Positions 1 to 64,000 of a stretch of DNA of 64,000 nucleotides are shown here, piece after piece. The stretch lies in the NCBI RefSeq assembly GCF_964213995.1, contig NC_135825.1:12586001-12650000 (forward strand), written 5' to 3'. Position numbers and translations under genes: made by a program. Positions within the stretch are counted from its first letter, which is position 1. Each line of letters opens with the position of its first letter. The notes under the pieces are model-generated. The model was given only the letters and a program-made list of their open reading frames with translations, had not been told where the DNA came from and did no database searches. This stretch comes from Mustelus asterias. Its lineage: Eukaryota.

Positions 1-536
1 GAAGAACAACAATGAAAGTCACTTTGACATGATTTTTAAAAATTCATTCACAGGATGTGAGCGTCACTGGCTGGTCCAGCATTTATTGCCCAACCCTAAT
101 TGACTTTAACTGAGTGGTTCACTAGGTTATTGCAGAGGACATTTAAGAAACAACCAATTGCTGTGGCTCTGGAGTCAGATAAGGATGGTAGATTTCCCTC
201 CCTAAAGGGCATTTGTGAACCAGATGTTAGTTTTAAATGACAATTGATTCAAGGTCATCATAAGAATTTTAATTCCAGATTTTTGCTCAAATCACCATCT
301 GCTGTGGTGAGATTCGAACGAGAATCCCCAGCGAATTACGTTCAGTCACTGGATTACTAGCCCAGCGACAATACCACTACGCCACTGCAATTGCTTGTTG
401 CTGTGCTGTAAATATCTTTAAACATTTTGCAATACTTCATAACCTGATTTGTAATAATTGATAAATAATTTCCTTCTCAAGCCATCACTCAGGTTAATCA
501 GAAATAAATAAATGTGATTTTTCTTTGTTATTTTAG

Positions 537-848
537 CAGTTGGCAGCATTGGAAGAGAGCATTGTGTATGCAAAGATAAACCACACTCAAAGGAACGCAG
601 CAGGAATGCACAGAGAGGGAAACGCCCCGTTGGATAATGATGAAATCACATATGCAGCAGTGCAGTTTCAGAACAACACGTCTACACGGAGAGGTGAAGT
701 GTCACGTCACTCAATTAACAACCCAGACAGTGTCATCTACAGCGCCGTCAGCATTCCGAGCCAGCCAGCACAGAGAAACCCAGAGACTCCAAGACTGGAC
801 ACTCCACAGGAATCCGAAATGACAATTTATGCTAACTTCACTCATTAG
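537..848 (+). CDS. Terminal coding exon (cytoplasmic tail) of an inhibitory immune receptor whose upstream exons lie outside the window; probably CD300/pIgR-like family
   Basis: Polypyrimidine tract, then tandem acceptor ttttag|cag| (AG 535-536 and 538-539, both phase 0). Open frame to TAG 846-848. Tyrosine motifs IVYAKI (561-578), ITYAAV (645-662), VIYSAV (732-749) fit the ITIM consensus; TIYANF (822-839) is ITSM-like. Family assignment is inferred from the neighbouring gene. Confidence 0.8.
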   Translation, partial: QLAALEESIVYAKINHTQRNAAGMHREGNAPLDNDEITYAAVQFQNNTSTRRGEVSRHSINNPDSVIYSAVSIPSQPAQRNPETPRLDTPQESEMTIYANFTH

Positions 849-1696
849 GAAAACCATTCCTGTTCCACACGTGCTGCCTATTGCTCCTTTCTTTGTGTTT
901 CAGTTCCATTCAATTCCTTCTGCCGTGAGCTGCCCGCATATTTACTTTTGTCCAATTCCTTCTGAAACTTTGGAGTTGTTCCCGGCATTCCCACTCCTCC
1001 TCCCAGTTTGGTATCATCAGCAAATGTAATCAATTCACCTGGAGTTTCTGAGTCCAGGTTAATCAATTCCGTGAGAGTGGTCCCATAACCAAGGCTTGTT
1101 GCACCCCACTCAATAAATCCAAAGATGTGCGGGTTAGGTTGATTGGCAATGCTAAATTGTCCCTTAGACTCAGGAGGATTAGCAGGGTAAATACGTGGGG
1201 TTTGGAGGATAGGGCCTGGGTGGGATAGTTATCGGTGCAAACTTGATAGGCCAAATGGCCTCCTTCTGCACTGTGGGATTCTAGGATCCTATGAATAATC
1301 ACCCCCTCAAAGATCCCTAGCTCCCTTGATAGCACTCTTGCCTCAGATTCATAGGTGCCAAGTTCAAGTTTCATACGAGGGCTTGGTTGCAAAATTTGAA
1401 TGTTGACACTCCACTGCAGTACTCCACTGTTGATGATCCCAGTGGCTGCCTTGCTTTTCACAAAAGTTTTCACTTGAGGGTGAGCTTAAAAATAAAGTTC
1501 ATTCAGTTGGGATAGAATGGGAGAAAAATGGGAGATAGGGTGTTCCCAGTGGTGAGCCAGGCACCCACGAGGGTTACAAATCCTTCAGGATTGGCCTGGA
1601 GTCTCCAGGGATTCAAGATCAATCTCCAGGACACTGTCATCTGCGTCCCTGGAGAAAAATCATTGGGACATTTTCGCTGGAGTTCAGACAAATGAG

Positions 1697-2578
1697 ACAG
1701 GGATCTCATAGAGACTTGTAAAATTCTAACAGGACTAGACAGGGTAGATGCAGGGATGATGTTCCTGATGGCGGGGGAGTCCAGAACCAGGGGTCACAGT
1801 CTGAGAATTTGGGGTAGGACATTTAGGACGGAAGTGAGGAGACATTTCTTCACCCAAAGAGTGGTGAGCCTGTGGAATTCATTACCACAGGAAGTAGTAT
1901 GGAGGGTCTTAGCTATGAGGAGACTGGTATGGAGGGTCTTAGCTATGAGGAGACTGGTATGGAGGGTCTTAGCTATGAGGAGAGATTGGGTAAACTGGGG
2001 TTGTTCTCCCTGGAAAGACGGAGAATGAGGGGAGATCTAATAGAGGTGTACAAGATTATGAAGGGTAGAGATAGGGTGAACAGTGGGAAGCTTTTTCCCA
2101 GGTCGGAGGTGACGATCACGAGGGGTCACGGGCTCAAGGTGAGAGGGGCGAAGTATAACTCAGATATCAGAGGGACGTTTTTTACACAGAGGGTGGTGGG
2201 GGCCTGGAATGCGCTGCCAAGTAGGGTGGTGGAGGCAGGCACGCTGACATCGTTTAAGACTTACCTGGATAGTCACATGAGCAGCCTGGGAATGGAGGGA
2301 TGCAAACGATTGGTCTAGTTGGACCAAGGAGCGGCACAGGCTTGGAGGGCCGAAGGGCCTGTTTCCTGTGCTGTACTGTTCTTTCTTTGTTCTAAAACAT
2401 TGAATGTATTCAAGAGGCGGCTGGATATAGCACTTGGGGCGAATGGGATCAAAGGTTATGGGGAGAAAGCAGGATTAGGCTATTGAGTTGGATGATCAGC
2501 CATGATCGTGATGAATGGGAGAGCAGGCTCGAAGGGCCAAATGGCCTCCTCCTGCTCCTATCTTCCATGTTTCTATGT
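1697..2578 (+). mobile_element. Two nested CR1 LINE 3' fragments (inner ~1897-2392)
   Basis: CR1 ORF2 C-terminal motifs (TRGHSL, FFTQRVV, LFSLERRRMRGDLIEVYKI). The outer copy resumes at ~2393. Confidence 0.85.
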
Positions 2579-3294
2579 AAAATATGTATATTTTTTGAAC
2601 ATTTCTCTTTACCTGATATAAAAATATTGAAAGTAAGGAAAAAGGCTGTTTGGCCAACAGTCAAACATCACCCAATTGGGTAATGAGTCTTGGGTGAGGA
2701 GCACCCAAAGGAAACCCATGCAGACACGGGGAGAATATGCAGACTCCGCACAGACAGTGACCTAAGCCGGGAATCGAACCCAGGTCCCTGCTGTGCTAAC
2801 CACTCTGCCTCCGTGCTGCCTCCCGGGTAGAAGAAGCTATTTAAAAAGACTCTCTTACATCAAAGTCGACATGGTTCATATCTGTGGAAGAAAAGCAGAA
2901 ATGACCGCACAACTTTGTAGAACTGAAAATTAAAATGATCTGCCTCAGCTCTGTTTTCTTTGAGGGTTTTCTTCACATCTGTTGCAATACCAGAAACCAT
3001 TTCTGTCCTACAACTGTGACAACCACACTGATGTATACATTAAAATCGCAAGTTTCTTCATTCTGTATTTCAGTGAGAACAAATGAAACACTCTGTTCCT
3101 CATTAATACTGGGGATCATAGAATCCCTACAGTGCAGAAGGAGGCCATTCAACCCATCGAGTCTGCACCGTCCATTAGCCCACCCAAGCCCTATTCCCCC
3201 AACCTCACATATTTACCCTACTAATCCCCTTGACACTAGGGTCAATTTATCATGGCCAATCAACCTCACCTACACATCTTTGGACTGTGAGAGG

Positions 3295-4846
3295 AATCCT
3301 AGAGTTCTAAAGGAGATAGCTGAAGAAATAGTGGAGGCGTTAGTTATGATCTTTCAAAAGTCACTGGAGTCAGGGAAAGTCCCAGAGGATTGGAAAATCG
3401 CTGTTGTAACCCCACTGTTCAAGAAGGGAACAAGAAAAAAGATGGAAAATTATAGGCCAATTAGCCTAACCTCAGTTGTTGGCAAAATTCTAGAATCCAT
3501 CGTTAAGGATGAGATTTCTAAATTCTTGGAAGTGCAGGGTCGGATTAAGACAAGTCAGCATGGATTTAGTAAGGGGAGGTCGTGCCTGACAAACCTGTTA
3601 GAGTTCTTTGAAGAGATAACAAATAGGTTAGACCAAGGAGAGCCAATGGATGTTATCTATCTTGACTTCCAAAAGGCCTTTGACAAGGTGCCTCACGGGA
3701 GACTGCTGAGTAAAATAAGGGCCCATGGTATTCGAGGCAAGGTACTAACATGGATTGACGATTGGCTGTCAGACAGAAGGCAGAGAGTTGGGATAAAAGG
3801 TTCTTTCTCAGAATGGCAACCGGTGACAAGTGGTGTCCCGCAGGGTTCAGTGTTGGGGCCACAGCTGTTCTCTTTATATATTAATGATCTAGATGACGGG
3901 ACTGGGAGCATTCTGGCCAAGTTTGCCGATGATACAAAGATAGGTGGAGGGGCAGGTAGTATTGAGGAGGTGGGAAGGCTGCAGAAAGATTTAGACAGTT
4001 TAGGAGAGTGGTCCAAGAAGTGGCTGATGAAATTCAACGTGGGCAAGTGCGAGGTCGTACACTTTGGAAAAAAGAATAGAGGCATGGACTATTTTCTAAA
4101 CGGTGACAAAATTCATAATGCTAAAGTGCAAAGGGACTTGGGAGTCCTAGTCCAGGATTCTCTAAAGGTAAACTTGCAGGTTGAGTCCGTAATTAAGAAA
4201 GCAAATGTAATGTTGTCATTTATCTCAAGAGGCTTGGAATACAAAAGCAGGGATGTACTTCTGAGGCTTTATAAAGCACTGGTTAGGCCCCATTTGGAGT
4301 ACTGTGAGCAATTTTGGGCCCCACACCTCAGGAAGGACATACTGGCACTGGAGCGGGTCCAGCGGAGATTCACACGGATGATCCCAGGAATGGTAGGCCT
4401 GACATACGATGAACGTCTGAGGATCGTGGGATTATATTCATTGGAGTTTAGGAGGTTGAGGGGAGATCTGATAGAAACTTACAAGATAATGAACGGCTTA
4501 GATAGGATGGACGTAGGGAAGTTGTTTCCATTAACAGGGGAGACTAGGACGCGGGGGCACAGCCTTAGAATAAAAGGGAGTCACTTTAGAACAGAGATGA
4601 GGAGAAATTTCTTCAGCCAGAGAGTGGTGGGTCTGTGGAATTCATTGCCACAGAGGGCTGTGGAGGCCGAGACGTTGAGCGTCTTCAAGACAGAAATTGA
4701 TAAATTCTTGATTTCTCGAGGAATTAAGGGCTATGGGGAGAGAGCGGGTAAATGGAGTTGAAATCAACCATGATTGAATGGTGGAGTGGACTCGATGGGC
4801 CGAATGGCCTTACTTCCGCTCCTATGTCTTATGGTCTTATGGTCTT
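3295..4846 (+). mobile_element. 5'-truncated CR1 LINE with uninterrupted RT ORF, inserted in an HE1 SINE
   Basis: NYRPISLTS, QHGF, YLDFQKAFDKV, SGVPQGSVLGP, KFADDTK; stop at 4761; (TATGGTCT)n tail. SINE halves at 3117-3294 and 4847-4972. Confidence 0.95.
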
Positions 4847-5140
4847 AAACCGGAGCAAACCCAGGCAGACACAGGGAGAATGTGCAAACTCCACACAGAC
4901 AGTGACCGAGGTCGGAATCGAACCCAGGTCCCTGGCACTGTGAGGCATCAGTGCTATCCACTGTGCCATCCACTGCAAATGATATTTATCATTCAAATGT
5001 GCATTCAAAAACTGAGGTGCTGTAGTCTGTCCACGTATGTAAAATCCAGAATAGGTTTTTGTTATAGTGTCTGAATGTGAGCTGAATGTGAGTCTGTCAC
5101 ATTGTAAAGGAAGCTCGCCTTTGCCTACTTTTACTTTTCA

Positions 5141-5495
5141 GGGAAGGCGATGGCCTAGCGTTGTTATCGCTAGACTACTAATCCAGAAACTCAACTAAAG
5201 TTCTGGGGGACCTGAGTTCGAATCCCACCAGAGCAGATGGTGGAACTTGAATTCAATTTAAAAATCTGGAATTTAGAATCTAATGATGACCATCATTGCC
5301 GGTTGTCGGAAAAACCTCATCTGGTTCATTAATGTCCTTTAGGGAAGGAAATCTCCTGTCCTTACTGGTCTGGCCTACATGTGACTCCAGAGCCACAGCA
5401 ATGTGGTTGACTCTCAACTGTCCTCTATACAAGGGCAACTAGGGATGGGAATAAATGCTGTCCAACTAGAGACAGTCATATCCCACAAATGAAGA
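5141..5495 (+). mobile_element. tRNA-derived SINE, family distinct from HE1
   Basis: A/B-box-like head (tggcctagcgttg...gttcgaatccc). Related copies at ~40-390(-), 30790-31130(-), 33468-33790(+), 53060-53335(-) and 60075-60375(-). Confidence 0.7.
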
Positions 5496-6939
5496 TTTAA
5501 AAAATGATTTAAATGATTTAAAGAATAGTCCTGGGGGTAATAGCGCTCAGCAAGTCTCTTCAATAGCATCATGGAACTCTATCATCTAGAAGAACAAGGA
5601 CAACAGACCTGCTGCACATACCCCAATGTGCAAATCCCTCTCCAGATCACTCATTACTCTGACCTGGATGCACAGTGCTGTTCCTTCACTGTTATTGGGT
5701 GAACAATCTAGAAATAATCCCTAACTCCCTAACATGGACAGCTGGGTTCAAGAAGGTGCTTCATCATCATCTCCTCAGGGGCAATGAGGGATGGACAATA
5801 AATATTGGCCTTGCCAATGATACCCAAATTCCAAGAACGAATAAACTCAGCTTTTGTCGGTTTCAATATCCACGTGTTTTCCGTGTGATACAACCTTAAA
5901 CAAATTCCTAAGCCAGGATTTTCCAGCCCCGCTGTAACGGGACACACCACAGGGAACGTGACAGGCCAGCCAATAGGCGGGACTGGGCGATCGTGACGAC
6001 AGGCGGGTTCGGAAAATCCTACTCCTAGTACTCAAAGGCATTGTATAAAAATTGTACTTGGAGGCAGCTTTGTTGCCACATTAAGATTAAAGCAGATGAT
6101 TGCTGATGCTGGAATCGGAAATATGAGCAGAAAATGCTGCAAAATCTCAGCAGGTCTGACAGCATCTGTGGAGAGTCTGTAGCTCTGATAAAGAGTCCTC
6201 CAGGCTTGAAATGTTTATTCTATTCTCTCTCCACAGATGCTGTCAGCCCTGCTGAGATTTTCTGGCATTTTCTGTTTTTATTTGCTGTGGCACTAAATTC
6301 TGACAGAATAAAGAACTTGCGTTTCTGTAATGCTTGCTTGCATTATTATTCATCCCCTTCTACCTGACCCAGAGAGAAACATTTATAAATGGTTAATACA
6401 ATGACTGGAGCATCCCCTCCATAAGAAAACACTTCTTGAGTGCTGAACGGTCGGTGATTCCCTGTCTGGGTCATGGGGAAATGACTAACCTAAAGGAATG
6501 ACACAGGATAGAGGAGAGGATATTAAGAATGATGGTTTCAACATGTCAGCCTCGGTTCAGTATGTGGCACTCTCATCTCTGAATCAGAAGGTTTGTGTGG
6601 ATGGCACAGCGGTTAATACTGCTGCCTCACAGCTCCAGGGACCTGGGTTCGATCCCCGGCCTGGGTCATTGTCTGTGTGGAGTTTGCACGTTCTCCCCGT
6701 GTCTGCGTGGGTTTCCTCCGGGTGCTCCGGTTTCCTCCCACACTCCAAGGATGTGCGGGTTAGGTTGATTGGCCAGGCTAAATTACCTTTTAGAGTCCCG
6801 GGATGTGTAGGTTAGAGGGATTAGCGGGGGAAATATGTGGGATTGTGGGGTTAGGGCCTGGGGTTGGATTGTTGTCGATACAGACTCAATGGGCCGAATG
6901 GCCTCCTTCTGCACTGTAGGGTTTCAATAATTCTATGAG

Positions 6940-7240
6940 TTCAAGTCACAATCCAGAAAGTTGAGCCCCTACTCCAGCCTGGCAGTACTGAGGGAGTGCT
7001 GCACTGTCGGTAGAAGCCACCTTTTGCTGAAATGAAGCCCTACCTTCCAAGTGGACATAAAAAAAATCCCATCACACTTTTTGAAGAAGTGTTCTCCCTA
7101 AACCAATACTTAAAAAATCCTGATTCTGGTCATTCATTTCATAGTTATTTCTGGGAGATTGCTATGTACAATTTGGCAGCCATTTTTCCTACATTACATC
7201 ACCGGCTGTAAAGCAAGTCGGGACTTCCTGAGGTGGCGAA
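6940..7240 (+). mobile_element. Old Deu-domain SINE (SacSINE1/AmnSINE-like)
   Basis: Contains cagtactgagggagtgctgcactgtc, also at ~32078-32103. The head near 6548-6598 is split off by an HE1 insertion. Confidence 0.55.
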
Positions 7241-8794
7241 CATTATTTTATTTCTCTTTTTCTTCTTTAAAAATATAATACTTGCCCGCGTTTGGTTTTG
7301 AATTTTTTTGCTGAGAAGATTAGACATTTGATGCACAACCGACTGTATAAAAAAAATCCGGTATTAAATTGCTGTACAGATTATAATGCTTACAAAAAGA
7401 TGGCTTTGAGAGATAAAGACATGAATAGTTCAGCGCTACAGTGATGTAGCAAAATGGATCACATGGTTGAACCACAAACTTCCCGTTCAGAGGTTGAAAA
7501 GGATTGAGTCAAGAGGAAATCTCTTTCAACACCCGAGCTGTAGAAGTTGTAAAACATTTTTATTTCTGTTCATCTGGTTACACTGAATGACTATTCAGTA
7601 CACGTGCATCTTTGTCGATGGACATATCTCAGAGTCATGTCCAGTGCTGTACAAATTTATACCGAAAATGGGGGGTTAGCTCTTTAGCTTTGCTGCTGTT
7701 TCAATGGCGTATACACACATCAAAGCTCATGTACTCTCCTCTGATCCTGTGTACCAGAAAGTCCTTCAACCTCCTCATTCATGCTCAAAATCTTACAGTC
7801 TGAGTGGACACTGCAGCAATTATCATCCTGGGCTTAACAGGGGTGAGACAGAGGTCAGGCTGAATATCACTCAGGATTGCTAAAAAATATTATGAAATGG
7901 ACACGCACATCTTTAAAGTTAAAGTTTATTTATTAGTCACAAGTAGGCTTACATTAACACTGCAATGAAGTTACTATGAAAATCCCCTAGTCACCACACT
8001 CTGGCACTTGTTTGGGCGGCATGGTGGCACAGTGGTTAGCACTGCTGCCTCACAAAGCCAGGGACCCAGGTTCAATTCCGGCCTCGGGTCATTGTCCGTC
8101 TTAGAGTTTGCACATTCTCCCCCGTGTCTGCGTGGGTTTCCTCTGGGTGCTCCAATTTCCTCCCACAGTCCAAAAAAGTGTGGGTTAGGTTGATTGGCCA
8201 TGCTAAATTGACCCTAGTGTCAGGGGATTGGCAGGGTAAATATGCGGGGTTGCGGGAGTGGGGCCTGGGTCGGGTTGTGTTCAGTGCAGACCTGATGGGC
8301 CGAATGGCCTCCTTCTGCACTGTAGGGATTCTATGTACACTGATGGAGAATTTAGCATGGCCAATGCACCGAACCAACACATCTTTCGGACTGTGGAAGG
8401 GAATCGGAGCACCCAGAGGAAACCCACACAGACATAGGGAGAACATGCAAGCAGTGACCCAAGCCAGGAATCAAACCCGGGTCCCTGGCACTGTGAGGCA
8501 GCAGTGCTAACCACTGTGCCGCCATGCCGACCTTATCTGCTATCAGATATCATCCAAATATTGTATGAGAGATGTCAGCGATATTGTTTCACTTGATAAC
8601 CAGCTCTACCTCACCACCATCTCTCTCAACCAACACCCCCTGCCTCCCCCTCACCCTCCGACGGCCTCATCACAGTCAATCTGCTTGTCTAACACCCAGT
8701 GCTAAATGAACAGGCATTTCCTCCCACAAAGTGTTGAGACAAACAAAGCTGTTGCTGTTATTTCCGACCACATTTTCCATTCCCTAGCCACTGG

Positions 8795-10171
8795 CTCTAT
8801 CTCACCTTCAACCGATGCTGTACACTAGATACATCGATGACATTTTCTTCCTTTGGACTCATGGTGAACAATCACTGAAACAACTATATGATGACATCAA
8901 CAAGTTCCATCCCACCATCAGACTCACCATGGACTACTCTCCAGAATCGGTTGCATTCTTGGACACGCGCATCTCCATCAAGGACGGTCACCTCAGCACC
9001 TCACTGTACCGCAAGCCCACGGATAACCTCACGATGCTCCACTTCTCCAGCTTCCACCCTAAACACGTTAAAGAAGCCATCCCCTACGGACAAGCCCTCC
9101 GAATACACAGGATCTGCTCGGATGAGGAGGATCGCAACAGACACCTCCAGATGCTGAAAGATGCCCTCATAAGAACAGGGTATGACACTCGACTCATCGA
9201 TCAACAGTTCCGACGCGCCCCAGCGAAAAACCTCAGAAGACAAACATGGGACACGGTCGACAGAGTACCCTTCGTCGTCCAGTACTTCCCCGGAGCGGAG
9301 AAGCTACGACATCTCCTCCGGAGCCTTCAACATGTCATTGACAAAGACAAACATCTCGCCAAGGCCATCCCCACATCCCCACTTCTTGCCTTCAAACAAT
9401 CGCACAACCTCAAACAGACCATTGTCTGCAGCAAACTACCCAGCCTTCAGGAGAACAGTGACCACGACACCACACAACCCTGCCACAGCAACCTCTGCAA
9501 GATGTGCCGGATCATCGACACGGATGCCATCATCTCACGTGAGAACACCATCCACCAGGTACACGGTACATACTCTTGCAACTCGGCCAATGTTGTCTAC
9601 CTGATACGCTGCAGGAAAGGATGTCCCAAGGCATAGTCCATTGGGGAGACCATGCAGACGCTACGACAACAGATGAATGAACACCGCTCGACAATCACCA
9701 GGCAAGAGTGTTCTCTTCCTGTTGGGGAACACTTCAGCGGTCGCGGGCATTCGGCCTCTGATATTCGGGTAAGCGTTCTCCAAGGCGGCCTTCACAACAC
9801 ACGACAGTGCAGAGTCGCTGAGCAGAGACTGATAGCCAGGTTCCGCACACATGAGGACGGCCTCAACCGGGATCTTGGGATCATGTCACACTATCTGTAA
9901 CCCCCACGACTTGTCTGGACTTGCAAAATCTCACTAACTGTCCTGTCTGGAGACAATACACATTTCTTTAACCTGTGCTTAATGCTCTCTCCACTCAAAT
10001 TGTCTGTACCTTTAAGACTTGATTAGCTGTAAAGACTCGCATTCCAATCATTATTCTGTAAATTGAGTTTGTGTCTTTATATGCCCTGTTTGCTGTTTGT
10101 GAACAGGTCTCCCACTCACCTGACGAAGGAGCAGCGCTCCGAAAGCTAGTGGCGTTTGCTACCAAATAAAC
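8795..10171 (+). mobile_element. Penelope-like element, 5'-truncated (RT C-terminal part + GIY-YIG endonuclease + 3' pLTR)
   Basis: RYIDDIF, LYRKPTD, CKMC, SANVVYLIRC...(*)SIGET...EH GIY-YIG, and GLN ending; one stop at 9634-9636. 8-bp TSD gccactgg (8787-8794 / 10172-10179). Confidence 0.92.
10116..10152 (+). ncRNA. Minimal type I hammerhead ribozyme in the Penelope 3' region
   Basis: UCAC-CUGACGA-A-GGAGC-AGC-GCUCC-GAA-AGCU-A-GUGG: conserved core, stem II, palindromic AGCU stem III, short stem I. Confidence 0.75.
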
Positions 10172-10712
10172 GCCACTGGAAACTGTTTTCCATTCGCAAT
10201 AACATCCATTGACCCTTTGTTTCCTGCCACTGAACCAATTTTATATCCAACTTGTCCTTTTCCCCTGTATTCCAGGAGATCTCACTTTTCTGACCAGTTT
10301 GCCATCTGGGACTTTGTCAGATGTCTTACTGAAATCCATGTGGACAATATCGAATGCATTACCTTCATCTTTGTTACTTCCACAAAGCACAACATTCCCC
10401 TAACAAAACCATGTTGACTATCCCTGATCAATCTGTGTCTTTCTAAATGACAGTTTATCCTGTCTCTCAGAATTGTTTCCAATAATTTGCCCACCACCAA
10501 AGTCAAGCTGATTGGCTATAGGTTTCTAGCCTATCCTCACACCCTTTCAAAATCATGGCACAATATCCGCAGACCTCCAATCCTCTGGGACTTGCCTGTC
10601 TCTAGTAAGGATTGGAAAATGATTCTCGGAGCATCCATTGTTTCCTTCCTGGCTTCGTTCACCAGCTTGGGATACAATCCATCTGGCCCTTGCTATTTAT
10701 CTACCTTCAAGA
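10172..10712 (-). mobile_element. Degenerate CR1 RT fragment
   Basis: VVGKLLETILRDRI...SQHGFVRG on the minus strand. Confidence 0.8.
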
Positions 10713-13705
10713 ATATCAGTCCTTCAATCCATCATTTAATTCCCCGAGCATCAACATCTGGAGGTTACCAGAAAACTGGACCCAGAAAATGCATACAGCG
10801 GCTGCAAGAGCAGATCAAAGGCTGGGAATTCTATTGTAAATAACTCACCTCCTAACTCCCCAAACCACGTCCAACATCTGTTTGGTCTGTTCCTGTGCGA
10901 TACTTTTCTTTTTAGTTTATTTTGGTCATCATAATCAGCACGGGCTTGGAGGGCTGAAGGGTCTGTTCCTAGAATCATAGAATCCCTACAGTGCAGAAGG
11001 AGGCCATTCGGCCCATCGAGTCTGCACCGACCCATAATCCCACCCAGGCCCTATTCCCGTAGCCCCTCATATTTACCCTGCTTATCCCCCTGACACGAGG
11101 GTTAATTTAGCATGGCTAATCAACCTAACCCGCACATCTTTGGACGGTGGGAGGAAACCGGAGCACCCAGAGGAAACTCACGCAGACACGGGGTCACAGA
11201 CGGTCACCCAAGCCGGGAATCGAACCTGGGTCTCTGGCGCTGTGCTAACCACTGTGCCACCATGCTGCCCCATGTCGTTCCTGTGCTGTACTTTTCTTCT
11301 TCTTTGATCTATCTATATGTCGAAAGTCAGGAACGTGGTGGAATACTCTCCACTTGCCCAGAGTGCAGCTCTAACAACACTCAAGAATTCAACACCATCC
11401 AGGACAAAGCAACCCTCTTCTTAAGCACTTCATCCACCACCTTAGACATTCATTCCCTCCACTCCCCACACACAGTGGTGACAGTGTGGACCAACTGCAA
11501 GATCCAAAAGGAATAAAGAAGAAAAAAATAACTTGCAGTTATATCGTGCCTTTCATGAACTAAAGATATCCATAAGTGCAAAACTATTAAAGAATGACTT
11601 TTGCAAGGCAAAATCTCTATTCAATTTACAAACTGCAGCTGCCAGTTTTTACACAGCAAGGACACACACTCATCAATGTGGAAATGAGATTGTTTGTACT
11701 GAGTAATAATGGTGACAATATTGTCCAGGAAATCAAGAGAATTCCCCTTCCCTTCCTCAAATAATCTTACGGGAACTAAGAGGTCAGACAGGGTGTCAGT
11801 TCTACTTGCCATCTGAACCACGGTACCCCTGACCATACAGCACCTCCTGAGCACTTCGCTAAAGAATGACTGACTCACTAGATTATGTGTGACTTGAATT
11901 TTATACTCAGAAGCACGAGTACAATTTATTAACCATTTATATGAGTGACCTCTCACCCCTGCTCATTTGGACCATTCCTCTTTTTCCCTCATTTTATGAC
12001 TAACTTCATAGTTTCCCATTTTTACACTTCCTCCTAACCAGTGTGAATCTTTTCCCATTGATCTTTAACATTTTTCTCAATGGGATGGGTGATTCTCTGG
12101 TTTATTAGACAGCCATTCCATTTGCACAGCAAACTCTCATTTCAAAAGTAATCCCAATGTCCCAAGAAATGGAAATTCCCCCTTGCTACATCATCTTTCC
12201 AGACACGTCTTTCCAGACATATGGGTTTCCTCCGGGTACTCCGGTTTCCTCCCACAGTCTGAAAGACGTGCTGGTTAGGTGCTTTGGCCATGCTAAATTC
12301 TCCCTCAGTGTACCCGAACAGGCACCGCAGAGTGTGGCGACTGGGGGATTTTCGCAGTAACTTCATTGCACTGTTAATGTAAGCCTTACTTGTGACAAAT
12401 AAAGAACAACAAAGAACAAAAGACAAAGAAAAGTACAGCACAGGAACAGGCCGTTCGGCCCTCCAAGCCTGTGCAGATCATGATGTCCTAACTAAACTAA
12501 AAATAAAACCTTCTGCCCTTACTTGGGCCATATCCCCTATTGCCTCCCTAATCATGTGCCCATCCAGATGCTTCTTAAATGTTGCTGATGTGCCTGCTTC
12601 CTCTGGCAGCGCATTCCAGGCATCCACCACTCTCTGAGTGAAAATCTTCCTCCACACATCTCCCTTAAGCTTTTCCCCCTTCACCTTGAACCTGTGCCCC
12701 CTTGTAATTGACTGCCTGAGGCCAATGGAGAATGCCGTTCTCCGAGCCCATAACAGCTTGCTGCCTTTTCCTGTTTCAATTTCCTTTATGTGCTGGAGGA
12801 AGCCAAGTTACTTCAGCCACACACACACACAACAGATGTGTGCAAAGAGGAAACATTCGAAACCAGTTCCGTCAAGTTGCTTGGAAAATGTTCAGAGCTC
12901 AGCCCCGAGTTGGAACTAAAACGGAACATCTTCTATTGGCCAATCATGAAACGTACATTAATGTGCTTGTGTTTCCAAATGCAATGACGGTGACGAATGA
13001 GCCCTGCCCTGCCCTTTGACCTACTGAGCAATGTGGCAAGCCCAGTTCATGCTGGTGAGCTCCCAATGCAAGGGACATCTGAGGTTATGCCAAACCTGGG
13101 ACTAAATACACGGTTGGTGCAATGCTAGTGGGGCAACTTCTCTTCTCTGACCACCACCCCGCTCACAGTTAGGCTTACATGGAATCATAGAATCCCTACA
13201 GTGCAGAAGGAGGCCATTTGGCCCATCCTGCCTTCACCGACAACAATGTCACCCGGGCCCTATCTCCGTAACCCCACGTATTTATCTTACTAATTTACTC
13301 TGAAACTTAGGGGCAATTTAGCATGGCCAATCAACCTATGGGCAGCACGGTGGCACAGTGGTTAGCACAAGTGCCTCACAGCTCCAGGGACCCGGATTCA
13401 ATTCCCGGATTGCGTCACTGTCTGTGTGGAGTTTTCACATTCTCTCCGCGCCTGCGTGGGTTTCCTCCGGGTGCTCCGGTTTCTTCCCACAGTCCGAAAG
13501 ATGTGCTGGTTATGTGCATTGGCCGTGCTAAATTCTCCCTCAGTGTATCCTAGCAGATGTTGGAGTGTGACCACTAGGGGATTTTCACAGCAGCTTCATT
13601 GCAGTGTTAATGTCAGCCTATGTGTGACATGAATTAATAAACTTTAAACTGCACTTCTTTGGAGTGTGGGAGGAAACTGAAGCACCCAGAGGAAATCCAC
13701 GCAGA

Positions 13706-15197
13706 TAGAACATTGAACATAGAACATAGAGCAGTACAGCACAGAACAGGCCCTTCGGCCCACGATGTTGTGCCGAGATTTATCTGAAACCAAGATCAAG
13801 CTATCCCACTCCCTATCATCCTGGTGTGCTCCATGTGCCTATCCAATAACCGCTTAAATGTTCCTAAAGTGTCTGACTCCACTATCACTGCAGGCAGTCC
13901 ATTCCACACCCCAACCACTCTCTGCGTAAAGAACCTACCTCTGATATCCTTCCTATATCACCCACCATGAACCCTATAGTTATGCCCCCTTGTAATAGCT
14001 TCATCCACCCGAGGAAATAGTCTTTGAACGTTCACTCTATCTATCCCCTTCATCATTTTATGAACCTCTATTAAGTCTCCCCTCAGCCTCCTCCGCTCCA
14101 GAGAGAACAGCTCTAGCACCCTCAACCTTTCCTCATAAGACCTACCCTCCAAACCAGGCAGCATCCTGGTAAATCTCCTCTGCACTCTTTCCAGCGCTTC
14201 CACATCCTTCTTATAGTGAGGTGACCAGAACTGCACGCAATATTCCAAATGTGGTCTCACCAACGTCCTGTACAGTTGCAGCATAACCCCACGGCCCTTA
14301 AACTCCAACCCCCTGTTAATAAAAGCTAACACACTATAGGCCTTCTTCACAGCTCTATCCACTTGAGTGGCAACCTTTAGAGATCTGTGGATATGGACCC
14401 CAAGATCTCTCTGTTCCTCCACAGTCTTCAGAACCCTACCTTTGACCCTGTAATCCACATTTAAATTAGTCCTACCAAAATGAATCACCTCACATTTATC
14501 AGGGTTAAACTCCATTTGCCATTTTTCAGCCCAGCTTTGCATCCTATCTATGTCTCTTTGCAGGCTACAACAGCCCTCCACCTCCACTACTCCACCAATC
14601 TTGGTGTCATCAGCAAATTTACTGATCCACCCTTCAGCCCCCTCCTCTAAGTCATTTCCTTGCGGTCTTGGGCAGAGCATTTCTATTCCCTTTCTTAAAC
14701 AGAGGAACAACATTCGCCACTCTCCAGTCCTCTAGCACCATCCCCGTGGACAGTGAGGACCCAAAGATCAAAGCCAAAGGCTCTGCAATCTCATCCCTTG
14801 CCTCCCAAAGAATCCTAGTATACATTTCATCAGGCCCAGGGGACTTATCGACCTTCAGTTTATTCAAAACTGCCAGTACATCCTCCCTCCGAACATCTAT
14901 TTCCTCCAGCCTATTAGCCTGTAACACCTTCCCTTCCTCAAAAACATGGCCCCTCTCCTTGGTGAACACTGAAGAAAAGTATTCATTCATCACCTCGCCT
15001 ATTTCTACTGACTCCATACACAAGTTCCCACTACTGTCCTTGACCGGCCCTAACCTCACCCTGGTCATTCTTTTATTCCTCACATAAGAGTAAAGAGCCT
15101 TGGGGTTTTCCTTGAACCGACCCGCCAAGGACTTCTCATGTTCCCTCCTAGCTCTCCTATGCCCCTTTTTCAGCTCATTCCTTGCTAACTTGGAACA
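13706..15197 (-). mobile_element. CR1 LINE with internal deletion
   Basis: KSPGPDEM...DWRVANVVPLFKKG jumps to DLEEG...KFADDTK...RPHLEYC. (ATAGAAC)n tail at the left end. Confidence 0.92.
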
Positions 15198-16725
15198 ATG
15201 AGATGTGGGGAGAACGTACAAACCCAGCCAAGGTTACCCGAGGCCGGAATTGAACCCGGGTCCCTGATGCTGTGAGGCAGCAGTGATCATCACTGTGCCA
15301 CCGTGCCATCTGTTTAAGCCTGTTTTCCAGTAGGTTTATACTCCACTTTCCAGACATCACTACTCCTGCAGGCTATTCACATCCTGGAATCACCATCATT
15401 TGACATGCTTCACATTGATATTACCATTCTTTAATAGGGAAAAAAAATAGGAGTGGCGTTGGAATTGCTCAGTGCTTGTGAAGCATTCCAGTGGGAGGGT
15501 TGGAGAAGAATTGGCCTGAATCTGGTTATCCTGTGTCTGGTCTGAGTCTGTGCTGGGAGTTCCCGTTCTTCCCACCACTTCATTGATAGCAAGGGGGTGG
15601 AGCTCGCTAGGGGCAGAGCCACAGCAGAACTGAGCGGCACGGTGGCACAGTGCTTAGCACTGCTGCCTCACAGTGCCAGGGACCCGGGTTCGATTCCCAG
15701 CTTGGGTCACTTGGGTCCGTGTGGAGTCTGCACGTTCTCCCCGTGTCAGCGTGGGTTTCTTCCGGGTGCTCCGGTTTCCTTCCACAGTCCGAAAGATGTG
15801 CTGGTTAGGTGCATTGGCCATGCTAAATTGATGCTCAGTGTTCCAAGTTGCATTGGTTAGGGGGCATTAGGGGTTATGGAGATTGGGCGGGGGGTTGGTC
15901 TATGTGTGGGCCTGGGTAAGATGCTGAGTCGGTGCAGACGTGAGGGGCTGAATAGCGTCCTTATGTACTGTAGGGATCCTATGATTCGATGATTCTAGCT
16001 GCATGCATATTGTGTGCTAACCCTAGCAATGTCTGATCAGATCATTGTTGGAAGATCCCTGATGATTCAACCCCAGTGCTGAATGCCAGATGACAGTCCA
16101 GGGAATTCTCCAGTCCAGGGAAATGTTACCCATGTTTCATAGTAACTATATTGACAATGGACAGTGAGTCAACTTTAGCAAGTGCTTATAAACCAAACAC
16201 TTACTGTGGAAACCTAGCAACAAAGAGGTATCCATATATATCTCAGACCACAAGAGTTTGCACATTAAAAGGTGATATTTCACACAAAATTGAAGCTTGG
16301 TTTTTGGGCTGATACCTCAAGAAAGTTCACCACATCATCTCAGCAATGACTCACACACAACAAAACTCGTAGAAAAGCTACGTCCCACACATTTAACACA
16401 TTTGCTTCACCCATTGAACCACAAGTATTTTGACCTTTTTTCTCATCTGTACTTTGTTGTTAGAATATCGACTGACATTAAAGTTAAATTCCAACAGGCC
16501 AGTTTTCATCAAAGCAATTGAAACCGCTTGATTTTAAAACGTTTTTACTCCATTCTTAAAGTTACAAAGCCAATGTGCAGAGTGGACCGGGTAAGCCTTT
16601 AACCCAAGTCCTTGCTTGCTCCAAAAACCAATTCAAATTGGATCCAATTCATGGTCCCCACAAGAGAGACAACAAGATCTGAGCTGACAAGATAAGGCAT
16701 TGCACCTGATTTTGGGCTTAATCTG

Positions 16726-16759
16726 ACGCTCGATCTTAGCCAAAAGGCTGAGAAGCGAT
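16726..16759 (-). pseudogene. U2 snRNA 5'-end fragment (3'-truncated pseudogene)
   Basis: Minus strand ATCGCTTCTCAGCCTTTTGGCTAAGATCGAGCGT versus U2 ATCGCTTCTCGGCCTTTTGGCTAAGATCAAGTGT; starts exactly at U2 nt 1. Confidence 0.85.
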
Positions 16760-16814
16760 TTAACAAATTAGTACTTCAAAAATATGCAACCTTGCCACAA
16801 CAGGCGGACATGCT

Positions 16815-17370
16815 GGCTAAATTCCACCCTATGGTTAAGAAAGCCCACCAACGCCTCTACTTTCTCAGAAGACGTAAGAAATTTGGCATGTCTGCTACAA
16901 CTCTCATCAACTTTTACAGATGCACCATAGAAAGCATTCTTTCTGGCTGTATCACAGCTTGGTATGGGCTCCTGCTCTGCCCAAGACCGCAAGGAACTAC
17001 AAAAGGTCGTGAATGTAGCACAGTCCATCGCTCAAACCAGCCTCCCATCCATTGACTCTGTCTACACTTCCCGCTGCCTTGGAAAAACTGTCAGCATAAT
17101 TAAGAACCCCACGCACCCGGTACATTCTCTCTTCCACCTTCTTCCATCGGGAAAAAGATACAAAAGTCTGAGATCACGTACCAACCGACTCAAGAACGGC
17201 TTCTTCCCTGCTGCTGTCAGACTTTTGAATGGACCTACCTTGCACTGAGCTGATCTTTCTCTACACCCTAGCTATGACTGTAACACTACATTCTGCATTC
17301 TCTCTTTTCCTTCTCTATGAACGGTATGCTTTGTCTGTATAGCGCGCAAGAAACAATACTTTTCACTGTT
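16815..17370 (+). mobile_element. Rex1/Babar-type non-LTR retrotransposon 3' end
   Basis: KKAHQRLYFLRR...FYRCTIESILSGCITAWYG and HSLFHLLPSGKRY...RLKNGFFP, frameshifted. Confidence 0.8.
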
Positions 17371-18286
17371 AACTCCCTTGCTCTTCTTCGGAATAGTATC
17401 CATGGAACCATTAATATCCACCCGAGAGAGCAAGTGGGGCCTTAGCTTAACCTACCAACTAATAGGTGAGGTTGTCCATTACTACCGTGCTACAGAGTCA
17501 GACTGAATTTTGTACTCAAGTTCTGGAGACAGAATTTAACAGTTGGTGGGGGACCACACCCGAGGCATGACAGCTATTTCACACTCTGAGGAGACTAATT
17601 AGCTGAAGATGGGCCCTCCGCCCTCAGCTGGAGAGGAAACCCTGCCATCTGATTGGCCAGTGACTTGCTGATGTCCAGAGAGCAGCCATTGGGAGCAGTG
17701 GCCAGTACCAGGACCAGAAGACCAGGAGCCCGATGGAAGGGGAGTTTGGAGGGTCCTTAGTGGGGTTGGGGCATGAGGCCCCAGGGGTGTGGGGGAGGAG
17801 AGGACTGGGAAAAGAAGATAGGAGATAAGATAAAGTAAGTAAAGTGAAGTAAAAGTAAAGTAAAATTAATTTATTAGTCACAAGTAAGGCTTACATTAAC
17901 ACTGCAATGAAGTTACTGTGAAATTCCCCTAGTCGCCACAGTCCGGCGCCCTGTTCAGGTCAATGCACCTAATCAGATACACAGGCTGGGGGAGGGGTAA
18001 TGGGGGAGGGAACACCCAGTGTAGGTGGGGTGTGAGACTGACACTGGGGACCATCTCCCCCTCAGAAAATAGGACCCATGAAGGAGGCAGCCCCCATCTT
18101 TCTCACTAGTGGCCCAAACAAGCTAACCTACCAGGCTTCTTCAAACCCCTCCCCATACACACATACACCACCCATGCCAGCGCCAACCTCCTCCCATTGG
18201 CTGGCAAATTGCGATCGGGCAAGAAATGGCCCTTAAGTGAACATTAATTGGCTCATTCTACTGCCGCGCACTTTCCTCGTGGTAAT

Positions 18287-18487
18287 TGTTATATATATGA
18301 AAGGGCTGCAGGGTTGCTTTAAGAGCTAATCACATGATTTGATGGTGATGTCATCAGAGTGTTGCAGAGTTTCAGTTTACACTCGGTGCAGGTAAGAGCA
18401 ACAAGAATAGATCTATTGTAAGTTAATTTGGATCCATGTGGGCAAACCACCTCTTTACCTTTTGTCTAAAATCCATAATTCCTAACA
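18287..18487. mobile_element. Possible solo LTR
   Basis: TGTTA...TAACA termini; imperfect 4-bp flanks TAAT/TATT. Confidence 0.35.
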
Positions 18488-18500
18488 TATTTGCATGGTG

Positions 18501-19515
18501 GCACAGTGGTTAGCTCTGCTGCCTCACAGCGCTAGGGACCTGGGTTCGATTCCCGGCTTGGGTCACTGTCTGTGTGGAGTTTGCACATTCTCCCCGTGTC
18601 TGTGTGGGTCCCCTCCAGGTGCTCCGGTTTCCTCCCACAGTCCGAAAGACGTGCTGGTTAGGTGCATTGGCCGTGCTAAATTGCCCCTCAGTGTACCCGA
18701 ACAGGTGCCTAGGGGAGTGTGGCGACTAGGGGAATTTCACAGTAACTTCATTGCAGTATTAATGTAAGCCTTACTTGTGACTAATAAATAAATTTTAACT
18801 TTAGTTATGACATTACATTAATCCACTTTGCATTCTCAGGTCGAGTATTGATGGATAAAACATCCCAGTGCCAATGATGCCCAGACATCAGGAATCCAAC
18901 ACTTCCATAGGCCTCATGGACAAGAATCTCTGACGGGGGTCAGACTTACCGACTTACCTTCCTGCAATTGTTCCACCTTCCAATGGAAGGTCCGTTCAAA
19001 CACATACAGAGCAGGGAGCAGTGCAGGGAATTGTCACAGAAGCCATGCCCAAATTATCACGGCATTATTTGTTGTTTTTTTTTCATATGATGTGGTTGTC
19101 ACTGACTAGGCCATCTTTTATTGCCCATCCCTAATTGCCCTTGAGAAGGTGGTGTTGAGCTTCCTGCTTGAACCACTGCAGTCCCGTGTGTGTGGTGTAG
19201 GTACACCCACAGTGCTGTTAGAAGCAATTAGGAATGAGCAAAGGATTCTGGCCTAGCCAGCCACGGCCACATCCCGGCAGCAAATAATAAAAAACAAAAC
19301 TGTTTCAGCCACTCCAATTCCCGCCAGGTTGCAGTTGGTCAGCTTCAGAGCATTCTTCCATGCTTCCCATACCATGACGATCTCCAGAGGTCAGAAGGTG
19401 AACTCTTAATGAAGCTTCTAGTGATGGACGGCACAGCGGCACAGTGGTGAGCACTTTTACCTCACAGCGCCAGAGATCTGGATTCGATTGCCGGCTTGGG
19501 TCACTGTCTGTGTGG
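18501..19515 (+). repeat. Left arm of ~1-kb inverted duplication (partner 23469-24483)
   Basis: Reverse-complement match over the whole arm, including non-SINE sequence. Confidence 0.95.
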
Positions 19516-20088
19516 AGTCTGCCCGTTCTCCCCGTGTCTGCGTGGGTTTTCTCCGGGTGCTCCGGTTTCCTCCCCACTCCAATGACGTGTAGGTTAGGTG
19601 GATTGGCCATGCTAAATGTGTAGGGTTATGGGATAGGGTAGGGGGGCTGGGACCTGGCCTCTTTCGGAGGGTTGGTGCAGACTCGATGGGTCCGAAATGT
19701 CAAAGTCCAGAAGTTGTTTCCTTTGTGGCTGAGTTCAGTCATGATGAGTGTCTGGACCGCACATACATAGAAAATAGAAGCAGCAGTAGACTGCTCTGTC
19801 TTCCCCCCACAGTCCAAAGATGTGCGGGTTAGATTGATTGGCCGTGCTAAATTGACCCTTAATGTCAGGGGGTTTAGTGGAGTAAATATGTGGGGTTATG
19901 GGAAAAGGGCCTGGGTGGGTTTGTTGTCGGTGCAGGCTCGATGGGCTGAATGGCCTCCTTTTGTACTGTAGGGATTCTATGAGTTCCATCTGCTCAATTA
20001 ACAAGATAGTTGACTTCATTTTTCTGTCCTTTGTCCACCCAACACCAACCTCCCCCCTGCCCCTGCAAGTATGTCCTCAGGAAAGTCA

Positions 20089-20616
20089 TGATGTGGAGAT
20101 GCCGGCATTGGACTGGGGTGAACACAGTAAGAAGTCTCACAACACCAGGTTAAAGTCCAACAGGTTTATTTGGTAGCAAATACCATAAGCTTTCGGAGCG
20201 CTGCTCCTTTGTCAGATGGAGTGGAAATGTGCTCTCAAACAGTGCAAACAGACACAAAATCAAGTTGCAGAATACTGATTAGAATGCGAATCCCTACAAC
20301 CAGTTAGGTCTTAAAGGTACAGACAATGTGGGTGGAAGGAGCATTAAACACAGGTTAAAGACCTGTGTTTTTAACCTGTGTCTTTAACCTGTGTTTAATG
20401 CTCCCTGCACCCACATTGTCTGTACCTTTAAGACCTGGCTGGCTGTAGGGATTCGCATTCTAATCAGTATTCTGCAACTTGATTTTGTGTCTGTTTGCAC
20501 TGTTTGAGAGCACATTTCCACTCCATCTGACGAAGGAGCAGTGCTCCGAAAGCTTATGGTATTTGCGACCAAATAAACCTGTTGGACTTTAACCTGGTGT
20601 TGTGAGACTTCTTACT
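20089..20616. mobile_element. Foldback Penelope-derived insertion (two inverted pLTR ends)
   Basis: Arms 20126-20362 and 20380-20616; TSD ctcaggaaagtca (20076-20088 / 20615-20627). Homologous to the Penelope 3' region at 9960-10170. Confidence 0.88.
20523..20559 (+). ncRNA. Minimal hammerhead ribozyme
   Basis: CCAU-CUGACGA-A-GGAGC-AGU-GCUCC-GAA-AGCU-U-AUGG. The mirror copy at 20183-20219(-) has a core mutation (CUGACAA). Confidence 0.75.
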
Positions 20617-22119
20617 CAGGAAAGTCAGCAGAGTTGGGTACAGAGATGACAGGCCTTTTCACATTGTCCCGGTGATGGCATTTTGTTTTGCCATCCCACC
20701 TCTGTTCCATCCCATTTCGAGATGGGGAAATCTGGCCCCTGACGTCTGCAACTTCAGTTAAATGCAAAACTCTACACGTCACCGTCAGCTCGCGGTGCAC
20801 TACAGAAAGTCCTGCAGGTGGCAAAGGTTCCCCCTTTACACTGTGACAATATTACTGCTATTACAAAAGCTAGAAACATACATCTTGTTAATGAGGCCTA
20901 ACTGGCTTTTTAGTAGCATATTGAATCATAATTACTGCTAAAAAGACCTCTCTGGTCCTAGAAAGAAAATTACATTTTATGTAAGGTCAAGTTTTTCCTA
21001 TTAGTATCAAGTTTTTAATTTAATTGTTTTTAAAAGTTTGTTTACGATATTTCAGCTTCTAATGTAGGGCGGCACGGTGGCGCCAGTGGTTAACAGGGCC
21101 AGGGACCCGGGTTCCATTCCCGGCTCGGGTCACTGTCTGTGTGGAGTTTGCACATTCTCCTGGTGTCTGCGTGGGTTTCCTCCGGGTGCTCCGGTTTCCT
21201 CCCACAGCCCAAAGATGTGCGGGTTAGGTTATGCCAAATTGCCCCTTGGTGTCCCAAGCTGGATAGGTTAGGGGGATTAGCCATGCTAAATGCGCAGCGT
21301 TACAGGGGTAGGGCAGGGGGTGGGGCCTGGGTAAGAAGCTCTGTCGGAGAGCTGATGCAGACTCGATGGGCCGAATGGCCTCCTTCAGCACGTGGGGACT
21401 CTGTGATTCCAATGGTAATGTGTATGTCTCAATCGCTCCCTGTAAAACCTATAATAAGTGAAGGAAGGTCAGTTTTTTTCCTGGTTCGATGTGATTGGCC
21501 TCTTGCCCTGCTCGACCGCGCATCACTGTGACTGGAAACCAGGAGATCACCGGGATTTGGTGATCTGAAGAGGTGACGTTCATGTTACCCGAATCAGTGG
21601 ACAGCTTTTCCCCAGGCCAGCAGCAACTCTCCGACAGCAGCAAGCACCATCGCTTTGCACTGACTGCAAACTCCAACCCAATGAATTTCCAGACCACAGT
21701 TCAGATTCAATAAATACATAATAAGCACCGCACAACGAGGTGTGGAGTAGCAAGTCACAGTCGGCTGCAGTGACACCCAGCAGCTAAAGACTTGAACTGC
21801 ATTAGAAACACAAACATATAGACGTCTAGAAACTCTCAGCAGGTCCGATCATTATTCTTCCAGATATGAATGGGAAATGTCCCATGTTACGTTGACAGTA
21901 CCTATGCCAGGCTGCACCTGCATACGCTTGAATTTAAACGTAAATCTTCCTCATTCTTTAAATTTCAATTAAGTTCAGACTTTTGATGCAACTCCTCCAT
22001 GCCACGCTGCACTGTTGGCCTAACATCTCAGTCAGCCTGTCCTCCACCTTCCCCACTATCCTTCCCACACCCCACTGGAGCAGGGCAGGCCCCGCTGAAG
22101 TAGGTTGGCACTGCCCCGC

Positions 22120-22355
22120 TGATGCACCATCAATCGAGCAAAGACTAGTTTGTATGCAAGAAGAAATAGGCTTTTATTGGCAAAAGACTTGGAGCACACC
22201 CATGCCGATGAACTGGTCCAGACTGAGGCAGGGGGGTGGGGAGCAGTCGCCTTTATACCTGGACCGGGGGGGGGAAGGAGTCTCGGGTAGGGCCGGCAGG
22301 GATGTGTCCAGGCAGGTCACATATACAGGTAATAAGCTAACAGTGGTTTACCACA
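22120..22355 (-). mobile_element. Solo LTR (subfamily A)
   Basis: TGTGGT...GCATCA termini, GGTATAAA and AATAAA inside, 5-bp TSD CCCGC. Confidence 0.85.
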
Positions 22356-23468
22356 CCCGCAATATTGAGGAACTGCTGCACTGTTGGATTTTGGATAAGG
22401 CGACAAACTGAGGCCTAGAGATTGCCATCTCAGGGTCACACCAGAGATCCCAGGGCGCTGTCTCAAGGTCGGGCAGGGGAGTTCTTCCTTCTGTCCTCAC
22501 CAATATTTATCCCCCAGTCGGCAACAAGGAAATAAACGACCCTGGTCATTATCAGACTCCTCTTTGTGTGATCTTGCTGTGCACAGATAGGCTCCTGTAT
22601 TTACCTACATTCTAGCACTGGTAGATTTTGATATTATTTCATTGGCTGCATTGGGACATCTTCATCAGCGGACCCTGCGTAGCGTGGAAACGATAAACTT
22701 GGTGCACAAAGCGCTGCAGCAAAATAGAGAGAGAGGTGACATATCGGGGGTAACCTGAGAGAAATGCTTACGCTGGAACATTCCCGGTGGGAATCGGTGG
22801 GATGTTCTGGTCCTGCCGATGGCACACTCCCTGCCCCGGGATTCCCGACGGCTTCACTGGGAAATCCCATGGACAGCGGTGGGGCCAGAAGATCCGCCCA
22901 CCGGCCAATGACAGGAGCCTCCCTGCACCACTGAGAAAAACACCTCGGGGAGGCCAGAGAATCCCGCTCACAGTCTAGTCCAGCAAGCTGCTCAACTGCA
23001 TCTGACTGTACCTCCCAAAGGTGTCATAACAGCAACAGAGCGATCCGCGCACAACCCTCCCACACTCAGTCACATTGTTGGAGAGTTGGTAGCTTTGCGC
23101 TGATAATGGGGTGAGGGCGGGGAGGGTGCAGGGATCTATACGCACTGGATAACCCGACTTCAGACCGCCTCGGCCGTGCCTCCGACCACCCAGGGGCTTC
23201 CGAGACCCCCGACATGGCCATCGTGCGAGGTCTTCGCTGGTGGAGACCAGTAATGTTTCTCACCCTTCTCGCATCACGTCCACAGACCGGGGGCTTGCGT
23301 GCGCTGGGAGTCAAACAAGCTTTGCATGTCCAAATGCCACTATAAATATGCTTATCATCTCACACCCTTTCTGGGAGTGATCTGGTTCGTGCCATTTGAA
23401 AGGGGCCGGGAGAACTCGCAAACTGTTTGGCACCAGAAGTGAAACAGATTTTTAGGCTCCCCACGCCC

Positions 23469-24483
23469 CCACACAGACAGTGACCCAAGCCGGCAATCGA
23501 ATCCAGATCTCTGGCGCTGTGAGGTCACAGTGCTAACCACTGTGCCGCTGTGCTGTCCATCACTAGAAACTTCATTAAGAGTTCACCTTCTGACCTCTGG
23601 AGATCGTCATGGTATGGGAAGCATGGAAGAATGCTCTGAAGCTGACCAACTGCAACCTGGCGGGAATTGGAGTGGCTGAAACAGTTTTGTTTTTTATTAT
23701 TTGCTCCCGGGATGTGGCCGTGGCTGGCGAGGCCAGAATCCTTTGCTCATTCCTAATTGCTTCTAACAGCACTGTGGGTGTACCTACACCACACACACGG
23801 GACTGCAGTGGTTCAAGAAGGCAGCTCACCGCCACCTTCTCGAGGGCAATTAGGGATGGGTAATAAAAGATGGCCTAGTCAGTGACAACCGCATCATATG
23901 AAAAAAAAACAACAAATAATGCTGTGATAATTTGGGCATGGCTTCTGTGACAATTCCCTGCACTGCTCCCTGCTCTGTATGTGTTTGAACGGACCTTCCA
24001 TTGGAAGGTGGAACAACTGCAGGAAGGTAAGTCGGTAAGTCTGACCCGCGTCAGAGATTCTTGTCCATGAGGCCTATGGAAGTGTTGGATTCCTGATGTC
24101 TGGGCATCATTGGCACTGGGATGTTTTATCCATCAATACTCGACCTGAGAATGCAAAGTGGATTAATGTAATGTCATAACTAAAGTTAAAATTTATTTAT
24201 TAGTCACAAGTAAGGCTTACATTAATACTGCAATGAAGTTACTGTGAAATTCCCCAAGTCGCCACACTCCCCTAGGCACCTGTTCGGGTACATTGAGGGG
24301 CAATTTAGCACGGCCAATGCACCTAACCAGCACGTCTTTCGGACTGTGGGAGGAAACCGGAGCACCCGGAGGAAACCCACGCAGATACGGGGAGAACGTG
24401 CAGACTCCACACAGACAGTGACCCAAGCCGGGAATCGAACCCCGGTCCTTGGCGCTGTGAGGCAGCAGTGCTAACCACTGTGC
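23469..24483 (-). repeat. Right arm of ~1-kb inverted duplication
   Basis: Reverse complement of 18501-19515. Confidence 0.95.
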
Positions 24484-24904
24484 TCCCCAGAAGGGCCACA
24501 GAATCGAATCAGCAAATGGTTACAGCACGGAAGGAGACTATTTATTGCTGAGGGACTGCTGCACCGTTGTAATCTTCCAGATAAGGCGTGAATCTGAGGT
24601 CCATCCAGTCTGCCCTCTCGGCTGGAACATAAAAGATCTTATAGAAAGAAGAGCGGGGAATCCTCCCTGCTGTCCTCTCTGCTACAGTAGGCTGTGGGAA
24701 GTATTCTATTTTTAAAATACATTGACAGTGCATTTTCCCACACAGTCGAGTAATTCAGAGTGAAAATAATACAGAATTACCAGAGTAATGGGGGGGAGGG
24801 GGGGGGGGGGGGCGGTCCCAAGCTTTGTGAAGCAAATCTGCCCTCTAGAGGTATAGTAAAGGAATTGCACTTTGTGATTGGTGTGGTCAGAATTAGCAAC
24901 TTAT

Positions 24905-25945
24905 CGTAGAATCACTACAGTGCAGAAGGAGGCCATTTGGCCCACTGAGCTTGCACCAATCCCACCCAGGCCCGGTATATACCCGTAACCCCACATTTAC
25001 CCTGCTAATCCCCCTGACACTGGGGTGCAATTTACCCATGCCCAATCCCCCTAACCTACACATCTTTGCACACTAAGGGGCAATTGGGGATGGCCAATCA
25101 ACCTGACCCGCCCGGTGGCACAGTGGTTAGCACCGCTGCCTCAGAGCGCCAGGGACCCGGGTTCGATTCCCGGCTTGGGTCACTGTCTGTGTGGAGTCTG
25201 CACATTCTCCCCCTGTCTGCATGGGTTTCCTCCGGATGCTCCAGTTTCCTCCCACAGCCCAAAGATCATAGAATCATAGAAACCCTACAGTACAGAAAGA
25301 GGCCATTCGGCCCATCGAGTCTGCACCGACCGCAATCCCACCCAGGCCCTACCCCCCCATATCCCGACATATTTTACCCGCTAATCCCTCTAATCTACAC
25401 ATCCCAGGACACTAAGAGGCAATTTTTAGCATGGCCAATCAACCTAACCCGCACATCTTTGGACTGTGGGAGGAAACCGGAGCACCCGGAGGAAACCCAC
25501 GCAGACACGAGGAGAATGTGCAAACTCCACACAGACAGTGACCCAAGCCGGGAATCGAACCCAGGACCCTGGAGCTGCGAAGCAGCAGTGCTAACCACTG
25601 TGCTACCGTGCCGCCCCTGATGTGCTGGTTAGGTGGATTGGCCATGCCAAATTTTCCTTTATTGTCAGGGGAACTACCTCGTGTAAATACATGGGGACAT
25701 GGGGGTCGGGCCAGGGGTGGGATTGTGTTCGGTGCACACTCGATGGGCCGAATGGCCTCCTTCTGTACTGTAGGATTCTATAATTCTATGATCTTTGGAC
25801 TGTGGGAGGGAACCGGAGCACCCGGAGGAAACCCATGCAGACATGGGGAGAACGTGCAGACTCCGCACAGACAGTGACCCGAGGCCGGAATTGAACCTGG
25901 GGGGTCCTTGTCGCTGTGAGGCAGCAGCGCTAACCGTTGTGCCAC
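24905..25945. mobile_element. Triple-nested HE1 SINEs
   Basis: A minus copy (25267-25617) inside a plus copy (25110-25790) inside another minus copy. Confidence 0.8.
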
Positions 25946-27647
25946 TTGGTGGGAGTGCATCAATTTCTATTTCACCCCTCCTCTCACGCCAAGAAATGAA
26001 GAAAGAAATAGGTGTAAGTATATATTACCTCACGCAACAGGTCATTCCAAAGTGTTTTCCAGACAATAAAGTACTTTCGAAGGGTTGTCGCTGCTGGAAA
26101 CACAGCAGCCAAATTGTGCACAGCAAGCTCGCTCACACAGCAATGTGAAACAAGGTCATCCGTTTTCCTGATGTTAACTGATGGAGTGGGCGCTTGCAGA
26201 ATCTCCCCTGCTCTTCTTCCAAACAGGAAACTTTGACATCCGCCTGACAGGGTAGACGTGGCCTTGGTTCATCGTCATATCCGAAAGGCGGCACATCCAA
26301 CTCTCCAGATTCTTACATGGGTTAAGAATCAATCTACCTATGCCTTAAAAACATTCAGGGGAGGCACGGTGGCTCAGTGGTTGGCACTGCTGCCTCACGG
26401 CTCCAGGTATCCGGGTTCAATTCCAGCTTGGGTCACTGTCTGTGCGGAGTCTGCACGTTCTCCTCGTGTCTGCGTGGGTTTCCTCCGGGTGCTCCGGTTT
26501 CCTCCCACACTCCAAAGATGCGCAGGTTAGGTTGATTGGCCATGCTAAAATTGTCCCTTGGTGTCCCGGGATGTGTAGGTTAGAGGGATTAGCAGGGTTA
26601 ATGTGTGGGGTTATGGGGATAGGGCCTGGGGTGGCATTGTGGTCGGTGCAGACTCGATGGGTTGAATGGCCTCCTTCTGCACTGTCGGGATTCTATGATT
26701 CTATGATTCAGTGACTCCGTATCCACCACCTTAACCATAGAAACCGGCACCTTAACCATAGAACCGGGTGCTCCGGTTCCCTCCCACAGTCCAAAGATCA
26801 TAGAATTATAGAATCCTACAGTACAGAAGGAGGCCATTCGGCCCATCGAGTGTGCACCGAACACAATCCCACCCCTGGCCCGACCCCCATGTCCCCATGT
26901 ATTTACACCTTGTGAGGCAGAGAGTTCCAAAGTCACAAACCCCCACCTCCTCATCTTTGTCCTATCAGGACAACTCCTAAATTTTAAAACATTGCCTCCT
27001 CAGTTCTGGACTCAGCCACAAGAGGGAACATCCTTTCAACATTCTGGTAAGGCAAGGGGAAAGAAAGGTTATTGGGGGTAGATGGGGGAATGTGGAACTC
27101 GAAACACAAACCGACCAGCTATGATCTTGTTGAGTGGTGGAACAGGCTCGAGGGGCTGAATGGCCTACTTCTGCTCCGAATTTGTATGCTTATATGTTCA
27201 TAAGTGTTAACCAACAAACCAGAAACAGCAGCAATGTTCTTTATCTCAGGAATGACAAGCCCAAAACTTGGAATTTCAGCACCTTATGGGATCCACAGAA
27301 GTATATCGGGCCCTGATTCTGAAAAGGATACATGACCAAGATTAAGGTGTTAGAGTCAGGCACCTTGGCAGTTACTGAACAAAGTGCTATTTATACAAAT
27401 GTCATAAAAAAGTGATTTATTTTGGGATCAAAGCCGAGAAATTCCCATTGGAAGGTTATTGGATGAATACTATGACTAAACTATATCCAATTCTTTAATC
27501 AAAGTGTTAACCCACGTAAAATAAATTGATCAATGTTTCTGGAACAGCAGACAAAGCTATTTGTCCATGAATATTGCCAACATTAACTTCCAGAGTCAAA
27601 AGGTTTTTCTGGTGCAGTAAGAAACCACCTCCGCCTCTTCCCCCCAC

Positions 27648-28310
27648 AACAACCCCCCACCGCCATTCCAACCCCCCACCGCCACCCCAACCCCCCACCG
27701 ACACCCCAACCCCCCACCGCCACTCCAACCCCCCCGCCACTCCAACCCCCCACCGCCACTCCAACCCCCCACCGCCACTCCAACCCCCCACCGCCACCCC
27801 AACCCCCCACCGACACCCCAACCCCTCACCGCCACTCCAACCCCCCACCGCCACTCCAACCCCCCCACCGCCACTCCAACCCCCCCACCGCCACTCCAAC
27901 CCCCCACCGCCACTCCAACCCCCCACCGCCACTCCAACCCCCCACCGCCACTCCAACCCCCCACCGCCACCCCAACCCCCCACCGACACCCCAATCCCCC
28001 ACCGCCACTCCAACCTCCCACCGCCACTCCAACCCCCCACTGCCACTCCAACCCCTCACCGCCACTCCAACCTCCCACCGCGACTCCAACCCCCCACCGC
28101 CACTCCAACCCCCCACCGCCACTCCAACCCCCCACCGCCACTCCAACCCCCCCACCGCCACTCCAACCCCCCCACCGCCACACCAACCCCCCACCGCCAC
28201 TCCAACCCCCCCCGCCACTCCAACCCCCCACCGCCACTCCAACCCCCCACCGCCACTCCAACCCCCCACCACCACTCCAACCCCCCACTGCCACTCCAAC
28301 CCCCCACCAG
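27648..28310. repeat. C-rich minisatellite, ~19-bp unit CCGCCACTCCAACCCCCCA, ~35 copies
   Basis: Direct tandem array; explains the Pro-rich and Gly/Trp-rich ORFs. Confidence 0.97.
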
Positions 28311-29964
28311 CTCCCAGCCACCTCCTACCCAAAGAGAGTTCAGGTATGCAATGTTTGTGTCCAAACATGATTGCTTGGGAGAGTTTAACTTTTGAACGGT
28401 TACAAGTGCATATGATTATGGGGCACGGTGGCACAGTGGTTGGCGCTGCTGCCTCACAGCGCCAGGGACCCAGGTTCGATTCCCGGCTTGGGTCACTGTC
28501 TGTGCGGAGTCTGCACTTTGTCCCCATGTCTGCGTGTGTTTCCTTCGGGTGCTCCGGTTTCCTCCCACAGTCCGAAAGACGTGCTGGTTAGGTGCGTTGG
28601 CCGTGCTAAATTCTCCCGCAGTGTACCCGAACAGGCGCCGGAGTGTGGCGACTAGGGGATTTTTAAAGAACAAAGAAAATTATAGCACGGGAACAGACCC
28701 TTCGGCCCTCCGAGCCTGCACCGACCATGCTGCCCGACATGGCACACAGTAACTTCATTGCAGTGTTAATGTAAGCCTACTTGTGACACGAATAATTAAA
28801 CTTTAGGAAAGGAAGGGAAATTTGTTTTCTATATTCCACAAAGTCTTCATGTTGCAGCAGGTGCCACAACCTTGAACCATCCAGTGCCCCTCTCCTGCCA
28901 AGCGAGAAGAGAAGCTGCGGGTCGATTGGCCTGCGGGCATTCACACGACCCTGGGGTCAGGCATGAGGCAAGCAGAAGTCCCAACCCAACAAACCTCTGC
29001 CCCCTTGTGAAGCAGAAGAGGAGAATCTGCCCAGTGTATTTGTATCCTGCATTATAGCCAGTGTATGCTTCCACTCAGTGGGTTCGAGCTCCAAACCTTC
29101 TGCTTATCCAAGCCTGGCCCTCCAGGGCCTTTATGTTCCCCCATTGCTGATTATTTTCATAATAGGCAGTATTACTACCATGAAAGGGCAGTAAATATCT
29201 CATTAGACGGGATGAGGCTCAGGATTGCAAAGGGCAGGGATAAAACTTTGCACTGACTGTAGAACATAAAGGGCTGCACGGTGGCACTGCTGCCTCACAG
29301 CGACAGGGACCCGGGTTCGATTCCTGGCTTGAGTCACTGACTGTGTGAAGTTTGCACATTCTGCTGCGTCTGCGTGGGTTTCCTCCCACACTCCAAAGAT
29401 GTGCGGGTTAGGTGGATTGGCCATGCTAAATTAGCACGGCCAATCCTAGTATCAGGGGGACTAGCTAGGGTAAATGCATGGGGTTATGGGGATAGGGCCT
29501 GGGTTGGATTGTGGTCAGTGCAGACTCGATGGGCCAAATGGCCTCCTTCTGCACTGTAGGATTCTATGATTCTAAAGGCTGAGAGAGATTCCTGGCTCTT
29601 TCCACGAGGTTGTTCTGTCATTAAAACAACATTAACTGCTCCACTGTCATCAGTCCTTTCTGTCAAACATGATTTTCCCCTCAACAAGTCCATGCTGGAA
29701 ATTATCTCGAATATAAATGACTGCATCCCTTCACTTCCCTTTTTAAGCAATCAGTTCAGTTAAAAATTGCTTTTGCTGGTTGCATCAGGGTTAAATATAG
29801 TTCAGCAAGAAGAAAGCTCTGGAATTATTCCATTTGTTTACTTTGCTTTCTTTTCGAACGGGTATATCACACGAGGTGAAAAGGGAAGTCTGGATGGATT
29901 TTCTTTACCCAGGCTCCAATACTTGCAACAGGTCATGCTAAAATAAATGCCACAGCCTCAAGGA

Positions 29965-30482
29965 AGGTTGTCCTTGATATAGAGGGAGTACAGCAAAGGT
30001 TTACCAGGCTGATTCCTGGGATGGCAGGTCTGTGATATGAGGGGAGATTAAGTCGGTTAGGATTATATTCATTTGGACTTTAGAAGAGTGAGAGGGGATC
30101 TCATAGAAACTTTAAAATTCTAACCGGGTTAGACAGAGTAGATTCAGAAAGAATGATCCCGATGGTGGGAAAGCCCAGAATTAGGGGTCGTAGTTTGAGG
30201 ATCAGGGGTAAAATTTTTAGAACTGAGGTGAGGAAAACTTTCTTCACCCAGAGGGTGGTGAATGTGTGGAATTCACTACCCACAGAAAGTAGTTGAGGCC
30301 AAAACGTTGTCTGATTTCAAGAAGAAATTAGGTATAGCTCTCGGGGCTAAAGGGATCAAGGGATATGGGGGGGGAAGGTGAGGCCAGGATATGAATTTGA
30401 TGATCAGCCATGATCATAATGAATGGTGGAGCAGGCTCAAATGTCCGAATGGCCTCCTGCATCTAGTTTCTATGTTTCTATG
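29965..30482 (+). mobile_element. CR1 3' fragment
   Basis: Degenerate ORF2 C-terminus and 3' UTR ending ttctatgtttctatg. Confidence 0.8.
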
Positions 30483-33400
30483 ATCTTGCACTTCCCGGCT
30501 GTCCATTGTAGCAGAGTCAAAACTGATATCCTCATAGTCACCAGATTATGGAGAACTGCATCCATCAGTGTGGGCTCTGTCAGCCCAATCCAATGATTTA
30601 GAGCTTAACTTGTGAGGCAAACACACATCTGATGGACTGTCACTTGTGAGAGTAAAATGGTACACTGGGTTTAGTGCCTTCAGGGAAGTATATTGTTACA
30701 GGGAACTAGATAACGTGGCTCCATTAGTCCCAAATCCTGTCCATTCTCACCATCTGCCATTATACCACATGTTTTTCCATTTTTTTTATTTGTTCATGGG
30801 AAGTGGGCATCGCTGGCTGGACCAGCATGTATTGCCCATCCCTGAGGGCATTTAAGAGTCAACCACGTTGCTGTGGCTCTGAAGACACATGTAGGCCAGA
30901 CCAGGTGAGGACGGCAGATTTCCTTCCCTGGAGAGTATTAGTGAACCAGATGGGGTTTTTCCGACAATCGACAATGGTTTCATGGTCATCAGTAAATTCT
31001 TCATTCCAGATGTCTTTTATTGAATTCGAATTCTACCATATGCCGTGGTGGGGATCGAACTCGGGTCCCCAGAACATTCGCTGAGTTTCTGGATTAATAG
31101 TCTAGCAATAATACCATTGGGCATTGCAATAGTACTATTTTGCTGTCAGCTCAATGACAATAGACAATGGTTTCATGGTCACCATTAGACTTTATTGGCA
31201 CATTGGATCTGGTTACATATCCATTGTATTTTTGCCCAGCATCAGTACCAGGAGGTTAAATGCTAAACAATAGCACCATAATTAATAGTCTGTTCACTCT
31301 ATGTTAGGGCTTCTAATAAGAGATCCTGGTTACATGTATGTTCTTCTTACATTATTTATCATTTGGTCAATAATTGTACAGCTAACCTTTCTGTAAACCA
31401 GTGCCTTTAGATGATGAGAAAAGCTTATAAAGTGAAAGTTCATTTATTCATCACAAGTAAGGCTTACATTGACATTGCAATGAAGTTACTGTGAAATTCC
31501 CCTCGTCGCCACATCCCAGCGCCTGTTCGGGTCAATGCACCCTAACCTGCACATCTTTCAGACCATGGGAGGAAACCAGAGCACCCTGAGGAAACCCACG
31601 CAGACACGGGGAGAACGTGCAAACTCCACACAGACAGTGACCCAAGCCGGGATTTGAACCCGGGTCCCTGGCACTGTGAGGCAGCAGTGGTAACCACTGT
31701 GCCACCATGCTGCTTGTGATGTGATATCTAGTTTGGGTATCTAATCAATGGCATCCTTGAAATACTAAGTGGAAAAGTAAGGTGTTTCCTAGTGGGCAGC
31801 TTGATCTGATGTGTTCCACTGTCTAGAACTTATGGCCATGACCACACTGGGCCCATACTCACAGAGCAGAGGAACGCATGCCCATTGCCCTGTGCAGGGT
31901 TGGTTGGGTACTGTCACTGTCATTGAGAACTTGCCTACTAATGTCATCAAGATCTCTCAAACATGACCTCCCTTTCTGAAAAGAATACAAATTTCTCACT
32001 GTTTTCACTCACAAGGCCTCATGTTCAAGCTCCCACTCCAGGGTTTGAACACAAAAAGCAAGGCTGACCCTCCTGGACAGTACTGAGGGAGTGCTGCACT
32101 GTCAGGAGTGCTATGTTTAGGAAGATACTGTGGCCCCATGGCACTAATTCAAAGAAGAACAGGGGAGTTATCCCCAGTGTCCTGGCCAATATTCACCCCT
32201 CATTCACCATCACAAAAATCAGATTATCTGGCCATTTTCCTGTTGCTATTTGGGAGTTGAATTTGAGAGCAAATTGGCTGCTAGATTTCTGATGTTACAG
32301 CAGTGATGACAAGAGTTTGAGTTTATTTGTTAGTGCAATGTGTGGGCTTCCGTTAACACTGCAATGAAGTTACTGTAGAAATCCCCTAGGCGCCACACTC
32401 CGGCGCCTGTTCGGGTACACGGAGGGAGAATTTAGCACGGCCAATGCACCTAACCAGCACGTCTTTCGGACTGTGGGAGGAAACCGGAGCACCCGGAGGA
32501 AACCCACGCAGACATGGGGAGAACATGTAGACTCTGCACAGACAGTGACCCAAACTGGGAATCGAACCCGGGTCCTCGGTACTGTGAGGCAACACAGTGT
32601 CACTGTGCTTCAATCACATTTCTTTCTCTATATTTTGGCCGATTTTCTTCTGACTTGTTTTGTATTGCTCACTGCATTGCGAAACTCCAGCTGCTTTTAG
32701 TGCTGGTTAAAAATTAAGCTTCTACAAACCAACTATTGCGTTACAGTCCTCGAATGCAGAGCCATCGTGTTTTGAAATCTTTACTTTTCACTTAAAGGGC
32801 TTGAGACCATTTTCACTCCACCCTGTCACATTGGCTCGATATATTTCTATGTGTCAGATAATATTCAATGTGAAACACTGATATTTTGCACATATCTTTT
32901 CGCCACAGGAACAATTAGGGCGGTACAGAACGCAGGGCAGCACAGTGGCACAGTGGTTGGCACTGCTCCCTCACAGCACCAGGGACCTGGGTTCGATTCC
33001 AGACTTGGGTCATTGTCTGTGTGGAGTTTGCACCTTCTCCCTGTGTCTGCGTGGATTTCCTCCGGGTGCTCCAGTTTCCCCCCACAGTCCAAAGGTTAGG
33101 TGAATTGGTCATGATAAATTCTCCCTCAGTGTATCCGAACAGGTGCTGGACTGTGGCGACTAGGGGATTCTCACAGTAACTTCATTGCAGTGTTAATGTA
33201 AGCTTACTTGTAATACATAAACTTTAACTTCAACTTTTAGCATATCTTCTTCTGCTGAAGTACTAGATTTGCAGCATGACAGCTTTCTTATCAATTGTGA
33301 GGGAGCACTATTATTTTATAGAGCTTAATATTCCTTTGTTTTAATTCATTCTCTGAATATAGATGTCCCTGGCAAGATCAGCATTTACTGAGCAGCCCTA

Positions 33401-34503
33401 ATTGCCCTTGAGATGGCGGTGGCTGCATTATTAATTTCCTTTGAACTGAGTAGCTTGCAAAACAATTGGGAGGTGATGGCCTAGTGGGATTATCACTAAA
33501 CTATTCATCCAGAAACTCAGCAAATGTTCTAGGGACCCGGGTTCGAATCCCGCCACAGCAGATGGTGGAATTTGAATTCAATAAAAAATATCTGGAATTA
33601 AGAATCTACTGATAACCATTGTCGATTGTTGGGAAAACCCATCTGGTTCACTAATGTCCGTTAGGGAAGGAAATCTGCCGTCCTTGCCTGGTCTGGCCTA
33701 CATGTGACTTCAGAGCCACAGCAATGTGGTTGACTCTCAACTGCACTCCAAGGGCAACCAGGAATGGACAAATTCCCACGAATGAATAAAAAAACAATCC
33801 TGAGGGCATTTAAGAGTCAACCACATGTGGGGCTGGAGTCACATGTAGGCCAGATCGGGTAAGGATGGACGATTTTCTTCCCTAAAGGATATTAATGGCC
33901 AACGGGATCCCCAGTGGCAGTACGGATGAGCCACGTAAGGCACTGTAGACATCAGCAGGACCAGAAGATGGCCAATGGCAAGACGCCTCCGCAGCCAGAA
34001 AACAAGCCACGCCTGGGAACGGGGAGGGAACGGGGAGAGGGGCCGGGTGGGGTGGGGTGGGGTGGCGGGAAAATCTCACCCACTGTCACTATCAGCGAGT
34101 CTATCTCTATATTCCAGGTTTATGAACAGAATTTAAATAGCACCAGCTGCTATGGTGGGGTTAGCCTGGGTCTCTGGATTACCAGTTCAGTGACATCACC
34201 CCTATGCCATCATAATCTGCGTTTAAAGAATATTTTGCAAAGTAACATAATTAGCTAAAGATCCAACACTGCCTCAAATTTGAAATTCTCATCCTGTATT
34301 CCAATCCCACAAGAGCCATCCTGTCTCATTCAGCCCTATGACACTCTGTGTTCCTCTAATTCCACTCCCCTTGCCATGGCAGTGCCACTAAGCCTTCAGC
34401 TGCTTCGGCCCTAAGCTCCAGAACGTCTTCCCTTATCTCACATCTATCTCCTCCTTCAAGATTCCTTAAAACCTTACCTCAAACTTTCACTCAGCTGTGT
34501 TAA

Positions 34504-34827
34504 TCATAGAATCCCTACAGTACAGAAGGAGGCCGTTTGGCCCATCGAGTCTGTACTGACCACAATCCCACCCAGGCCCTGTTCCCATAACCCCACACAT
34601 TTAGCCTGCTCGTCCCCCTGACACTAGGGTCAATTTAGCATGGCCAATCAACCTAACCCGCACACCTTCAGACTGTGGGAGGAAACCGGAGCGCCCAAAG
34701 GAAACCCATGCGGACACAGGGAGAAGAGGGTGCAAACTCCACACAGACAGTGACCGAGGCCCGAATTGAACCCGGGTCCCTGGCGCTGTGAGGCAGCAGT
34801 GCTAACCACTGTGCCACCGTGCCGCCC
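34504..34827 (-). mobile_element. HE1 SINE (CR1-tail type), representative full-length copy
   Basis: tRNA head, V-domain core, tail ending ctgtagggattctatga. Similar copies at ~6598, 8014, 10972, 15633, 21067, 26358, 29270, 38003, 39281, 40182, 43176, 45984, 51329 and 60838. Confidence 0.9.
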
Positions 34828-37800
34828 ATATGTGGTTCGGTGTCAAAGTTTGACTGACCACACCCCAGTGAAGCACCTTGGAACGTTTCGCAATATTAAA
34901 AACGCTAGGTTAAATCAAGCAAAAACAGGGAATGCTGGAAAATCTCGGCAGGTCTGACAGCATCTGTGGAGAGAGAATAGAGCCAATTCTCTGTCTGCAG
35001 ATGCTGTCAGACCTGCTGAGATTTACCAGCATTTTCTGTTTTTGTTTCAGATTTTGCTTTTATACAAAAACACACTGCTGCTTGGCTGCTATAAATTTGA
35101 TGAGGAATGACAGCTCCTACTTCCTCGATTCCTTTTATTTCTGTTACAGGTTTTGCTGACACTGATCTTTTCCTGAGACAACAACGTGCTTCAGCTGCTG
35201 ATACTTTAGTCAGCAATTTTAAACAACATTTGCAATTTATTTAAAGTTAAATTGGCTTCAATTTAAACCTAACCTGACGGATGTGTGTCCAGAAAGAGAG
35301 AAAAAAATCAACAACTTTTACTCAGAAGAATTTTCACTTCGATTACGCACAGTACACGATAAGACACACTTAACAGCACTGGCACCTGATCTGCCCACTG
35401 TAGCAAAAACAATGTGAACATTTTTCACCATCCCAAAAGAAAATTAATGAACATGTCTAAAGAAAATAGCACACTACGGACATTGTTCAATACATATTTA
35501 GGAGGGACATCAACTTAGCATATCAATTTTAGACATGACATGGTTTGATAAAAGCATGGTGACAAAGTACAGAAGAGAAATGGCCATCAATAATGTAACC
35601 TTAGCATCACAAAGTCTACAATTAATCCCTTTAGAGCAAATGCCTGAATTTGAGAAATGGTGTAAAGGGTTGGTGATTCTATTTTATCCTTTACTCTTTC
35701 GTGGCATGTGGGCATCGCTGGCCAGGCCAACATTTGTTGCCCATGCCTAATTGCCCTTGAACTGAGTGGCTGTTGAGTGTCAGCCTCATTGCTGTGGATC
35801 TGGAGTCACGTGTAGGCCAGGCTGGGAAGGTCTAGGACCTGAAGCCACAGCCTCAGAATAAATGGACAACCCTTCAGGACTGAGATGAGGAGGAGGAATT
35901 TCTTCAGAGTGTAATGAATCAGGAGGAACTCATTGCCAGAGAAGGCCGTGGAGGCCAGGTCATTGAGTGCATTTAAGACAGAGATAAATAGGTTCTTGAT
36001 TGGTGAAGGACTCATGGGTTACGGGGAAAAAGTGGGAGAATGGGGTTGGAAAACTTATCAGCCATGATTGAATGATGGAGCAGATTTGATGGGCCGAATG
36101 GCTTAATTCTACCCCTGTATCTTACAGTTTTATGGTAGATGGCCGATTTCTTTCCTTAAAGAGCATTAATGAACAATAAGGGTCTTAGAACAATCATAGT
36201 CATTATTTTTTATTTATTTTGGTTAAATTTAAAATTCATCATCTGTTGTGGTGGGATTTGAATCCACGTCATTACCCTGGATTACTTATACCAGTAACAA
36301 TACCAATACGCCACCATCTTCCCTATTGGCATCCATGCTTCTTGTAGCAGCTGTGCCTAATCTGGATCAGAATAATGTCCTTTGATATTTTGTTATTAAG
36401 CAGATTTTGTTTTTGTCCAATTAATTAAGAGTGACATAAAATGGTCGGCAGGGGTAGGCAGGGTGGGCCTGGGTTTGATGCTCTTTTGGACAATCAGTTC
36501 AGACTCGATGGGTGGGATTTTAAGGCTTCGCTCGTCTCAAAACCATAAAATCCCGCCCGAGATCAACGGACCTTCCTATTGAGCACCCCTCGCCCGCTCT
36601 GATTCCCGTGGGCGGGCGGGCCGGTAAAATTCCAGCCGATAAGTCCAAAAAGTCAAAGTCCAGGAGCTGTTTCCTTTGTGGCTGAGTTCAATCTTGATGA
36701 GTGCCTGGATCGAGGTGACAAGACGAAAATCCCTGAAATGAATGGTGCTCTAACTCGCTGAACTTTCTGTGGGTTGACTGCTTGATCAGAGACTTTGAAA
36801 ATTAGATGGATTGAGAGGTGGTAACTGACTGCTTGCACAGCCAGGCTGCTAGATTCTTTTCCAGTTGATGTTAAAACAACACTCTGCCTGTGAGGCCCAA
36901 TGTTAAAACCGTCAAGCGGCCAGAGGCCTGGGTCATATGACATGACCCATTAATGGCTAATTGCAGCTTAACAATCAGTTTCTGTACTTGTGGCCAGGAT
37001 TCCATTCCTTAGGAGTAAGAGGAGGTGGATATGAGCATCACTTCCAGTTTAATGAGTTTTGTGATAGTTCCAGTTTCGAATCCAATCCATCTGCACTCCC
37101 TCTGCTTCCATTGATTGCGAGGCTTATGTACAATGAGGTGTGAGATTTTACAAGTGGAGTGAAGAATTATTTTGTTGTGGTAACTCAAGATGGCAACTCC
37201 CAGAACAAAGGGTCAGTCCTGGGATCATGTGACTTGTGGCAGCCATCTATGTTTGACTCAGCAGCAAGCCCATTGTTTTAAACGTGGCAAAACAATAAAG
37301 TTTTGAATTTATTTTCATGTCATATGGATTCCTCAGTGACTAATTGATTCATGAATTGGGTATTGACAATGGCAAGAATAACAATTTGCATTTATTTAAA
37401 TCCTTTAATAGACTAAAACATTCCGAGGTACTTCACTGGAGTATTATAAAACAAAGTGCCAAGCCACATGAGGAGATATTAATGACAAGTTGACTTATAA
37501 TGACCATTTGACCATTTGCCCATTCAAGCAATCAGCCTTAAGGTCAAGAGGAATGTTGCAAGCAACAGATCATTAAAGTTTGAAGCTAGGCTCCAGTGTG
37601 ATTGGATTAAAGAGCAAAAAAACAACAGATGGCAACAGAAACTTAGGTACTTCCTCTCCGAGCAATTTAGAAACCAAACAAAGTAAACCGGTCATATGCC
37701 CAATCAGCACTATCTGTCAGTCCCTGCACCAGATCAGTTAGGCCCGCTTTTGGACACCAAGCCACAATTAAACAAGGGTGACAAGCTGCAGATGTCTTTT

Positions 37801-38983
37801 GCTCTTCCCTTGGCAACTGATTGACAAAGGCAGGATGAATGTTGGGCAGCTGTAAGAGAGGCAACAGCCCTCACATAAGCCATGGAATGGGTAGGGTGAA
37901 GAGAGGGAGAAGGTGCGCATTGATAAAGAGGGGGCTAGTACCAGCCCTCAGGAGACCTGCTTCTTCTAGCTCGAGGTGAAATGGACGTCATTTAATATAA
38001 TTGAATCCCGACAGTACAGAAGGAGCCTGCACCAACTCTCCAACAACAATCCCACCCAGGCCCTATCCCTCGCAACCCCACATTTTTACCCTGTCAATCC
38101 CCCAACCTATATATCACTGAGGGACAATTTAGCATGACCAATCCACCTAATCAGCACATCTTTGGAGTGTAGGAGGAAACTGGAGCAGCCGGAGGAAACC
38201 CACGCAGACACGAGAGAAAGCGCAAACTCGACACAGACAGTGACGGAGGCTGGTATTGAATCTGGGTCCCTGGTGCTGTGACGCAGCAATGCTAACCACT
38301 GTGCCACCGTGCCGCCCCATTGGTCTAAGCCAAGTGTTCTGGATTATCTATGGTAGCTGGTGATTGGCATATTGCCCAGCCAGCTATCAAAAACAGAATA
38401 ATTTGGCATTCTCTTGACATTAGCATATCAAACCCTGCTCTTCTCGAACAGAGACCCAAAAACTAGACACATACGCTTCACTTGGCCAGATTTGCAGAAG
38501 CAGACAAAACAAATCCATCGAAACGTTCAAAAAAGAGCAAAATAATTCAAACACGGGGTGCCAGAAATAGTTAGCAGGTCTGACAGCATCTGTGGAGAGA
38601 GGAATAGAGTTAACAGGCCGGATTAGGGCTGAGTTGGCATGCCTCGCAAGCTCTTTAAAAATGCCAGGAGAGTCCCGACGCCATGATTCCCCACCCCATT
38701 GCCGGAGGTGCCTTTTAAGAGTGAGGGCTGGTTTAGGTGACAAACACGCACCCTGCACTCTCAGTGCTGTGGGACTTTGTCACAATTAAAGCAAAGACAG
38801 AATGGTCCTCATCCCTCACAGCCCCTCAGCTCCCACACACTCCCCCATGCCCCATCCAGGACACCTCTTGCTGAGTATTTCCTCCGTTTTTAATTTTAGA
38901 TTTCCAGCATCTACTGTTTCTTTTTTTTGCTGTCACCAAAATAATTCATCTTGACATTCATCCTTCCCCATTCCTTAAAGTAT

Positions 38984-39066
38984 ACTTCCTGTGAACTTAA
39001 GCAGATGAAAAATTACCCTCTTGCTTTCCGTTACGTGACCCAGAACTCTGAGTCAAGTGAAAAAGT
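38984..39066 (+). promoter_or_regulatory. Putative leukocyte-type proximal promoter
   Basis: Within 140 nt of the ATG: ETS site ACTTCCTGT (38984-38992), bZIP-like TTACGTGA (39031-39038), AP-1 TGAGTCA (39049-39055) and IRF-like AAGTGAAA (39055-39062). No TATA box. Confidence 0.45.
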
Positions 39067-39121
39067 AAGAACAGTTCCACAACTTTCTCCGTGACTATTG
39101 TTCATCTTTTAAACGTAAGAT

Positions 39122-39161
39122 ATGGATTTTTCATTTCATTTTCTCGTGATCTCCTTTGCAG
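39122..39161 (+). CDS. Exon 1 (signal peptide) of CD300/pIgR-like activating receptor
   Basis: ATG 39122 encodes MDFSFHFLVISFA plus G, followed by a perfect donor GTAAGT at 39162 (phase 1). Joins the IgV exon in frame to give the hydrophobic leader MDFSFHFLVISFAVVWA. Confidence 0.75.
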
Positions 39162-42084
39162 GTAAGTAACAAACAATTAATGTGAGTGTGCATAGTGAAA
39201 TGAGAATGGTGTGTGTTAGTGTAAGTTTTAGAAGAATGTTAATTTGTAGCAGATTTTTCGTCTAGAATTCTTCTGGAATTGGGCAGCACAGTGGTTAGCG
39301 CTGCTGCCTCGCAGCGCCAGGTACCCGGTTTCAATTCCAGCCTCAGGTCACTGTCTGTGTGGAGTTTGCACATTCTCCCCGTGTCTGTGTGGGTTTCCTT
39401 CAGGTGCTCCGATTTCCTCCCACACTCCAAAGATGTGCAGTTTGGGTGGGTTGGCCATGCTAAATTGCCTTAGTGTCCCGAGAGGTTAAATGGATTTGCC
39501 ATGGTGAATGTCTGAATTTGCAGGGATAGGGCAGGGGAGGGCCTGGGTGAGACGCTCTGTCAGAGAGTCAGTGCAGAATTGATGGGCCAAATGGCCTCCT
39601 TCTGCACTGTAGGGATTCTATGATTCTAATTTATTGTCTTCATCATAAGTTTGTTAATCTTCCCTAACCAATTTTCCTCTAAGTCCAATACCCCAGGTAC
39701 AGGAGCAAGAATATCCAACACAGTGTGTCCATCAACTATGGCTCAGTGGAGAGACAGTAGCCTCGCTAACCGGGTGGTTGTTGGGTTCAAGCCCCACTCC
39801 AGAGACTTGAGCATGCGCACTATGGTAATGCTTCAGTTTAGTCATCAGGGATCAGACATCCTGGCCGGAATTCTGGGACGGGCGAGGTTCGCAGAACGAC
39901 GTTCTCCATTGGCCTCGGGTGGGATCTTACGATCGGACGGGCGAGGTGGTACAATTCCGGCACCCACCTCCCCGACCAGCTGCACGTGAAAGATTTCACA
40001 GATTTGCTGTGCTCATATTGGCTGTTCTGTTTGTTCTTTAGACTGTAACCGTGACTACACTTTCAGCATATGAGTTGGCTGCAAAGGGTTCAGAGGTCAC
40101 AAAAGGTGCCATGCAAATGCAAGTCTTTCATATCAGTGCACCTGTCTTGTATATTTTATATAAATATTTGTTCAAATAATTGGGTGGCACGGTAGCACGG
40201 TGGTTAGCACTGCTGCTTCACAGCGCCAGGGACCTGGGTTCGATTCTCCGGCTTGGGTCACTGTCTGTGTGGAGTTTGCACATTCTCCTCGTGTCTGCGT
40301 GGGTTTCCTCCGGGTGCTCCGGTTTCCTCCCACAGTCCAAAGATGTGCGGGGTAGGTTGATTGGCCGTGCTAAAATTGCCCCTTAGTGTCCTGAGATGCG
40401 TAGGTTAGAGGGATTAACGGGTAAGTATGTAGGGATATTGGGGTAGGGCCTGGGTGGGATTGAGGTCGGTGCAGACTCGATGGGCCGAATGGCCTCTTTC
40501 TGCACTGTAGGGTTTCTGTGATGAATTGAAGCCTATGAATCCCTGCAGATACTGTTCGGGAGGGCAAATTCCCATTCATGTCATAATCTTTTTAATTGAC
40601 TTTTACCTGTTGCTGCTTCACACTCTGCAGCCTCACTGTGCAAGAATACAAAAAACCTAAATGGCAGTTTTAAAAAACAATGTAATGAAGGCGGTGACCT
40701 CTGCTGAGCCCAGAAATGGATGGAATCATGAGGAACTGTCAATCTTGGCTCACATATGTGACGTTCCTGGCCTGAATATTTCACCAGGCGGGCGTGCGCA
40801 CTTGGTGGGGTCAGAAACAGGCGTGAAACGCATTCCTGGCAGCGGTCGGCCTTGGATCTATTTTAGAAATTGAAGAAGTTTATTTATTTGTGTCACAAGT
40901 AGACTTACATTCACACTGCAATGAAGTTACTGTGAAAATCCCCTAGTCGCCACACTCCGGCGCCTGTTCGGGTACACTGGGGGAGAATTTAGCACGGCCA
41001 ATCCACCCAACTAGGACGTCTTTCGGACTGTGGGAGGAAACCGGAGCACCCGGAGGAAACCCACGCAGACACGGGGAGAACGTGCAGACTCCGCACAGAC
41101 AGTCACCCAAGCCGGGAATCGAACCCGGGTCCCTGGCATTGTGGGACAGCAGTGCTAACCCACTGTGCCACTGTGGCAGACCTTGGGTGTCCCTCTGTGT
41201 GGAGTTTGCATGTTTCTCCCCCGTGTCTGTGTGGGCTTCCTCTGGGGCTGGCCAATTAATGGCCATTTCCGGTGTGAAGCGCACTCTGGGAGAGGCTGAG
41301 TGCTGCCAGGAGGGCGGGCTCCAAGGGAAGCGAGGGTGCGGGCTGGCATTTCCATGTTGCCTCTTCTGGGGAAACGGCTGCTGTTGAACTGTGTCAGGGA
41401 GCCCGCGCCCCATGAAAAATAAATATGTGTTAAAACTATGCCACGCGTGTTTGGGCAGCGCGATCACACACAGAACTCAGTTCCCGGATGCATTTGTTCA
41501 TTTTATCTGAACCCTGACCTTTTCATCCCACCCTGAATCCAGGTTGCCAATTGGCCCACCCGACAGACAATGTAAAATCCCAGTCATAGAATCATAGAAT
41601 CCCTCCAGTGCAAAAGGAGGCCATTCGGCCCATCGAGTCAATTTGTTGTTCAATTATTTCAATTGGCAAAGGCGCAATTCCGTCAGGAAACATCTTCTGG
41701 TGCAATTCTTATGTGTTTCCAGGTCAGGTAGCGCCTGAACTTTATACCTAAAATTTTGGCCCCTGTGAGTAGGTGGGAAGGAAAATTGCTGGCATGTGAA
41801 AGGTTGTTCATGCTTCAATCTTTCATTATTTTACAATTACACAGACTCTGCAGCACAGAAACACTCAGAGGGCTGTTCATCTTTGAAGTATTCTACCTCA
41901 GAATGCTGTTGAGGCCCCCAGTTGCTAAGTGTATTCAAGTATGAACAAAGAGCAAAGAAAAGTACAGCACAGGAAGAGGCCATTTGGCCCTCCAAGCCTG
42001 CACCGATCATGATGCCCTAACTAAACTAAAAAAAAAACCTTCTGCTCTTACTCATTCCGTATCGCTCTATTCCCTTCCTATTGG

Positions 42085-42580
42085 GGCACTCGGGGTGAAT
42101 GGGCTCAAACGTTGTGGGGAAAAAGCAGGATTAGGATATTGTGTCGGACGATCAGCCATGATTTAGATAAGATGGAAGCAGGGAAGTTGTTTCCACTGGC
42201 AGGTGAAACTAGAACTAGGGGGCATAGCCTCAAAATAAAGGGGAAGCAGATTTAGGACTGAGTTGAGGAGGAACTTCTTCACACAAAGGGTTGTGAATCT
42301 GTGGAATTCCCTGCCCAGTGAAGCAGTTGAGGCTACCTCATTGAATGTTTTTAAGGCAAGGATAGATACATTTTTGAACAGTAAAGGAATTAAGGGTTAT
42401 GGTGAGCGGAGCTGAGTCCACAAAAAGATCAGCCATGATCTTATTGAATGGCGGAGCAGGCTCGAGGGGCCAGATGGCCTACTCCTGCTCCTAGTTCTTA
42501 TGTTCTTATGTGATGAATGGCGGAGCAGGCTCGAAGGGCCAAATGGCCTCCTCTTGCTCCTATCTTTTATGTTTCTATGT
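42085..42580 (+). mobile_element. Nested CR1 3' fragments
   Basis: TRGHSLKI / NFFTQRVVNLWN-type sequence and two CR1 3' UTRs. Confidence 0.75.
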
Positions 42581-43915
42581 TATTCATGTACCCATCCAGG
42601 TGCCTCTTAAATGTTGCTAATGCGCCTGCTTCCACCACCACCTCTGGCAGCGCGATCCAGGCACCCACCACTCTCTATGCGAAAAATGTCCCCCGCACAT
42701 CTCCCTTAAACTTTCCCCTCTCACCTTGAACCTGTGCCCCCTTGTAATTGAGATTGAGAGATTCCCGGGCATTAAGCGAATCTGGGAATATGGGGATAGC
42801 TTGGGAAATTGGAGTTGAGGTAGATTATCCAGGATCTTATTGAAAGATGCAGTCTCAAGGGGCTGTATTGCCTTCTCCTGCTCCTATTTCTTATGTTACA
42901 TTCTTAGAGCATGTTAAAAGGTCAACTCAGCTGTTTGCTCTATATCTCCCCTCAAGTTCCCTATCACACATGGCAGGCCAATGTGAAATCTGGCTGCCCC
43001 CCGCCCCCCTCCCCGCCCAGTGATATGTCTATAGCTGAGGCCAGACTTCCACCCTTATCAGGGAGTTAGTCCCATATGCAGGAACATGTCTGGAGTATTG
43101 AGTACAGTACCAGCCACCTCAGCATTAAGAAGTGTTTAGATGGCATTTGCAATGCCAAGGTGTGCAAGGTTATCCATAGAAATCCATAGAAACCCTGCAG
43201 TGCAGAAGGAAGCCACTTGGCTCATCGAGTCTGCACCGACCACAATCCCACCCAGGTCCCATTCTCGCATCCCCACATATTTACCCTGCCAATCACCCTA
43301 ATACTAGGGTCAATTTAGCATGGCCAATCAACCTAACCAGCAAATCTTTGGACTGTGGGACGAAACCAGAACACCCGGAGGAAACCCAGGCAGACACGGG
43401 GAAAACGTGCCAACTCCGCACAGACAGTGACCCAAGCCAGGAATCGAACCTGGGTTCCTGGCGCTGTGAGGCAGCAGTGCTAACCACTGTGCCACAGTGT
43501 CGCCGCAGTAAAAGTAAAGTAAAGTTTATTTATTAGTCACAAGTAAGGCTTACATTAACACTGCAATGAAGTTACTGTGAAATCCCCCTAGTCGCCACAG
43601 TCTGGCAGCTGTTTGTGTCAATGCAACTAACCAGCACATCTTTCAGAATGTGGGAGGAAACCGGAGCACCCGGAGGAAACCCACGCAGACACGGGGAGAA
43701 TGTGCAAACTCCACACAGAAATGACCCAAGCCAGGAATCGAACCCGGGTCCCTGACACTATGAGGCAGTAGTGCTAACCACTGTGGCACAGTGCCACCCA
43801 CATGGACCAAGTGCTGGAAAATGGGATTAAAGTAGTTGGGTGGTTTGTCCTTGACCGGCATTGATGCGATGGGCCAAAGGGCCGTTTTCTGTGCTGTAGA
43901 TTTCTATGACTCTAT

Positions 43916-44042
43916 GGGCGGGATTTTCCAGCCACGCTCCTCTCAAGACCGGAAAATCCTGCCCGAGGTCAATGAACCTTCGCATGGTCCGTGTCCCACC
44001 CACTACGATTCCCGTGGTAGGCGGGATGGGAGAATTCCGCCC
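43916..44042. mobile_element. MITE, PIF/Harbinger-like
   Basis: TIRs GGGCGGGATTTTCC / GGGCGGAATTCTCC; 3-bp TSD TAT. Confidence 0.7.
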
Positions 44043-44069
44043 TATGACGCTATGACCTCATTTATGGAA

Positions 44070-44585
44070 AGAAATTAATGCATTGGAAGTAGTTTGGAGA
44101 AGGTTTACCAGGCTAATACCTGGAATGGGCGCGTTGTCTCATGAGGAAAGGTTGGACAGGCTAGGCTTGTATCCACTAGAGTTTAGAAGACTAAGAGGTG
44201 ACTTGATTGAAACAAATCAGATCCTGAGGGGTATTGACTGGGTGGATGTGGGGAGGGTGTTTCCTCTTGTCAAAGAATCTAGAACTAGGGTCACTGTTTA
44301 AAAATAAGGGGAGATGAAGCAAAATGTTTTCTATCAGAAGATTGTGAGTCTTTAGATCTCTCTTTCTGAAAAGGCGACGGAAGCAGAATCCTTGAATATC
44401 TTTAAGGCAGAAGTGGATAGATTATTGGTACACAAGGGGGTTGGAGGGTAAAAGGTTACCGGGGGTTGACAGGAAGCAGATTTGAGGTTACTATCAAATC
44501 AGCCAGGATCTTATTAAACAGTGTAGCAGACTCAAGGGGCTGAATGGCCTATTCCTGCTGCTTGCTCACATGTTCATAAGTTCAT
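44070..44585 (+). mobile_element. CR1 3' fragment
   Basis: RRFTRLIPGM...LEFRRLRGDLIE. Confidence 0.8.
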
Positions 44586-45210
44586 GGACAGAATTCTCTG
44601 ATTGTGCTGGTCTAAAAGCCGGAAATTCCCGCCCGACTGTCAATGGGATTTCACCCACCCGTTAAAATTCCCGTGGCGGACAGGATGGGAGAATTCCGGC
44701 CTATATGCATGTGGAGAGTTGGCAGGTAATCTGATTGGCTGCCAGCTCTGTAATCCCAGAATGCCATGAGACAGGAGCAGCTAAGACTATAACCGGTCCT
44801 CAAGAAGGGGGTGGGTGTACACTGACTTAAAGGTGAGTCCGGGGATTGGGGGCGGGGGGGATAGGTGCAAGGCCCCAGAGAGGAGGGGGGGTGGGTATCA
44901 TGTTAGAAAGGCCAGGGGGAGAGGCTTAAAAATGAGGGAGGGATTGTCATCTTAGCGGCAGTGCCCCTGATGAGCACAGTGGAACACCCCTCCTCCCCAC
45001 TGTCCCAAAAAAGTACGGGGCTGGCTGACTTTTTTCCGTCTGCCCTGGAGGGCCAAACCTTGTGGTGGAGATGGAGTGTGTGAGACACTTAAGTGGTTGT
45101 TAATTGTCCATGTAAGGCAGCAGAGCAAATGTGCTGCCTGATGCCTCACCACTCCCCACCCCACCCCCACTGTAGGATGGGGTGAATCGGGAGTGGGCGG
45201 GATGGGATGG

Positions 45211-45519
45211 TTTACAAAATAATGGTTGGAATGCGAGTCTTTACAGGTAATCAAGTCTTAAAGGTACAGACAATGTGAGTGGAGAGAGCGTTAAGCACAG
45301 GTTAAAGAGATGTGTATTGTCTCCAGCCGGGACAGTTAGTGAGACTTTGCCAACTCGCATTCCAACCATCATTTTGTAAATTGAGTTTGTGTCGTTATAT
45401 GCCCTGTTTGTGAACAGAACTCCCACTTACCTGACGAAGGAACAGCGCTGTGAAAGCTAGTGGCTTTTGCTACCAAATAAAGCTGCTGGACTTTAACCTG
45501 GTGTTGTGAGACTTCTTAC
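45211..45519. mobile_element. Penelope pLTR fragment with 5' inversion and degenerate hammerhead
   Basis: 45211-45350 is antisense and 45353-45519 is sense to the Penelope 3' region. CUGACGA...GAAAGCUAGUGG at ~45427-45463, with stem II disrupted. Confidence 0.8.
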
Positions 45520-46699
45520 CCTGTTTTGCTAATCAGGTGCTAATCTTGTGGCTGTGAGTTTTAAAAAAATGCTTCCCCCCTCATTCAGATTCACAGATAA
45601 GAGTCAGAAGGAGCCGCAGAATAAATCAGCGCGCTACAGCAAACTGCTCATCCTGTTTGAAGTTTCAGTCAAACCAACAAAGAGAACCACAGCCCACACC
45701 CGACACCACATCAACTGCAGCAGAAAACCACAGCACTTGCATCGTCAGGTCCTCTGTTACCCAGCCTGCTGTGTAATCGAGCAGGGTGTGCATTGGGTCC
45801 TTCCTGCAGTGTGGCCTTCCACTCCAGGCAGTGTCCCTGTTATTTGCTGCGTCGCCTGAAGCAGGCCTGTGAAGCATCATCCTGAATTGAATGATTTTAG
45901 CCCACAGCGAGTGCAAATTGGATAAGATAACATCGACGGTGTGGACCTCGCCGGTCACACAGTCTGCTTTTCTCGCCATATTATAGAACCTAGAATCCCT
46001 ACAGTGCAGAAGGATTCCCTATGGCCCATCGAGTCTGCACCAACCACAATCCCACCCAGCCCCTATCCCCGTAGCCCCACGTATTTACCCTGCTAGTCCC
46101 CCTGACATTAAGTGGCAATTTAGCATGGCCAATCAACATAACCTGCACATCTTTGGACTGTGGGAGGAAACCCACGCAGACACGGGGGATAATGCCCAAA
46201 CTCCACACAGACAGTGACCCAAGCCGGGAATCGAACCTGGGTCCCTAGCACTGTGAGGCAGCAGTGCTAACCACTGTGCCACCGTATTCAATACTGACGA
46301 AGAAAAGAATCCTGGAGGTGCACCACACCGTCACACTGGTGGACGGGACCTGAAAAAGCCAGCAATGATGGGTTTCCAGAGATTTGTTTTTTAAAAGGGT
46401 GCACCAATCTCCAGTTTAAAAAAAGGAACCCTCACCCCCACACACAGAGACCCCGCCCCCCCTATGCACAAAGAGATCCCCCACATGCACATGGGTAAGT
46501 TCCCCCCCCCCCCGCCCCCACCACCCATGGCAACCCTCCCACCTTCACAGACAGGGGAATCACACCCTACAAGGACACTGGGAAACCTGCTCCCCAAGGA
46601 GACCCGCAGAGGAACCCCCCCCTCTCCCCCCCCAACTGTGTACTGCCCCCGGCATCCTGACACTGCCCCTATGGTAAACAGCGGTGCAAAATTCTAGAC

Positions 46700-47230
46700 T
46701 CACAGAATTGTTACACTGCGGAAAGAGGCCATTTGGCCTATCGTGTTTGCACCAGCTCTCCAAACTAGCATCATGACTTAGTCTCATTCCCCTGCCTTTT
46801 CCCCCCGCCCCCCGTACCCCTGCACATTGTTTCTATACCAATAATCACCCAATGCCCTCTCGAATGCCTCGACTGAACCTGTCTCCACCACATTTCCAGG
46901 CAGCGTATTCCAGACCCAAGCCACTCGGCGTGTGGATAGGTTTTTGTCACATCACACTTGCTTCTTTTGCAAATCACTTTAAGTCTGTGCCCTCTCATTC
47001 TTTTACCAGCGGGAACAGTTTCTCCCTGTCTACTCTGGCCAGCCCCCTCATGATTTTGAACATCTCTCTCTTATCAAATCTCCTCTTAGCCTTCTTCTCT
47101 CCAAGGAGAACAGTCCCAACCTCTCCAATGACTCTGAGGTCCAGTTAGTGTCTTGCATAAGTTCAGCATAACCTTGCTCTTGTACTCAATGCCTCTATTA
47201 AGAAAGCCCAGAATACCAGATACTTTCCCT
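46700..47230 (-). mobile_element. Degenerate CR1 3' fragment
   Basis: ILGFLNRGIEYKSK...; RGHRLKVICKRS. Confidence 0.7.
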
Positions 47231-49223
47231 TTCAGCAACTGCTCTTTAGGGTCCTCCTCCTTCACGTATTGTGTCTTGACAGGGCATTGGTGACCAGGGG
47301 CTTCCATTGGATTCCTAGATTCTCCTTCAGGCTGAAGTGTTTTGCCATTACCTTCTGCAGAATGGCCGCCAGGAAACTTTCCCACTTTTGTTGCCTGCTG
47401 TCACGCATATTGGAGGAATTTACAGGCTGTTAACTAACCTGTTTGGCCACGCTCTGAACTTTGCCATCATGTCCTAGAGTGGGACTTGAACCCAAAGTTC
47501 CTGGCCCAGAGGTAGGGATGCTAGCCATTGCATCACAAGACCACCGTCCCTCTTTAAGATCAGGTTATTGAAATCGATAGTATGAGGAAAGATTGTGAGT
47601 GGGTAAGAGAAATAAATGCCCGGTTGGGCATTGCCGATAAGGAGTGCCCACTCACAGTGTAATGGTCTGCCCTTGATACTCCATATCTTAATATCCTAGA
47701 ATCAGAAGGTTGAATTTTATTTCAGAGGCTAATGTCCCACGACCAGGGCTGAAAGTGAGAGGCGAACCTGCTTGGGCTGGTGGCATCCTGGCAATAGCCA
47801 ATTAAATGGCCACCACTGGGGCTGATATCCATAGTAAACCCACTAAAACCGTCGTCCAAACCAGGAAGCCAGCAGCTCAGACGCCTCAACAGCGCCACTA
47901 GTGGCAGTGGCCATTAATGGCGCTGCACCTGGAGGATGAGGGCACATCGCTGGCCATGTGCAAAGACAGGAAAATGGTGCCTGGGCATGCCAGTATCAGG
48001 CTGGCAGGCAGGTCCTGACAGGATCAGTGGGAGGGGGGAGTTCACAGAGGGCAGGCAACAACCCCGGCTACTGGATGGGGGAGGCTCATGGAGTTTCCAA
48101 AAATATGTCCCCACAAGCCAATAGGAGACCACCAGGTTGCTGTGGATCACCTCTCATTTCGGCAGTCTATCCCTGGATGCTGGTAAAATGCCTGTGGAGG
48201 AGGGAAAAGGCCTTTAATTGGCTACTTAAGTAGCTAAACTGGACTCCCAGTTGGCATTGCATGTGCCAACCTTTCTGCCACTGACAAAATGGTCTTTTGG
48301 TGTCAAGGGGTAGGGGAGAGAGTATGGCACAGAGATAGAGAATCAGTCACGACCATATTGAATGGTGGAGCAGGTTAGAGGGGCCGAGTGGCCTACTCAT
48401 GCTGCTATTTTCCATGTTTCTAAAATCATCAGGCATAGGCCCCACAGCATCCTGTGCCATTTTGCCGGCCTCCTTGCTTCCCAGCGCATTGTCAAGGGCG
48501 GGTAAAATTCTAACCATAATATAAGCACAGAAGAAGGCCAACCAGCTGGCTACATTTTACTGATCTGTGTGCAGGGATCCAGAGAGAAAGATCTCCAATT
48601 ACAGATTCCATGAGGCAAACCGTGAGCCATAGGAACTGCAAGAAGCAATACCTTAGACTAGAGTTGGCTGGACTCAGCTCATTGGGAATCTGAACAATGA
48701 GAGTGAGGCACAGATACAATGAAGTTTTTAAAATTTAAACTTATTTTATTAGTGTCGCAAGTAGGCTGACGTTTACACTGCAATGAAGTTACTGTGAAAA
48801 TCCCCAAGTCGCCGCACTCCGGCGCCTGTTCGGGTACACCGAGGGAGAATTTAGCACGGCCAATGCATCCAACCAGCACGTCTTTCGGACTGTGGGAGGA
48901 AAGCAGAGCATCAAGACAGGGGGGAGAACTCCACACAGACAGCGACCCAAGCCAGGAATCGAACCCAGGTCCCTGGCTTTGTGAGGCAGCAGTGCTAACC
49001 ACTGTGCCACCGTGCTGTGGTATGAACTGTCTTTATTTCAGACTAATATTAATTTCTGAGGACGAAAAATCCAGAAGTCCCTCAGGCCGCATCATTAGAA
49101 TGATCAAAATGGGATAGTATGTTTACGAGTCTTAATGCACATTTTTTAAAGTACTCTTTACCCTATTAAACTGTTAGGTTGATTTATGTTTTCTTGTACT
49201 TGTTATGCTTTCACATTGTACAG

Positions 49224-49556
49224 TTGTTTGGGCTGCATCAAATGGACCGGATGCTGTAAATGGAACGGTGGGACAATCAGTCCATATCAAGTGTCGATAC
49301 GACAAATATTACAGCAATTATCAAAAGTACTGGTGCAAAGGTGATGATCAGGAAGACTGTGCTATTGTGGTGCAAACCCACGGCCCAAAGAAGACAAGTA
49401 CTGATGGGAGAATCACCATTGTCGCTGATGATGAAGCAGGAGAATTTACAGTCACAATGGAACAGTTAACACAGAGCGATGAGGGCTTATACTGGTGTGG
49501 AATTGAAAGATTGTTATGGGACCTCCAAAGTCCTGTGGAACTTAAAATCAATGAAG
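49224..49556 (+). CDS. Exon 2: V-set Ig domain, CD300/pIgR/CMRF35-like
   Basis: Acceptor ttgtacag| at 49223; donor GAAG|gtagg at 49557; phase 1-1, 333 nt. Motifs GQSVHIKC, KYWCKG-x5-C (CX7C second disulfide), FTVTMEQL and DEGLYWCG are typical of CD300/pIgR-type V domains. Confidence 0.93.
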
Positions 49557-50184
49557 GTAGGATCTGAATGGTTTTATTAATTGTGTGCATCTGTAAGCTG
49601 TATAGTTTTATATTGCTTTCAGTACAATTTAGGATATGTTTTTCAACATTTCCAAAGTGGTTTTCAGTGGGAAGTTAGAATTCTGTTAAGGGTAAACCAG
49701 CAGAATGATGCAAAATAACAAATTGGGCTATCTGACCACGTGTCACGGTTGCCCCTCGCTGACTAAAATACTGGGGTTGGGGAGGGGAGCCCACCTACCC
49801 AGCAGAAGATGGCTGACTGGCTATTAATAGACTAAAGGATGAGAATTCCACCCCTCCCTTGGGGAGCTGCTGCCCACTTGTACTTCAGGAGGAGGTTGGA
49901 ACCGGTGAGAGTTTGGGGATCTTGCAGGCACCCGCAGAGGCGCAAGGGGGTTGGAGGGGTGTGAGGGTGGACGGATGGTGTTTGAGAGTCCATGGGAGGG
50001 AAGGAGGGCTGGAGGGGGTGATGGGCGGGGGGGAGGGGGGGTGGAGAAAAACCTTGGGGACCCTATGATGGGCCCAGGAGGGCAAGTTAATGAGGGAGGG
50101 CCCCTGCCCTCCACCAGCTCATACAGGAAAACCTGTTGGCCGCCTGGCCTTAGGTCTTTTCCCTGCCACTGGTTCAATCCTAGT

Positions 50185-50690
50185 CATAGAGTCGTAGAGT
50201 CATAGAGGTTTACAGCATGGAAACAGGCCCTTCGGCCCAAATTGTCCATGCCGCACTTTCTTTTTTAAAACCCCTAAGCTAATCCCAATTGCCCGCATTT
50301 GGCCCATATCCCTCTAAACCCATCGTACCCATGTGACTGTCTAAATGCTTTTTAAAAGACAAAATTGTACCCGCCTCTACTACTACCTCTGGCAGCTTGT
50401 TCCAGTCACTCACCATCCTCTGTGTGAAAGAATTGCCCCTCTGGACACTTTTGTATCTCTCCCCTCTCCCCTTAAACCTATCTCCTCTAGTTTTAGACTC
50501 CCCTACCTTTGGGAAAAGATATTGACTATCTGGCTGATCTGTGCCCCTCATTATTTTATAGACCTCTATAAGATCACCCCTCAGCCTCCTACGCTCCAGA
50601 GAAAAAAGTCCCAGTCTATCCAGCCTCTCCTTATAACTCAATCCATCAAGTCCCGGTAGCATCCTAGTAAATCTTTTCTGCATCCTGGTA
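50185..50690 (-). mobile_element. CR1 3' fragment
   Basis: QKRFTRMLPGL...RLRGDLIEVYKIM. Confidence 0.88.
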
Positions 50691-51751
50691 AATCCCTCCA
50701 GGGTAAGATCTTAAGTGGACACCAATTGCCCACCAAAGGGCCACAGTTGACCCAAAGGCACTAACACTACCCTACCATTGGTAAAATTGCACTGGGGACA
50801 GGGATGGGCAGTGTTGTAATATGCCTTTATTGGGCAGCAGCATGACATCACTAGAAGGGAAGTGTGTCATGGAATCTAGTCTTTCCTGACTTGTCACAAT
50901 GGATTCCATGACAGATGTGGTGAGCCAGCTAAACACCCATTGACTTTGCAGGAAGCAGAAGATCCCACCAGTGGGCGGGGCCAGGCAACTATGGTCTTAG
51001 TTTCACTTTTCCCTCTGAGCAGAGCACAGAACACATGTCTGATGTCTTCAGGTTTTCTACCTTTGTCCAAATATTCTCACTTGCCTCGTCTCAATAAATG
51101 AACCCACAATGTATTTATACAATCCCTTCTGAACGATCAGTGCCTGGATCATTATAACATAACAGACATGGAGGCGGCATGTACACCCCCCACTGCATTG
51201 AAGATACCATTCCCCCCACCCCAACCATCACACCCTCTGGCAAGCGAGCATTAAATTCAACCCAAAGATGTATAATTTTAGTACTAATATACCCATGTAA
51301 TTTTTCACGTTTTTAAATCACAAATTTAGGGAGGCATGGTGGCACAGTGGTTAGCACTGCTGCCTCACAGCACCAGAGACCTGGGTTCAATTCCGGCCTC
51401 GGGTCACTGTCTGTGTGGAGTTTGCATGTTCTCCCTGTGTCTGCGTGGGTTTCCTCCGGGTGCTCCAGTTTCCTCCCACAGTCCAAAGATGTGCGGGTTA
51501 GGTGGATTGGCCATGCTAAATTGACCCTTAGTGTCAGGGGAATGGACAGGATAAATATGTGGGATTACAGGAAGAGGGCCTGGGTGGGATTGTGGTCGGT
51601 GCAGACTCGATGGGCCAAATGGCCTTCTTCTGCACTGTAGGGATTCTATCATTCTATGAAATTGCAAATTTATCTATGATGGTTTAATCAGATGTGTAAC
51701 GCAACTTGGCAGTGCAATCTAACAACAATGAGGTTATATAATTTTTAACAG

Positions 51752-51800
51752 GTCCCAAAGTACTTCTTGCAATCTCTCCATCTGACAAGGAAATTCAAAG
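51752..51800 (+). CDS. Exon 3: short stalk (GPKVLLAISPSDKEIQ)
   Basis: Acceptor atttttaacag| and donor AAG|gtaaat. Phase 1 in and phase 2 out, exactly what bridges the IgV exon to the TM exon without a stop. Confidence 0.7.
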
Positions 51801-52353
51801 GTAAATGTCATGTCTGTTTAAAAAGGCCCAATCTGAACAATTATTCTGTCTCTACGCAATTGTGACTGCACTAAAGAAGGAACACCGAGGAGATTGATGA
51901 GGATGTGGGCCAGGACTGAAGAATGTGCAGTCATGAAGAAAGATTGGGTAGGCCGGCACTGTTTCCCTGGGAACAAAGGAGGCAAAGGGAAGATATAACT
52001 GAGACGTATAAAGTTATGAGGAGCCAGACAGACGGATGAAAAGGATTTATTTCCTTTAGCAGAGAGGCCAAAAAATAAGAGGGCATAGATTCAAAGTAAT
52101 TGGTAGAATTATTCAAGGGGAGGTGAGGAATGATTGTGGGGGTGAATTGACCTCTTGGGAGGATGGTCGAGGCAGAAATTCTCATTGCATCTTAAAAATA
52201 TAGCTGGAAATGGATTTGAAATGGCCTAGCTTACAGGGCTATGGACCAAGAGTTGGAATGTGGCATTAGGCTGAGAACACTCATTTTCGGGGCAGGCACA
52301 GACATGCCGGGCTGAATGGCCTCCTTCTGTTCCATTTTTCTGTGCAAAAATTG

Positions 52354-52680
52354 TGTAATGTCCCATTGACTGTGTTATGAGAATGCAATGGCTTCAATCA
52401 GGCCATTGAGGTTGGCCTATTGGAATACGAGCTCCCTGATTAAGGGCCCCTAAGTGAATTTGATTTTGTTTATTTGGTTGGAAGCAAAAAGATGTCCCTG
52501 ATTAAGGGCCAAATTGATGGGCCGACCAGGGAGCCTCTTGCCTTGTATTTAACCAGGCGTGTCAGTTCCTCAGGGGGTCCTAGGGTAGACTGCTGACTGA
52601 AAGCACTCTGTATGCCGTTGTCAGACTTGTAAATAAAGGGATTTTAGTGAAGGGACTTCTGCCTCTGATGTCTTATTACA
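52354..52680 (+). mobile_element. Possible solo LTR
   Basis: TGTAAT...ATTACA termini with internal AATAAA; no TSD seen. Confidence 0.45.
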
Positions 52681-53522
52681 GAGAGGTATTAAATTGTTTT
52701 TCTGGCAAGGTGCAGGCTGCCTTGAGAGTAGGATTTCAATATGATGAAGACAAATGCATTTTGGACACTCATGCCACAACTGTAAGCAGATATTTGTGAC
52801 TCTGCAATAATGTAATATGTGCAACATTGAACTGGCAGCTAGTTCTACATCTCCTGCTAAAGTCAATGAAAATAAAAGTCAGGAGAGATGGCACTATCAG
52901 TTGGCTGCCTCTTGCATTCTAATGCCAAATAGTTCAAATCCAACCCAGACCCAGAAGTGAGTGCCCTGTTACACCATGGATATATTTTTGTCATTCTTTA
53001 ACCACCAAAATCCACAACCCATTGCATTTGGAAGAATTTCCAGGACACTTATTGTTTTGTTCATTCTTTTATGGGATGTGGTCATCCCTGGCAAGCCCAG
53101 CATTTGTTGTCCATCCCTAATTACCCTTGGACCAGGTCAGTTCAGAGGGCAGTTAGCGGTCAACCACATTGCTGTGGATCTGGAGTCACATGTAGGCCAG
53201 ACTGGGTAAGGATGGCAGATTTCCTTCCCTAAACGATAATAGTGAACCAAATGGTTTTTTTTGCAACCATCAATGATTGTTTCATGGTCACCATTGCTAA
53301 GACCAGCTTTCAATTCCAGAATTTATTAATTGAATTGTGATTCCTTCCTTCGCTTTACCGATGATCAAAGGTAGGCTGATTGATCAGGTTGGATTTGTCC
53401 TGCTTTTTGTGTACAGGAGATACCTGGGCAATTTTCCACATGACTGGGTAGATGTCAGTGTTGTAGCTGCACTGGAACATCTTGGCAAGGCAATTTTGAT
53501 TTGATTTGATTTATTATTGTCA

Positions 53523-54197
53523 CATAAGAACATAAGAACATAAGAAATAGGAGCAGGAGTAGGCCATCTAGCCCCTCGAGCCTGCCCCGCCATTCAATAA
53601 GATCATGGCTGATCTGAAGTGGATCAGTTCCACTTACCCGCCTGATCCCCATAACCCCTAATTCCCTTACCGATCAGGAATCCATCTGTCCGTGATTTAA
53701 ACATATTCAACGAGGTAGCCTCCACCACTTCAGTGGGCAGAGAATTCCAGAGATTCACCACCCTCTGAGAGAAGAAGTTCCTCCTCAACTCTGTCCTAAA
53801 CTGACCCCCCTTTATTTTGAGGCTGTGCCCTCTAGTTCTAGCTTCCTTTCTAAGTGGAAAGAATCTCTCCACCTCTACCCTATCCAGCCCCTTCCTTATC
53901 TTATACGTCTCTATAAGATCCCCCCTCAGCCTTCTAAATTCCAACGAGTACAAACCCAATCTGCTCAGTCTCTCCTCATAATCAACATCCCTCATCTCCG
54001 GTATCAACCTGGTGAACCTTCTCTGCACTCCCTCCAAGGCCAATATATCCTTCCGCAAATAAGGGGACCAATACTGCACACAGTATTCCAGCTATGGCCT
54101 CACCAATGCCCTGTACAGATGCAGCAAGACATCTCTGCTTTTATATTCTATCCCCCTTGCGATATAGGCCAACATCCCATTTGCCTTCTTGATCACA
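53523..54197 (-). mobile_element. Young CR1 3' fragment
   Basis: ORF 53624-54079, (CATAAGAA)n tail; nearly identical to 63563-64000. Confidence 0.92.
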
Positions 54198-54199
54198 TG

Positions 54200-54665
54200 T
54201 ATTAGTATACAGTGAAAAGTATTGTTTCTTGCACGCGATACAGACAAGGTATATCGTTCATAGAGAAGGAAAGGAGAGAGTGCAGAATGTAGTGTTAGTC
54301 ATCGCTAAGGTGTAGAGAAAGATCAACTTCATGCGAGGTAGGTCCATTCAAAAGTTTGATGGCAGCAGGGAAGAAGCTGTTCTTGAGTCGGTTGGTACGT
54401 GACCTCAGACTTTTGTATCTTTTTCCTGATGGAAGAAGGTGGAAGAGAGAATGTCCGGGGTACTTAATTATGCTGGCTGCTTTTCCGAGGCAGCGGCAAG
54501 TGTAGATAGTGTCAGTGGGTGGAAGGCTGGTTTGCGTGATGGATTGGGCTACATTCACGACCCTTGTCTTGCGGTCTTGGGCAGAGCTGGAGTCATACCA
54601 AGCTGTGATACAACCAGAAAGAATGCTTTCTATGATGCATCTGTAGAAGTTGGTGAGAGTTGGAG
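54200..54665 (-). mobile_element. Rex1/Babar-type 3' fragment
   Basis: FYRCIIESILSGCITAWY...RLKNSFFP; same family as 16815-17370. Confidence 0.8.
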
Positions 54666-54669
54666 AGAA

Positions 54670-55140
54670 TCTTGGAGCCTTCAGTACTACTGCTGAAATA
54701 TTGTCAGGACCCATTTCCTTTGCAGTATTCAGTGCCCTCAGCCGTTTCTTGATACCATGTGGAGTGAATCGAATTGGTTGAAGACTGACATCTGAGATGC
54801 TGGAGACCTCCAGAGCAGGCTGAGATGGATCTTCCACTCAGTACTTCTGGCTGAAGATTATGACAGATGTTTCAGCCTTATCCTTTTGGTGCTCCCAATA
54901 TTGAGGTTGAGGATATGAGAGTCCTCCAGTGCGTTGTTTAATTGTCCACCACCATTCACGGCTGGATGTGGCAGGGCTGCAGAGCTCAGATCTGATCCAT
55001 TGGTTGTGGAATTGCTTAGCTTTGTCTATTGCTGGCTGCTTATGTTGTTTGGAACGCGAGTAGTCCTGTTTGGTAGCTTCACCAGGTCGGCAGTTCATTT
55101 TTAGGTATGTCTGGTGTTTCTCCTGGCATGTCCTGTTGCA
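54670..55140 (-). mobile_element. Non-LTR retrotransposon ORF2 fragment (host of the nested CR1 and Rex1 insertions)
   Basis: LCSPATSSREWWWTIKQ and KEMGPDNISAVVLK pre-RT motifs; clade not resolved. Confidence 0.65.
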
Positions 55141-55204
55141 TTGAACCCCTCTTATTGATCTGTCTGCTGAGTGAAATAGCTCCGTCAACATCTGTGGAGA
55201 GAAG

Positions 55205-55330
55205 GGACAGGATTTTCCAGCCAGATCATTGAGATTGTCTGGTCCAGCTGAAAGACAGTGGATTTTTGGCTGAGCTACCAAGTCCCCTGCGGCAGTGGGT
55301 TCAGCTTGATAAGGCCAGAAAATCCCGGCC
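55205..55330. mobile_element. MITE, PIF/Harbinger-like
   Basis: Imperfect 16-bp TIRs; 3-bp TSD AAG. Confidence 0.6.
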
Positions 55331-55703
55331 AAGATAACCTTTCAGTTCTGATGCAGAGTTTGCATCTGAGACGTTGCACTCAGTTGCTCTTTCCATCACT
55401 GCTGACTGACCTGTTTCCACAGCTTCTGTTTTTGCATCAACATCTTTGCAGAAGGAGATTGTCAGAAGCTGATGTTTTTCTGTCATCACATTACCATATC
55501 TAGTGAGAAAAGGGAACTGGGTATTTGCCACTTCATCGCCCCCTAGGCACAGGCTAGTCCCTGAACGTGAAGCACATTCCAACTCGATACTTCCTATGCA
55601 CTCAGATAATGGATAAACTATCACAGGTCAAAGTGAGTGCAGTTCAGCAATTTGCCAGATGGACCAGAAGCATAGAAGCAGCAAAGACCACAATATTCCA
55701 CCA

Positions 55704-55978
55704 GAGGCACGGTGGCACAGTGGTTAGCACTGCTGCCTCACAGCGCCAGGGACTCGGGTTCGATTCCTGTCTTGGGTCACTGTCTGTGTGGAATCTGCCT
55801 TTGCCTGCATGGGTTTCCTCCCACAGTCCAAAAGACGTGCTGGATAGATGCATCGGCCATGCTAAATTCTCCCTCAGTGTACCCGAACAGGCGCCAAAGT
55901 GTGGCGACTAGGGGATTTTCACAGTAACTTCATTGCAGTGTTAATGTAAGCCTACTTGTGACTCTGATAACTTTAACT
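55704..55978 (+). mobile_element. HE1-related V-SINE with alternative 3' tail (type B), representative copy
   Basis: HE1 head and core, but tail ...gtggcgactaggggattttcacagtaacttcattgcagtgttaatgtaagcctacttgtgac. Copies at ~7915, 12221, 13340, 18495, 24182, 28420, 31433, 32315, 32935, 40878, 43510, 48735, 58799, 59762 and 61636. Confidence 0.85.
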
Positions 55979-56069
55979 TGAGCGTAACCAAATGATTCAC
56001 ATGTTGAAGTTAACTCCATAGATTCAGGAATCAATTTTGATGAAACCATTTTGCCTCCTATCTTCATAG

Positions 56070-56169
56070 GCAGAAGAATTACCTGTACTATTTCATATGG
56101 AGTGTTTTACGTTGGATCTTCCTCGCCATTCTCCTCCTTTGGGCCATTTTAGCCAAACTGAAAATGTAA
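56070..56169 (+). CDS. Exon 4: transmembrane helix with intramembrane Arg and a ~4-residue tail
   Basis: Acceptor cctcctatcttcatag| (phase 2). Encodes RQKNYLYYFIWSVLRWIFLAILLLWAILAKLKM*, with Arg codon CGT at 56110-56112 and TAA at 56167-56169. Donor GTAAGT follows at 56175. Confidence 0.82.
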
Positions 56170-56840
56170 AACCGGTAAGTTGTTCTGTGCATTTAGGCAC
56201 AAGCTATTTAGAAAGGTTGTTTATAATCTGCTCATTATAAATACTTCAGAAAGGATAGCAGGATAAGAACAAAATGGCCAGTGTTTTACAGCCCGTCCCA
56301 CTTGACGGGGTCCGACCAAACTATAAAATTATGAGAGGCACAGATAGGGTTGACACAGAGTGGTAGGTGTCCGGAATGCGCTGCCTGGATTGGTGGTGGA
56401 GGCAGATACGATAGGGGTGTTTAAAGGAACTTTTAGATAAGCACATGAATATGCAAGTAATAGAGGGATTTCTGTGGGAGGAAAACAGAGCACATGGAGG
56501 AAACCCACACAGATATCGGGAGAACATGCAAACTTCATGCAGTCACCCAAGGCCAGAATTGAACCCGGGTCCCTGGCACTGTGAGGCAGCAGTGCTAACC
56601 ACTGTGCCACCGTGCCACTCTGGGATCAAGCCCGGGAAGTGGTGCAATGACTCATCCTGTCAGCTTGGATCCTATTTGATTGGGCCCAAGATGGGATGCA
56701 AAGTCTTGTTTGTCCCACATGTGGGGGGACCATGATTTGACTTAATTTGAATTGGCTTTTCTGATTAGAAATAAAGTACTGAAGGACTTCATTATCAGCT
56801 GCTTTAGCTGGGGTCTCTGAATTTGACTATGCGTGCAGAT

Positions 56841-57096
56841 TGTGGTAAACCACTGTTATCTGTTATCTGTGGTGGTTAACCACTGTGGTTAGTATTTCTC
56901 AGTGCCTGTATATGTGGCACATCCCTGTCGGTTCCGCCCAAGTCTCCTCCCCCTGGTCTGGGTATAAAGGCGGTGGCTCCACCCCCCTGGCTCTCAGTTC
57001 AGACCAGATCACCGACAGGGATGGCTCCAAGTTCTTGCCAATAAAAGCCTATTTGTCTTGCTCTCAACTAGTCTCGGCTCGATTGATAGTGCATCA
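56841..57096 (+). mobile_element. Solo LTR (subfamily A)
   Basis: TGTGGT...GCATCA, GGTATAAA, AATAAA at 57040-57045, 5-bp TSD CAGAT. Confidence 0.87.
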
Positions 57097-57862
57097 CAGA
57101 TGTTTCCTGAGTTTTGCAAAATATACTGAGGAAACCAAGCAAGGGGACTTTGAGGGGGCTGAACGAGTGACGGGCTAGCAATCCTTTAAGTACTAAGATC
57201 TCACACCCACTTCCTTGTCTACGTGAAAGCCTTTAACATACGGGTCTGTCCTGAGAGTGTGTTTTCACTGTTCTAGTGGGTACTGGTCATCTCCAGAATG
57301 TGTGGTCTCCTCTGAGGAGTCTTCATCCTCTTTCTGCGCCACATCCTATGGGATGCTTGAAAGTTTTCTGGGAGATGGAAGACATGAATTAGAGCTGTCA
57401 AATAAAGTGTTAAATCATCAATGTGTACGTTATCATATTTGAGTGGCCACTGAGACCAAGTTAACTTAAGTAAGTTTTGTATGGAGTATGACTGTGATTG
57501 TTAATTCTGTCACTGGGTATCTGAAGACCTCTAAGTCTCCAGATGGTCTGACACATTGACACTCAGCTTATCGCCAGTGACTCCTCGTCAGAAGCTGTCA
57601 GTACGCAGATTGTCGGAGAGTCACCTCCAGTTTTCTGCCTCTCCCTGGGATTCTGTGATATCTTCTCCTGAAAGGAGGAGGCGAAGTGATCTCTGAGTGT
57701 GAAAAATAGAATACGTAGCGAGGTCGCAAAGCCATTTGTGGAGGATCACGGCGAGGGATGGGTGTGACGTTGTATTATGATGGGGGTGAGATTCAGTGAT
57801 GAATGGTCAGATGGGAAGGTGGGGAGGTGCGTAGACAGAGAGGGGTGGGTAGGCTTGGAAAG

Positions 57863-58066
57863 TAAGAAGTCTCACAACACCAGGTTAAAGTCCAACAGGT
57901 TTATTTGGTAGCAAATACCATAAGCTTTCGGAGCACAGCTCCTTCGTCAGATGGAGTGGATATCTGTTTGCAACAGATATCCACTCCATCTGACGAAGGA
58001 GCTGTGCTCCGAAAGCTTATGGTATTTGCTACCAAATAAACCTGTTGGACTTTAACCTGGTGTTGA
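57863..58066. mobile_element. Foldback Penelope-derived insertion (perfect 94-bp-arm hairpin)
   Basis: Arms 57875-57968 and 57972-58065; TSD taggcttggaaag / tagacttggaaag. Confidence 0.9.
57986..58022 (+). ncRNA. Minimal hammerhead ribozyme (mirror copy at 57918-57954, minus)
   Basis: CCAU-CUGACGA-A-GGAGC-UGU-GCUCC-GAA-AGCU-U-AUGG. Confidence 0.75.
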
Positions 58067-59134
58067 TAGACTTGGAAAGGCAGAGAGTAAGAAGGGTTGG
58101 GGTAAGGTGTAGATCAGGGTATATTTGAATGTGCCGTGTCACTCACCTTCCTGACCTGCCTTGACCATTAAGCCACTCCCAGCAGAAGGAGGGTCCTGGG
58201 CCTGTTCACCTCCTCAGTGACTTTTAACCACACCTCTACACCAGTCTTCTTCCTCCCATCAGCAAGTAACAGAAACTCACTGTGGGTGGGTCCCTTACAA
58301 CATAAAGCAGGGAAGCAACAGCAAAGTTTGACATTGCCTTGCAACATTGTGGGCCCGTAGCTCCAGCTTCTGATTCTGTTTCAGCCCCTGTACAATGGCT
58401 TCATGTCACACCCTCTGAGGATCCTGCTAAATAGTTGAGCTGAAAAGGTCAGATTCAGCTCATCGCCACGCCCATCTCGGGCTAATTGTTGGCAAATCTG
58501 GAAGTCAGATGATAGTATCATGGCTGCTTTGAGAATCTACTGACAAAGAGGTTTCCGAAACTTCCTGACACACAGCTGAGTTCTGCTGTATTAACTCTGC
58601 ACTTTGACCCAGTTTCAGTGGAGTACTGCCACGATAGGGTTGCTTAATATGATACACAGAGAAGGAAGGAAAGGTTCTCATGGGCGAGCAAGTTGGTTTC
58701 TATCTTTGATAAGCACAGAAAAAAAAAGAACTTACAATTTGTGAATTGTGTTACATTTAAAACTGATTCTTTCTTTCTCTTAACACATTTCCTTAATTGG
58801 GCAGCAAGGTGGCACAGTGGTTAACACTGCCGCCTCACAGTGCCAGGGATCCAGGTTCAATTCCCAGCTTGGATCACGTAGAGTCTGCACATTCTCCCAG
58901 TGTCTGTGTGGGTTTCCTCTGGGTGCTCCTGTTTCCTCCCACATCCGAAAGAGGTGCTGGTTAGGTGCTAAATTCTCATTCAGTGTACCCAAACACCCAC
59001 CTGGAGTGTGGTGACTAGGGGATTTCCACAGTAACTTCATTGCAGTGTTAATGTAAGCCTACTTGTGACACTAATAAATGAATTTTAAACTACAAATTCA
59101 ATCTTCCTTTTAATCAACTGTGTTATAACAAAAG

Positions 59135-59450
59135 TGTGGTGAACCATCGTTGGTTCCCACTGGATAGTACTGGGCCAGGGCTGGCCAGCACTATAGGAAT
59201 GTATATAGGTTACTGTGGGATTGTACTAATGTTGTTGTTGGGCTAGGGTGGGATTGATACACCTGTGGTTGTTACTGTTGTGGCACATCCCAGTCGGGCT
59301 CCGCCTCCTGGGAGAGGTATAAGACCCCCTGCTCGGACGGGATCCCTTCAGTCTGGGATAGTGTGTTAAAGTTCTGATAGTTCCATTGTTAGTTAATAAA
59401 AACCTTCTTTTACCGAAGCTTTGAGCCTCGTGTCCAATTGATGCGCATCA
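59135..59450 (+). mobile_element. Solo LTR (subfamily B)
   Basis: TGTGGT...GCATCA, GGTATAA, AATAAA at 59395-59400, 5-bp TSD AAAAG. Confidence 0.87.
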
Positions 59451-59530
59451 AAAAGCACAGATTTACTCTGATCCTAAAGTTTATGGACTGTGTTGTGATA
59501 TTTGAAACATCCTTTGTTTTTCATTTCCAG

Positions 59531-59653
59531 GATAATGGAATCTGTTACATGACCATGACATCAGCACCCACAATGGAGAATTTCAGTCAACCAAACAGTA
59601 AAGCTATCTTCATCTTGCCATTATTCATCACATGTGTGGTGTGGACTGCCTGA
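59531..59653 (+). other. Candidate terminal exon of the activating receptor (3' UTR, or cryptic tail with YMTM)
   Basis: Strong acceptor cctttgtttttcatttccag| at 59530. Phase-0 frame reads DNGICYMTMTSAPTMENFSQ... The donor at 56175 needs a downstream partner exon. Confidence 0.45.
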
Positions 59654-61773
59654 GGAATACTGTGAAATAACCCTGCTATGTTCTTTCAAACCCATTCATT
59701 CTCTTTGAGGGTCACAATGTCGGGTAAATATTGCAAATAGGTACAAGCTGACACTACTAATGGTGGCACGGTGACACAGTGGTTAGCACTGCTGCCTCAC
59801 AGTGCCAAGGACCTGGGTTCGATTCCCAGCTTGGGTCACTGTCAGTGTGGAGTTTGCACATTCTCCCCGTGTCCGCGTGGGTTTCCTCCGGGTGCTCCGG
59901 TTTCCTCCCACAGTCCAAAGACGTGCAGGAAAAGTGGATTGGTCATGCTAAATTCTCCTTCAGTGTACCCGAACAGGCACCGGAGTGTGGCGACTAGGGG
60001 ATTTTCACAGTAACTTCTTTGCAGTGAGAATGGAAGTCTAGTTGTGACTGATAAATAAACAAGCTTTAACAGTTTTTTAAATTCATTTATGGGATGTGGG
60101 CATCGCTTAGAGGGCATTTGAGAGTCAACCGCATTACTCCACATAGGCCAGACCAGGTAAGGACAGCCGATTCCTTCCCTGAAGGACATCAGTGAACCAG
60201 ATACGTTTTTACGACTATAGTTTCGGGGGCCATTGATAGCCGTTTTTAAATTCCAGATGATTATTGAATTCAAATATCACCATCTGCTGGACTGGGATTT
60301 GAACCTGGGTTCCACAGATCTTGCCTGGGTTCCCTGGATTACTAATCAGATGACGGTACCACTACGCCACCGCCTCCACAGCGAGAGAGGAGGGCTGAAC
60401 AATTCCAACCATGGCAGGAATCGAGAATGTGGAAAAAAAACATTTGAATCTACACAACTTTTATGGCAGGCTCCTCATTGCTGCGTTTTAATGGCGGAAA
60501 CTCGTGTGTGAGTGATGAGTCATTGCTACAGTAGCTGGACCGCAGTCCCACATTTCTGTTCCCATTACTGATTTAAAGTGTTAGGTTTCACATCTAGGTT
60601 TCTAGACTGATAAGTTAAAACTATTACACAATGGATGTTTGTAGATGAACAGCAAATAAATTTGTCAAAGCAGTGATTCATCAGCCCGTGGTGCTAACAA
60701 TCAAATTGCCTTCTAACCATTCGATATGTTGGTGCTTTCAATGTATATTACGGATGGAAACTGTCCTGATCTCCAGCGCTAACTTTGCAGCATTTGCCCC
60801 AGTATTCCATCAAGGTTACGGTGGACACTGAGGTGAATGGCACAGGTGGCACAGTGGTTAGCAATGCTGCCTCACAGAGCCAGGGACCCGGGTTCAATTC
60901 TGGCCTCAGGTCACTGTCTGTGTGGAGTTTGCACGTTCTCCCCGTTTCTGTGTGGGTTTCCTCCGGGTGCTCCGGTTTCCTCCCACAGATGAAAGATGTG
61001 CAGGTTAGGTGGATTGGCCGTGATAAATTAACCCTAGTGTCAGGGGGATTAGCAGGGTGAATATGAGGGGTTACGGGAACAGGGTCTGGGTGGGATTGTG
61101 GTCGGTGCAGATTCGATGGACTGAATGGCCTCCTTCTGCACTGTAGGGATTCTGTGATTCTATGAATCCCTGTGGAATTTCGCAGAATGTATGTCTGACA
61201 ACATTTTCTGATTTTGCGCTTTGCCAGCAAGCTTCTGCAACTGGGAAAGCCTCACTGGGAATTCAGGCACAATTCCTCAATTATTTAAAGTGATCATCAG
61301 AAAAATTGTGTGCTTGCAGGATGTGTACACTATCGCTGCACACTCCAAGTGGATGAGACGCTCTGCCGGATGTGCACAGTTAGGAGTTGCTTCAGGAGAG
61401 TGAACTGATCCATTTTTTTGTGCTCTGTAACTGTTGATATTGTAACACTGTCCTCAAAATCAACCGCATTATTCTGCCTCATATTTATTCACCTCCTATT
61501 GCAGAGTTAATTGCTTCTCAATAAATTAATATCTCATTACTGCTCGTAAAAAAAATAAGTGCTTTAAGTGATTTGTGGAAATGGTCAGTTGCAAAATTTA
61601 TTTTAACTTATTTCCATTTCTTTATTGGTGGCAATGCTGTCTCACAGCGCCAGGGACCCGGGTTCGATTCCCGGCTTGGGTCACTATCTGTGCAGAGTCT
61701 GCACATTCTCCCCATGTCTGCATGGGTTTCCTCCCACAGTTTGAAAGACGTGTGGGTTAGGTGCATCGGCCAT

Positions 61774-62090
61774 TGATGTGCTTCTCAAACACGAGGCCAG
61801 ATGCTCGGTAAATGAAAGGCTTTTATTTACTGTAATGAAGCAGCCAGTAATTATATACACTATCCCAGACTGAAGGGGTCCCGGCCAGAGCAGGGACTTT
61901 TATACCTCTCCCAGGAGGCGGAGCCCGGCTGGGATGTACCACAACACTATCTTACAAAGGTGTAACAACCCCACCCTAACCCCAACAGCAACAAGTAGCA
62001 CAAGCCAACAGTAACATATGTACATCCTTGTAGTACTGGCCAGACCCTGGCTCAATACTATCCAGTGGGAACCAACGATGGTTCACCACA
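61774..62090 (-). mobile_element. Solo LTR (subfamily B) inserted in a type-B SINE
   Basis: TGTGGT...CATCA on the minus strand, 5-bp TSD GCCAT; homologous to 59135-59450. Confidence 0.87.
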
Positions 62091-62679
62091 GCCATGCAAA
62101 ATTCTCCCTCAGTGTACCCGGACAGGTGCCGGAGTGTGGCGACCAGGAGATTTTCACAGCAACTTCGTTCCAGTGTTAATGCAAACTGTCTTGTGGCACA
62201 GATAAATAAACTTAAAACTTATTGCCTGTTTCTTCAATAAAATCATCGCAGGTGGAGAAATTATCTCAGTTTGCCATGTGACACGATTACCAGGTTGCAC
62301 AGCGAAATCATGAACAACAACGCTACTCCTCACATGGTCACCTGTCCCTGACTGTTCAGTCACTCCTATTAACCCATTCACCTTTTGTCACTATTAACAA
62401 CCTTCATGCCTTATTGGCACCATTAACACTCCGCTTTGCCTTAAGTCCATGACCTTGGTCAATATTTCCTTTGCCCCAGTTGTTTAAGGGTGCCACAGTG
62501 GCTCAGTGGTTAGCACTGCTGCCTCACAGCGCCAGTAAAACCTATTTACTTTCCTCATGCCTGCTGAAGCAGCAGGTTAATTTTCTGCATCTCAGGTACA
62601 AGGACACCCAAGTCTCACTGAACACCAACATTTAATACTTTGTCGCCAGTCAAAAAATATTCATTTCTCTATCCTTCTT

Positions 62680-64000
62680 TCTGAAAGAAATGTCAGAGGT
62701 AATAGCAGATGCGTTAGTGGTTGTTTATCAAAATTCGTTGGATTCTGGGGTAGTGCCGGCGGATTGGAAAACGGCTAATGTTACGCCGCTGTTTAAAAAA
62801 GGAAATAGACAAAAGGCGGGTAACTACAGGCCGGTTAGCTTAACGTCTGTAGTTGGGAAAATGCTGGAATCCATCATTAAAGAAGAAATAGCAGGCCATC
62901 TGGATAAGAATGGTTCGATTAAGCAGACGCAGCATGGATTCATGAGGGGAAAGTCGTGCTTGATGAACTTGTTGGATTTTTACGAAGATGTGACTAGTGC
63001 GGTTGACGGAGGGGAACCGGTGGTTGCGGTGTTTTTGGATTTCCTAAAGGCGTTTGATAAGGTGCCTCACAAAAGGTTGCTGAAGAAGATTGGGTCACAC
63101 GGAGTTGGGGGTAGGGTGTTAGCGTGGATTGGGGATTGGCTATCCGACAGGAAGCAGAGAGTCAGAATAAATGGGGGCTTTTCTGGTTGACGGATGGTAA
63201 CTAGTGGTGTGCCGCAGGGATCGGTACTGGGGCCTCAACTATTTACCATTTATATAGACGATCTGGAGGAGGGGACTGAGTGTAGGGTAACAAAGTTTGC
63301 AGACGACACAAAGATAAGTGGAAAAGTGAATCGTGTGGAGGGCGTAGAAGGTCTGCAGAGGGATTTGGACAGGCTGAGTGAGTGGGCGAGGATCTGGCAG
63401 ATGGAGTATAACGTTAACAAATGTGAGGTTATTCACTTTGGAGGAAATAATAGCAAATTGGATTATTATCTAAAAGGAAAAAAATTACAACATGCTACTG
63501 TGCAAAGGGACCTGGGGGTCCTTGTGCATGAGATGCAAAAACCCAGTCTGCAGGTGCAACAGGTGATCAAGAAGGCAAATGGGATGTTGGCCTATATCGC
63601 AAGGGGGATAGAATATAAAAGCAGAGATGTCTTGCTGCATCTGTACAGGGCATTGGTGAGGCCGCAGCTGGAATACTGTGTGCAGTATTGGTCCCCTTAT
63701 TTGCGGAAGGATATATTGGCCTTGGAGGGAGTGCAGAGAAGGTTCACCAGGTTGATACCAGAGATGAGGGGTGTTGATTATGAGGAGAGACTGAGCAGAT
63801 TGGGTTTGTACTCGTTGGAATTTAGAAGGCTGAGGGGGGATCTTATAGAGACGTATAAGATAATGAAGGGGCTGGATAGGGTAGAGGTGGAGAGATTCTT
63901 TCCACTTAGAAAGGAAGCTAGAACTAGAGGGCACAGCCTCAAAATAAAGGGGGGTCAGTTTAGGACAGAGTTGAGGAGGAACTTCTTCTCTCAGAGGGTG
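62680..64000 (+). mobile_element. CR1 LINE RT region running off the window
   Basis: NYRPVSLTS, QHGF, FLDFLKAFDKV, SGVPQGS, KFADDTK; a single TGA at 63188-63190 where Trp is expected. Confidence 0.95.

What the first reader, a model, noticed from the sequence alone, without database searches (positions are those of the whole stretch)
537..56169. Paired inhibitory/activating CD300/pIgR-like receptor locus in a shark
Seen: an upstream gene ends in a tail with three ITIMs and an ITSM-like motif. The next recognisable gene on the same strand is a single-IgV receptor with a charged TM residue and no signalling tail. Established: this layout defines paired receptor clusters (mammalian CD300, teleost pIgRL/MDIR/NITR, LILR). 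Inference: both genes are members of one tandem family with opposing signalling, a system little characterised in cartilaginous fish. The inhibitory gene's ectodomain is not visible here.
Basis: partly seen in the sequence, partly recalled or inferred. Interest (0 to 1): 0.85.

Follow-up and report, generated by a model that had tools for sequence, protein, structure and literature searches.

The report
Shark MDIR-type inhibitory and activating receptor genes
The window from the starry smooth-hound shark holds the last exon of an inhibitory immune-receptor gene and, 38 kb further on, a complete small activating receptor gene; both belong to a receptor family already described in skates, so this is a good annotation, not a new system.

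Summary
Both observations are real. At 537-848 (+) lies a terminal exon with three ITIM motifs and one ITSM-like tyrosine. At 39122-56169 (+) lies a four-exon gene for a 173-aa receptor with a leader, one V-type Ig domain, a short stalk, a transmembrane helix with an Arg, and almost no tail. The genome is Mustelus asterias. RefSeq already annotates the second gene as XP_078098259.1, "CMRF35-like molecule 2".

The ITIM tail is homologous to the tails of shark, ray, chimaera and skate receptors. These include the skate proteins named Modular Domain Immune-type Receptor (MDIR) 2 and 3, whose ectodomains are CD300/pIgR-type V domains plus C2 domains. The Arg transmembrane segment of the 173-aa gene matches that of activating MDIR-type receptors, including skate MDIR5. 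Contigs from two public runs leave the genome exactly at the tail exon's acceptor, so the exon is spliced and transcribed.

"One extended family with opposing signalling, in tandem" is therefore supported. A matched pair is not. The small receptor's V domain forms its own orthologous lineage (50-75% identity, shark to chimaera). It is only 30-41% identical to other Mustelus family V domains. The ITIM gene's ectodomain remains unseen.

First-stage notes of this scan report the same receptor cluster in other windows of this genome.

The parts
537..848 (+). Last coding exon of an ITIM-tailed receptor gene. It encodes 103 aa (537-845) plus the stop (846-848). ITIMs centre on Y11, Y39 and Y68, with an ITSM-like motif at Y98. 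The rest of the gene lies upstream of the window.
   Evidence: Searches give the sequence and motifs. One search gives homologues at E 3.9e-33 to 1.1e-14. Y2 is kept in 47 of 47 homologous tails; contigs of runs X8 and X1 stop fitting the window at 535, at the acceptor.
849..1144 (+). 3' untranslated region, at least as far as the SINE-like repeat that starts near 1084. An AATAAA lies at 1112.
   Evidence: X8 record 17 lies on 535-1144 with 0 other letters. AATAAA at 1112 and 1491.
39122..39161 (+). Exon 1 (coding part) of the 173-aa receptor gene. It encodes the leader MDFSFHFLVISFA plus the first base of codon 14. The donor is gtaagt at 39162.
   Evidence: sequence; P0001 residues 1-13.
49224..49556 (+). 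Exon 2: CD300/pIgR-type V-set Ig domain with the canonical Cys pair (C37, C105) and a second pair (C51, C59). Phase 1 at both ends.
   Evidence: V-set E 2.4e-18; 100% identity to P0001. CD300LF E 1.5e-19; pIgR domains E 3e-14 to 1.9e-10, with both Cys of the extra pair aligned. Foldseek top hits are CD300lf and CD300a.
51752..51800 (+). Exon 3: a 49-nt stalk exon (GPKVLLAISPSDKEIQ, plus two bases of the next codon). Skipping it shifts the frame of the TM exon, as in Cetorhinus isoform X2 (P0002).
   Evidence: position and flanking ag/gt.
56070..56169 (+). Exon 4: transmembrane helix with Arg155 (FIWSVLRW...), a four-residue tail KLKM, and the stop TAA at 56167-56169.
   Evidence: R155, W151 and W156 are invariant in 5 species; the motif is shared with activating MDIR-type proteins.
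56175..56180 (+). A consensus splice donor (gtaagt) 5 nt behind the stop codon. It is probably the relic of the donor that leads to a short cytoplasmic exon in multi-domain activating relatives, or a donor inside the 3' UTR.
   Evidence: sequence; relatives continue after the helix (e.g. P0030 ...TRKSQSLNESD...), while the orthologues of this gene all stop here.

Best explanation
The window is a piece of the MDIR (modular domain immune-type receptor) cluster of Mustelus asterias, which is CD300/pIgR-like. It contains two items.

(1) The 3'-terminal exon of an inhibitory family member. Its tail has three ITIMs. Once the tyrosines are phosphorylated, they would recruit SH2 phosphatases of the SHP-1/SHP-2/SHIP type and dampen signalling (inferred).

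(2) 38 kb downstream on the same strand lies the complete gene for a 173-aa receptor. It has one CD300-type V domain, a short stalk, a transmembrane helix with a conserved Arg, and a four-residue tail. Such a protein cannot signal alone. It would need an adaptor with an acidic transmembrane residue and an ITAM, of the FcR-gamma/DAP12/CD3-zeta kind (inferred).

The transmembrane exon of gene 2 is the same module used by the multi-domain activating MDIRs. Its V domain, however, is a separate, slowly evolving lineage kept one-to-one from chimaera to sharks. The two genes are therefore family neighbours with opposite signalling potential. They are not an ectodomain-matched pair.
For: Identity and annotation:
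- The IgV exon is 100% identical to XP_078098259.1, 'CMRF35-like molecule 2 [Mustelus asterias]'.
- Every exon boundary was read in the window.

Tail family:
- A tail-only search of 1.84 billion representatives returned five true relatives, all chondrichthyan.
- The two that carry an ectodomain have V+C2 (P0012) or C2 (P0013) of the MDIR type.
- A profile search gave 114 proteins, among them skate MDIR2, MDIR3 and MDIR5.
- A tail HMM hits 47 of 129 fetched proteins. Of these, 44 have at least one CD300-type V domain, and the hits include MDIR2 (E 4.5e-10) and MDIR3 (E 2.9e-6) within that small set.
- Tyrosines are conserved: Y1 in 36 of 47 tails, Y2 in 47 of 47, Y3 in 39 of 44, Y4 in 24 of 27.

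Transcription and splicing:
- X8 record 17 is a 976-letter contig. 610 letters lie on 535-1144 with no mismatch and 366 letters run beyond 535 off the window. X8 depth is 0 over the intron bins 400-513.
- X1, from another organism, has a 354-letter contig on 535-797 with 90 letters beyond 535, an in-frame 15-nt gap, and no change listed at the stop codon.
- The DNA-like run X7 runs straight across 359-553.

TM module:
- The motif W.[VIL].[RK]W is found in 41 of 129 proteins. These include P0001, four orthologues and the whale-shark fused model P0102, the Mustelus 611-aa P0030 (XP_078098258.1, the neighbouring accession) and skate MDIR5.
- None of the 47 tail-bearing proteins has it.

V lineage:
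- 50-75% identity to 7 orthologous V domains; 30-46% (median 38%) to 182 others.
- The lineage forms a group of exactly 8 tips with SH-aLRT 89.

Fold:
- AlphaFold2 mean pLDDT 75.9.
- The best PDB matches are CD300lf, CD300a, CD300c, pIgR D1, NKp44 and TREM.
Against: - The ectodomain exons of the ITIM gene lie outside the window.
- No Mustelus protein with this exact tail was found among candidates of 230-731 aa or 126-400 aa. The exon may therefore be unannotated, or part of a longer or pseudogene model.
- Its closest homologue, Cetorhinus P0009 (65%), and the Mustelus paralogue P0010 are annotated without Ig domains.
- None of the runs is on record as RNA. They are Logan contigs, so the spliced reading rests on where contigs lie, at depth 2.2 (X8) and 6.3 (X1). 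The off-window letters were not shown.
- All four coding differences listed for X1 are non-synonymous, which also fits relaxed constraint.
- The 129-protein set was gathered with a profile containing V and C2 domains, so '44 of 47' is partly by construction.
- Adaptor pairing and phosphatase recruitment are inferred, not tested. One paper's abstract states that the FcR gamma chain was not found in cartilaginous fish (PMC4016189).
- Expression of the 173-aa gene was not tested here.
Confidence: 0.78

Rival explanations
1. The ITIM exon belongs to a truncated, Ig-less or decaying family member. This would be a transcript encoding only stalk, TM and tail, or a remnant of a broken gene, rather than a full receptor.
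For: The best tail homologue, Cetorhinus P0009 (229 aa, 65%), and the Mustelus paralogue P0010 (204 aa) are RefSeq models without any Ig domain. Carcharodon P0013 has only the C2 domain. No Mustelus protein with this tail was found. Contig depth is low, and all four listed coding differences in the related organism are non-synonymous.
Against: The exon is fully open, with an intact acceptor and all four tyrosine motifs. The related organism keeps the frame (an in-frame 15-nt gap), and no change is listed at its stop codon. 44 of 47 homologous tails sit on V-bearing proteins. Short Gnomon models are often just incomplete. The whale-shark fused model P0102 shows a V-C2-V gene directly upstream of the orthologue of the 173-aa gene.
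Confidence: 0.22
2. One reading: the two genes are a true paired receptor, with inhibitory and activating forms sharing closely similar ectodomains and the same ligand, like CD300A/C or KIR2DL/DS.
For: The genes are in tandem on one strand, carry opposite signalling modules and belong to the same superfamily.
Against: The V domain of the 173-aa gene is 30-41% identical to the 11 other Mustelus family V domains seen. It is 30-46% identical to 182 family V domains overall. Its lineage of 8 tips contains no protein with an ITIM tail. It has one-to-one orthologues down to the chimaera, unlike fast-duplicating pairs.
Confidence: 0.07
3. The ITIM exon splices to an unrelated ectodomain (Siglec, PECAM, LILR or VJ-C1 type), so the neighbourhood with the CD300-like gene is coincidental.
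For: The ectodomain is unseen. First-stage notes (unchecked) report other ITIM receptor families elsewhere in this genome.
Against: The tail-only search found no protein with any other ectodomain type. Tail homology extends to skate MDIR2 and MDIR3. Five other family genes lie on the same 58.7-Mb scaffold, two of them with accession numbers adjacent to the 173-aa gene's.
Confidence: 0.03

Closest known systems
Modular domain immune-type receptors (MDIR1-5) of the clearnose skate. Source: Cannon et al. 2006, Immunogenetics 58:362, seen only as a citation and in passages of PMC3031540. The paper itself is not held. Details of the individual MDIRs are recalled.
   Same: A multigene family with CD300/pIgR/TREM-like V domains, with ITIM-tailed forms and forms with a charged TM residue. 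The window's tail matches MDIR2 and MDIR3 tails. The window's TM motif is present in MDIR5. The profile search returns MDIR2, 3 and 5.
   Different: The 173-aa gene has a single V domain and no C2 domain. Its V domain forms a separate, conserved lineage. No batoid orthologue appeared, though that word-based search may have missed it. Whether it corresponds to skate MDIR1 could not be checked.
Mammalian CD300 / CMRF35-like molecules (CD300A, C, LF and LB)
   Same: One V-type Ig domain with a second Cys pair, a short stalk and a single TM. Family members carry either ITIM tails or a charged TM residue with a short tail. The sequence match to CD300LF chains is E 1.5e-19. The top Foldseek matches are 33-37% identical. 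RefSeq names the gene CMRF35-like molecule 2.
   Different: Orthology is not shown: identity is only about 35%, and pIgR domains score similarly per domain. Synteny with the CD300 locus could not be tested. The charged residue here is Arg within a W..x.RW motif shared with MDIRs.
Polymeric Ig receptor (pIgR) and teleost pIgR-like genes
   Same: The V domain type is the same, including the KYWC...C pair. The best whole-chain PDB hit by sequence is pIgR, because four of its domains each match. RefSeq names many cluster members 'polymeric immunoglobulin receptor-like'.
   Different: There is one V domain instead of 2-5, no long cytoplasmic tail, and a charged TM. No evidence of Ig binding exists. 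The abstract of PMC4016189 states that PIGR was not found in cartilaginous fish.

Membership tests
MDIR family (chondrichthyan CD300/pIgR-like modular receptors) | Significant sequence similarity to proteins deposited as Modular domain immune-type receptors | tested here: met
   The profile search returns MDIR3 (E 2.6e-85), MDIR5 (5.6e-78) and MDIR2 (1.7e-60). The tail HMM hits MDIR2 residues 311-412 and MDIR3 residues 612-701. The TM motif is in MDIR5.
MDIR family (chondrichthyan CD300/pIgR-like modular receptors) | CD300/pIgR/TREM-type V domain in the ectodomain | tested here: met
   Met for the 173-aa gene. For the ITIM gene the ectodomain lies outside the window and could not be tested (closed).
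MDIR family (chondrichthyan CD300/pIgR-like modular receptors) | C2/I-set second domain type (the ...HHQYYC... module) alternating with V | tested here: not met
   There is no C2 exon anywhere in the window, and the 173-aa protein has one V only. By recall, MDIRs have one to six domains, so this may not be obligatory.
MDIR family (chondrichthyan CD300/pIgR-like modular receptors) | A family that contains both ITIM-tailed and charged-TM members | tested here: met
   47 of 129 proteins carry the tail and 41 of 129 carry the Arg-TM motif. None carries both.
Mammalian CD300 family | Single V domain with two disulfide pairs, and either an ITIM tail or a charged TM | tested here: met
   C37/C105 and C51/C59 are invariant in 5 species. 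The extra pair aligns with that of pIgR. The fold matches CD300lf, CD300a and CD300c.
Mammalian CD300 family | Orthology or conserved synteny with the CD300 locus | not testable with these tools
pIgR | Two or more tandem V domains and a long cytoplasmic tail | tested here: not met
   One V exon, and the tail is KLKM.
Classical paired receptors (matched activating/inhibitory pair) | Closely similar ectodomains on opposite signalling modules | tested here: inconclusive
   The ectodomain of this ITIM gene is unseen. The evidence leans against a match. The V domain is 30-41% identical to 11 Mustelus family V domains. None of the 44 tail-bearing proteins with V domains falls in the 8-tip lineage of the 173-aa gene.
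Classical paired receptors (matched activating/inhibitory pair) | Tandem linkage of genes with ITIM and charged-TM signalling types | tested here: met
   Both lie on the + strand, with the ITIM gene's stop at 848 and the next gene's ATG at 39122.
ITIM / ITSM motifs | (S/I/V/L)xYxx(I/V/L) for ITIM and TxYxx(V/I) for ITSM (consensus recalled) | tested here: met
   Three ITIMs are met: IVYAKI, ITYAAV, VIYSAV. The ITSM is not met, because TIYANF has F at +3. The paralogue P0010 has TVYATV at that place.

The most novel reading that the evidence does not exclude
The 173-aa gene is not just one more cluster member. It would be a single-copy activating receptor kept nearly unchanged in architecture since before the split of chimaeras and sharks: same length (171-175 aa), same stop, and an invariant Arg flanked by Trp. 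It sits inside a fast-evolving MDIR cluster and borrows that cluster's activating TM module. Such conservation implies one fixed, ancient ligand. The ligand could be a lipid, as for CD300, or polymeric IgM/J chain, as for pIgR and FcmuR. That would make this gene a candidate for the long-missing cartilaginous-fish counterpart of the pIgR/FcmuR/CD300 ancestor. A related question is which adaptor serves its Arg in a lineage where the FcR gamma chain was reported absent.
Probability: 0.12. Interest if true: 0.6.

Novelty: new member of a known kind. Interest (0 to 1): 0.3.

Why it matters
The finding gives a clean, exon-level description of two Mustelus members of the MDIR / CD300-pIgR-like cluster. 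It also shows that an ITIM exon, found in no Mustelus protein model that I could retrieve, is spliced and transcribed.

The wider point is modest. Cartilaginous fish have a large cluster that mixes ITIM-tailed and Arg-TM receptors built from shared modules. Within it sits one small activating receptor that is conserved across Chondrichthyes. The family is barely treated in print. My searches found only papers that cite the 2006 skate report, and a 2019 review of cartilaginous-fish immunity had no occurrence of ITIM or pIgR. Functional work on the conserved 173-aa receptor and its adaptor would therefore be new. The system as such is not new.

Tried and rejected

**An annotated Mustelus protein with the exact tail.** None was found in three searches:
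- among the representatives, where the best hit was 65% identical, from Cetorhinus;
- in the profile search over candidates of 230-731 aa;
- in the P0009 tail search over candidates of 126-400 aa, which found only P0009 itself among 18 candidates.

Proteins over 731 aa were not covered, so absence from the annotation is not proven.

**Further Ig exons in the window.** None were found. tblastn of 127 proteins gave only the four known exons, plus four weak repeat-like hits at 1944-2102, 4847-4972, 17123-17230 and 54346-54573.

Orthologues in Cetorhinus, Heterodontus, Heptranchias and Callorhinchus, plus the whale-shark fused model, end at the same place.

**Other blanks.**
- The ESM Atlas gave no usable hit for the tail.
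- Pfam has no family for the tail or the TM exon.
- Rfam gave no match in the window at gathering thresholds.
- The search of earlier findings by sequence was blank.

**Papers.** Cannon et al. 2006 (PMC3701310) and the 2010 review (PMC2823954) are not held. What I say about individual skate MDIRs beyond the database names is recalled. Supplementary files were not requested.

**The spliced model.** I never joined exons. Exons were searched one at a time. The full-length sequence used afterwards is the database protein P0001, as returned.

Full report
**What is in the sequence**

The window has no N. Behind the acceptor ttttag|cag, an open frame runs from 537 to the stop at 846-848. Its 103 residues hold four tyrosines. 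Three sit in ITIM consensus (IVYAKI, ITYAAV, VIYSAV) and one in TIYANF, which is ITSM-like but has F at +3. Shuffles of the same residues average 0.14 ITIM matches, and 17 of 100,000 reach three.

A motif scan of all six frames found one convincing IgV exon, at 49178-49564. Pfam scores it as V-set at E 2.4e-18.

**Identity of the second gene**

I searched the IgV exon alone. It is 100% identical to a 173-aa RefSeq protein, XP_078098259.1, "CMRF35-like molecule 2 [Mustelus asterias]" (P0001). The window is therefore from the starry smooth-hound.

Reading the window against P0001 gives four coding exons:

| Exon | Coordinates | Content |
|---|---|---|
| 1 | 39122-39161 | leader |
| 2 | 49224-49556 | IgV domain |
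| 3 | 51752-51800 | stalk (49 nt) |
| 4 | 56070-56169 | TM plus stop |

All splice sites are AG/GT and the phases are consistent. The exon lengths sum to 522 nt, which is 173 codons plus the stop.

Orthologues of 171-175 aa exist in Cetorhinus, Heterodontus, Heptranchias and Callorhinchus, and a whale-shark fused model (P0102) carries the same V domain and C-terminus. All end within a few residues after the helix. Arg155 and its flanking Trp residues are invariant in the five aligned species. The stop 5 nt before the consensus donor at 56175 is therefore ancient, not a recent lesion.

The AlphaFold2 model (mean pLDDT 75.9) matches best CD300lf, CD300a, CD300c, pIgR D1, NKp44 and TREM structures. 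By sequence, CD300LF scores E 1.5e-19. Four pIgR domains score 3e-14 to 1.9e-10 each, with the extra Cys pair aligned.

**The family of the ITIM tail**

I searched the tail exon alone against 1.84 billion representatives. It gave seven hits at E up to 0.001. Five are true relatives:

| Protein | Species | Length | Identity to the tail | E-value |
|---|---|---|---|---|
| P0009 | Cetorhinus | 229 aa | 65% | 3.9e-33 |
| P0010 | Mustelus (paralogue) | 204 aa | 56% | 3.0e-20 |
| P0012 | Heptranchias | 418 aa | 52% | 4.5e-19 |
| P0013 | Carcharodon | 315 aa | 46% | 1.1e-14 |

The fifth listed row at E below 1e-10 (P0011), together with two weaker rows, is repeat-like and unrelated.

P0012 is leader, CD300-type V, C2, stalk, TM, then this tail.

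A profile of these proteins plus the window tail found 114 proteins in sharks, rays, skates and chimaera. RefSeq names them "polymeric immunoglobulin receptor-like", "Fc receptor-like", "CMRF35-like" or "uncharacterized". Three clearnose-skate entries are named Modular domain immune-type receptor 2, 3 and 5.

Passages of PMC3031540 describe MDIRs of the clearnose skate and zebrafish as multigene families of activating and inhibitory receptors. [quoted passage not shown] The passages cite Cannon et al. 2006, which is not held here.

Among the 129 proteins fetched:
- 47 carry a homologous tail, including MDIR2 and MDIR3.
- 44 of those 47 carry at least one CD300-type V domain.
- The three without a V domain are the short models P0009, P0010 and P0013.

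This set was gathered with a profile that includes V and C2 columns, so the count is partly by construction. The tail-only search is the unbiased test, and it found no other kind of ectodomain. Tyrosine 2 is kept in 47 of 47 tails, tyrosine 1 in 36 of 47, tyrosine 3 in 39 of 44 and tyrosine 4 in 24 of 27.

**Is the tail exon used?**

The look-up of sequencing runs found no holder on record as RNA. The four runs laid were all Logan contigs. Where the contigs lie is still informative.

- **X8.** A 976-letter contig has 610 letters on 535-1144 without any mismatch. Its other 366 letters run beyond 535 and do not lie on the window. X8 has no depth over 400-513.
- **X1 (a different organism).** A 354-letter contig lies on 535-797 with 90 letters beyond 535. 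It has an in-frame 15-nt gap at 603 and four listed coding differences, all non-synonymous and none breaking an ITIM (I14V, H16R, T48A, I67M). A second X1 contig covers the stop codon with no change listed there.
- **X7 (the large run).** It crosses the acceptor (359-553), as genomic DNA should.

Two organisms therefore show the same break at the AG, with the exon starting at 537. I read this as splicing to upstream exons. The off-window letters were not shown, so their coding content is unknown.

**How the two genes relate**

The transmembrane motif W.[VIL].[RK]W of the 173-aa protein occurs in 41 of the 129 proteins. These include the 611-aa Mustelus receptor P0030 and skate MDIR5. P0030 is XP_078098258.1, the accession next to P0001. 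The motif occurs in none of the 47 tail-bearing proteins. The signalling modules are therefore mutually exclusive alternatives within one family.

The V domain is another matter:
- It is 50-75% identical to seven orthologous V domains, and 30-46% (median 38%) to the other 182.
- The eight form exactly one group in a tree of 190 V domains, with SH-aLRT 89. There are few columns, and a long newt branch joins next to the group, which may be an artefact.
- Within Mustelus it is 30-41% identical to 11 V domains of P0030, P0047, P0115 and P0128. Those share 49-96% among themselves.

No ITIM-tailed protein carries a V domain of this lineage. The two genes are thus cluster neighbours with opposite signalling potential, not an ectodomain-matched pair.

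All six Mustelus family proteins seen lie on one scaffold of 58,715,561 bases. The whale-shark model P0102 fuses a V-C2-V gene to the orthologue of the 173-aa gene. This suggests that an MDIR gene lies directly upstream there too.

First-stage notes of this scan (unchecked) report V/C2 receptor genes from about 574 kb before to 285 kb beyond this window. They also report a paralogous signalling exon 36.7 kb before it.

**Mechanism**

Shown here: the anatomy of both genes, homology of the tail, TM and V modules, conservation of the tyrosines and of Arg155, and contig evidence for splicing of the tail exon.

Inferred from established immunoreceptor biology:
- The phosphorylated ITIMs recruit SH2-domain phosphatases.
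- The Arg-TM receptor, with its four-residue tail, needs an ITAM adaptor with an acidic TM residue.

The abstract of PMC4016189 states that PIGR, FcRL and the FcR gamma chain were not found in cartilaginous fish. The identity of the adaptor is therefore open and could not be searched here.

**Surroundings**

The 38 kb between the genes, and the introns, are filled with repeats:
- reverse-transcriptase ORFs at 2935-4761, 13958-14713 (-) and 62690-63190;
- many SINE-like copies;
- a 19-bp tandem array at 27650-28308.

There is no other gene-like ORF and no Rfam match at gathering thresholds.

**Verdict**

The locus is a Mustelus member of a family known from the skate since 2006, and one of the two genes is already annotated. 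New here are the exon-level anatomy, evidence that an ITIM exon found in no retrieved Mustelus protein model is spliced, and recognition that the small activating receptor is a separate lineage conserved across Chondrichthyes. I rate it a new member of a known kind, of modest interest.

Noticed in passing
window 56167-56180: The stop codon of the 173-aa receptor lies 5 nt before a consensus donor (gtaagt). Multi-domain activating relatives continue past this point into a short cytoplasmic tail. The orthologues of this gene in four other species, and the whale-shark fused model, all stop here, so the truncation is old.
   Followed up: partly
window 51752-51800 and 56070-56149: Skipping the 49-nt stalk exon shifts the TM exon into a frame that ends after about 26 non-hydrophobic residues. 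RefSeq annotates exactly such an isoform in Cetorhinus (P0002, 154 aa). This could be a soluble form made by exon skipping.
   Followed up: partly
P0102 (Rhincodon typus, 535 aa): This RefSeq model fuses a V-C2-V MDIR ectodomain, through about 45 unrelated residues, to the orthologue of the 173-aa receptor. It is probably a read-through or mis-joined model. It hints that an MDIR gene lies directly upstream of the orthologue on the same strand in the whale shark.
   Followed up: partly
P0128 (Mustelus asterias, 1400 aa, same scaffold): A giant family member with six V-C2 modules whose inner V domains are 87-96% identical to one another. This points to very recent internal module duplication or gene conversion.
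   Followed up: partly
P0009 (Cetorhinus), P0010 (Mustelus), P0013 (Carcharodon): Three RefSeq models carry the stalk, TM and ITIM tail without a V domain, and two of them have no Ig domain at all. They may be incomplete models or genuine Ig-less or V-skipped isoforms. All Ig exons here are phase 1, so skipping keeps the frame.
   Followed up: no
window 27650-28308: A 19-bp tandem repeat of about 35 copies with 93% matches. It produces long artificial ORFs rich in Pro/Thr or Gly/Trp on both strands.
   Followed up: partly
window 2935-4761 (+), 13958-15221 (-), 62690-63190 (+): LINE-type reverse-transcriptase ORFs. The first is a 608-aa open frame (RVT_1, E 4.7e-33) and may be a young copy.
   Followed up: partly
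window 603-617 and 607, in runs X1 and X9: A related organism (X1) has an in-frame 15-nt gap in the ITIM tail plus four non-synonymous differences and no listed synonymous one. Run X9 shows a T>C at 607 (M24T). The tail evolves fast outside the tyrosine motifs.
   Followed up: partly
P0008 (Lissotriton helveticus, TMIGD3-like, 167 aa): The V domain of this newt protein joins next to the 173-aa receptor's lineage in the V-domain tree (43% identity over 75% of the exon). It sits on a long branch, so the placement may be false, but it could mark a tetrapod relative.
   Followed up: no

Follow-up and report, generated by a model that had tools for sequence, protein, structure and literature searches.

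A 64,000-nt stretch of a chromosome of the shark Mustelus asterias (the window) contains four short exons that can be joined into a putative receptor with a single V domain and an arginine inside its transmembrane (TM) segment. This raises the question of whether the exons form a real gene, to which receptor family such a gene would belong, and which signaling adaptor its arginine would engage. Joined, the exons (Table 1) form a coding sequence of 40 + 333 + 49 + 100 = 522 nt, which translates without internal stops into 173 amino acids ending in KLKM*, with AG acceptors and GT donors at the exon borders and phases 1/1/2. RefSeq protein XP_078098259.1 ('CMRF35-like molecule 2') is identical over all 173 residues. 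The four-exon model put forward in the preliminary description is therefore borne out by splice sites, translation and annotation. Its term 'complete' suits the coding sequence but probably not the transcript, given the donor GT at 56175; the position of that donor, 5 nt after the stop, makes a non-coding fifth exon 3' of the stop likely. That the gene was called invisible to an open-reading-frame track reflects nothing beyond splicing.

Table 1. Features of the receptor gene (positions within the window)
Feature	Position	Strand	Description
Exon 1, coding part	39122-39161	+	ATG with G at -3 and +4; most of signal peptide; phase-1 GT donor
Exon 2	49224-49556	+	Leader end and IgV domain, C37-C105, extra C51-x7-C59 pair, N-glycosylation sequon N26
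Exon 3	51752-51800	+	Stalk of 16 aa; phase 1 in, 2 out; agrees with RefSeq protein
Exon 4	56070-56169	+	Juxtamembrane segment, TM helix ~F149-A169, tail of 4 residues, stop
Codon of intramembrane Arg155, in W-x-x-x-R-W	56110-56112	+	
GTAAGT splice donor	56175-56180	+	5 nt past stop codon

The junction 39161/49224, which had been proposed for checking, is found spliced in a 337-nt public contig of sequencing run X1, where exon 1 is joined directly to exon 2. This contig, which comes from a different organism, differs at 6 letters over 49221-49482 and has a loose end of 74 nt; the 5' UTR likely extends upstream as far as ~39085. Among the four runs compared over 49040-49800, X1 gave the spliced junction, X11 intron-spanning pieces, X9 a single exon piece plus a short unrelated match, and X10 nothing; an RNA run was absent among the runs listed in our search. 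Exons 3 and 4 lie outside 49040-49800, and junctions 49556/51752 and 51800/56070, unseen in these reads, are supported by the RefSeq model together with the co-linear counterparts. Two of three junctions are thus without read support, as might be expected if the exon chain were due to chance or wrong assembly; we nevertheless rejected that explanation as extremely unlikely, because the RefSeq protein is identical, co-linear counterparts are present in 16 named chondrichthyan species, and one junction is spliced.

The gene belongs to a dense group of relatives: genome-wide, 74 of 76 matches to its V domain fall at 11.88-12.98 Mb of the same chromosome (C25). This cluster holds 17 TM exons with Arg, 7 with an uncharged TM and 5 VTYAT(L/V) motifs, and appears from this content to be a large modular multigene cluster with activating and ITIM-bearing forms, as described for MDIRs (modular domain immune-type receptors) in cartilaginous fish. 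One such receptor from clearnose skate, ABC86795.1, aligns with the shark protein at 53% identity over 98% of the query, and when it was compared by tblastn with 1.06 Mb of the cluster, the best of 64 matches was this gene (135 bits vs 102 for the next). From accession order, ABC86795.1 is probably MDIR1, since MDIR2 is the next accession, ABC86796.1; MDIR1 is said to have been described (by Cannon et al. in 2006) with a positively charged TM residue. The shark gene is likely the orthologue or counterpart of MDIR1. Both proteins have a single V domain, a short stalk, a W-x-x-x-R-W TM and a minimal tail, the shark stalk being longer by 9 residues. MDIR2-4 correspond to ABC86796/97/99, and the MDIRs form a multigene family of activating and inhibitory receptors resembling CD300, TREM, FCAR and pIgR (PMC3031540). 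The literature searched contained no adaptor or ligand assay for the shark receptor or for ABC86795.1. The gene is therefore already known as an annotated gene with a published skate counterpart in a known receptor family.

The exon 2 product matches the Pfam V-set (1.4e-18), and among single-domain PDB entries the V domain matches CD300lf best (73 bits, 1.5e-19), with CD300c at 67 bits, CD300a at 64, pIgR domain 4 at 56, NKp44 at 53 and TREM2 at 34. Cysteines C37, C51, C59 and C105 are invariant in 21/21 aligned proteins. The FG-loop residue D113 is conserved among elasmobranchs (10 of 11), which is suggestive at most for lipid binding by the V domain. The extra C-x7-C pair and the pairing of activating with ITIM forms are shared with the mammalian CD300 family; unlike activating mammalian CD300s, which carry Lys or Glu in the TM, the shark receptor has an Arg, apparently in the outer third. 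Use of FcR-gamma has already been reported for some mammalian CD300s. The V domains of pIgR/FCAMR/FCMR and TREM/NKp44 are related as well, whereas the shark receptor differs from these proteins in being single-domain and in having a TM without Lys (TREM and NKp44 have a central TM Lys and DAP12 as partner).

The position of the cluster, flanked by GNAI3 and a GNAT-type gene and by AHCYL1-like and AMPD genes, does not correspond, by the markers tested, to that of any of these families. Human CD300 genes lie in the NHERF1/OTOP2/RAB37 block at 17q25. Of the genome's matches to two of these marker families, 0 of 3 for EBP50_C (NHERF) and 0 of 3 for otopetrin fell on C25; they lay on other contigs, one EBP50_C match being on contig C885, possibly unplaced. 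We therefore rejected CD300 orthology by position, as the locus lies between GNAI3 and AMPD, apart from the CD300-region markers tested. The earlier label 'CD300-like ectodomain' accordingly fits the V domain but not the locus. The pIgR/FCAMR/FCMR locus lies beside the IL10 cluster, and the TREM locus between NFYA and FOXP4. The shark chromosome carries an IL10-family exon at 19.9 Mb, NFYA at 9.78 Mb and a FOXP gene at 1.9 Mb, so that the cluster (11.9-13.0 Mb) is 7.2 Mb from the IL10-family exon and adjoins neither NFYA nor FOXP.

The intramembrane Arg claimed initially is confirmed as R155, and the W-x-x-x-R-W motif around it is kept in 18/18 TM-bearing counterparts (sharks, rays, one chimaera). 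All 18 end 17-18 residues past the Arg, and we therefore rejected the idea that the stop truncates a formerly longer tail. Exons with this TM motif number 17 in the surrounding 1-Mb cluster vs 0 in the control, so that the Arg is not peculiar to this gene and represents the family's standard short-tail module. For this reason, together with the existing annotation and the skate counterpart deposited in GenBank as an MDIR, the novelty implied by the preliminary description did not hold up. Among 11 elasmobranchs, mean pairwise identity is 70% for the TM, 60% for the V domain and 39% for the stalk, the least conserved part. A profile of the TM (33 columns, a weak test for bony vertebrates) gave 15 matches at E <= 0.001 among 1.84 billion representatives, one of them this protein, and the 10 looked up were all sharks or rays; the same profile had no match in the PDB, and a region search for the TM outside cartilaginous fish returned the query alone (1/9 candidates).

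In the best hydropathy window of 19 or 21 residues R155 falls at position 6-7, and across counterparts the Arg lies at 6-9, varying with window length. In many cluster paralogues a charged residue precedes the Arg by three positions and 18-21 uncharged residues follow it, which places the Arg close to the helix's outer end. AlphaFold predicts a helix over residues 136-172 (pLDDT 89-90 over 151-170), in a model built from a 4-sequence alignment with mean pLDDT 53.8, whose V domain was not good enough for fold searching. W151, F158, L162 and W165 equal R155 in invariance and share its helix face; the direction of the conservation moment deviates by 16 degrees from the Arg face (permutation p = 0.013, 13 counterparts).

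Candidate partners are encoded in the same genome. An FcR-gamma-like TM exon is present on C275 and a CD3-zeta-like one on C17 (TM exons were examined), and the distance from R155 to the first cytoplasmic charge (15 residues) compares with 16 from the Asp to the first such charge in both shark adaptors. A genome search for the DAP10 family gave two weak matches, neither with a recognisable adaptor exon, and an ITAM search found nothing, known ITAM genes being missed as well. When the receptor TM (residues 138-173) was modelled in complex with a pair of FcR-gamma TM segments from the shark exon, the prediction scored 0.05 vs a mark of 0.34, which is evidence neither way. These data are best read as an activating-type receptor whose Arg suits FcR-gamma/CD3-zeta, and coupling to these adaptors is the most likely predicted wiring, because of the Arg chemistry, its depth, the conserved helix face and the presence of both adaptors. 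To this extent the earlier proposal of an activating-type receptor with an FcR-gamma-type Arg stands, as a best reading but not as a novelty. The leukocyte receptor complex (LRC) proteins that couple to FcR-gamma through Arg (FcalphaRI, GPVI, LILRA, OSCAR and NKp46) have C2-set ectodomains, unlike the V-set domain of the shark protein, whose TM is also Trp-rich and has its Arg at ~6-7 rather than 3. A type I TM with Arg instead of Lys and a short tail free of tyrosine motifs are common to both, a likeness that is likely convergent.

The shark gene is real and encodes a short-tailed receptor with one V domain. In the reading that we consider probable, it is likely the MDIR1 orthologue, its R155 is predicted to dock an FcR-gamma (or CD3-zeta) dimer, and it has a likely inhibitory ITIM twin ~20 kb downstream. 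Arg155 would dock on the paired Asp residues of the dimer, and without the adaptor the receptor would not reach the cell surface. A ligand bound by the V domain would then cluster the adaptor ITAMs and recruit Syk/ZAP-70 in leukocytes, and the ITIM twin would damp the same response via SHP phosphatases. Membrane-lipid ligands have precedent among CD300 and TREM receptors, and by that analogy the most likely class of ligand would be lipids of the membrane, for instance phosphatidylserine exposed by dying cells or microbes.

The adaptor assignment has to be weighed against mammalian precedent. In mammalian type I receptors Arg pairs with FcR-gamma and Lys with DAP12, and the adaptor Asp lies at TM position 6 in FcR-gamma and 9 in DAP12, with the FcalphaRI Arg at position 3 (PMC1440944). 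By the window measure R155 (6-7) is deeper than the latter and falls between the FcR-gamma and DAP12 positions, which counts against the best reading. Pairing of the same receptor with DAP12 or DAP10 instead would be in keeping with the range of 6-9 across counterparts and windows, which nears the DAP12 Asp, and with the use of Arg by NKG2D for DAP10 and by rodent Ly49 for DAP12; these are both type II proteins, however, a Lys-to-Arg change in KIR lowers DAP12 assembly to 15% (PMC1440944), and the charge pattern of the paralogues puts the Arg near the outer helix end. We regard this pairing as distinctly unlikely.

The mammalian rule is unsafe in fish: catfish IpLITR 2.6b binds FcR-gamma-L whether its TM carries Lys, Arg or Ala (PMC4810170). 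With this precedent, an FcR-gamma-type adaptor might be bound through the W151/F158/L162/W165 face, the Arg setting depth or specificity while being dispensable for assembly. The shared invariance of that face, and a surrounding constraint greater than the mammalian one-residue mechanism needs (PMC1440944), speak for such an arrangement, which we still hold to be unlikely, since an Arg invariant across three otherwise divergent TM types of the cluster is hard to explain if dispensable. Finally, the helix might serve homo- or hetero-assembly without any ITAM adaptor (the ITIM neighbour being one conceivable partner), or a decoy or secreted V domain might be the main product: an isoform without TM (154 aa) is annotated in Cetorhinus, and read-through of the shark V exon would stop after 3 codons, giving a secreted form. 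Against this, activating receptors are typically built with Arg and a tail of 3-4 residues, the TM is more constrained than the V domain, and both adaptors are available, making this explanation very unlikely.

The ITIM-bearing neighbour, with an uncharged TM and the motifs VTYATV and TEYSTV, has the V exon closest to that of this gene (49%), and in Chiloscyllium punctatum the activating and ITIM types are numbered as consecutive genes on a contig of 130,944 nt; from its sequence it is likely the inhibitory twin. In a tree of cluster V domains built with 4 outgroup rows (an earlier tree was disturbed by long branches), the activating group's V domains did not form one clade (2 changes). Paired receptors tend to turn over fast. 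More speculatively, and with only a small chance of being right, the two genes may be a single-copy activating/inhibitory pair whose V domains have stayed separate since before the shark-ray split; such persistence in an otherwise fast-expanding cluster would point to a fixed, conserved ligand. Within the same conjecture, the cluster, since it sits in the GNAI3-AMPD block on a chromosome with TREM and pIgR marker genes, may be the surviving ancestral CD300/TREM/pIgR locus, Arg with FcR-gamma being the original wiring and Lys with DAP12 a later one.

The interest of the gene is modest, residing in the stable pair and the locus, the gene itself being ordinary. It offers a stable single-copy test case for the wiring of innate activating receptors in the oldest living jawed vertebrates, and its apparently long-lived pairing with an ITIM twin, unusual for paired receptors, brings a ligand search within practical reach. 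Should FcR-gamma be what the Arg recruits, a single adaptor would serve the cluster's 17 Arg-TM exons, and the assembly rule of mammalian LRC receptors would already be used in cartilaginous fish, on an unrelated ectodomain of CD300/pIgR type.

The exons of the study gene (window 39122..56169, forward strand; 40, 333, 49 and 100 nt) translate in phases 1/1/2 into a 173-aa single-V receptor, with AG and GT flanking every junction, the stop codon at 56167-56169 and the transmembrane (TM) arginine, R155, encoded at 56110-56112, reproducing exactly the four-exon chain proposed in the preliminary description. The gene is real and already annotated: the RefSeq model XP_078098259.1 (‘CMRF35-like molecule 2’, Mustelus asterias) is identical to its protein. 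A 337-nt contig from X1, a public sequencing run from another organism (organism A) that is presumed to be RNA, matches window 49221-49482 apart from 6 letters, and exon 1 makes up its loose end; an actual molecule therefore carries the proposed junction 39161/49224 in spliced form. Five nucleotides past the stop lies a GTAAGT donor, which points to a fifth, non-coding exon; decay is not expected for a stop that near the last junction. Read-through of the V exon (window 49557-49567) meets a stop after three codons and would yield a V domain in secreted form. The Cetorhinus annotation includes an isoform that lacks the TM.

Exon 2 encodes a V-set domain with an extra C-x7-C pair. Among single-domain solved structures it scores highest with CD300lf (73 bits), CD300c (67) and CD300a (64), followed by pIgR domains, NKp44 (53) and TREM2 (34), which bears out the CD300-like ectodomain described earlier; sequence alone is considered insufficient to place fish receptors in CD300 or TREM (NILT preprint 10.1101/2022.04.21.489081, excerpt). 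A profile search with the study protein returned 27 proteins, including the clearnose-skate ‘modular domain immune-type receptor’ (MDIR) ABC86795.1, 53% identical over 98% of the query length, and tblastn of that skate protein against 1.06 Mb of the cluster placed the study gene top of 64 (135 bits versus 102). The skate counterpart already has a published family name: MDIRs are a multigene activating and inhibitory family akin to CD300, TREM, FCAR and pIgR, with MDIR2, 3 and 4 deposited as ABC86796, 97 and 99 (PMC3031540, excerpt). From those accessions we infer that ABC86795 is MDIR1. In 2006, Cannon et al. reportedly described MDIR1 as having a positively charged residue in its TM. Within the open literature (subscription papers, including the primary MDIR paper, lie outside this scope), we found no paper giving any MDIR an adaptor, tracing the study gene and its ITIM-type neighbour across cartilaginous fish, or placing the cluster; the excerpt of PMC6795676 does not deal with MDIRs.

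All 18 TM-bearing counterparts, which come from 16 species (sharks, rays and one chimaera) and one further contig, carry the motif W-x-x-x-R-W (excluded were P0002 and P0028, models without such a TM; P0033, partial; P0030, fused; and P0032, a read-through isoform). All 18 proteins end 17–18 residues beyond the arginine; the short tail is therefore ancient, and a recent truncation is ruled out. Mean pairwise identity among 11 elasmobranchs is 70% for the TM, 60% for the V domain and 39% for the stalk, and W151, R155, W156, F158, L162 and W165 are invariant in 13 counterparts. The conservation moment of the TM points 16 degrees off the arginine (permutation p = 0.013, indicative only for 13 related sequences). 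A TM profile run against 1.84 billion representatives returned 15 proteins; the ten looked up were all sharks or rays, which says nothing on absence in bony vertebrates. A scan of C25:11,936,001-13,000,000 (the two 200-kb flanks lying outside it) found 17 Arg-TM exons, versus 0 in the reversed sequence; they fall into three divergent types, with W, R, W and L as their only common residues. The Arg-TM module is common to the whole family.

Because its 4-residue tail is unable to signal alone, the study receptor would signal via an adaptor; that it might have none is highly improbable. Coupling of arginine to FcR-gamma is a known design: in type I receptors Arg directs assembly with FcR-gamma and Lys with DAP12, and swapping the two strongly cuts assembly (PMC1440944, excerpt). 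Arg-dependent coupling to FcR-gamma or zeta is probably the arrangement here, and DAP12 or DAP10 as the adaptor is quite unlikely. Exons for FcR-gamma-like and CD3-zeta-like adaptors, each with Cys and Asp kept, are found in the same genome, and their Asp lies 16 residues from the first cytoplasmic charge; the study arginine lies 15 residues from its own. By hydropathy window the arginine occupies TM position 6–7, whereas that of FcalphaRI is at position 3, with Asp at 6 in FcR-gamma and 9 in DAP12 (PMC1440944, excerpt). Simple transfer of the Arg/Lys rule to a shark is doubtful because catfish IpLITR 2.6b binds FcR-gamma-L regardless of the residue at that TM place (PMC4810170, excerpt), which favors an FcR-gamma coupling that depends on the face of the TM helix, a reading we consider unlikely beside the Arg-dependent one. 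Of 11 elasmobranchs, 10 retain D113 in the FG loop of the V domain. Our best guess at the ligand class of this domain would be lipid, by analogy with CD300 and TREM.

Genome-wide, 74 of 76 V-exon matches fall inside C25:11.88-12.98 Mb. The cluster (G000:C25:11936001-13000000) comprises ∼69 V exons, many V-C2 repeats and several near-identical tandem units of 36–37 kb; among the exons found, those with an Arg-TM outnumber those with an uncharged TM (at least 7). Its flanking genes resemble the human 1p13 block, near which the CD300-like gene TMIGD3 offers a possible lead; chicken chromosome 26 presumably holds both that block and pIgR/IL10. Chicken TREMs are also on chromosome 26 (PMC4788293, excerpt). 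An open-literature search on TMIGD3 gave nothing relevant among the entries listed. Of the genome matches to CD300-region markers, none lies on C25 (NHERF-family 0/3, otopetrin 0/3). A lone related V exon ∼160 kb from the IL10-family exon occupies a candidate pIgR/FCAMR position. The window itself also holds dozens of SINE-like copies of 300–350 nt, a tandem repeat that is likely non-coding, and reverse-transcriptase-like frames that we take, by motif, to be Penelope-like and CR1-like.

Coordinates of features in the window, the cluster and the wider genome
Feature	Location	Strand	Remark
Reverse-transcriptase-like frames	window 8788-9633, 53525-54665, 62636-64000		retrotransposon fragments
Low-complexity tandem repeat	window 27510-28590		long Pro/Thr-rich open frames, both strands
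ITIM neighbor	G000:C25:12661718-12676971 (L038, L039)	same as study gene	single V, uncharged TM
Exon-like frame	L149:1433-1750	+	ITIM/ITSM-like tyrosine motifs; 13.00-Mb cluster edge
GNAI3 and GNAT-type gene	C25 11.75-11.80 Mb		left flank of cluster
AMPD and weak AHCY-family match	C25 13.05-13.19 Mb		right flank of cluster
FOXP gene	C25 1.9 Mb		
NFYA	C25 9.78 Mb		
IL10-family exon	C25 19.86 Mb		
Lone related V exon	G000:C25:20024596-20024883		
FcR-gamma-like adaptor TM exon	L033:1507-1599	−	contig C275
CD3-zeta-like adaptor TM exon	L032:1507-1605	−	contig C17

The closest relative of the study V exon (49%) belongs to the ITIM neighbor, which starts ∼20 kb past the study-gene stop and carries the ITIM-like motifs VTYATV and TEYSTV in its tail. 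Counterparts of this neighbor, of ∼253 aa, occur in many sharks and rays; both types are found in Heptranchias (XP_067863717 and XP_067863719) and, on one 130,944-nt contig, in Chiloscyllium punctatum (chiPu_0020301 and chiPu_0020302). The 11 ITIM-type domains come together as one clade in V-domain trees (support 98/95 in the first tree and 94 in the second) apart from the elasmobranch activating domains, and the two genes therefore group by type rather than by species; a single clade of activating V domains was not recovered in these trees. The V domains of a chimaera Arg-TM gene (P0016, P0017) and a similar contig take their position with the ITIM type (96/90; 91) and score equally against both shark genes, so that the two V types may have separated only after the chimaera lineage branched off, or an exon exchange may have taken place.

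What the first reader, a model, noticed from the sequence alone, without database searches (positions are those of the whole stretch)
57850..58079. Perfect foldback mini-element made of two back-to-back hammerhead ribozymes
94-bp arms with no visible mismatch and a 3-nt centre. Each arm holds an intact minimal hammerhead plus AATAAA, and the whole is bounded by a 13-bp TSD, so it inserted as one unit. It lies in the putative last intron of the receptor gene, where it would form long dsRNA or a cruciform. Penelope hammerheads and inverted pLTRs are known. A ~200-bp non-coding palindrome reduced to the ribozyme end may be a distinct non-autonomous form.
Basis: partly seen in the sequence, partly recalled or inferred. 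Interest (0 to 1): 0.7.

Follow-up and report, generated by a model that had tools for sequence, protein, structure and literature searches.

The report
Folded-back scrap of a shark retrotransposon
This 200-base mirror-image sequence in a shark genome is most likely a dead leftover of one aborted insertion of a known jumping gene, in which two short copies of its end were joined back to back, a known and ordinary pattern.

Summary
The palindrome is real: 94/94-bp arms, 3-nt centre, a minimal hammerhead and AATAAA in each arm, and a 13-bp target duplication with one mismatch. It is the extreme 3' end of a Neptune-like Penelope retrotransposon of a shark, present twice head-to-head. The same family occurs at three other places in the window: a copy still attached to its RT/GIY-YIG reading frame, a 5'-inverted copy, and a second head-to-head pair with 237-bp arms, a different centre, a perfect 13-bp duplication and the known one-sided tail. 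The centre falls on a mini-hairpin native to the family, so a shared centre could recur without self-propagation. The two hammerheads lie on opposite strands. In any transcript the sense one is buried in a 94-bp helix (68.5 kcal/mol penalty), so cleavage is unlikely. Head-to-head inverted ends with palindromic junctions, and opposite-strand hammerhead pairs, are published for Penelope elements. The intron placement is unproven: the element lies 1.7 kb past the stop codon of a CD300-like gene. No genome-wide count was possible, so a self-propagating family is unlikely but not excluded.

The parts
57850..57862 (+). Left copy of 13-bp target-site duplication; its last 2 nt coincide with the element's usual 3' end (priming microhomology, inferred)
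57863..57968 (-). Left arm: 5'-truncated 3' end of the Penelope-like element, ending at the same point as copies B-right and C-right; 57863-57874 has no partner in the right arm
57918..57954 (-). Minimal type I hammerhead of the left arm
   Evidence: mirror image of the right one
57963..57977 (.). Junction: 6-bp stem around a 3-nt centre (57969-57971); corresponds to a mini-hairpin native to the family, and 57963-57972 is identical to element-sense bases 20490-20499 of copy B
57972..58065 (+). Right arm: 94-nt 5'-truncated 3' end of the element, stopping 12-14 nt short of the usual end
57986..58022 (+). Minimal type I hammerhead: stem I 4 bp, CUGANGA core plus extra A, stem II 5 bp, GAAA, 1-bp helix III with palindromic loop; predicted cut after 58018
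   Evidence: pattern as in PMC4209133
58035..58040 (+). AATAAA in the right arm (mirror at 57900-57905 on -)
58067..58079 (+). Right copy of the duplication; its one differing base makes 6 nt match the element's own continuation
20089..20616 (.). Sibling B: head-to-head pair, arms 20126-20362 and 20380-20616 (229 of 237 identical), 17-nt stuttered centre, 38-nt tail on the left only, perfect 13-bp duplication 20076-20088 / 20615-20627; left hammerhead core mutated
8803..10171 (+). Sibling A: 5'-truncated copy with the end of the RT and the GIY-YIG region (one in-frame stop at 9634-9636, frame ends 9897), 3' UTR and hammerhead; 8-bp duplication 8787-8794 / 10172-10179
45211..45519 (.). Sibling C: 5'-inverted copy (45211-45350 on -, 45353-45519 on +, 28-nt overlap), decayed hammerhead, no duplication found
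39122..56169 (+). Host context: CD300/CMRF35-like gene; coding pieces 39122-39160, about 49223-49556, 51751-51800, 56070-56169 (stop 56167-56169); splice donor at 56175

Best explanation
A dead-on-arrival product of one aborted integration of an endonuclease-bearing Penelope-like retrotransposon (Neptune-like) in a shark. Shown: both arms are the family's last 94-106 nt, joined head-to-head at a mini-hairpin native to the family and framed by a 13-bp duplication. Inferred: the element's GIY-YIG nuclease made staggered nicks 13 bp apart; reverse transcription began at the element's 3' start region and stopped after about 100 nt at the native hairpin just upstream of the hammerhead; the complementary hairpin bases closed the structure. 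I favour (about 55:45) two cDNAs primed from the two nicked target strands and annealed at the hairpin over a single cDNA snapping back on itself. The reason: the centre reads through on the bottom strand, primed from the right, yet the left arm holds 12 element bases the right arm lacks, and each outer end has its own microhomology to the target. The product keeps no reading frame, lacks the upstream part of the terminal repeat and the tail, and its ribozyme is locked in duplex. It does nothing for itself; if transcribed it would be a dsRNA hairpin.
For: Family links in the window: 89 of 94 identity to copy B and 83.8% over 80 nt to the 3' end of copy A. A's frame is 91% identical to a named Mustelus asterias protein with RT and GIY-YIG Pfam matches below curated cut-offs. 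Sibling B has the same architecture with other dimensions and the one-sided tail. Of six family 3' ends, three stop at one point, one has the 38-nt tail and two stop early. Native hairpin: 2 perfect stems of at least 5 bp in A's 274-nt 3' UTR, one being hammerhead stem II and the other the site of this centre. Two older head-to-head pairs of a second repeat family are in the window, 2 of its 3 loci. Hammerhead fold penalty is 68.5 kcal/mol in both transcript directions. Literature: inverted pLTRs with palindromes at the junction, 8-10-bp duplications and an optional tail (PMC3846280); inverted 5'-truncated copies and a 30-40-bp one-sided tail (PMC8557442); opposite-strand hammerhead pairs about 100-700 bp apart (PMC4209133); a Penelope protein nicks and extends both strands from two internal start sites in vitro (PMC11167929).
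Against: Only one 64-kb window was available, so copy number of this exact 200-bp form is unknown. The immediate parent subfamily is not in the window: B, the closest copy, lacks the perfect short hairpin (3 differences in the first 8 arm bases), which is seen in the more distant A and C, so the parent's sequence at the centre is inferred. A's own protein pieces had no Pfam match. The hammerhead cores here are 40 bp apart, closer than the published 100-700 bp. One locus cannot settle the joining mechanism; PMC3846280 argues for self-priming on an antisense template.
Confidence: 0.85

Rival explanations
1. A self-propagating non-autonomous foldback element, copied as a unit by the Penelope protein in trans.
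For: It has a target duplication and perfect arms. Non-autonomous PLE derivatives exist (tandem retrozymes, bioRxiv 10.64898/2026.07.22.740005; non-autonomous Chlamys, PMC8557442). pLTR sequences can mobilise in trans (PMC3846280). Hammerhead cleavage was not needed for insertion in vitro (PMC11167929), so a silenced ribozyme does not rule mobility out.
Against: No second copy with this centre in the window; sibling B differs in arms, centre and ends. The described non-autonomous forms are head-to-tail. Neither arm carries the tail or sequence beyond the usual 3' end, and in the Anolis element sequence up to and past the start sites was required (transfer to this family is inference). A transcript would be a 94-bp duplex.
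Confidence: 0.06
2. A single truncated insertion that was later turned into a palindrome by host replication or repair template switching at the native hairpin.
For: The centre lies on a native hairpin. Perfect arm identity next to a mismatched duplication could reflect later homogenisation.
Against: One duplication frames both arms, no flank is inverted, and the left arm has element bases absent from the right. B's two ends match two distinct element end points.
Confidence: 0.05
3. A sequencing or assembly fold-back artefact.
For: Perfect long inverted repeats with tiny loops are a typical chimeric-read signature (own knowledge). Reads were not available.
Against: The sequence returns to unique flank through a target duplication, the outer ends differ, and three older diverged palindromes of the same layout exist in the window.
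Confidence: 0.03
4. A host-retained regulatory hairpin (microRNA-like or 3'-UTR element of the CD300-like gene).
For: It may lie in a 3'-UTR intron or in read-through of the gene. Inverted Penelope copies gave siRNAs matching the inverted regions in Drosophila (PMC3681739).
Against: Perfect arms suggest youth. The Rfam microRNA matches are below cut-off and only reflect a hairpin. No expression or conservation data.
Confidence: 0.02

Closest known systems
Head-to-head inverted pLTR insertions of endonuclease-bearing Penelope-like elements (PMC3846280; PMC8557442)
   Same: Two 3' ends pointing outward, palindrome at the junction, variable target duplication, asymmetric outer ends; sibling B shows the 30-40-bp one-sided tail.
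   Different: No reading frame or direct pLTR between the arms; arms about 100 nt, against 181-218-bp pLTRs in the rotifer examples; no tail on this copy.
Minimal hammerheads of metazoan PLEs, including opposite-strand pairs (PMC4209133)
   Same: 4-bp helix I, extra nucleotide before helix II, G10.1-C11.1 pair, palindromic helix III region; pairs on opposite strands about 100-700 bp apart were reported in Schistosoma.
   Different: Helix II is 5 bp; cores are 40 bp apart; the pair forms a perfect hairpin that buries the ribozyme.
Non-LTR retrozymes (bioRxiv 10.64898/2026.07.22.740005)
   Same: Short, non-coding, PLE-derived, type I hammerhead; reported in one cartilaginous fish genome.
   Different: Retrozymes are tandem head-to-tail units with ribozymes on one strand; this is inverted.
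MITEs / foldback DNA transposons (recalled)
   Same: Short non-coding palindrome with a target duplication.
   Different: The arms are a retroelement 3' end with unequal outer ends, not transposase-bound terminal inverted repeats.

Membership tests
EN+ Penelope-like element | Linked to an RT plus C-terminal GIY-YIG reading frame | tested here: met
   Through sibling A, not in the element itself: 91% to P0018 (RVT_1 E 4e-6, GIY-YIG E 8e-4, both below curated cut-off) and 81-82% to P0020/P0021; P0020 passes the RVT_1 cut-off. A's own pieces gave no Pfam match.
EN+ Penelope-like element | Hammerhead in the terminal repeat | tested here: met
   Core and stems present; 43 of 45 cells pair over 5 distinct rows with one compensatory pair in helix I, though 49 of 500 shuffles did as well. 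No Rfam hammerhead match.
EN+ Penelope-like element | 5' truncation, inverted copy, variable duplication, optional one-sided tail | tested here: met
   D, B and C are inverted; duplications of 13, 13 and 8 bp at D, B and A, none found at C; 38-nt tail on B.
Neptune clade | CX2-5CxxC zinc-finger-like linker between RT and nuclease | tested here: met
   CX4CX2C precedes the nuclease in A's translation; definition from PMC8557442. Nematis elements also have such a linker.
Neptune clade | Groups with Neptune RTs in a tree | not testable with these tools
   No clade-labelled PLE proteins were among the search results.
Non-LTR retrozyme | At least two tandem units with hammerheads on the same strand | tested here: not met
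   The two hammerheads are on opposite strands; criterion.
Active self-cleaving hammerhead | Can adopt the catalytic fold in its transcript | tested here: not met
   Computed only: pair probabilities 1e-47 (stem I) and 5e-18 (stem II) in the full hairpin, against 0.46 and 0.82 in a single arm.
Active self-cleaving hammerhead | Measured cleavage | not testable with these tools
   Needs an in vitro assay.
Self-propagating non-autonomous family | Many dispersed copies with the same ends and centre | tested here: inconclusive
   0 other copies with this centre among the 3 other family loci in 64 kb; no eukaryotic genome collection was available.
MITE | Symmetric terminal inverted repeats abutting the duplication, related to a DNA transposon | tested here: not met
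   Outer ends differ by 12 nt and are retroelement 3' ends; definition recalled.

The most novel reading that the evidence does not exclude
The hairpin just upstream of the hammerhead is a programmed fold-back point, and the resulting 200-bp palindrome is itself re-mobilised by the Penelope protein. That would be an inverted, ribozyme-silenced non-autonomous family, unlike tandem retrozymes, seeding shark genomes with perfect dsRNA hairpins against the parent element. A weaker version (a recurrent hotspot, no self-propagation) I put near 0.35; it would be useful for separating twin priming from snap-back.
Probability: 0.06. Interest if true: 0.65.

Novelty: new member of a known kind. Interest (0 to 1): 0.2.

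Why it matters
As one locus it matters little: it is a very short example of a published Penelope insertion pattern. Its use is as a specimen. How Penelope elements make head-to-head ends is still open, and young shark copies like this keep both junctions and the centre readable. At the density seen here (4 head-to-head pairs among 7 loci of two families in 64 kb), a genome-wide table could test priming from both target strands against self-priming. If the form proved self-propagating it would add a new kind of non-autonomous retroelement.

Tried and rejected
Rfam: nothing at gathering score; MIR399, mir-977 and four weaker matches rejected as generic or chance hits. Unconstrained folding of a single arm was no more stable than shuffles (z about -0.6 for all three stretches), although the 51-nt stretch folded into stems I and II. 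A scan of bacterial and archaeal genome contigs for the hammerhead motif found 0 matches, as expected for an animal repeat; viral and metagenome contig collections stayed unchecked. Pfam on A's two protein pieces and on its read-through C-terminal part: no match. Mapping the host gene with longer CD300-like proteins found only the Ig exon; the shorter orthologue P0054 found all four coding pieces. The exon-prediction script missed the stalk exon at its thresholds, so its acceptor scores are crude. No convincing duplications at sibling C or at the two second-family palindromes. The third second-family locus (38559-38615) first looked inverted but is a single arm. Covariation in the hammerhead did not beat shuffles clearly (49 of 500). 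Eight successful paper searches listed no paper whose title or abstract opening describes a stand-alone 200-bp palindromic PLE family or this shark family; most listed papers were not opened, subscription journals and Repbase/Dfam were not searchable, and no supplements were read, so this is weak evidence of absence.

Full report
Observation. The inverted repeat is at the stated place: arms 57875-57968 and 57972-58065, 94 of 94 complementary, centre TGC. No other perfect inverted repeat with a loop up to 50 nt in the window exceeds 25 bp. The flanking 13-mers at 57850 and 58067 match at 12 of 13; such a match arose at 727 of 200000 random position pairs.

The hammerhead. Each arm has helix I (4 bp), the CUGANGA core, an extra A, helix II (5 bp), GAAA and a one-pair helix III with a palindromic loop. 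This fits the minimal metazoan PLE hammerheads of PMC4209133 (parts 1 and 2 of 4 read), which are thought to work as dimers and cleave poorly in vitro. Across five distinct family copies in the window 43 of 45 cells pair and helix I has one compensatory change, but 49 of 500 shuffles did as well, so this is only suggestive. Rfam found no hammerhead. The cut-site base here is U, recalled as the weakest of the allowed bases; copies A and C have A.

Host and family. The window is from a shark: the neighbouring gene matches a named Mustelus asterias CMRF35-like protein in all four coding pieces. A BLAST of the element against the window gave three further loci. Copy A (about 8803-10171) joins the same 3' end to a frame with the end of an RT and a GIY-YIG-type region, 91% identical to a Mustelus protein and 81-83% to Scyliorhinus and Heptranchias proteins. 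The Pfam support comes from those relatives and is partly below cut-off; A's own pieces had no match. A CX4CX2C linker points to the Neptune clade as defined in PMC8557442 (passages); no tree was possible. Copy C is a 5'-inverted fragment. Copy B (20089-20616) is the key control: head-to-head, arms of 237 bp with 8 mismatches, a 17-nt centre of short stutters of the arm end, a perfect 13-bp duplication and a 38-nt tail on one side. Of the six 3' ends, three stop at one point, one has the tail and two stop early. A second repeat family, one copy of which has a decayed hammerhead-like core at 6185, is head-to-head at 2 of 3 loci; its PLE identity rests on that core alone. In all, 4 of 7 loci are head-to-head.

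The centre. Copies A and C carry a native 5-bp hairpin (CTGTT, four-base loop, AACAG) just upstream of the hammerhead; in A's 274-nt 3' UTR the only other stem of that strength is hammerhead helix II, and there are 6 in A's 1369 nt. Both arms of the finding begin exactly at the 3' strand of that hairpin. The ten bases 57963-57972 are also identical to B's sense bases 20490-20499, a short distance upstream of the equivalent point, so the three centre bases look templated by the element after a skip of about 9 nt. B itself lacks the perfect short hairpin, and the true parent subfamily is not in the window, so this is inference.

Mechanism. Shown: geometry, junction microhomologies, family links. 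Inferred: staggered nicking by the element's nuclease, short reverse transcription, closure at the hairpin. The strand that reads through the centre as cDNA is the bottom one, which starts at the right end, but the left arm is the longer. A pure snap-back from the right could not have supplied the extra 12 bases without later trimming or a switch back to RNA. Two cDNAs primed from the two target strands and annealed by the hairpin bases explain this directly. That fits the in vitro finding that an Anolis Penelope protein cuts and extends both strands and starts at two internal sites that define the tail (PMC11167929, parts 1 and 2 of 4 read). PMC3846280 (passages and the Discussion) reads such junction palindromes as self-priming, probably on an antisense template. 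One locus cannot decide; I put it at about 55:45 for twin priming.

What it does now. Probably nothing for itself. The two ribozymes are on opposite strands. In either direction of transcription the antisense arm comes first and the sense ribozyme second, and forcing the hammerhead fold costs 68.5 kcal/mol against a hairpin of about -182 kcal/mol. It lacks a frame, the upstream terminal repeat and the tail. Against over-reading this: hammerhead cleavage was dispensable for insertion in vitro. If transcribed it would be a dsRNA substrate, as described for inverted Penelope copies in Drosophila (PMC3681739, passages). Whether it is transcribed is open: it lies 1.7 kb past the stop codon (56167-56169) of the CD300-like gene, beyond a donor at 56175. 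Three AATAAA and five candidate acceptors lie before it, while the best-scoring acceptor by a crude score lies after it at 59531.

Comparison with the known. Head-to-head inverted pLTRs with junction palindromes, duplications and one-sided tails are standard for EN+ PLEs (also PMC8969392, passages). Opposite-strand hammerhead pairs 100-700 bp apart are stated in PMC4209133. Non-autonomous PLE derivatives in animals are tandem retrozymes (bioRxiv 10.64898/2026.07.22.740005, part 1 of 5 and passages), a test this element fails. PMC12910113 (passages) added nothing. Eight searches showed no description of this shark family or of a stand-alone 200-bp palindromic family, judged from listings; repeat databases and supplements, where such consensus sequences would sit, were not seen.

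Verdict. A real, probably young, unusually short member of a known structural class. At B's arm divergence about 3 mismatches would be expected in 94 bp, so it is younger than B or has been homogenised. No eukaryotic genome collection was available (bacterial and archaeal contigs gave 0 matches; viral and metagenome contigs unchecked), so a self-propagating family is not excluded, at about 6%. Interest 0.2.

Noticed in passing
window 58086-58094 and 57861-57869: The right flank, a few bases past the duplication, holds a 9-mer identical to the first 9 bases of the element's cDNA; 38 of 5000 local shuffles and about 22 of 5000 random window positions did as well. It may reflect RNA-target pairing during site choice, or a longer duplication with an 8-nt deletion in its left copy.
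   Followed up: partly
window 20076-20088, 57850-57862, 10172-10181: The duplications of B and D are both 13 bp, both contain GGAAAG, and GCAGAG follows closely in the right flank; A has GGAAA at its right junction. Possible target preference, chosen after the fact on three loci.
   Followed up: partly
window 6119-6283, 34912-35054, 38559-38615: A second, older repeat family: two head-to-head pairs and one single arm; the first has a decayed hammerhead-like core at 6185. Probably another Penelope family.
   Followed up: partly
window 20363-20379: The centre of copy B is made of short repeats of the arm's inner end, suggesting repeated slippage and re-priming at the join.
   Followed up: partly
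window 45211-45519: Copy C has a 5' inversion with a 28-nt overlap, like twin-priming products of LINEs (recalled); it lies in intron 1 of the CD300-like gene.
   Followed up: partly
window 39122-56175: CD300/CMRF35-like gene with no cytoplasmic tail, an arginine in the membrane segment and a splice donor 5 nt after the stop codon; looks like an activating-type receptor.
   Followed up: partly
window about 540-850: Likely terminal exon of an upstream receptor gene with four tyrosine motifs of ITIM type, suggesting a paired inhibitory/activating cluster.
   Followed up: no
window 2905-4761, 13958-15233, 53624-54091, 62636-63190: Several LINE-type reverse transcriptase fragments, one in an open frame of 618 codons; not classified.
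   Followed up: no
window 33649-33897: A diverged (68%) inverted pair of another repeat, unrelated to the Penelope ends.
   Followed up: no
window 8011-8532, 56472-56618, 58804-59021, 59763-60000 and many others: A very abundant short interspersed repeat with dozens of copies in both orientations; recalled as resembling the tRNA-derived SINE of sharks, not tested.
   Followed up: no
window 27500-28350: A C-rich tandem array of short units giving long spurious frames.
   Followed up: no
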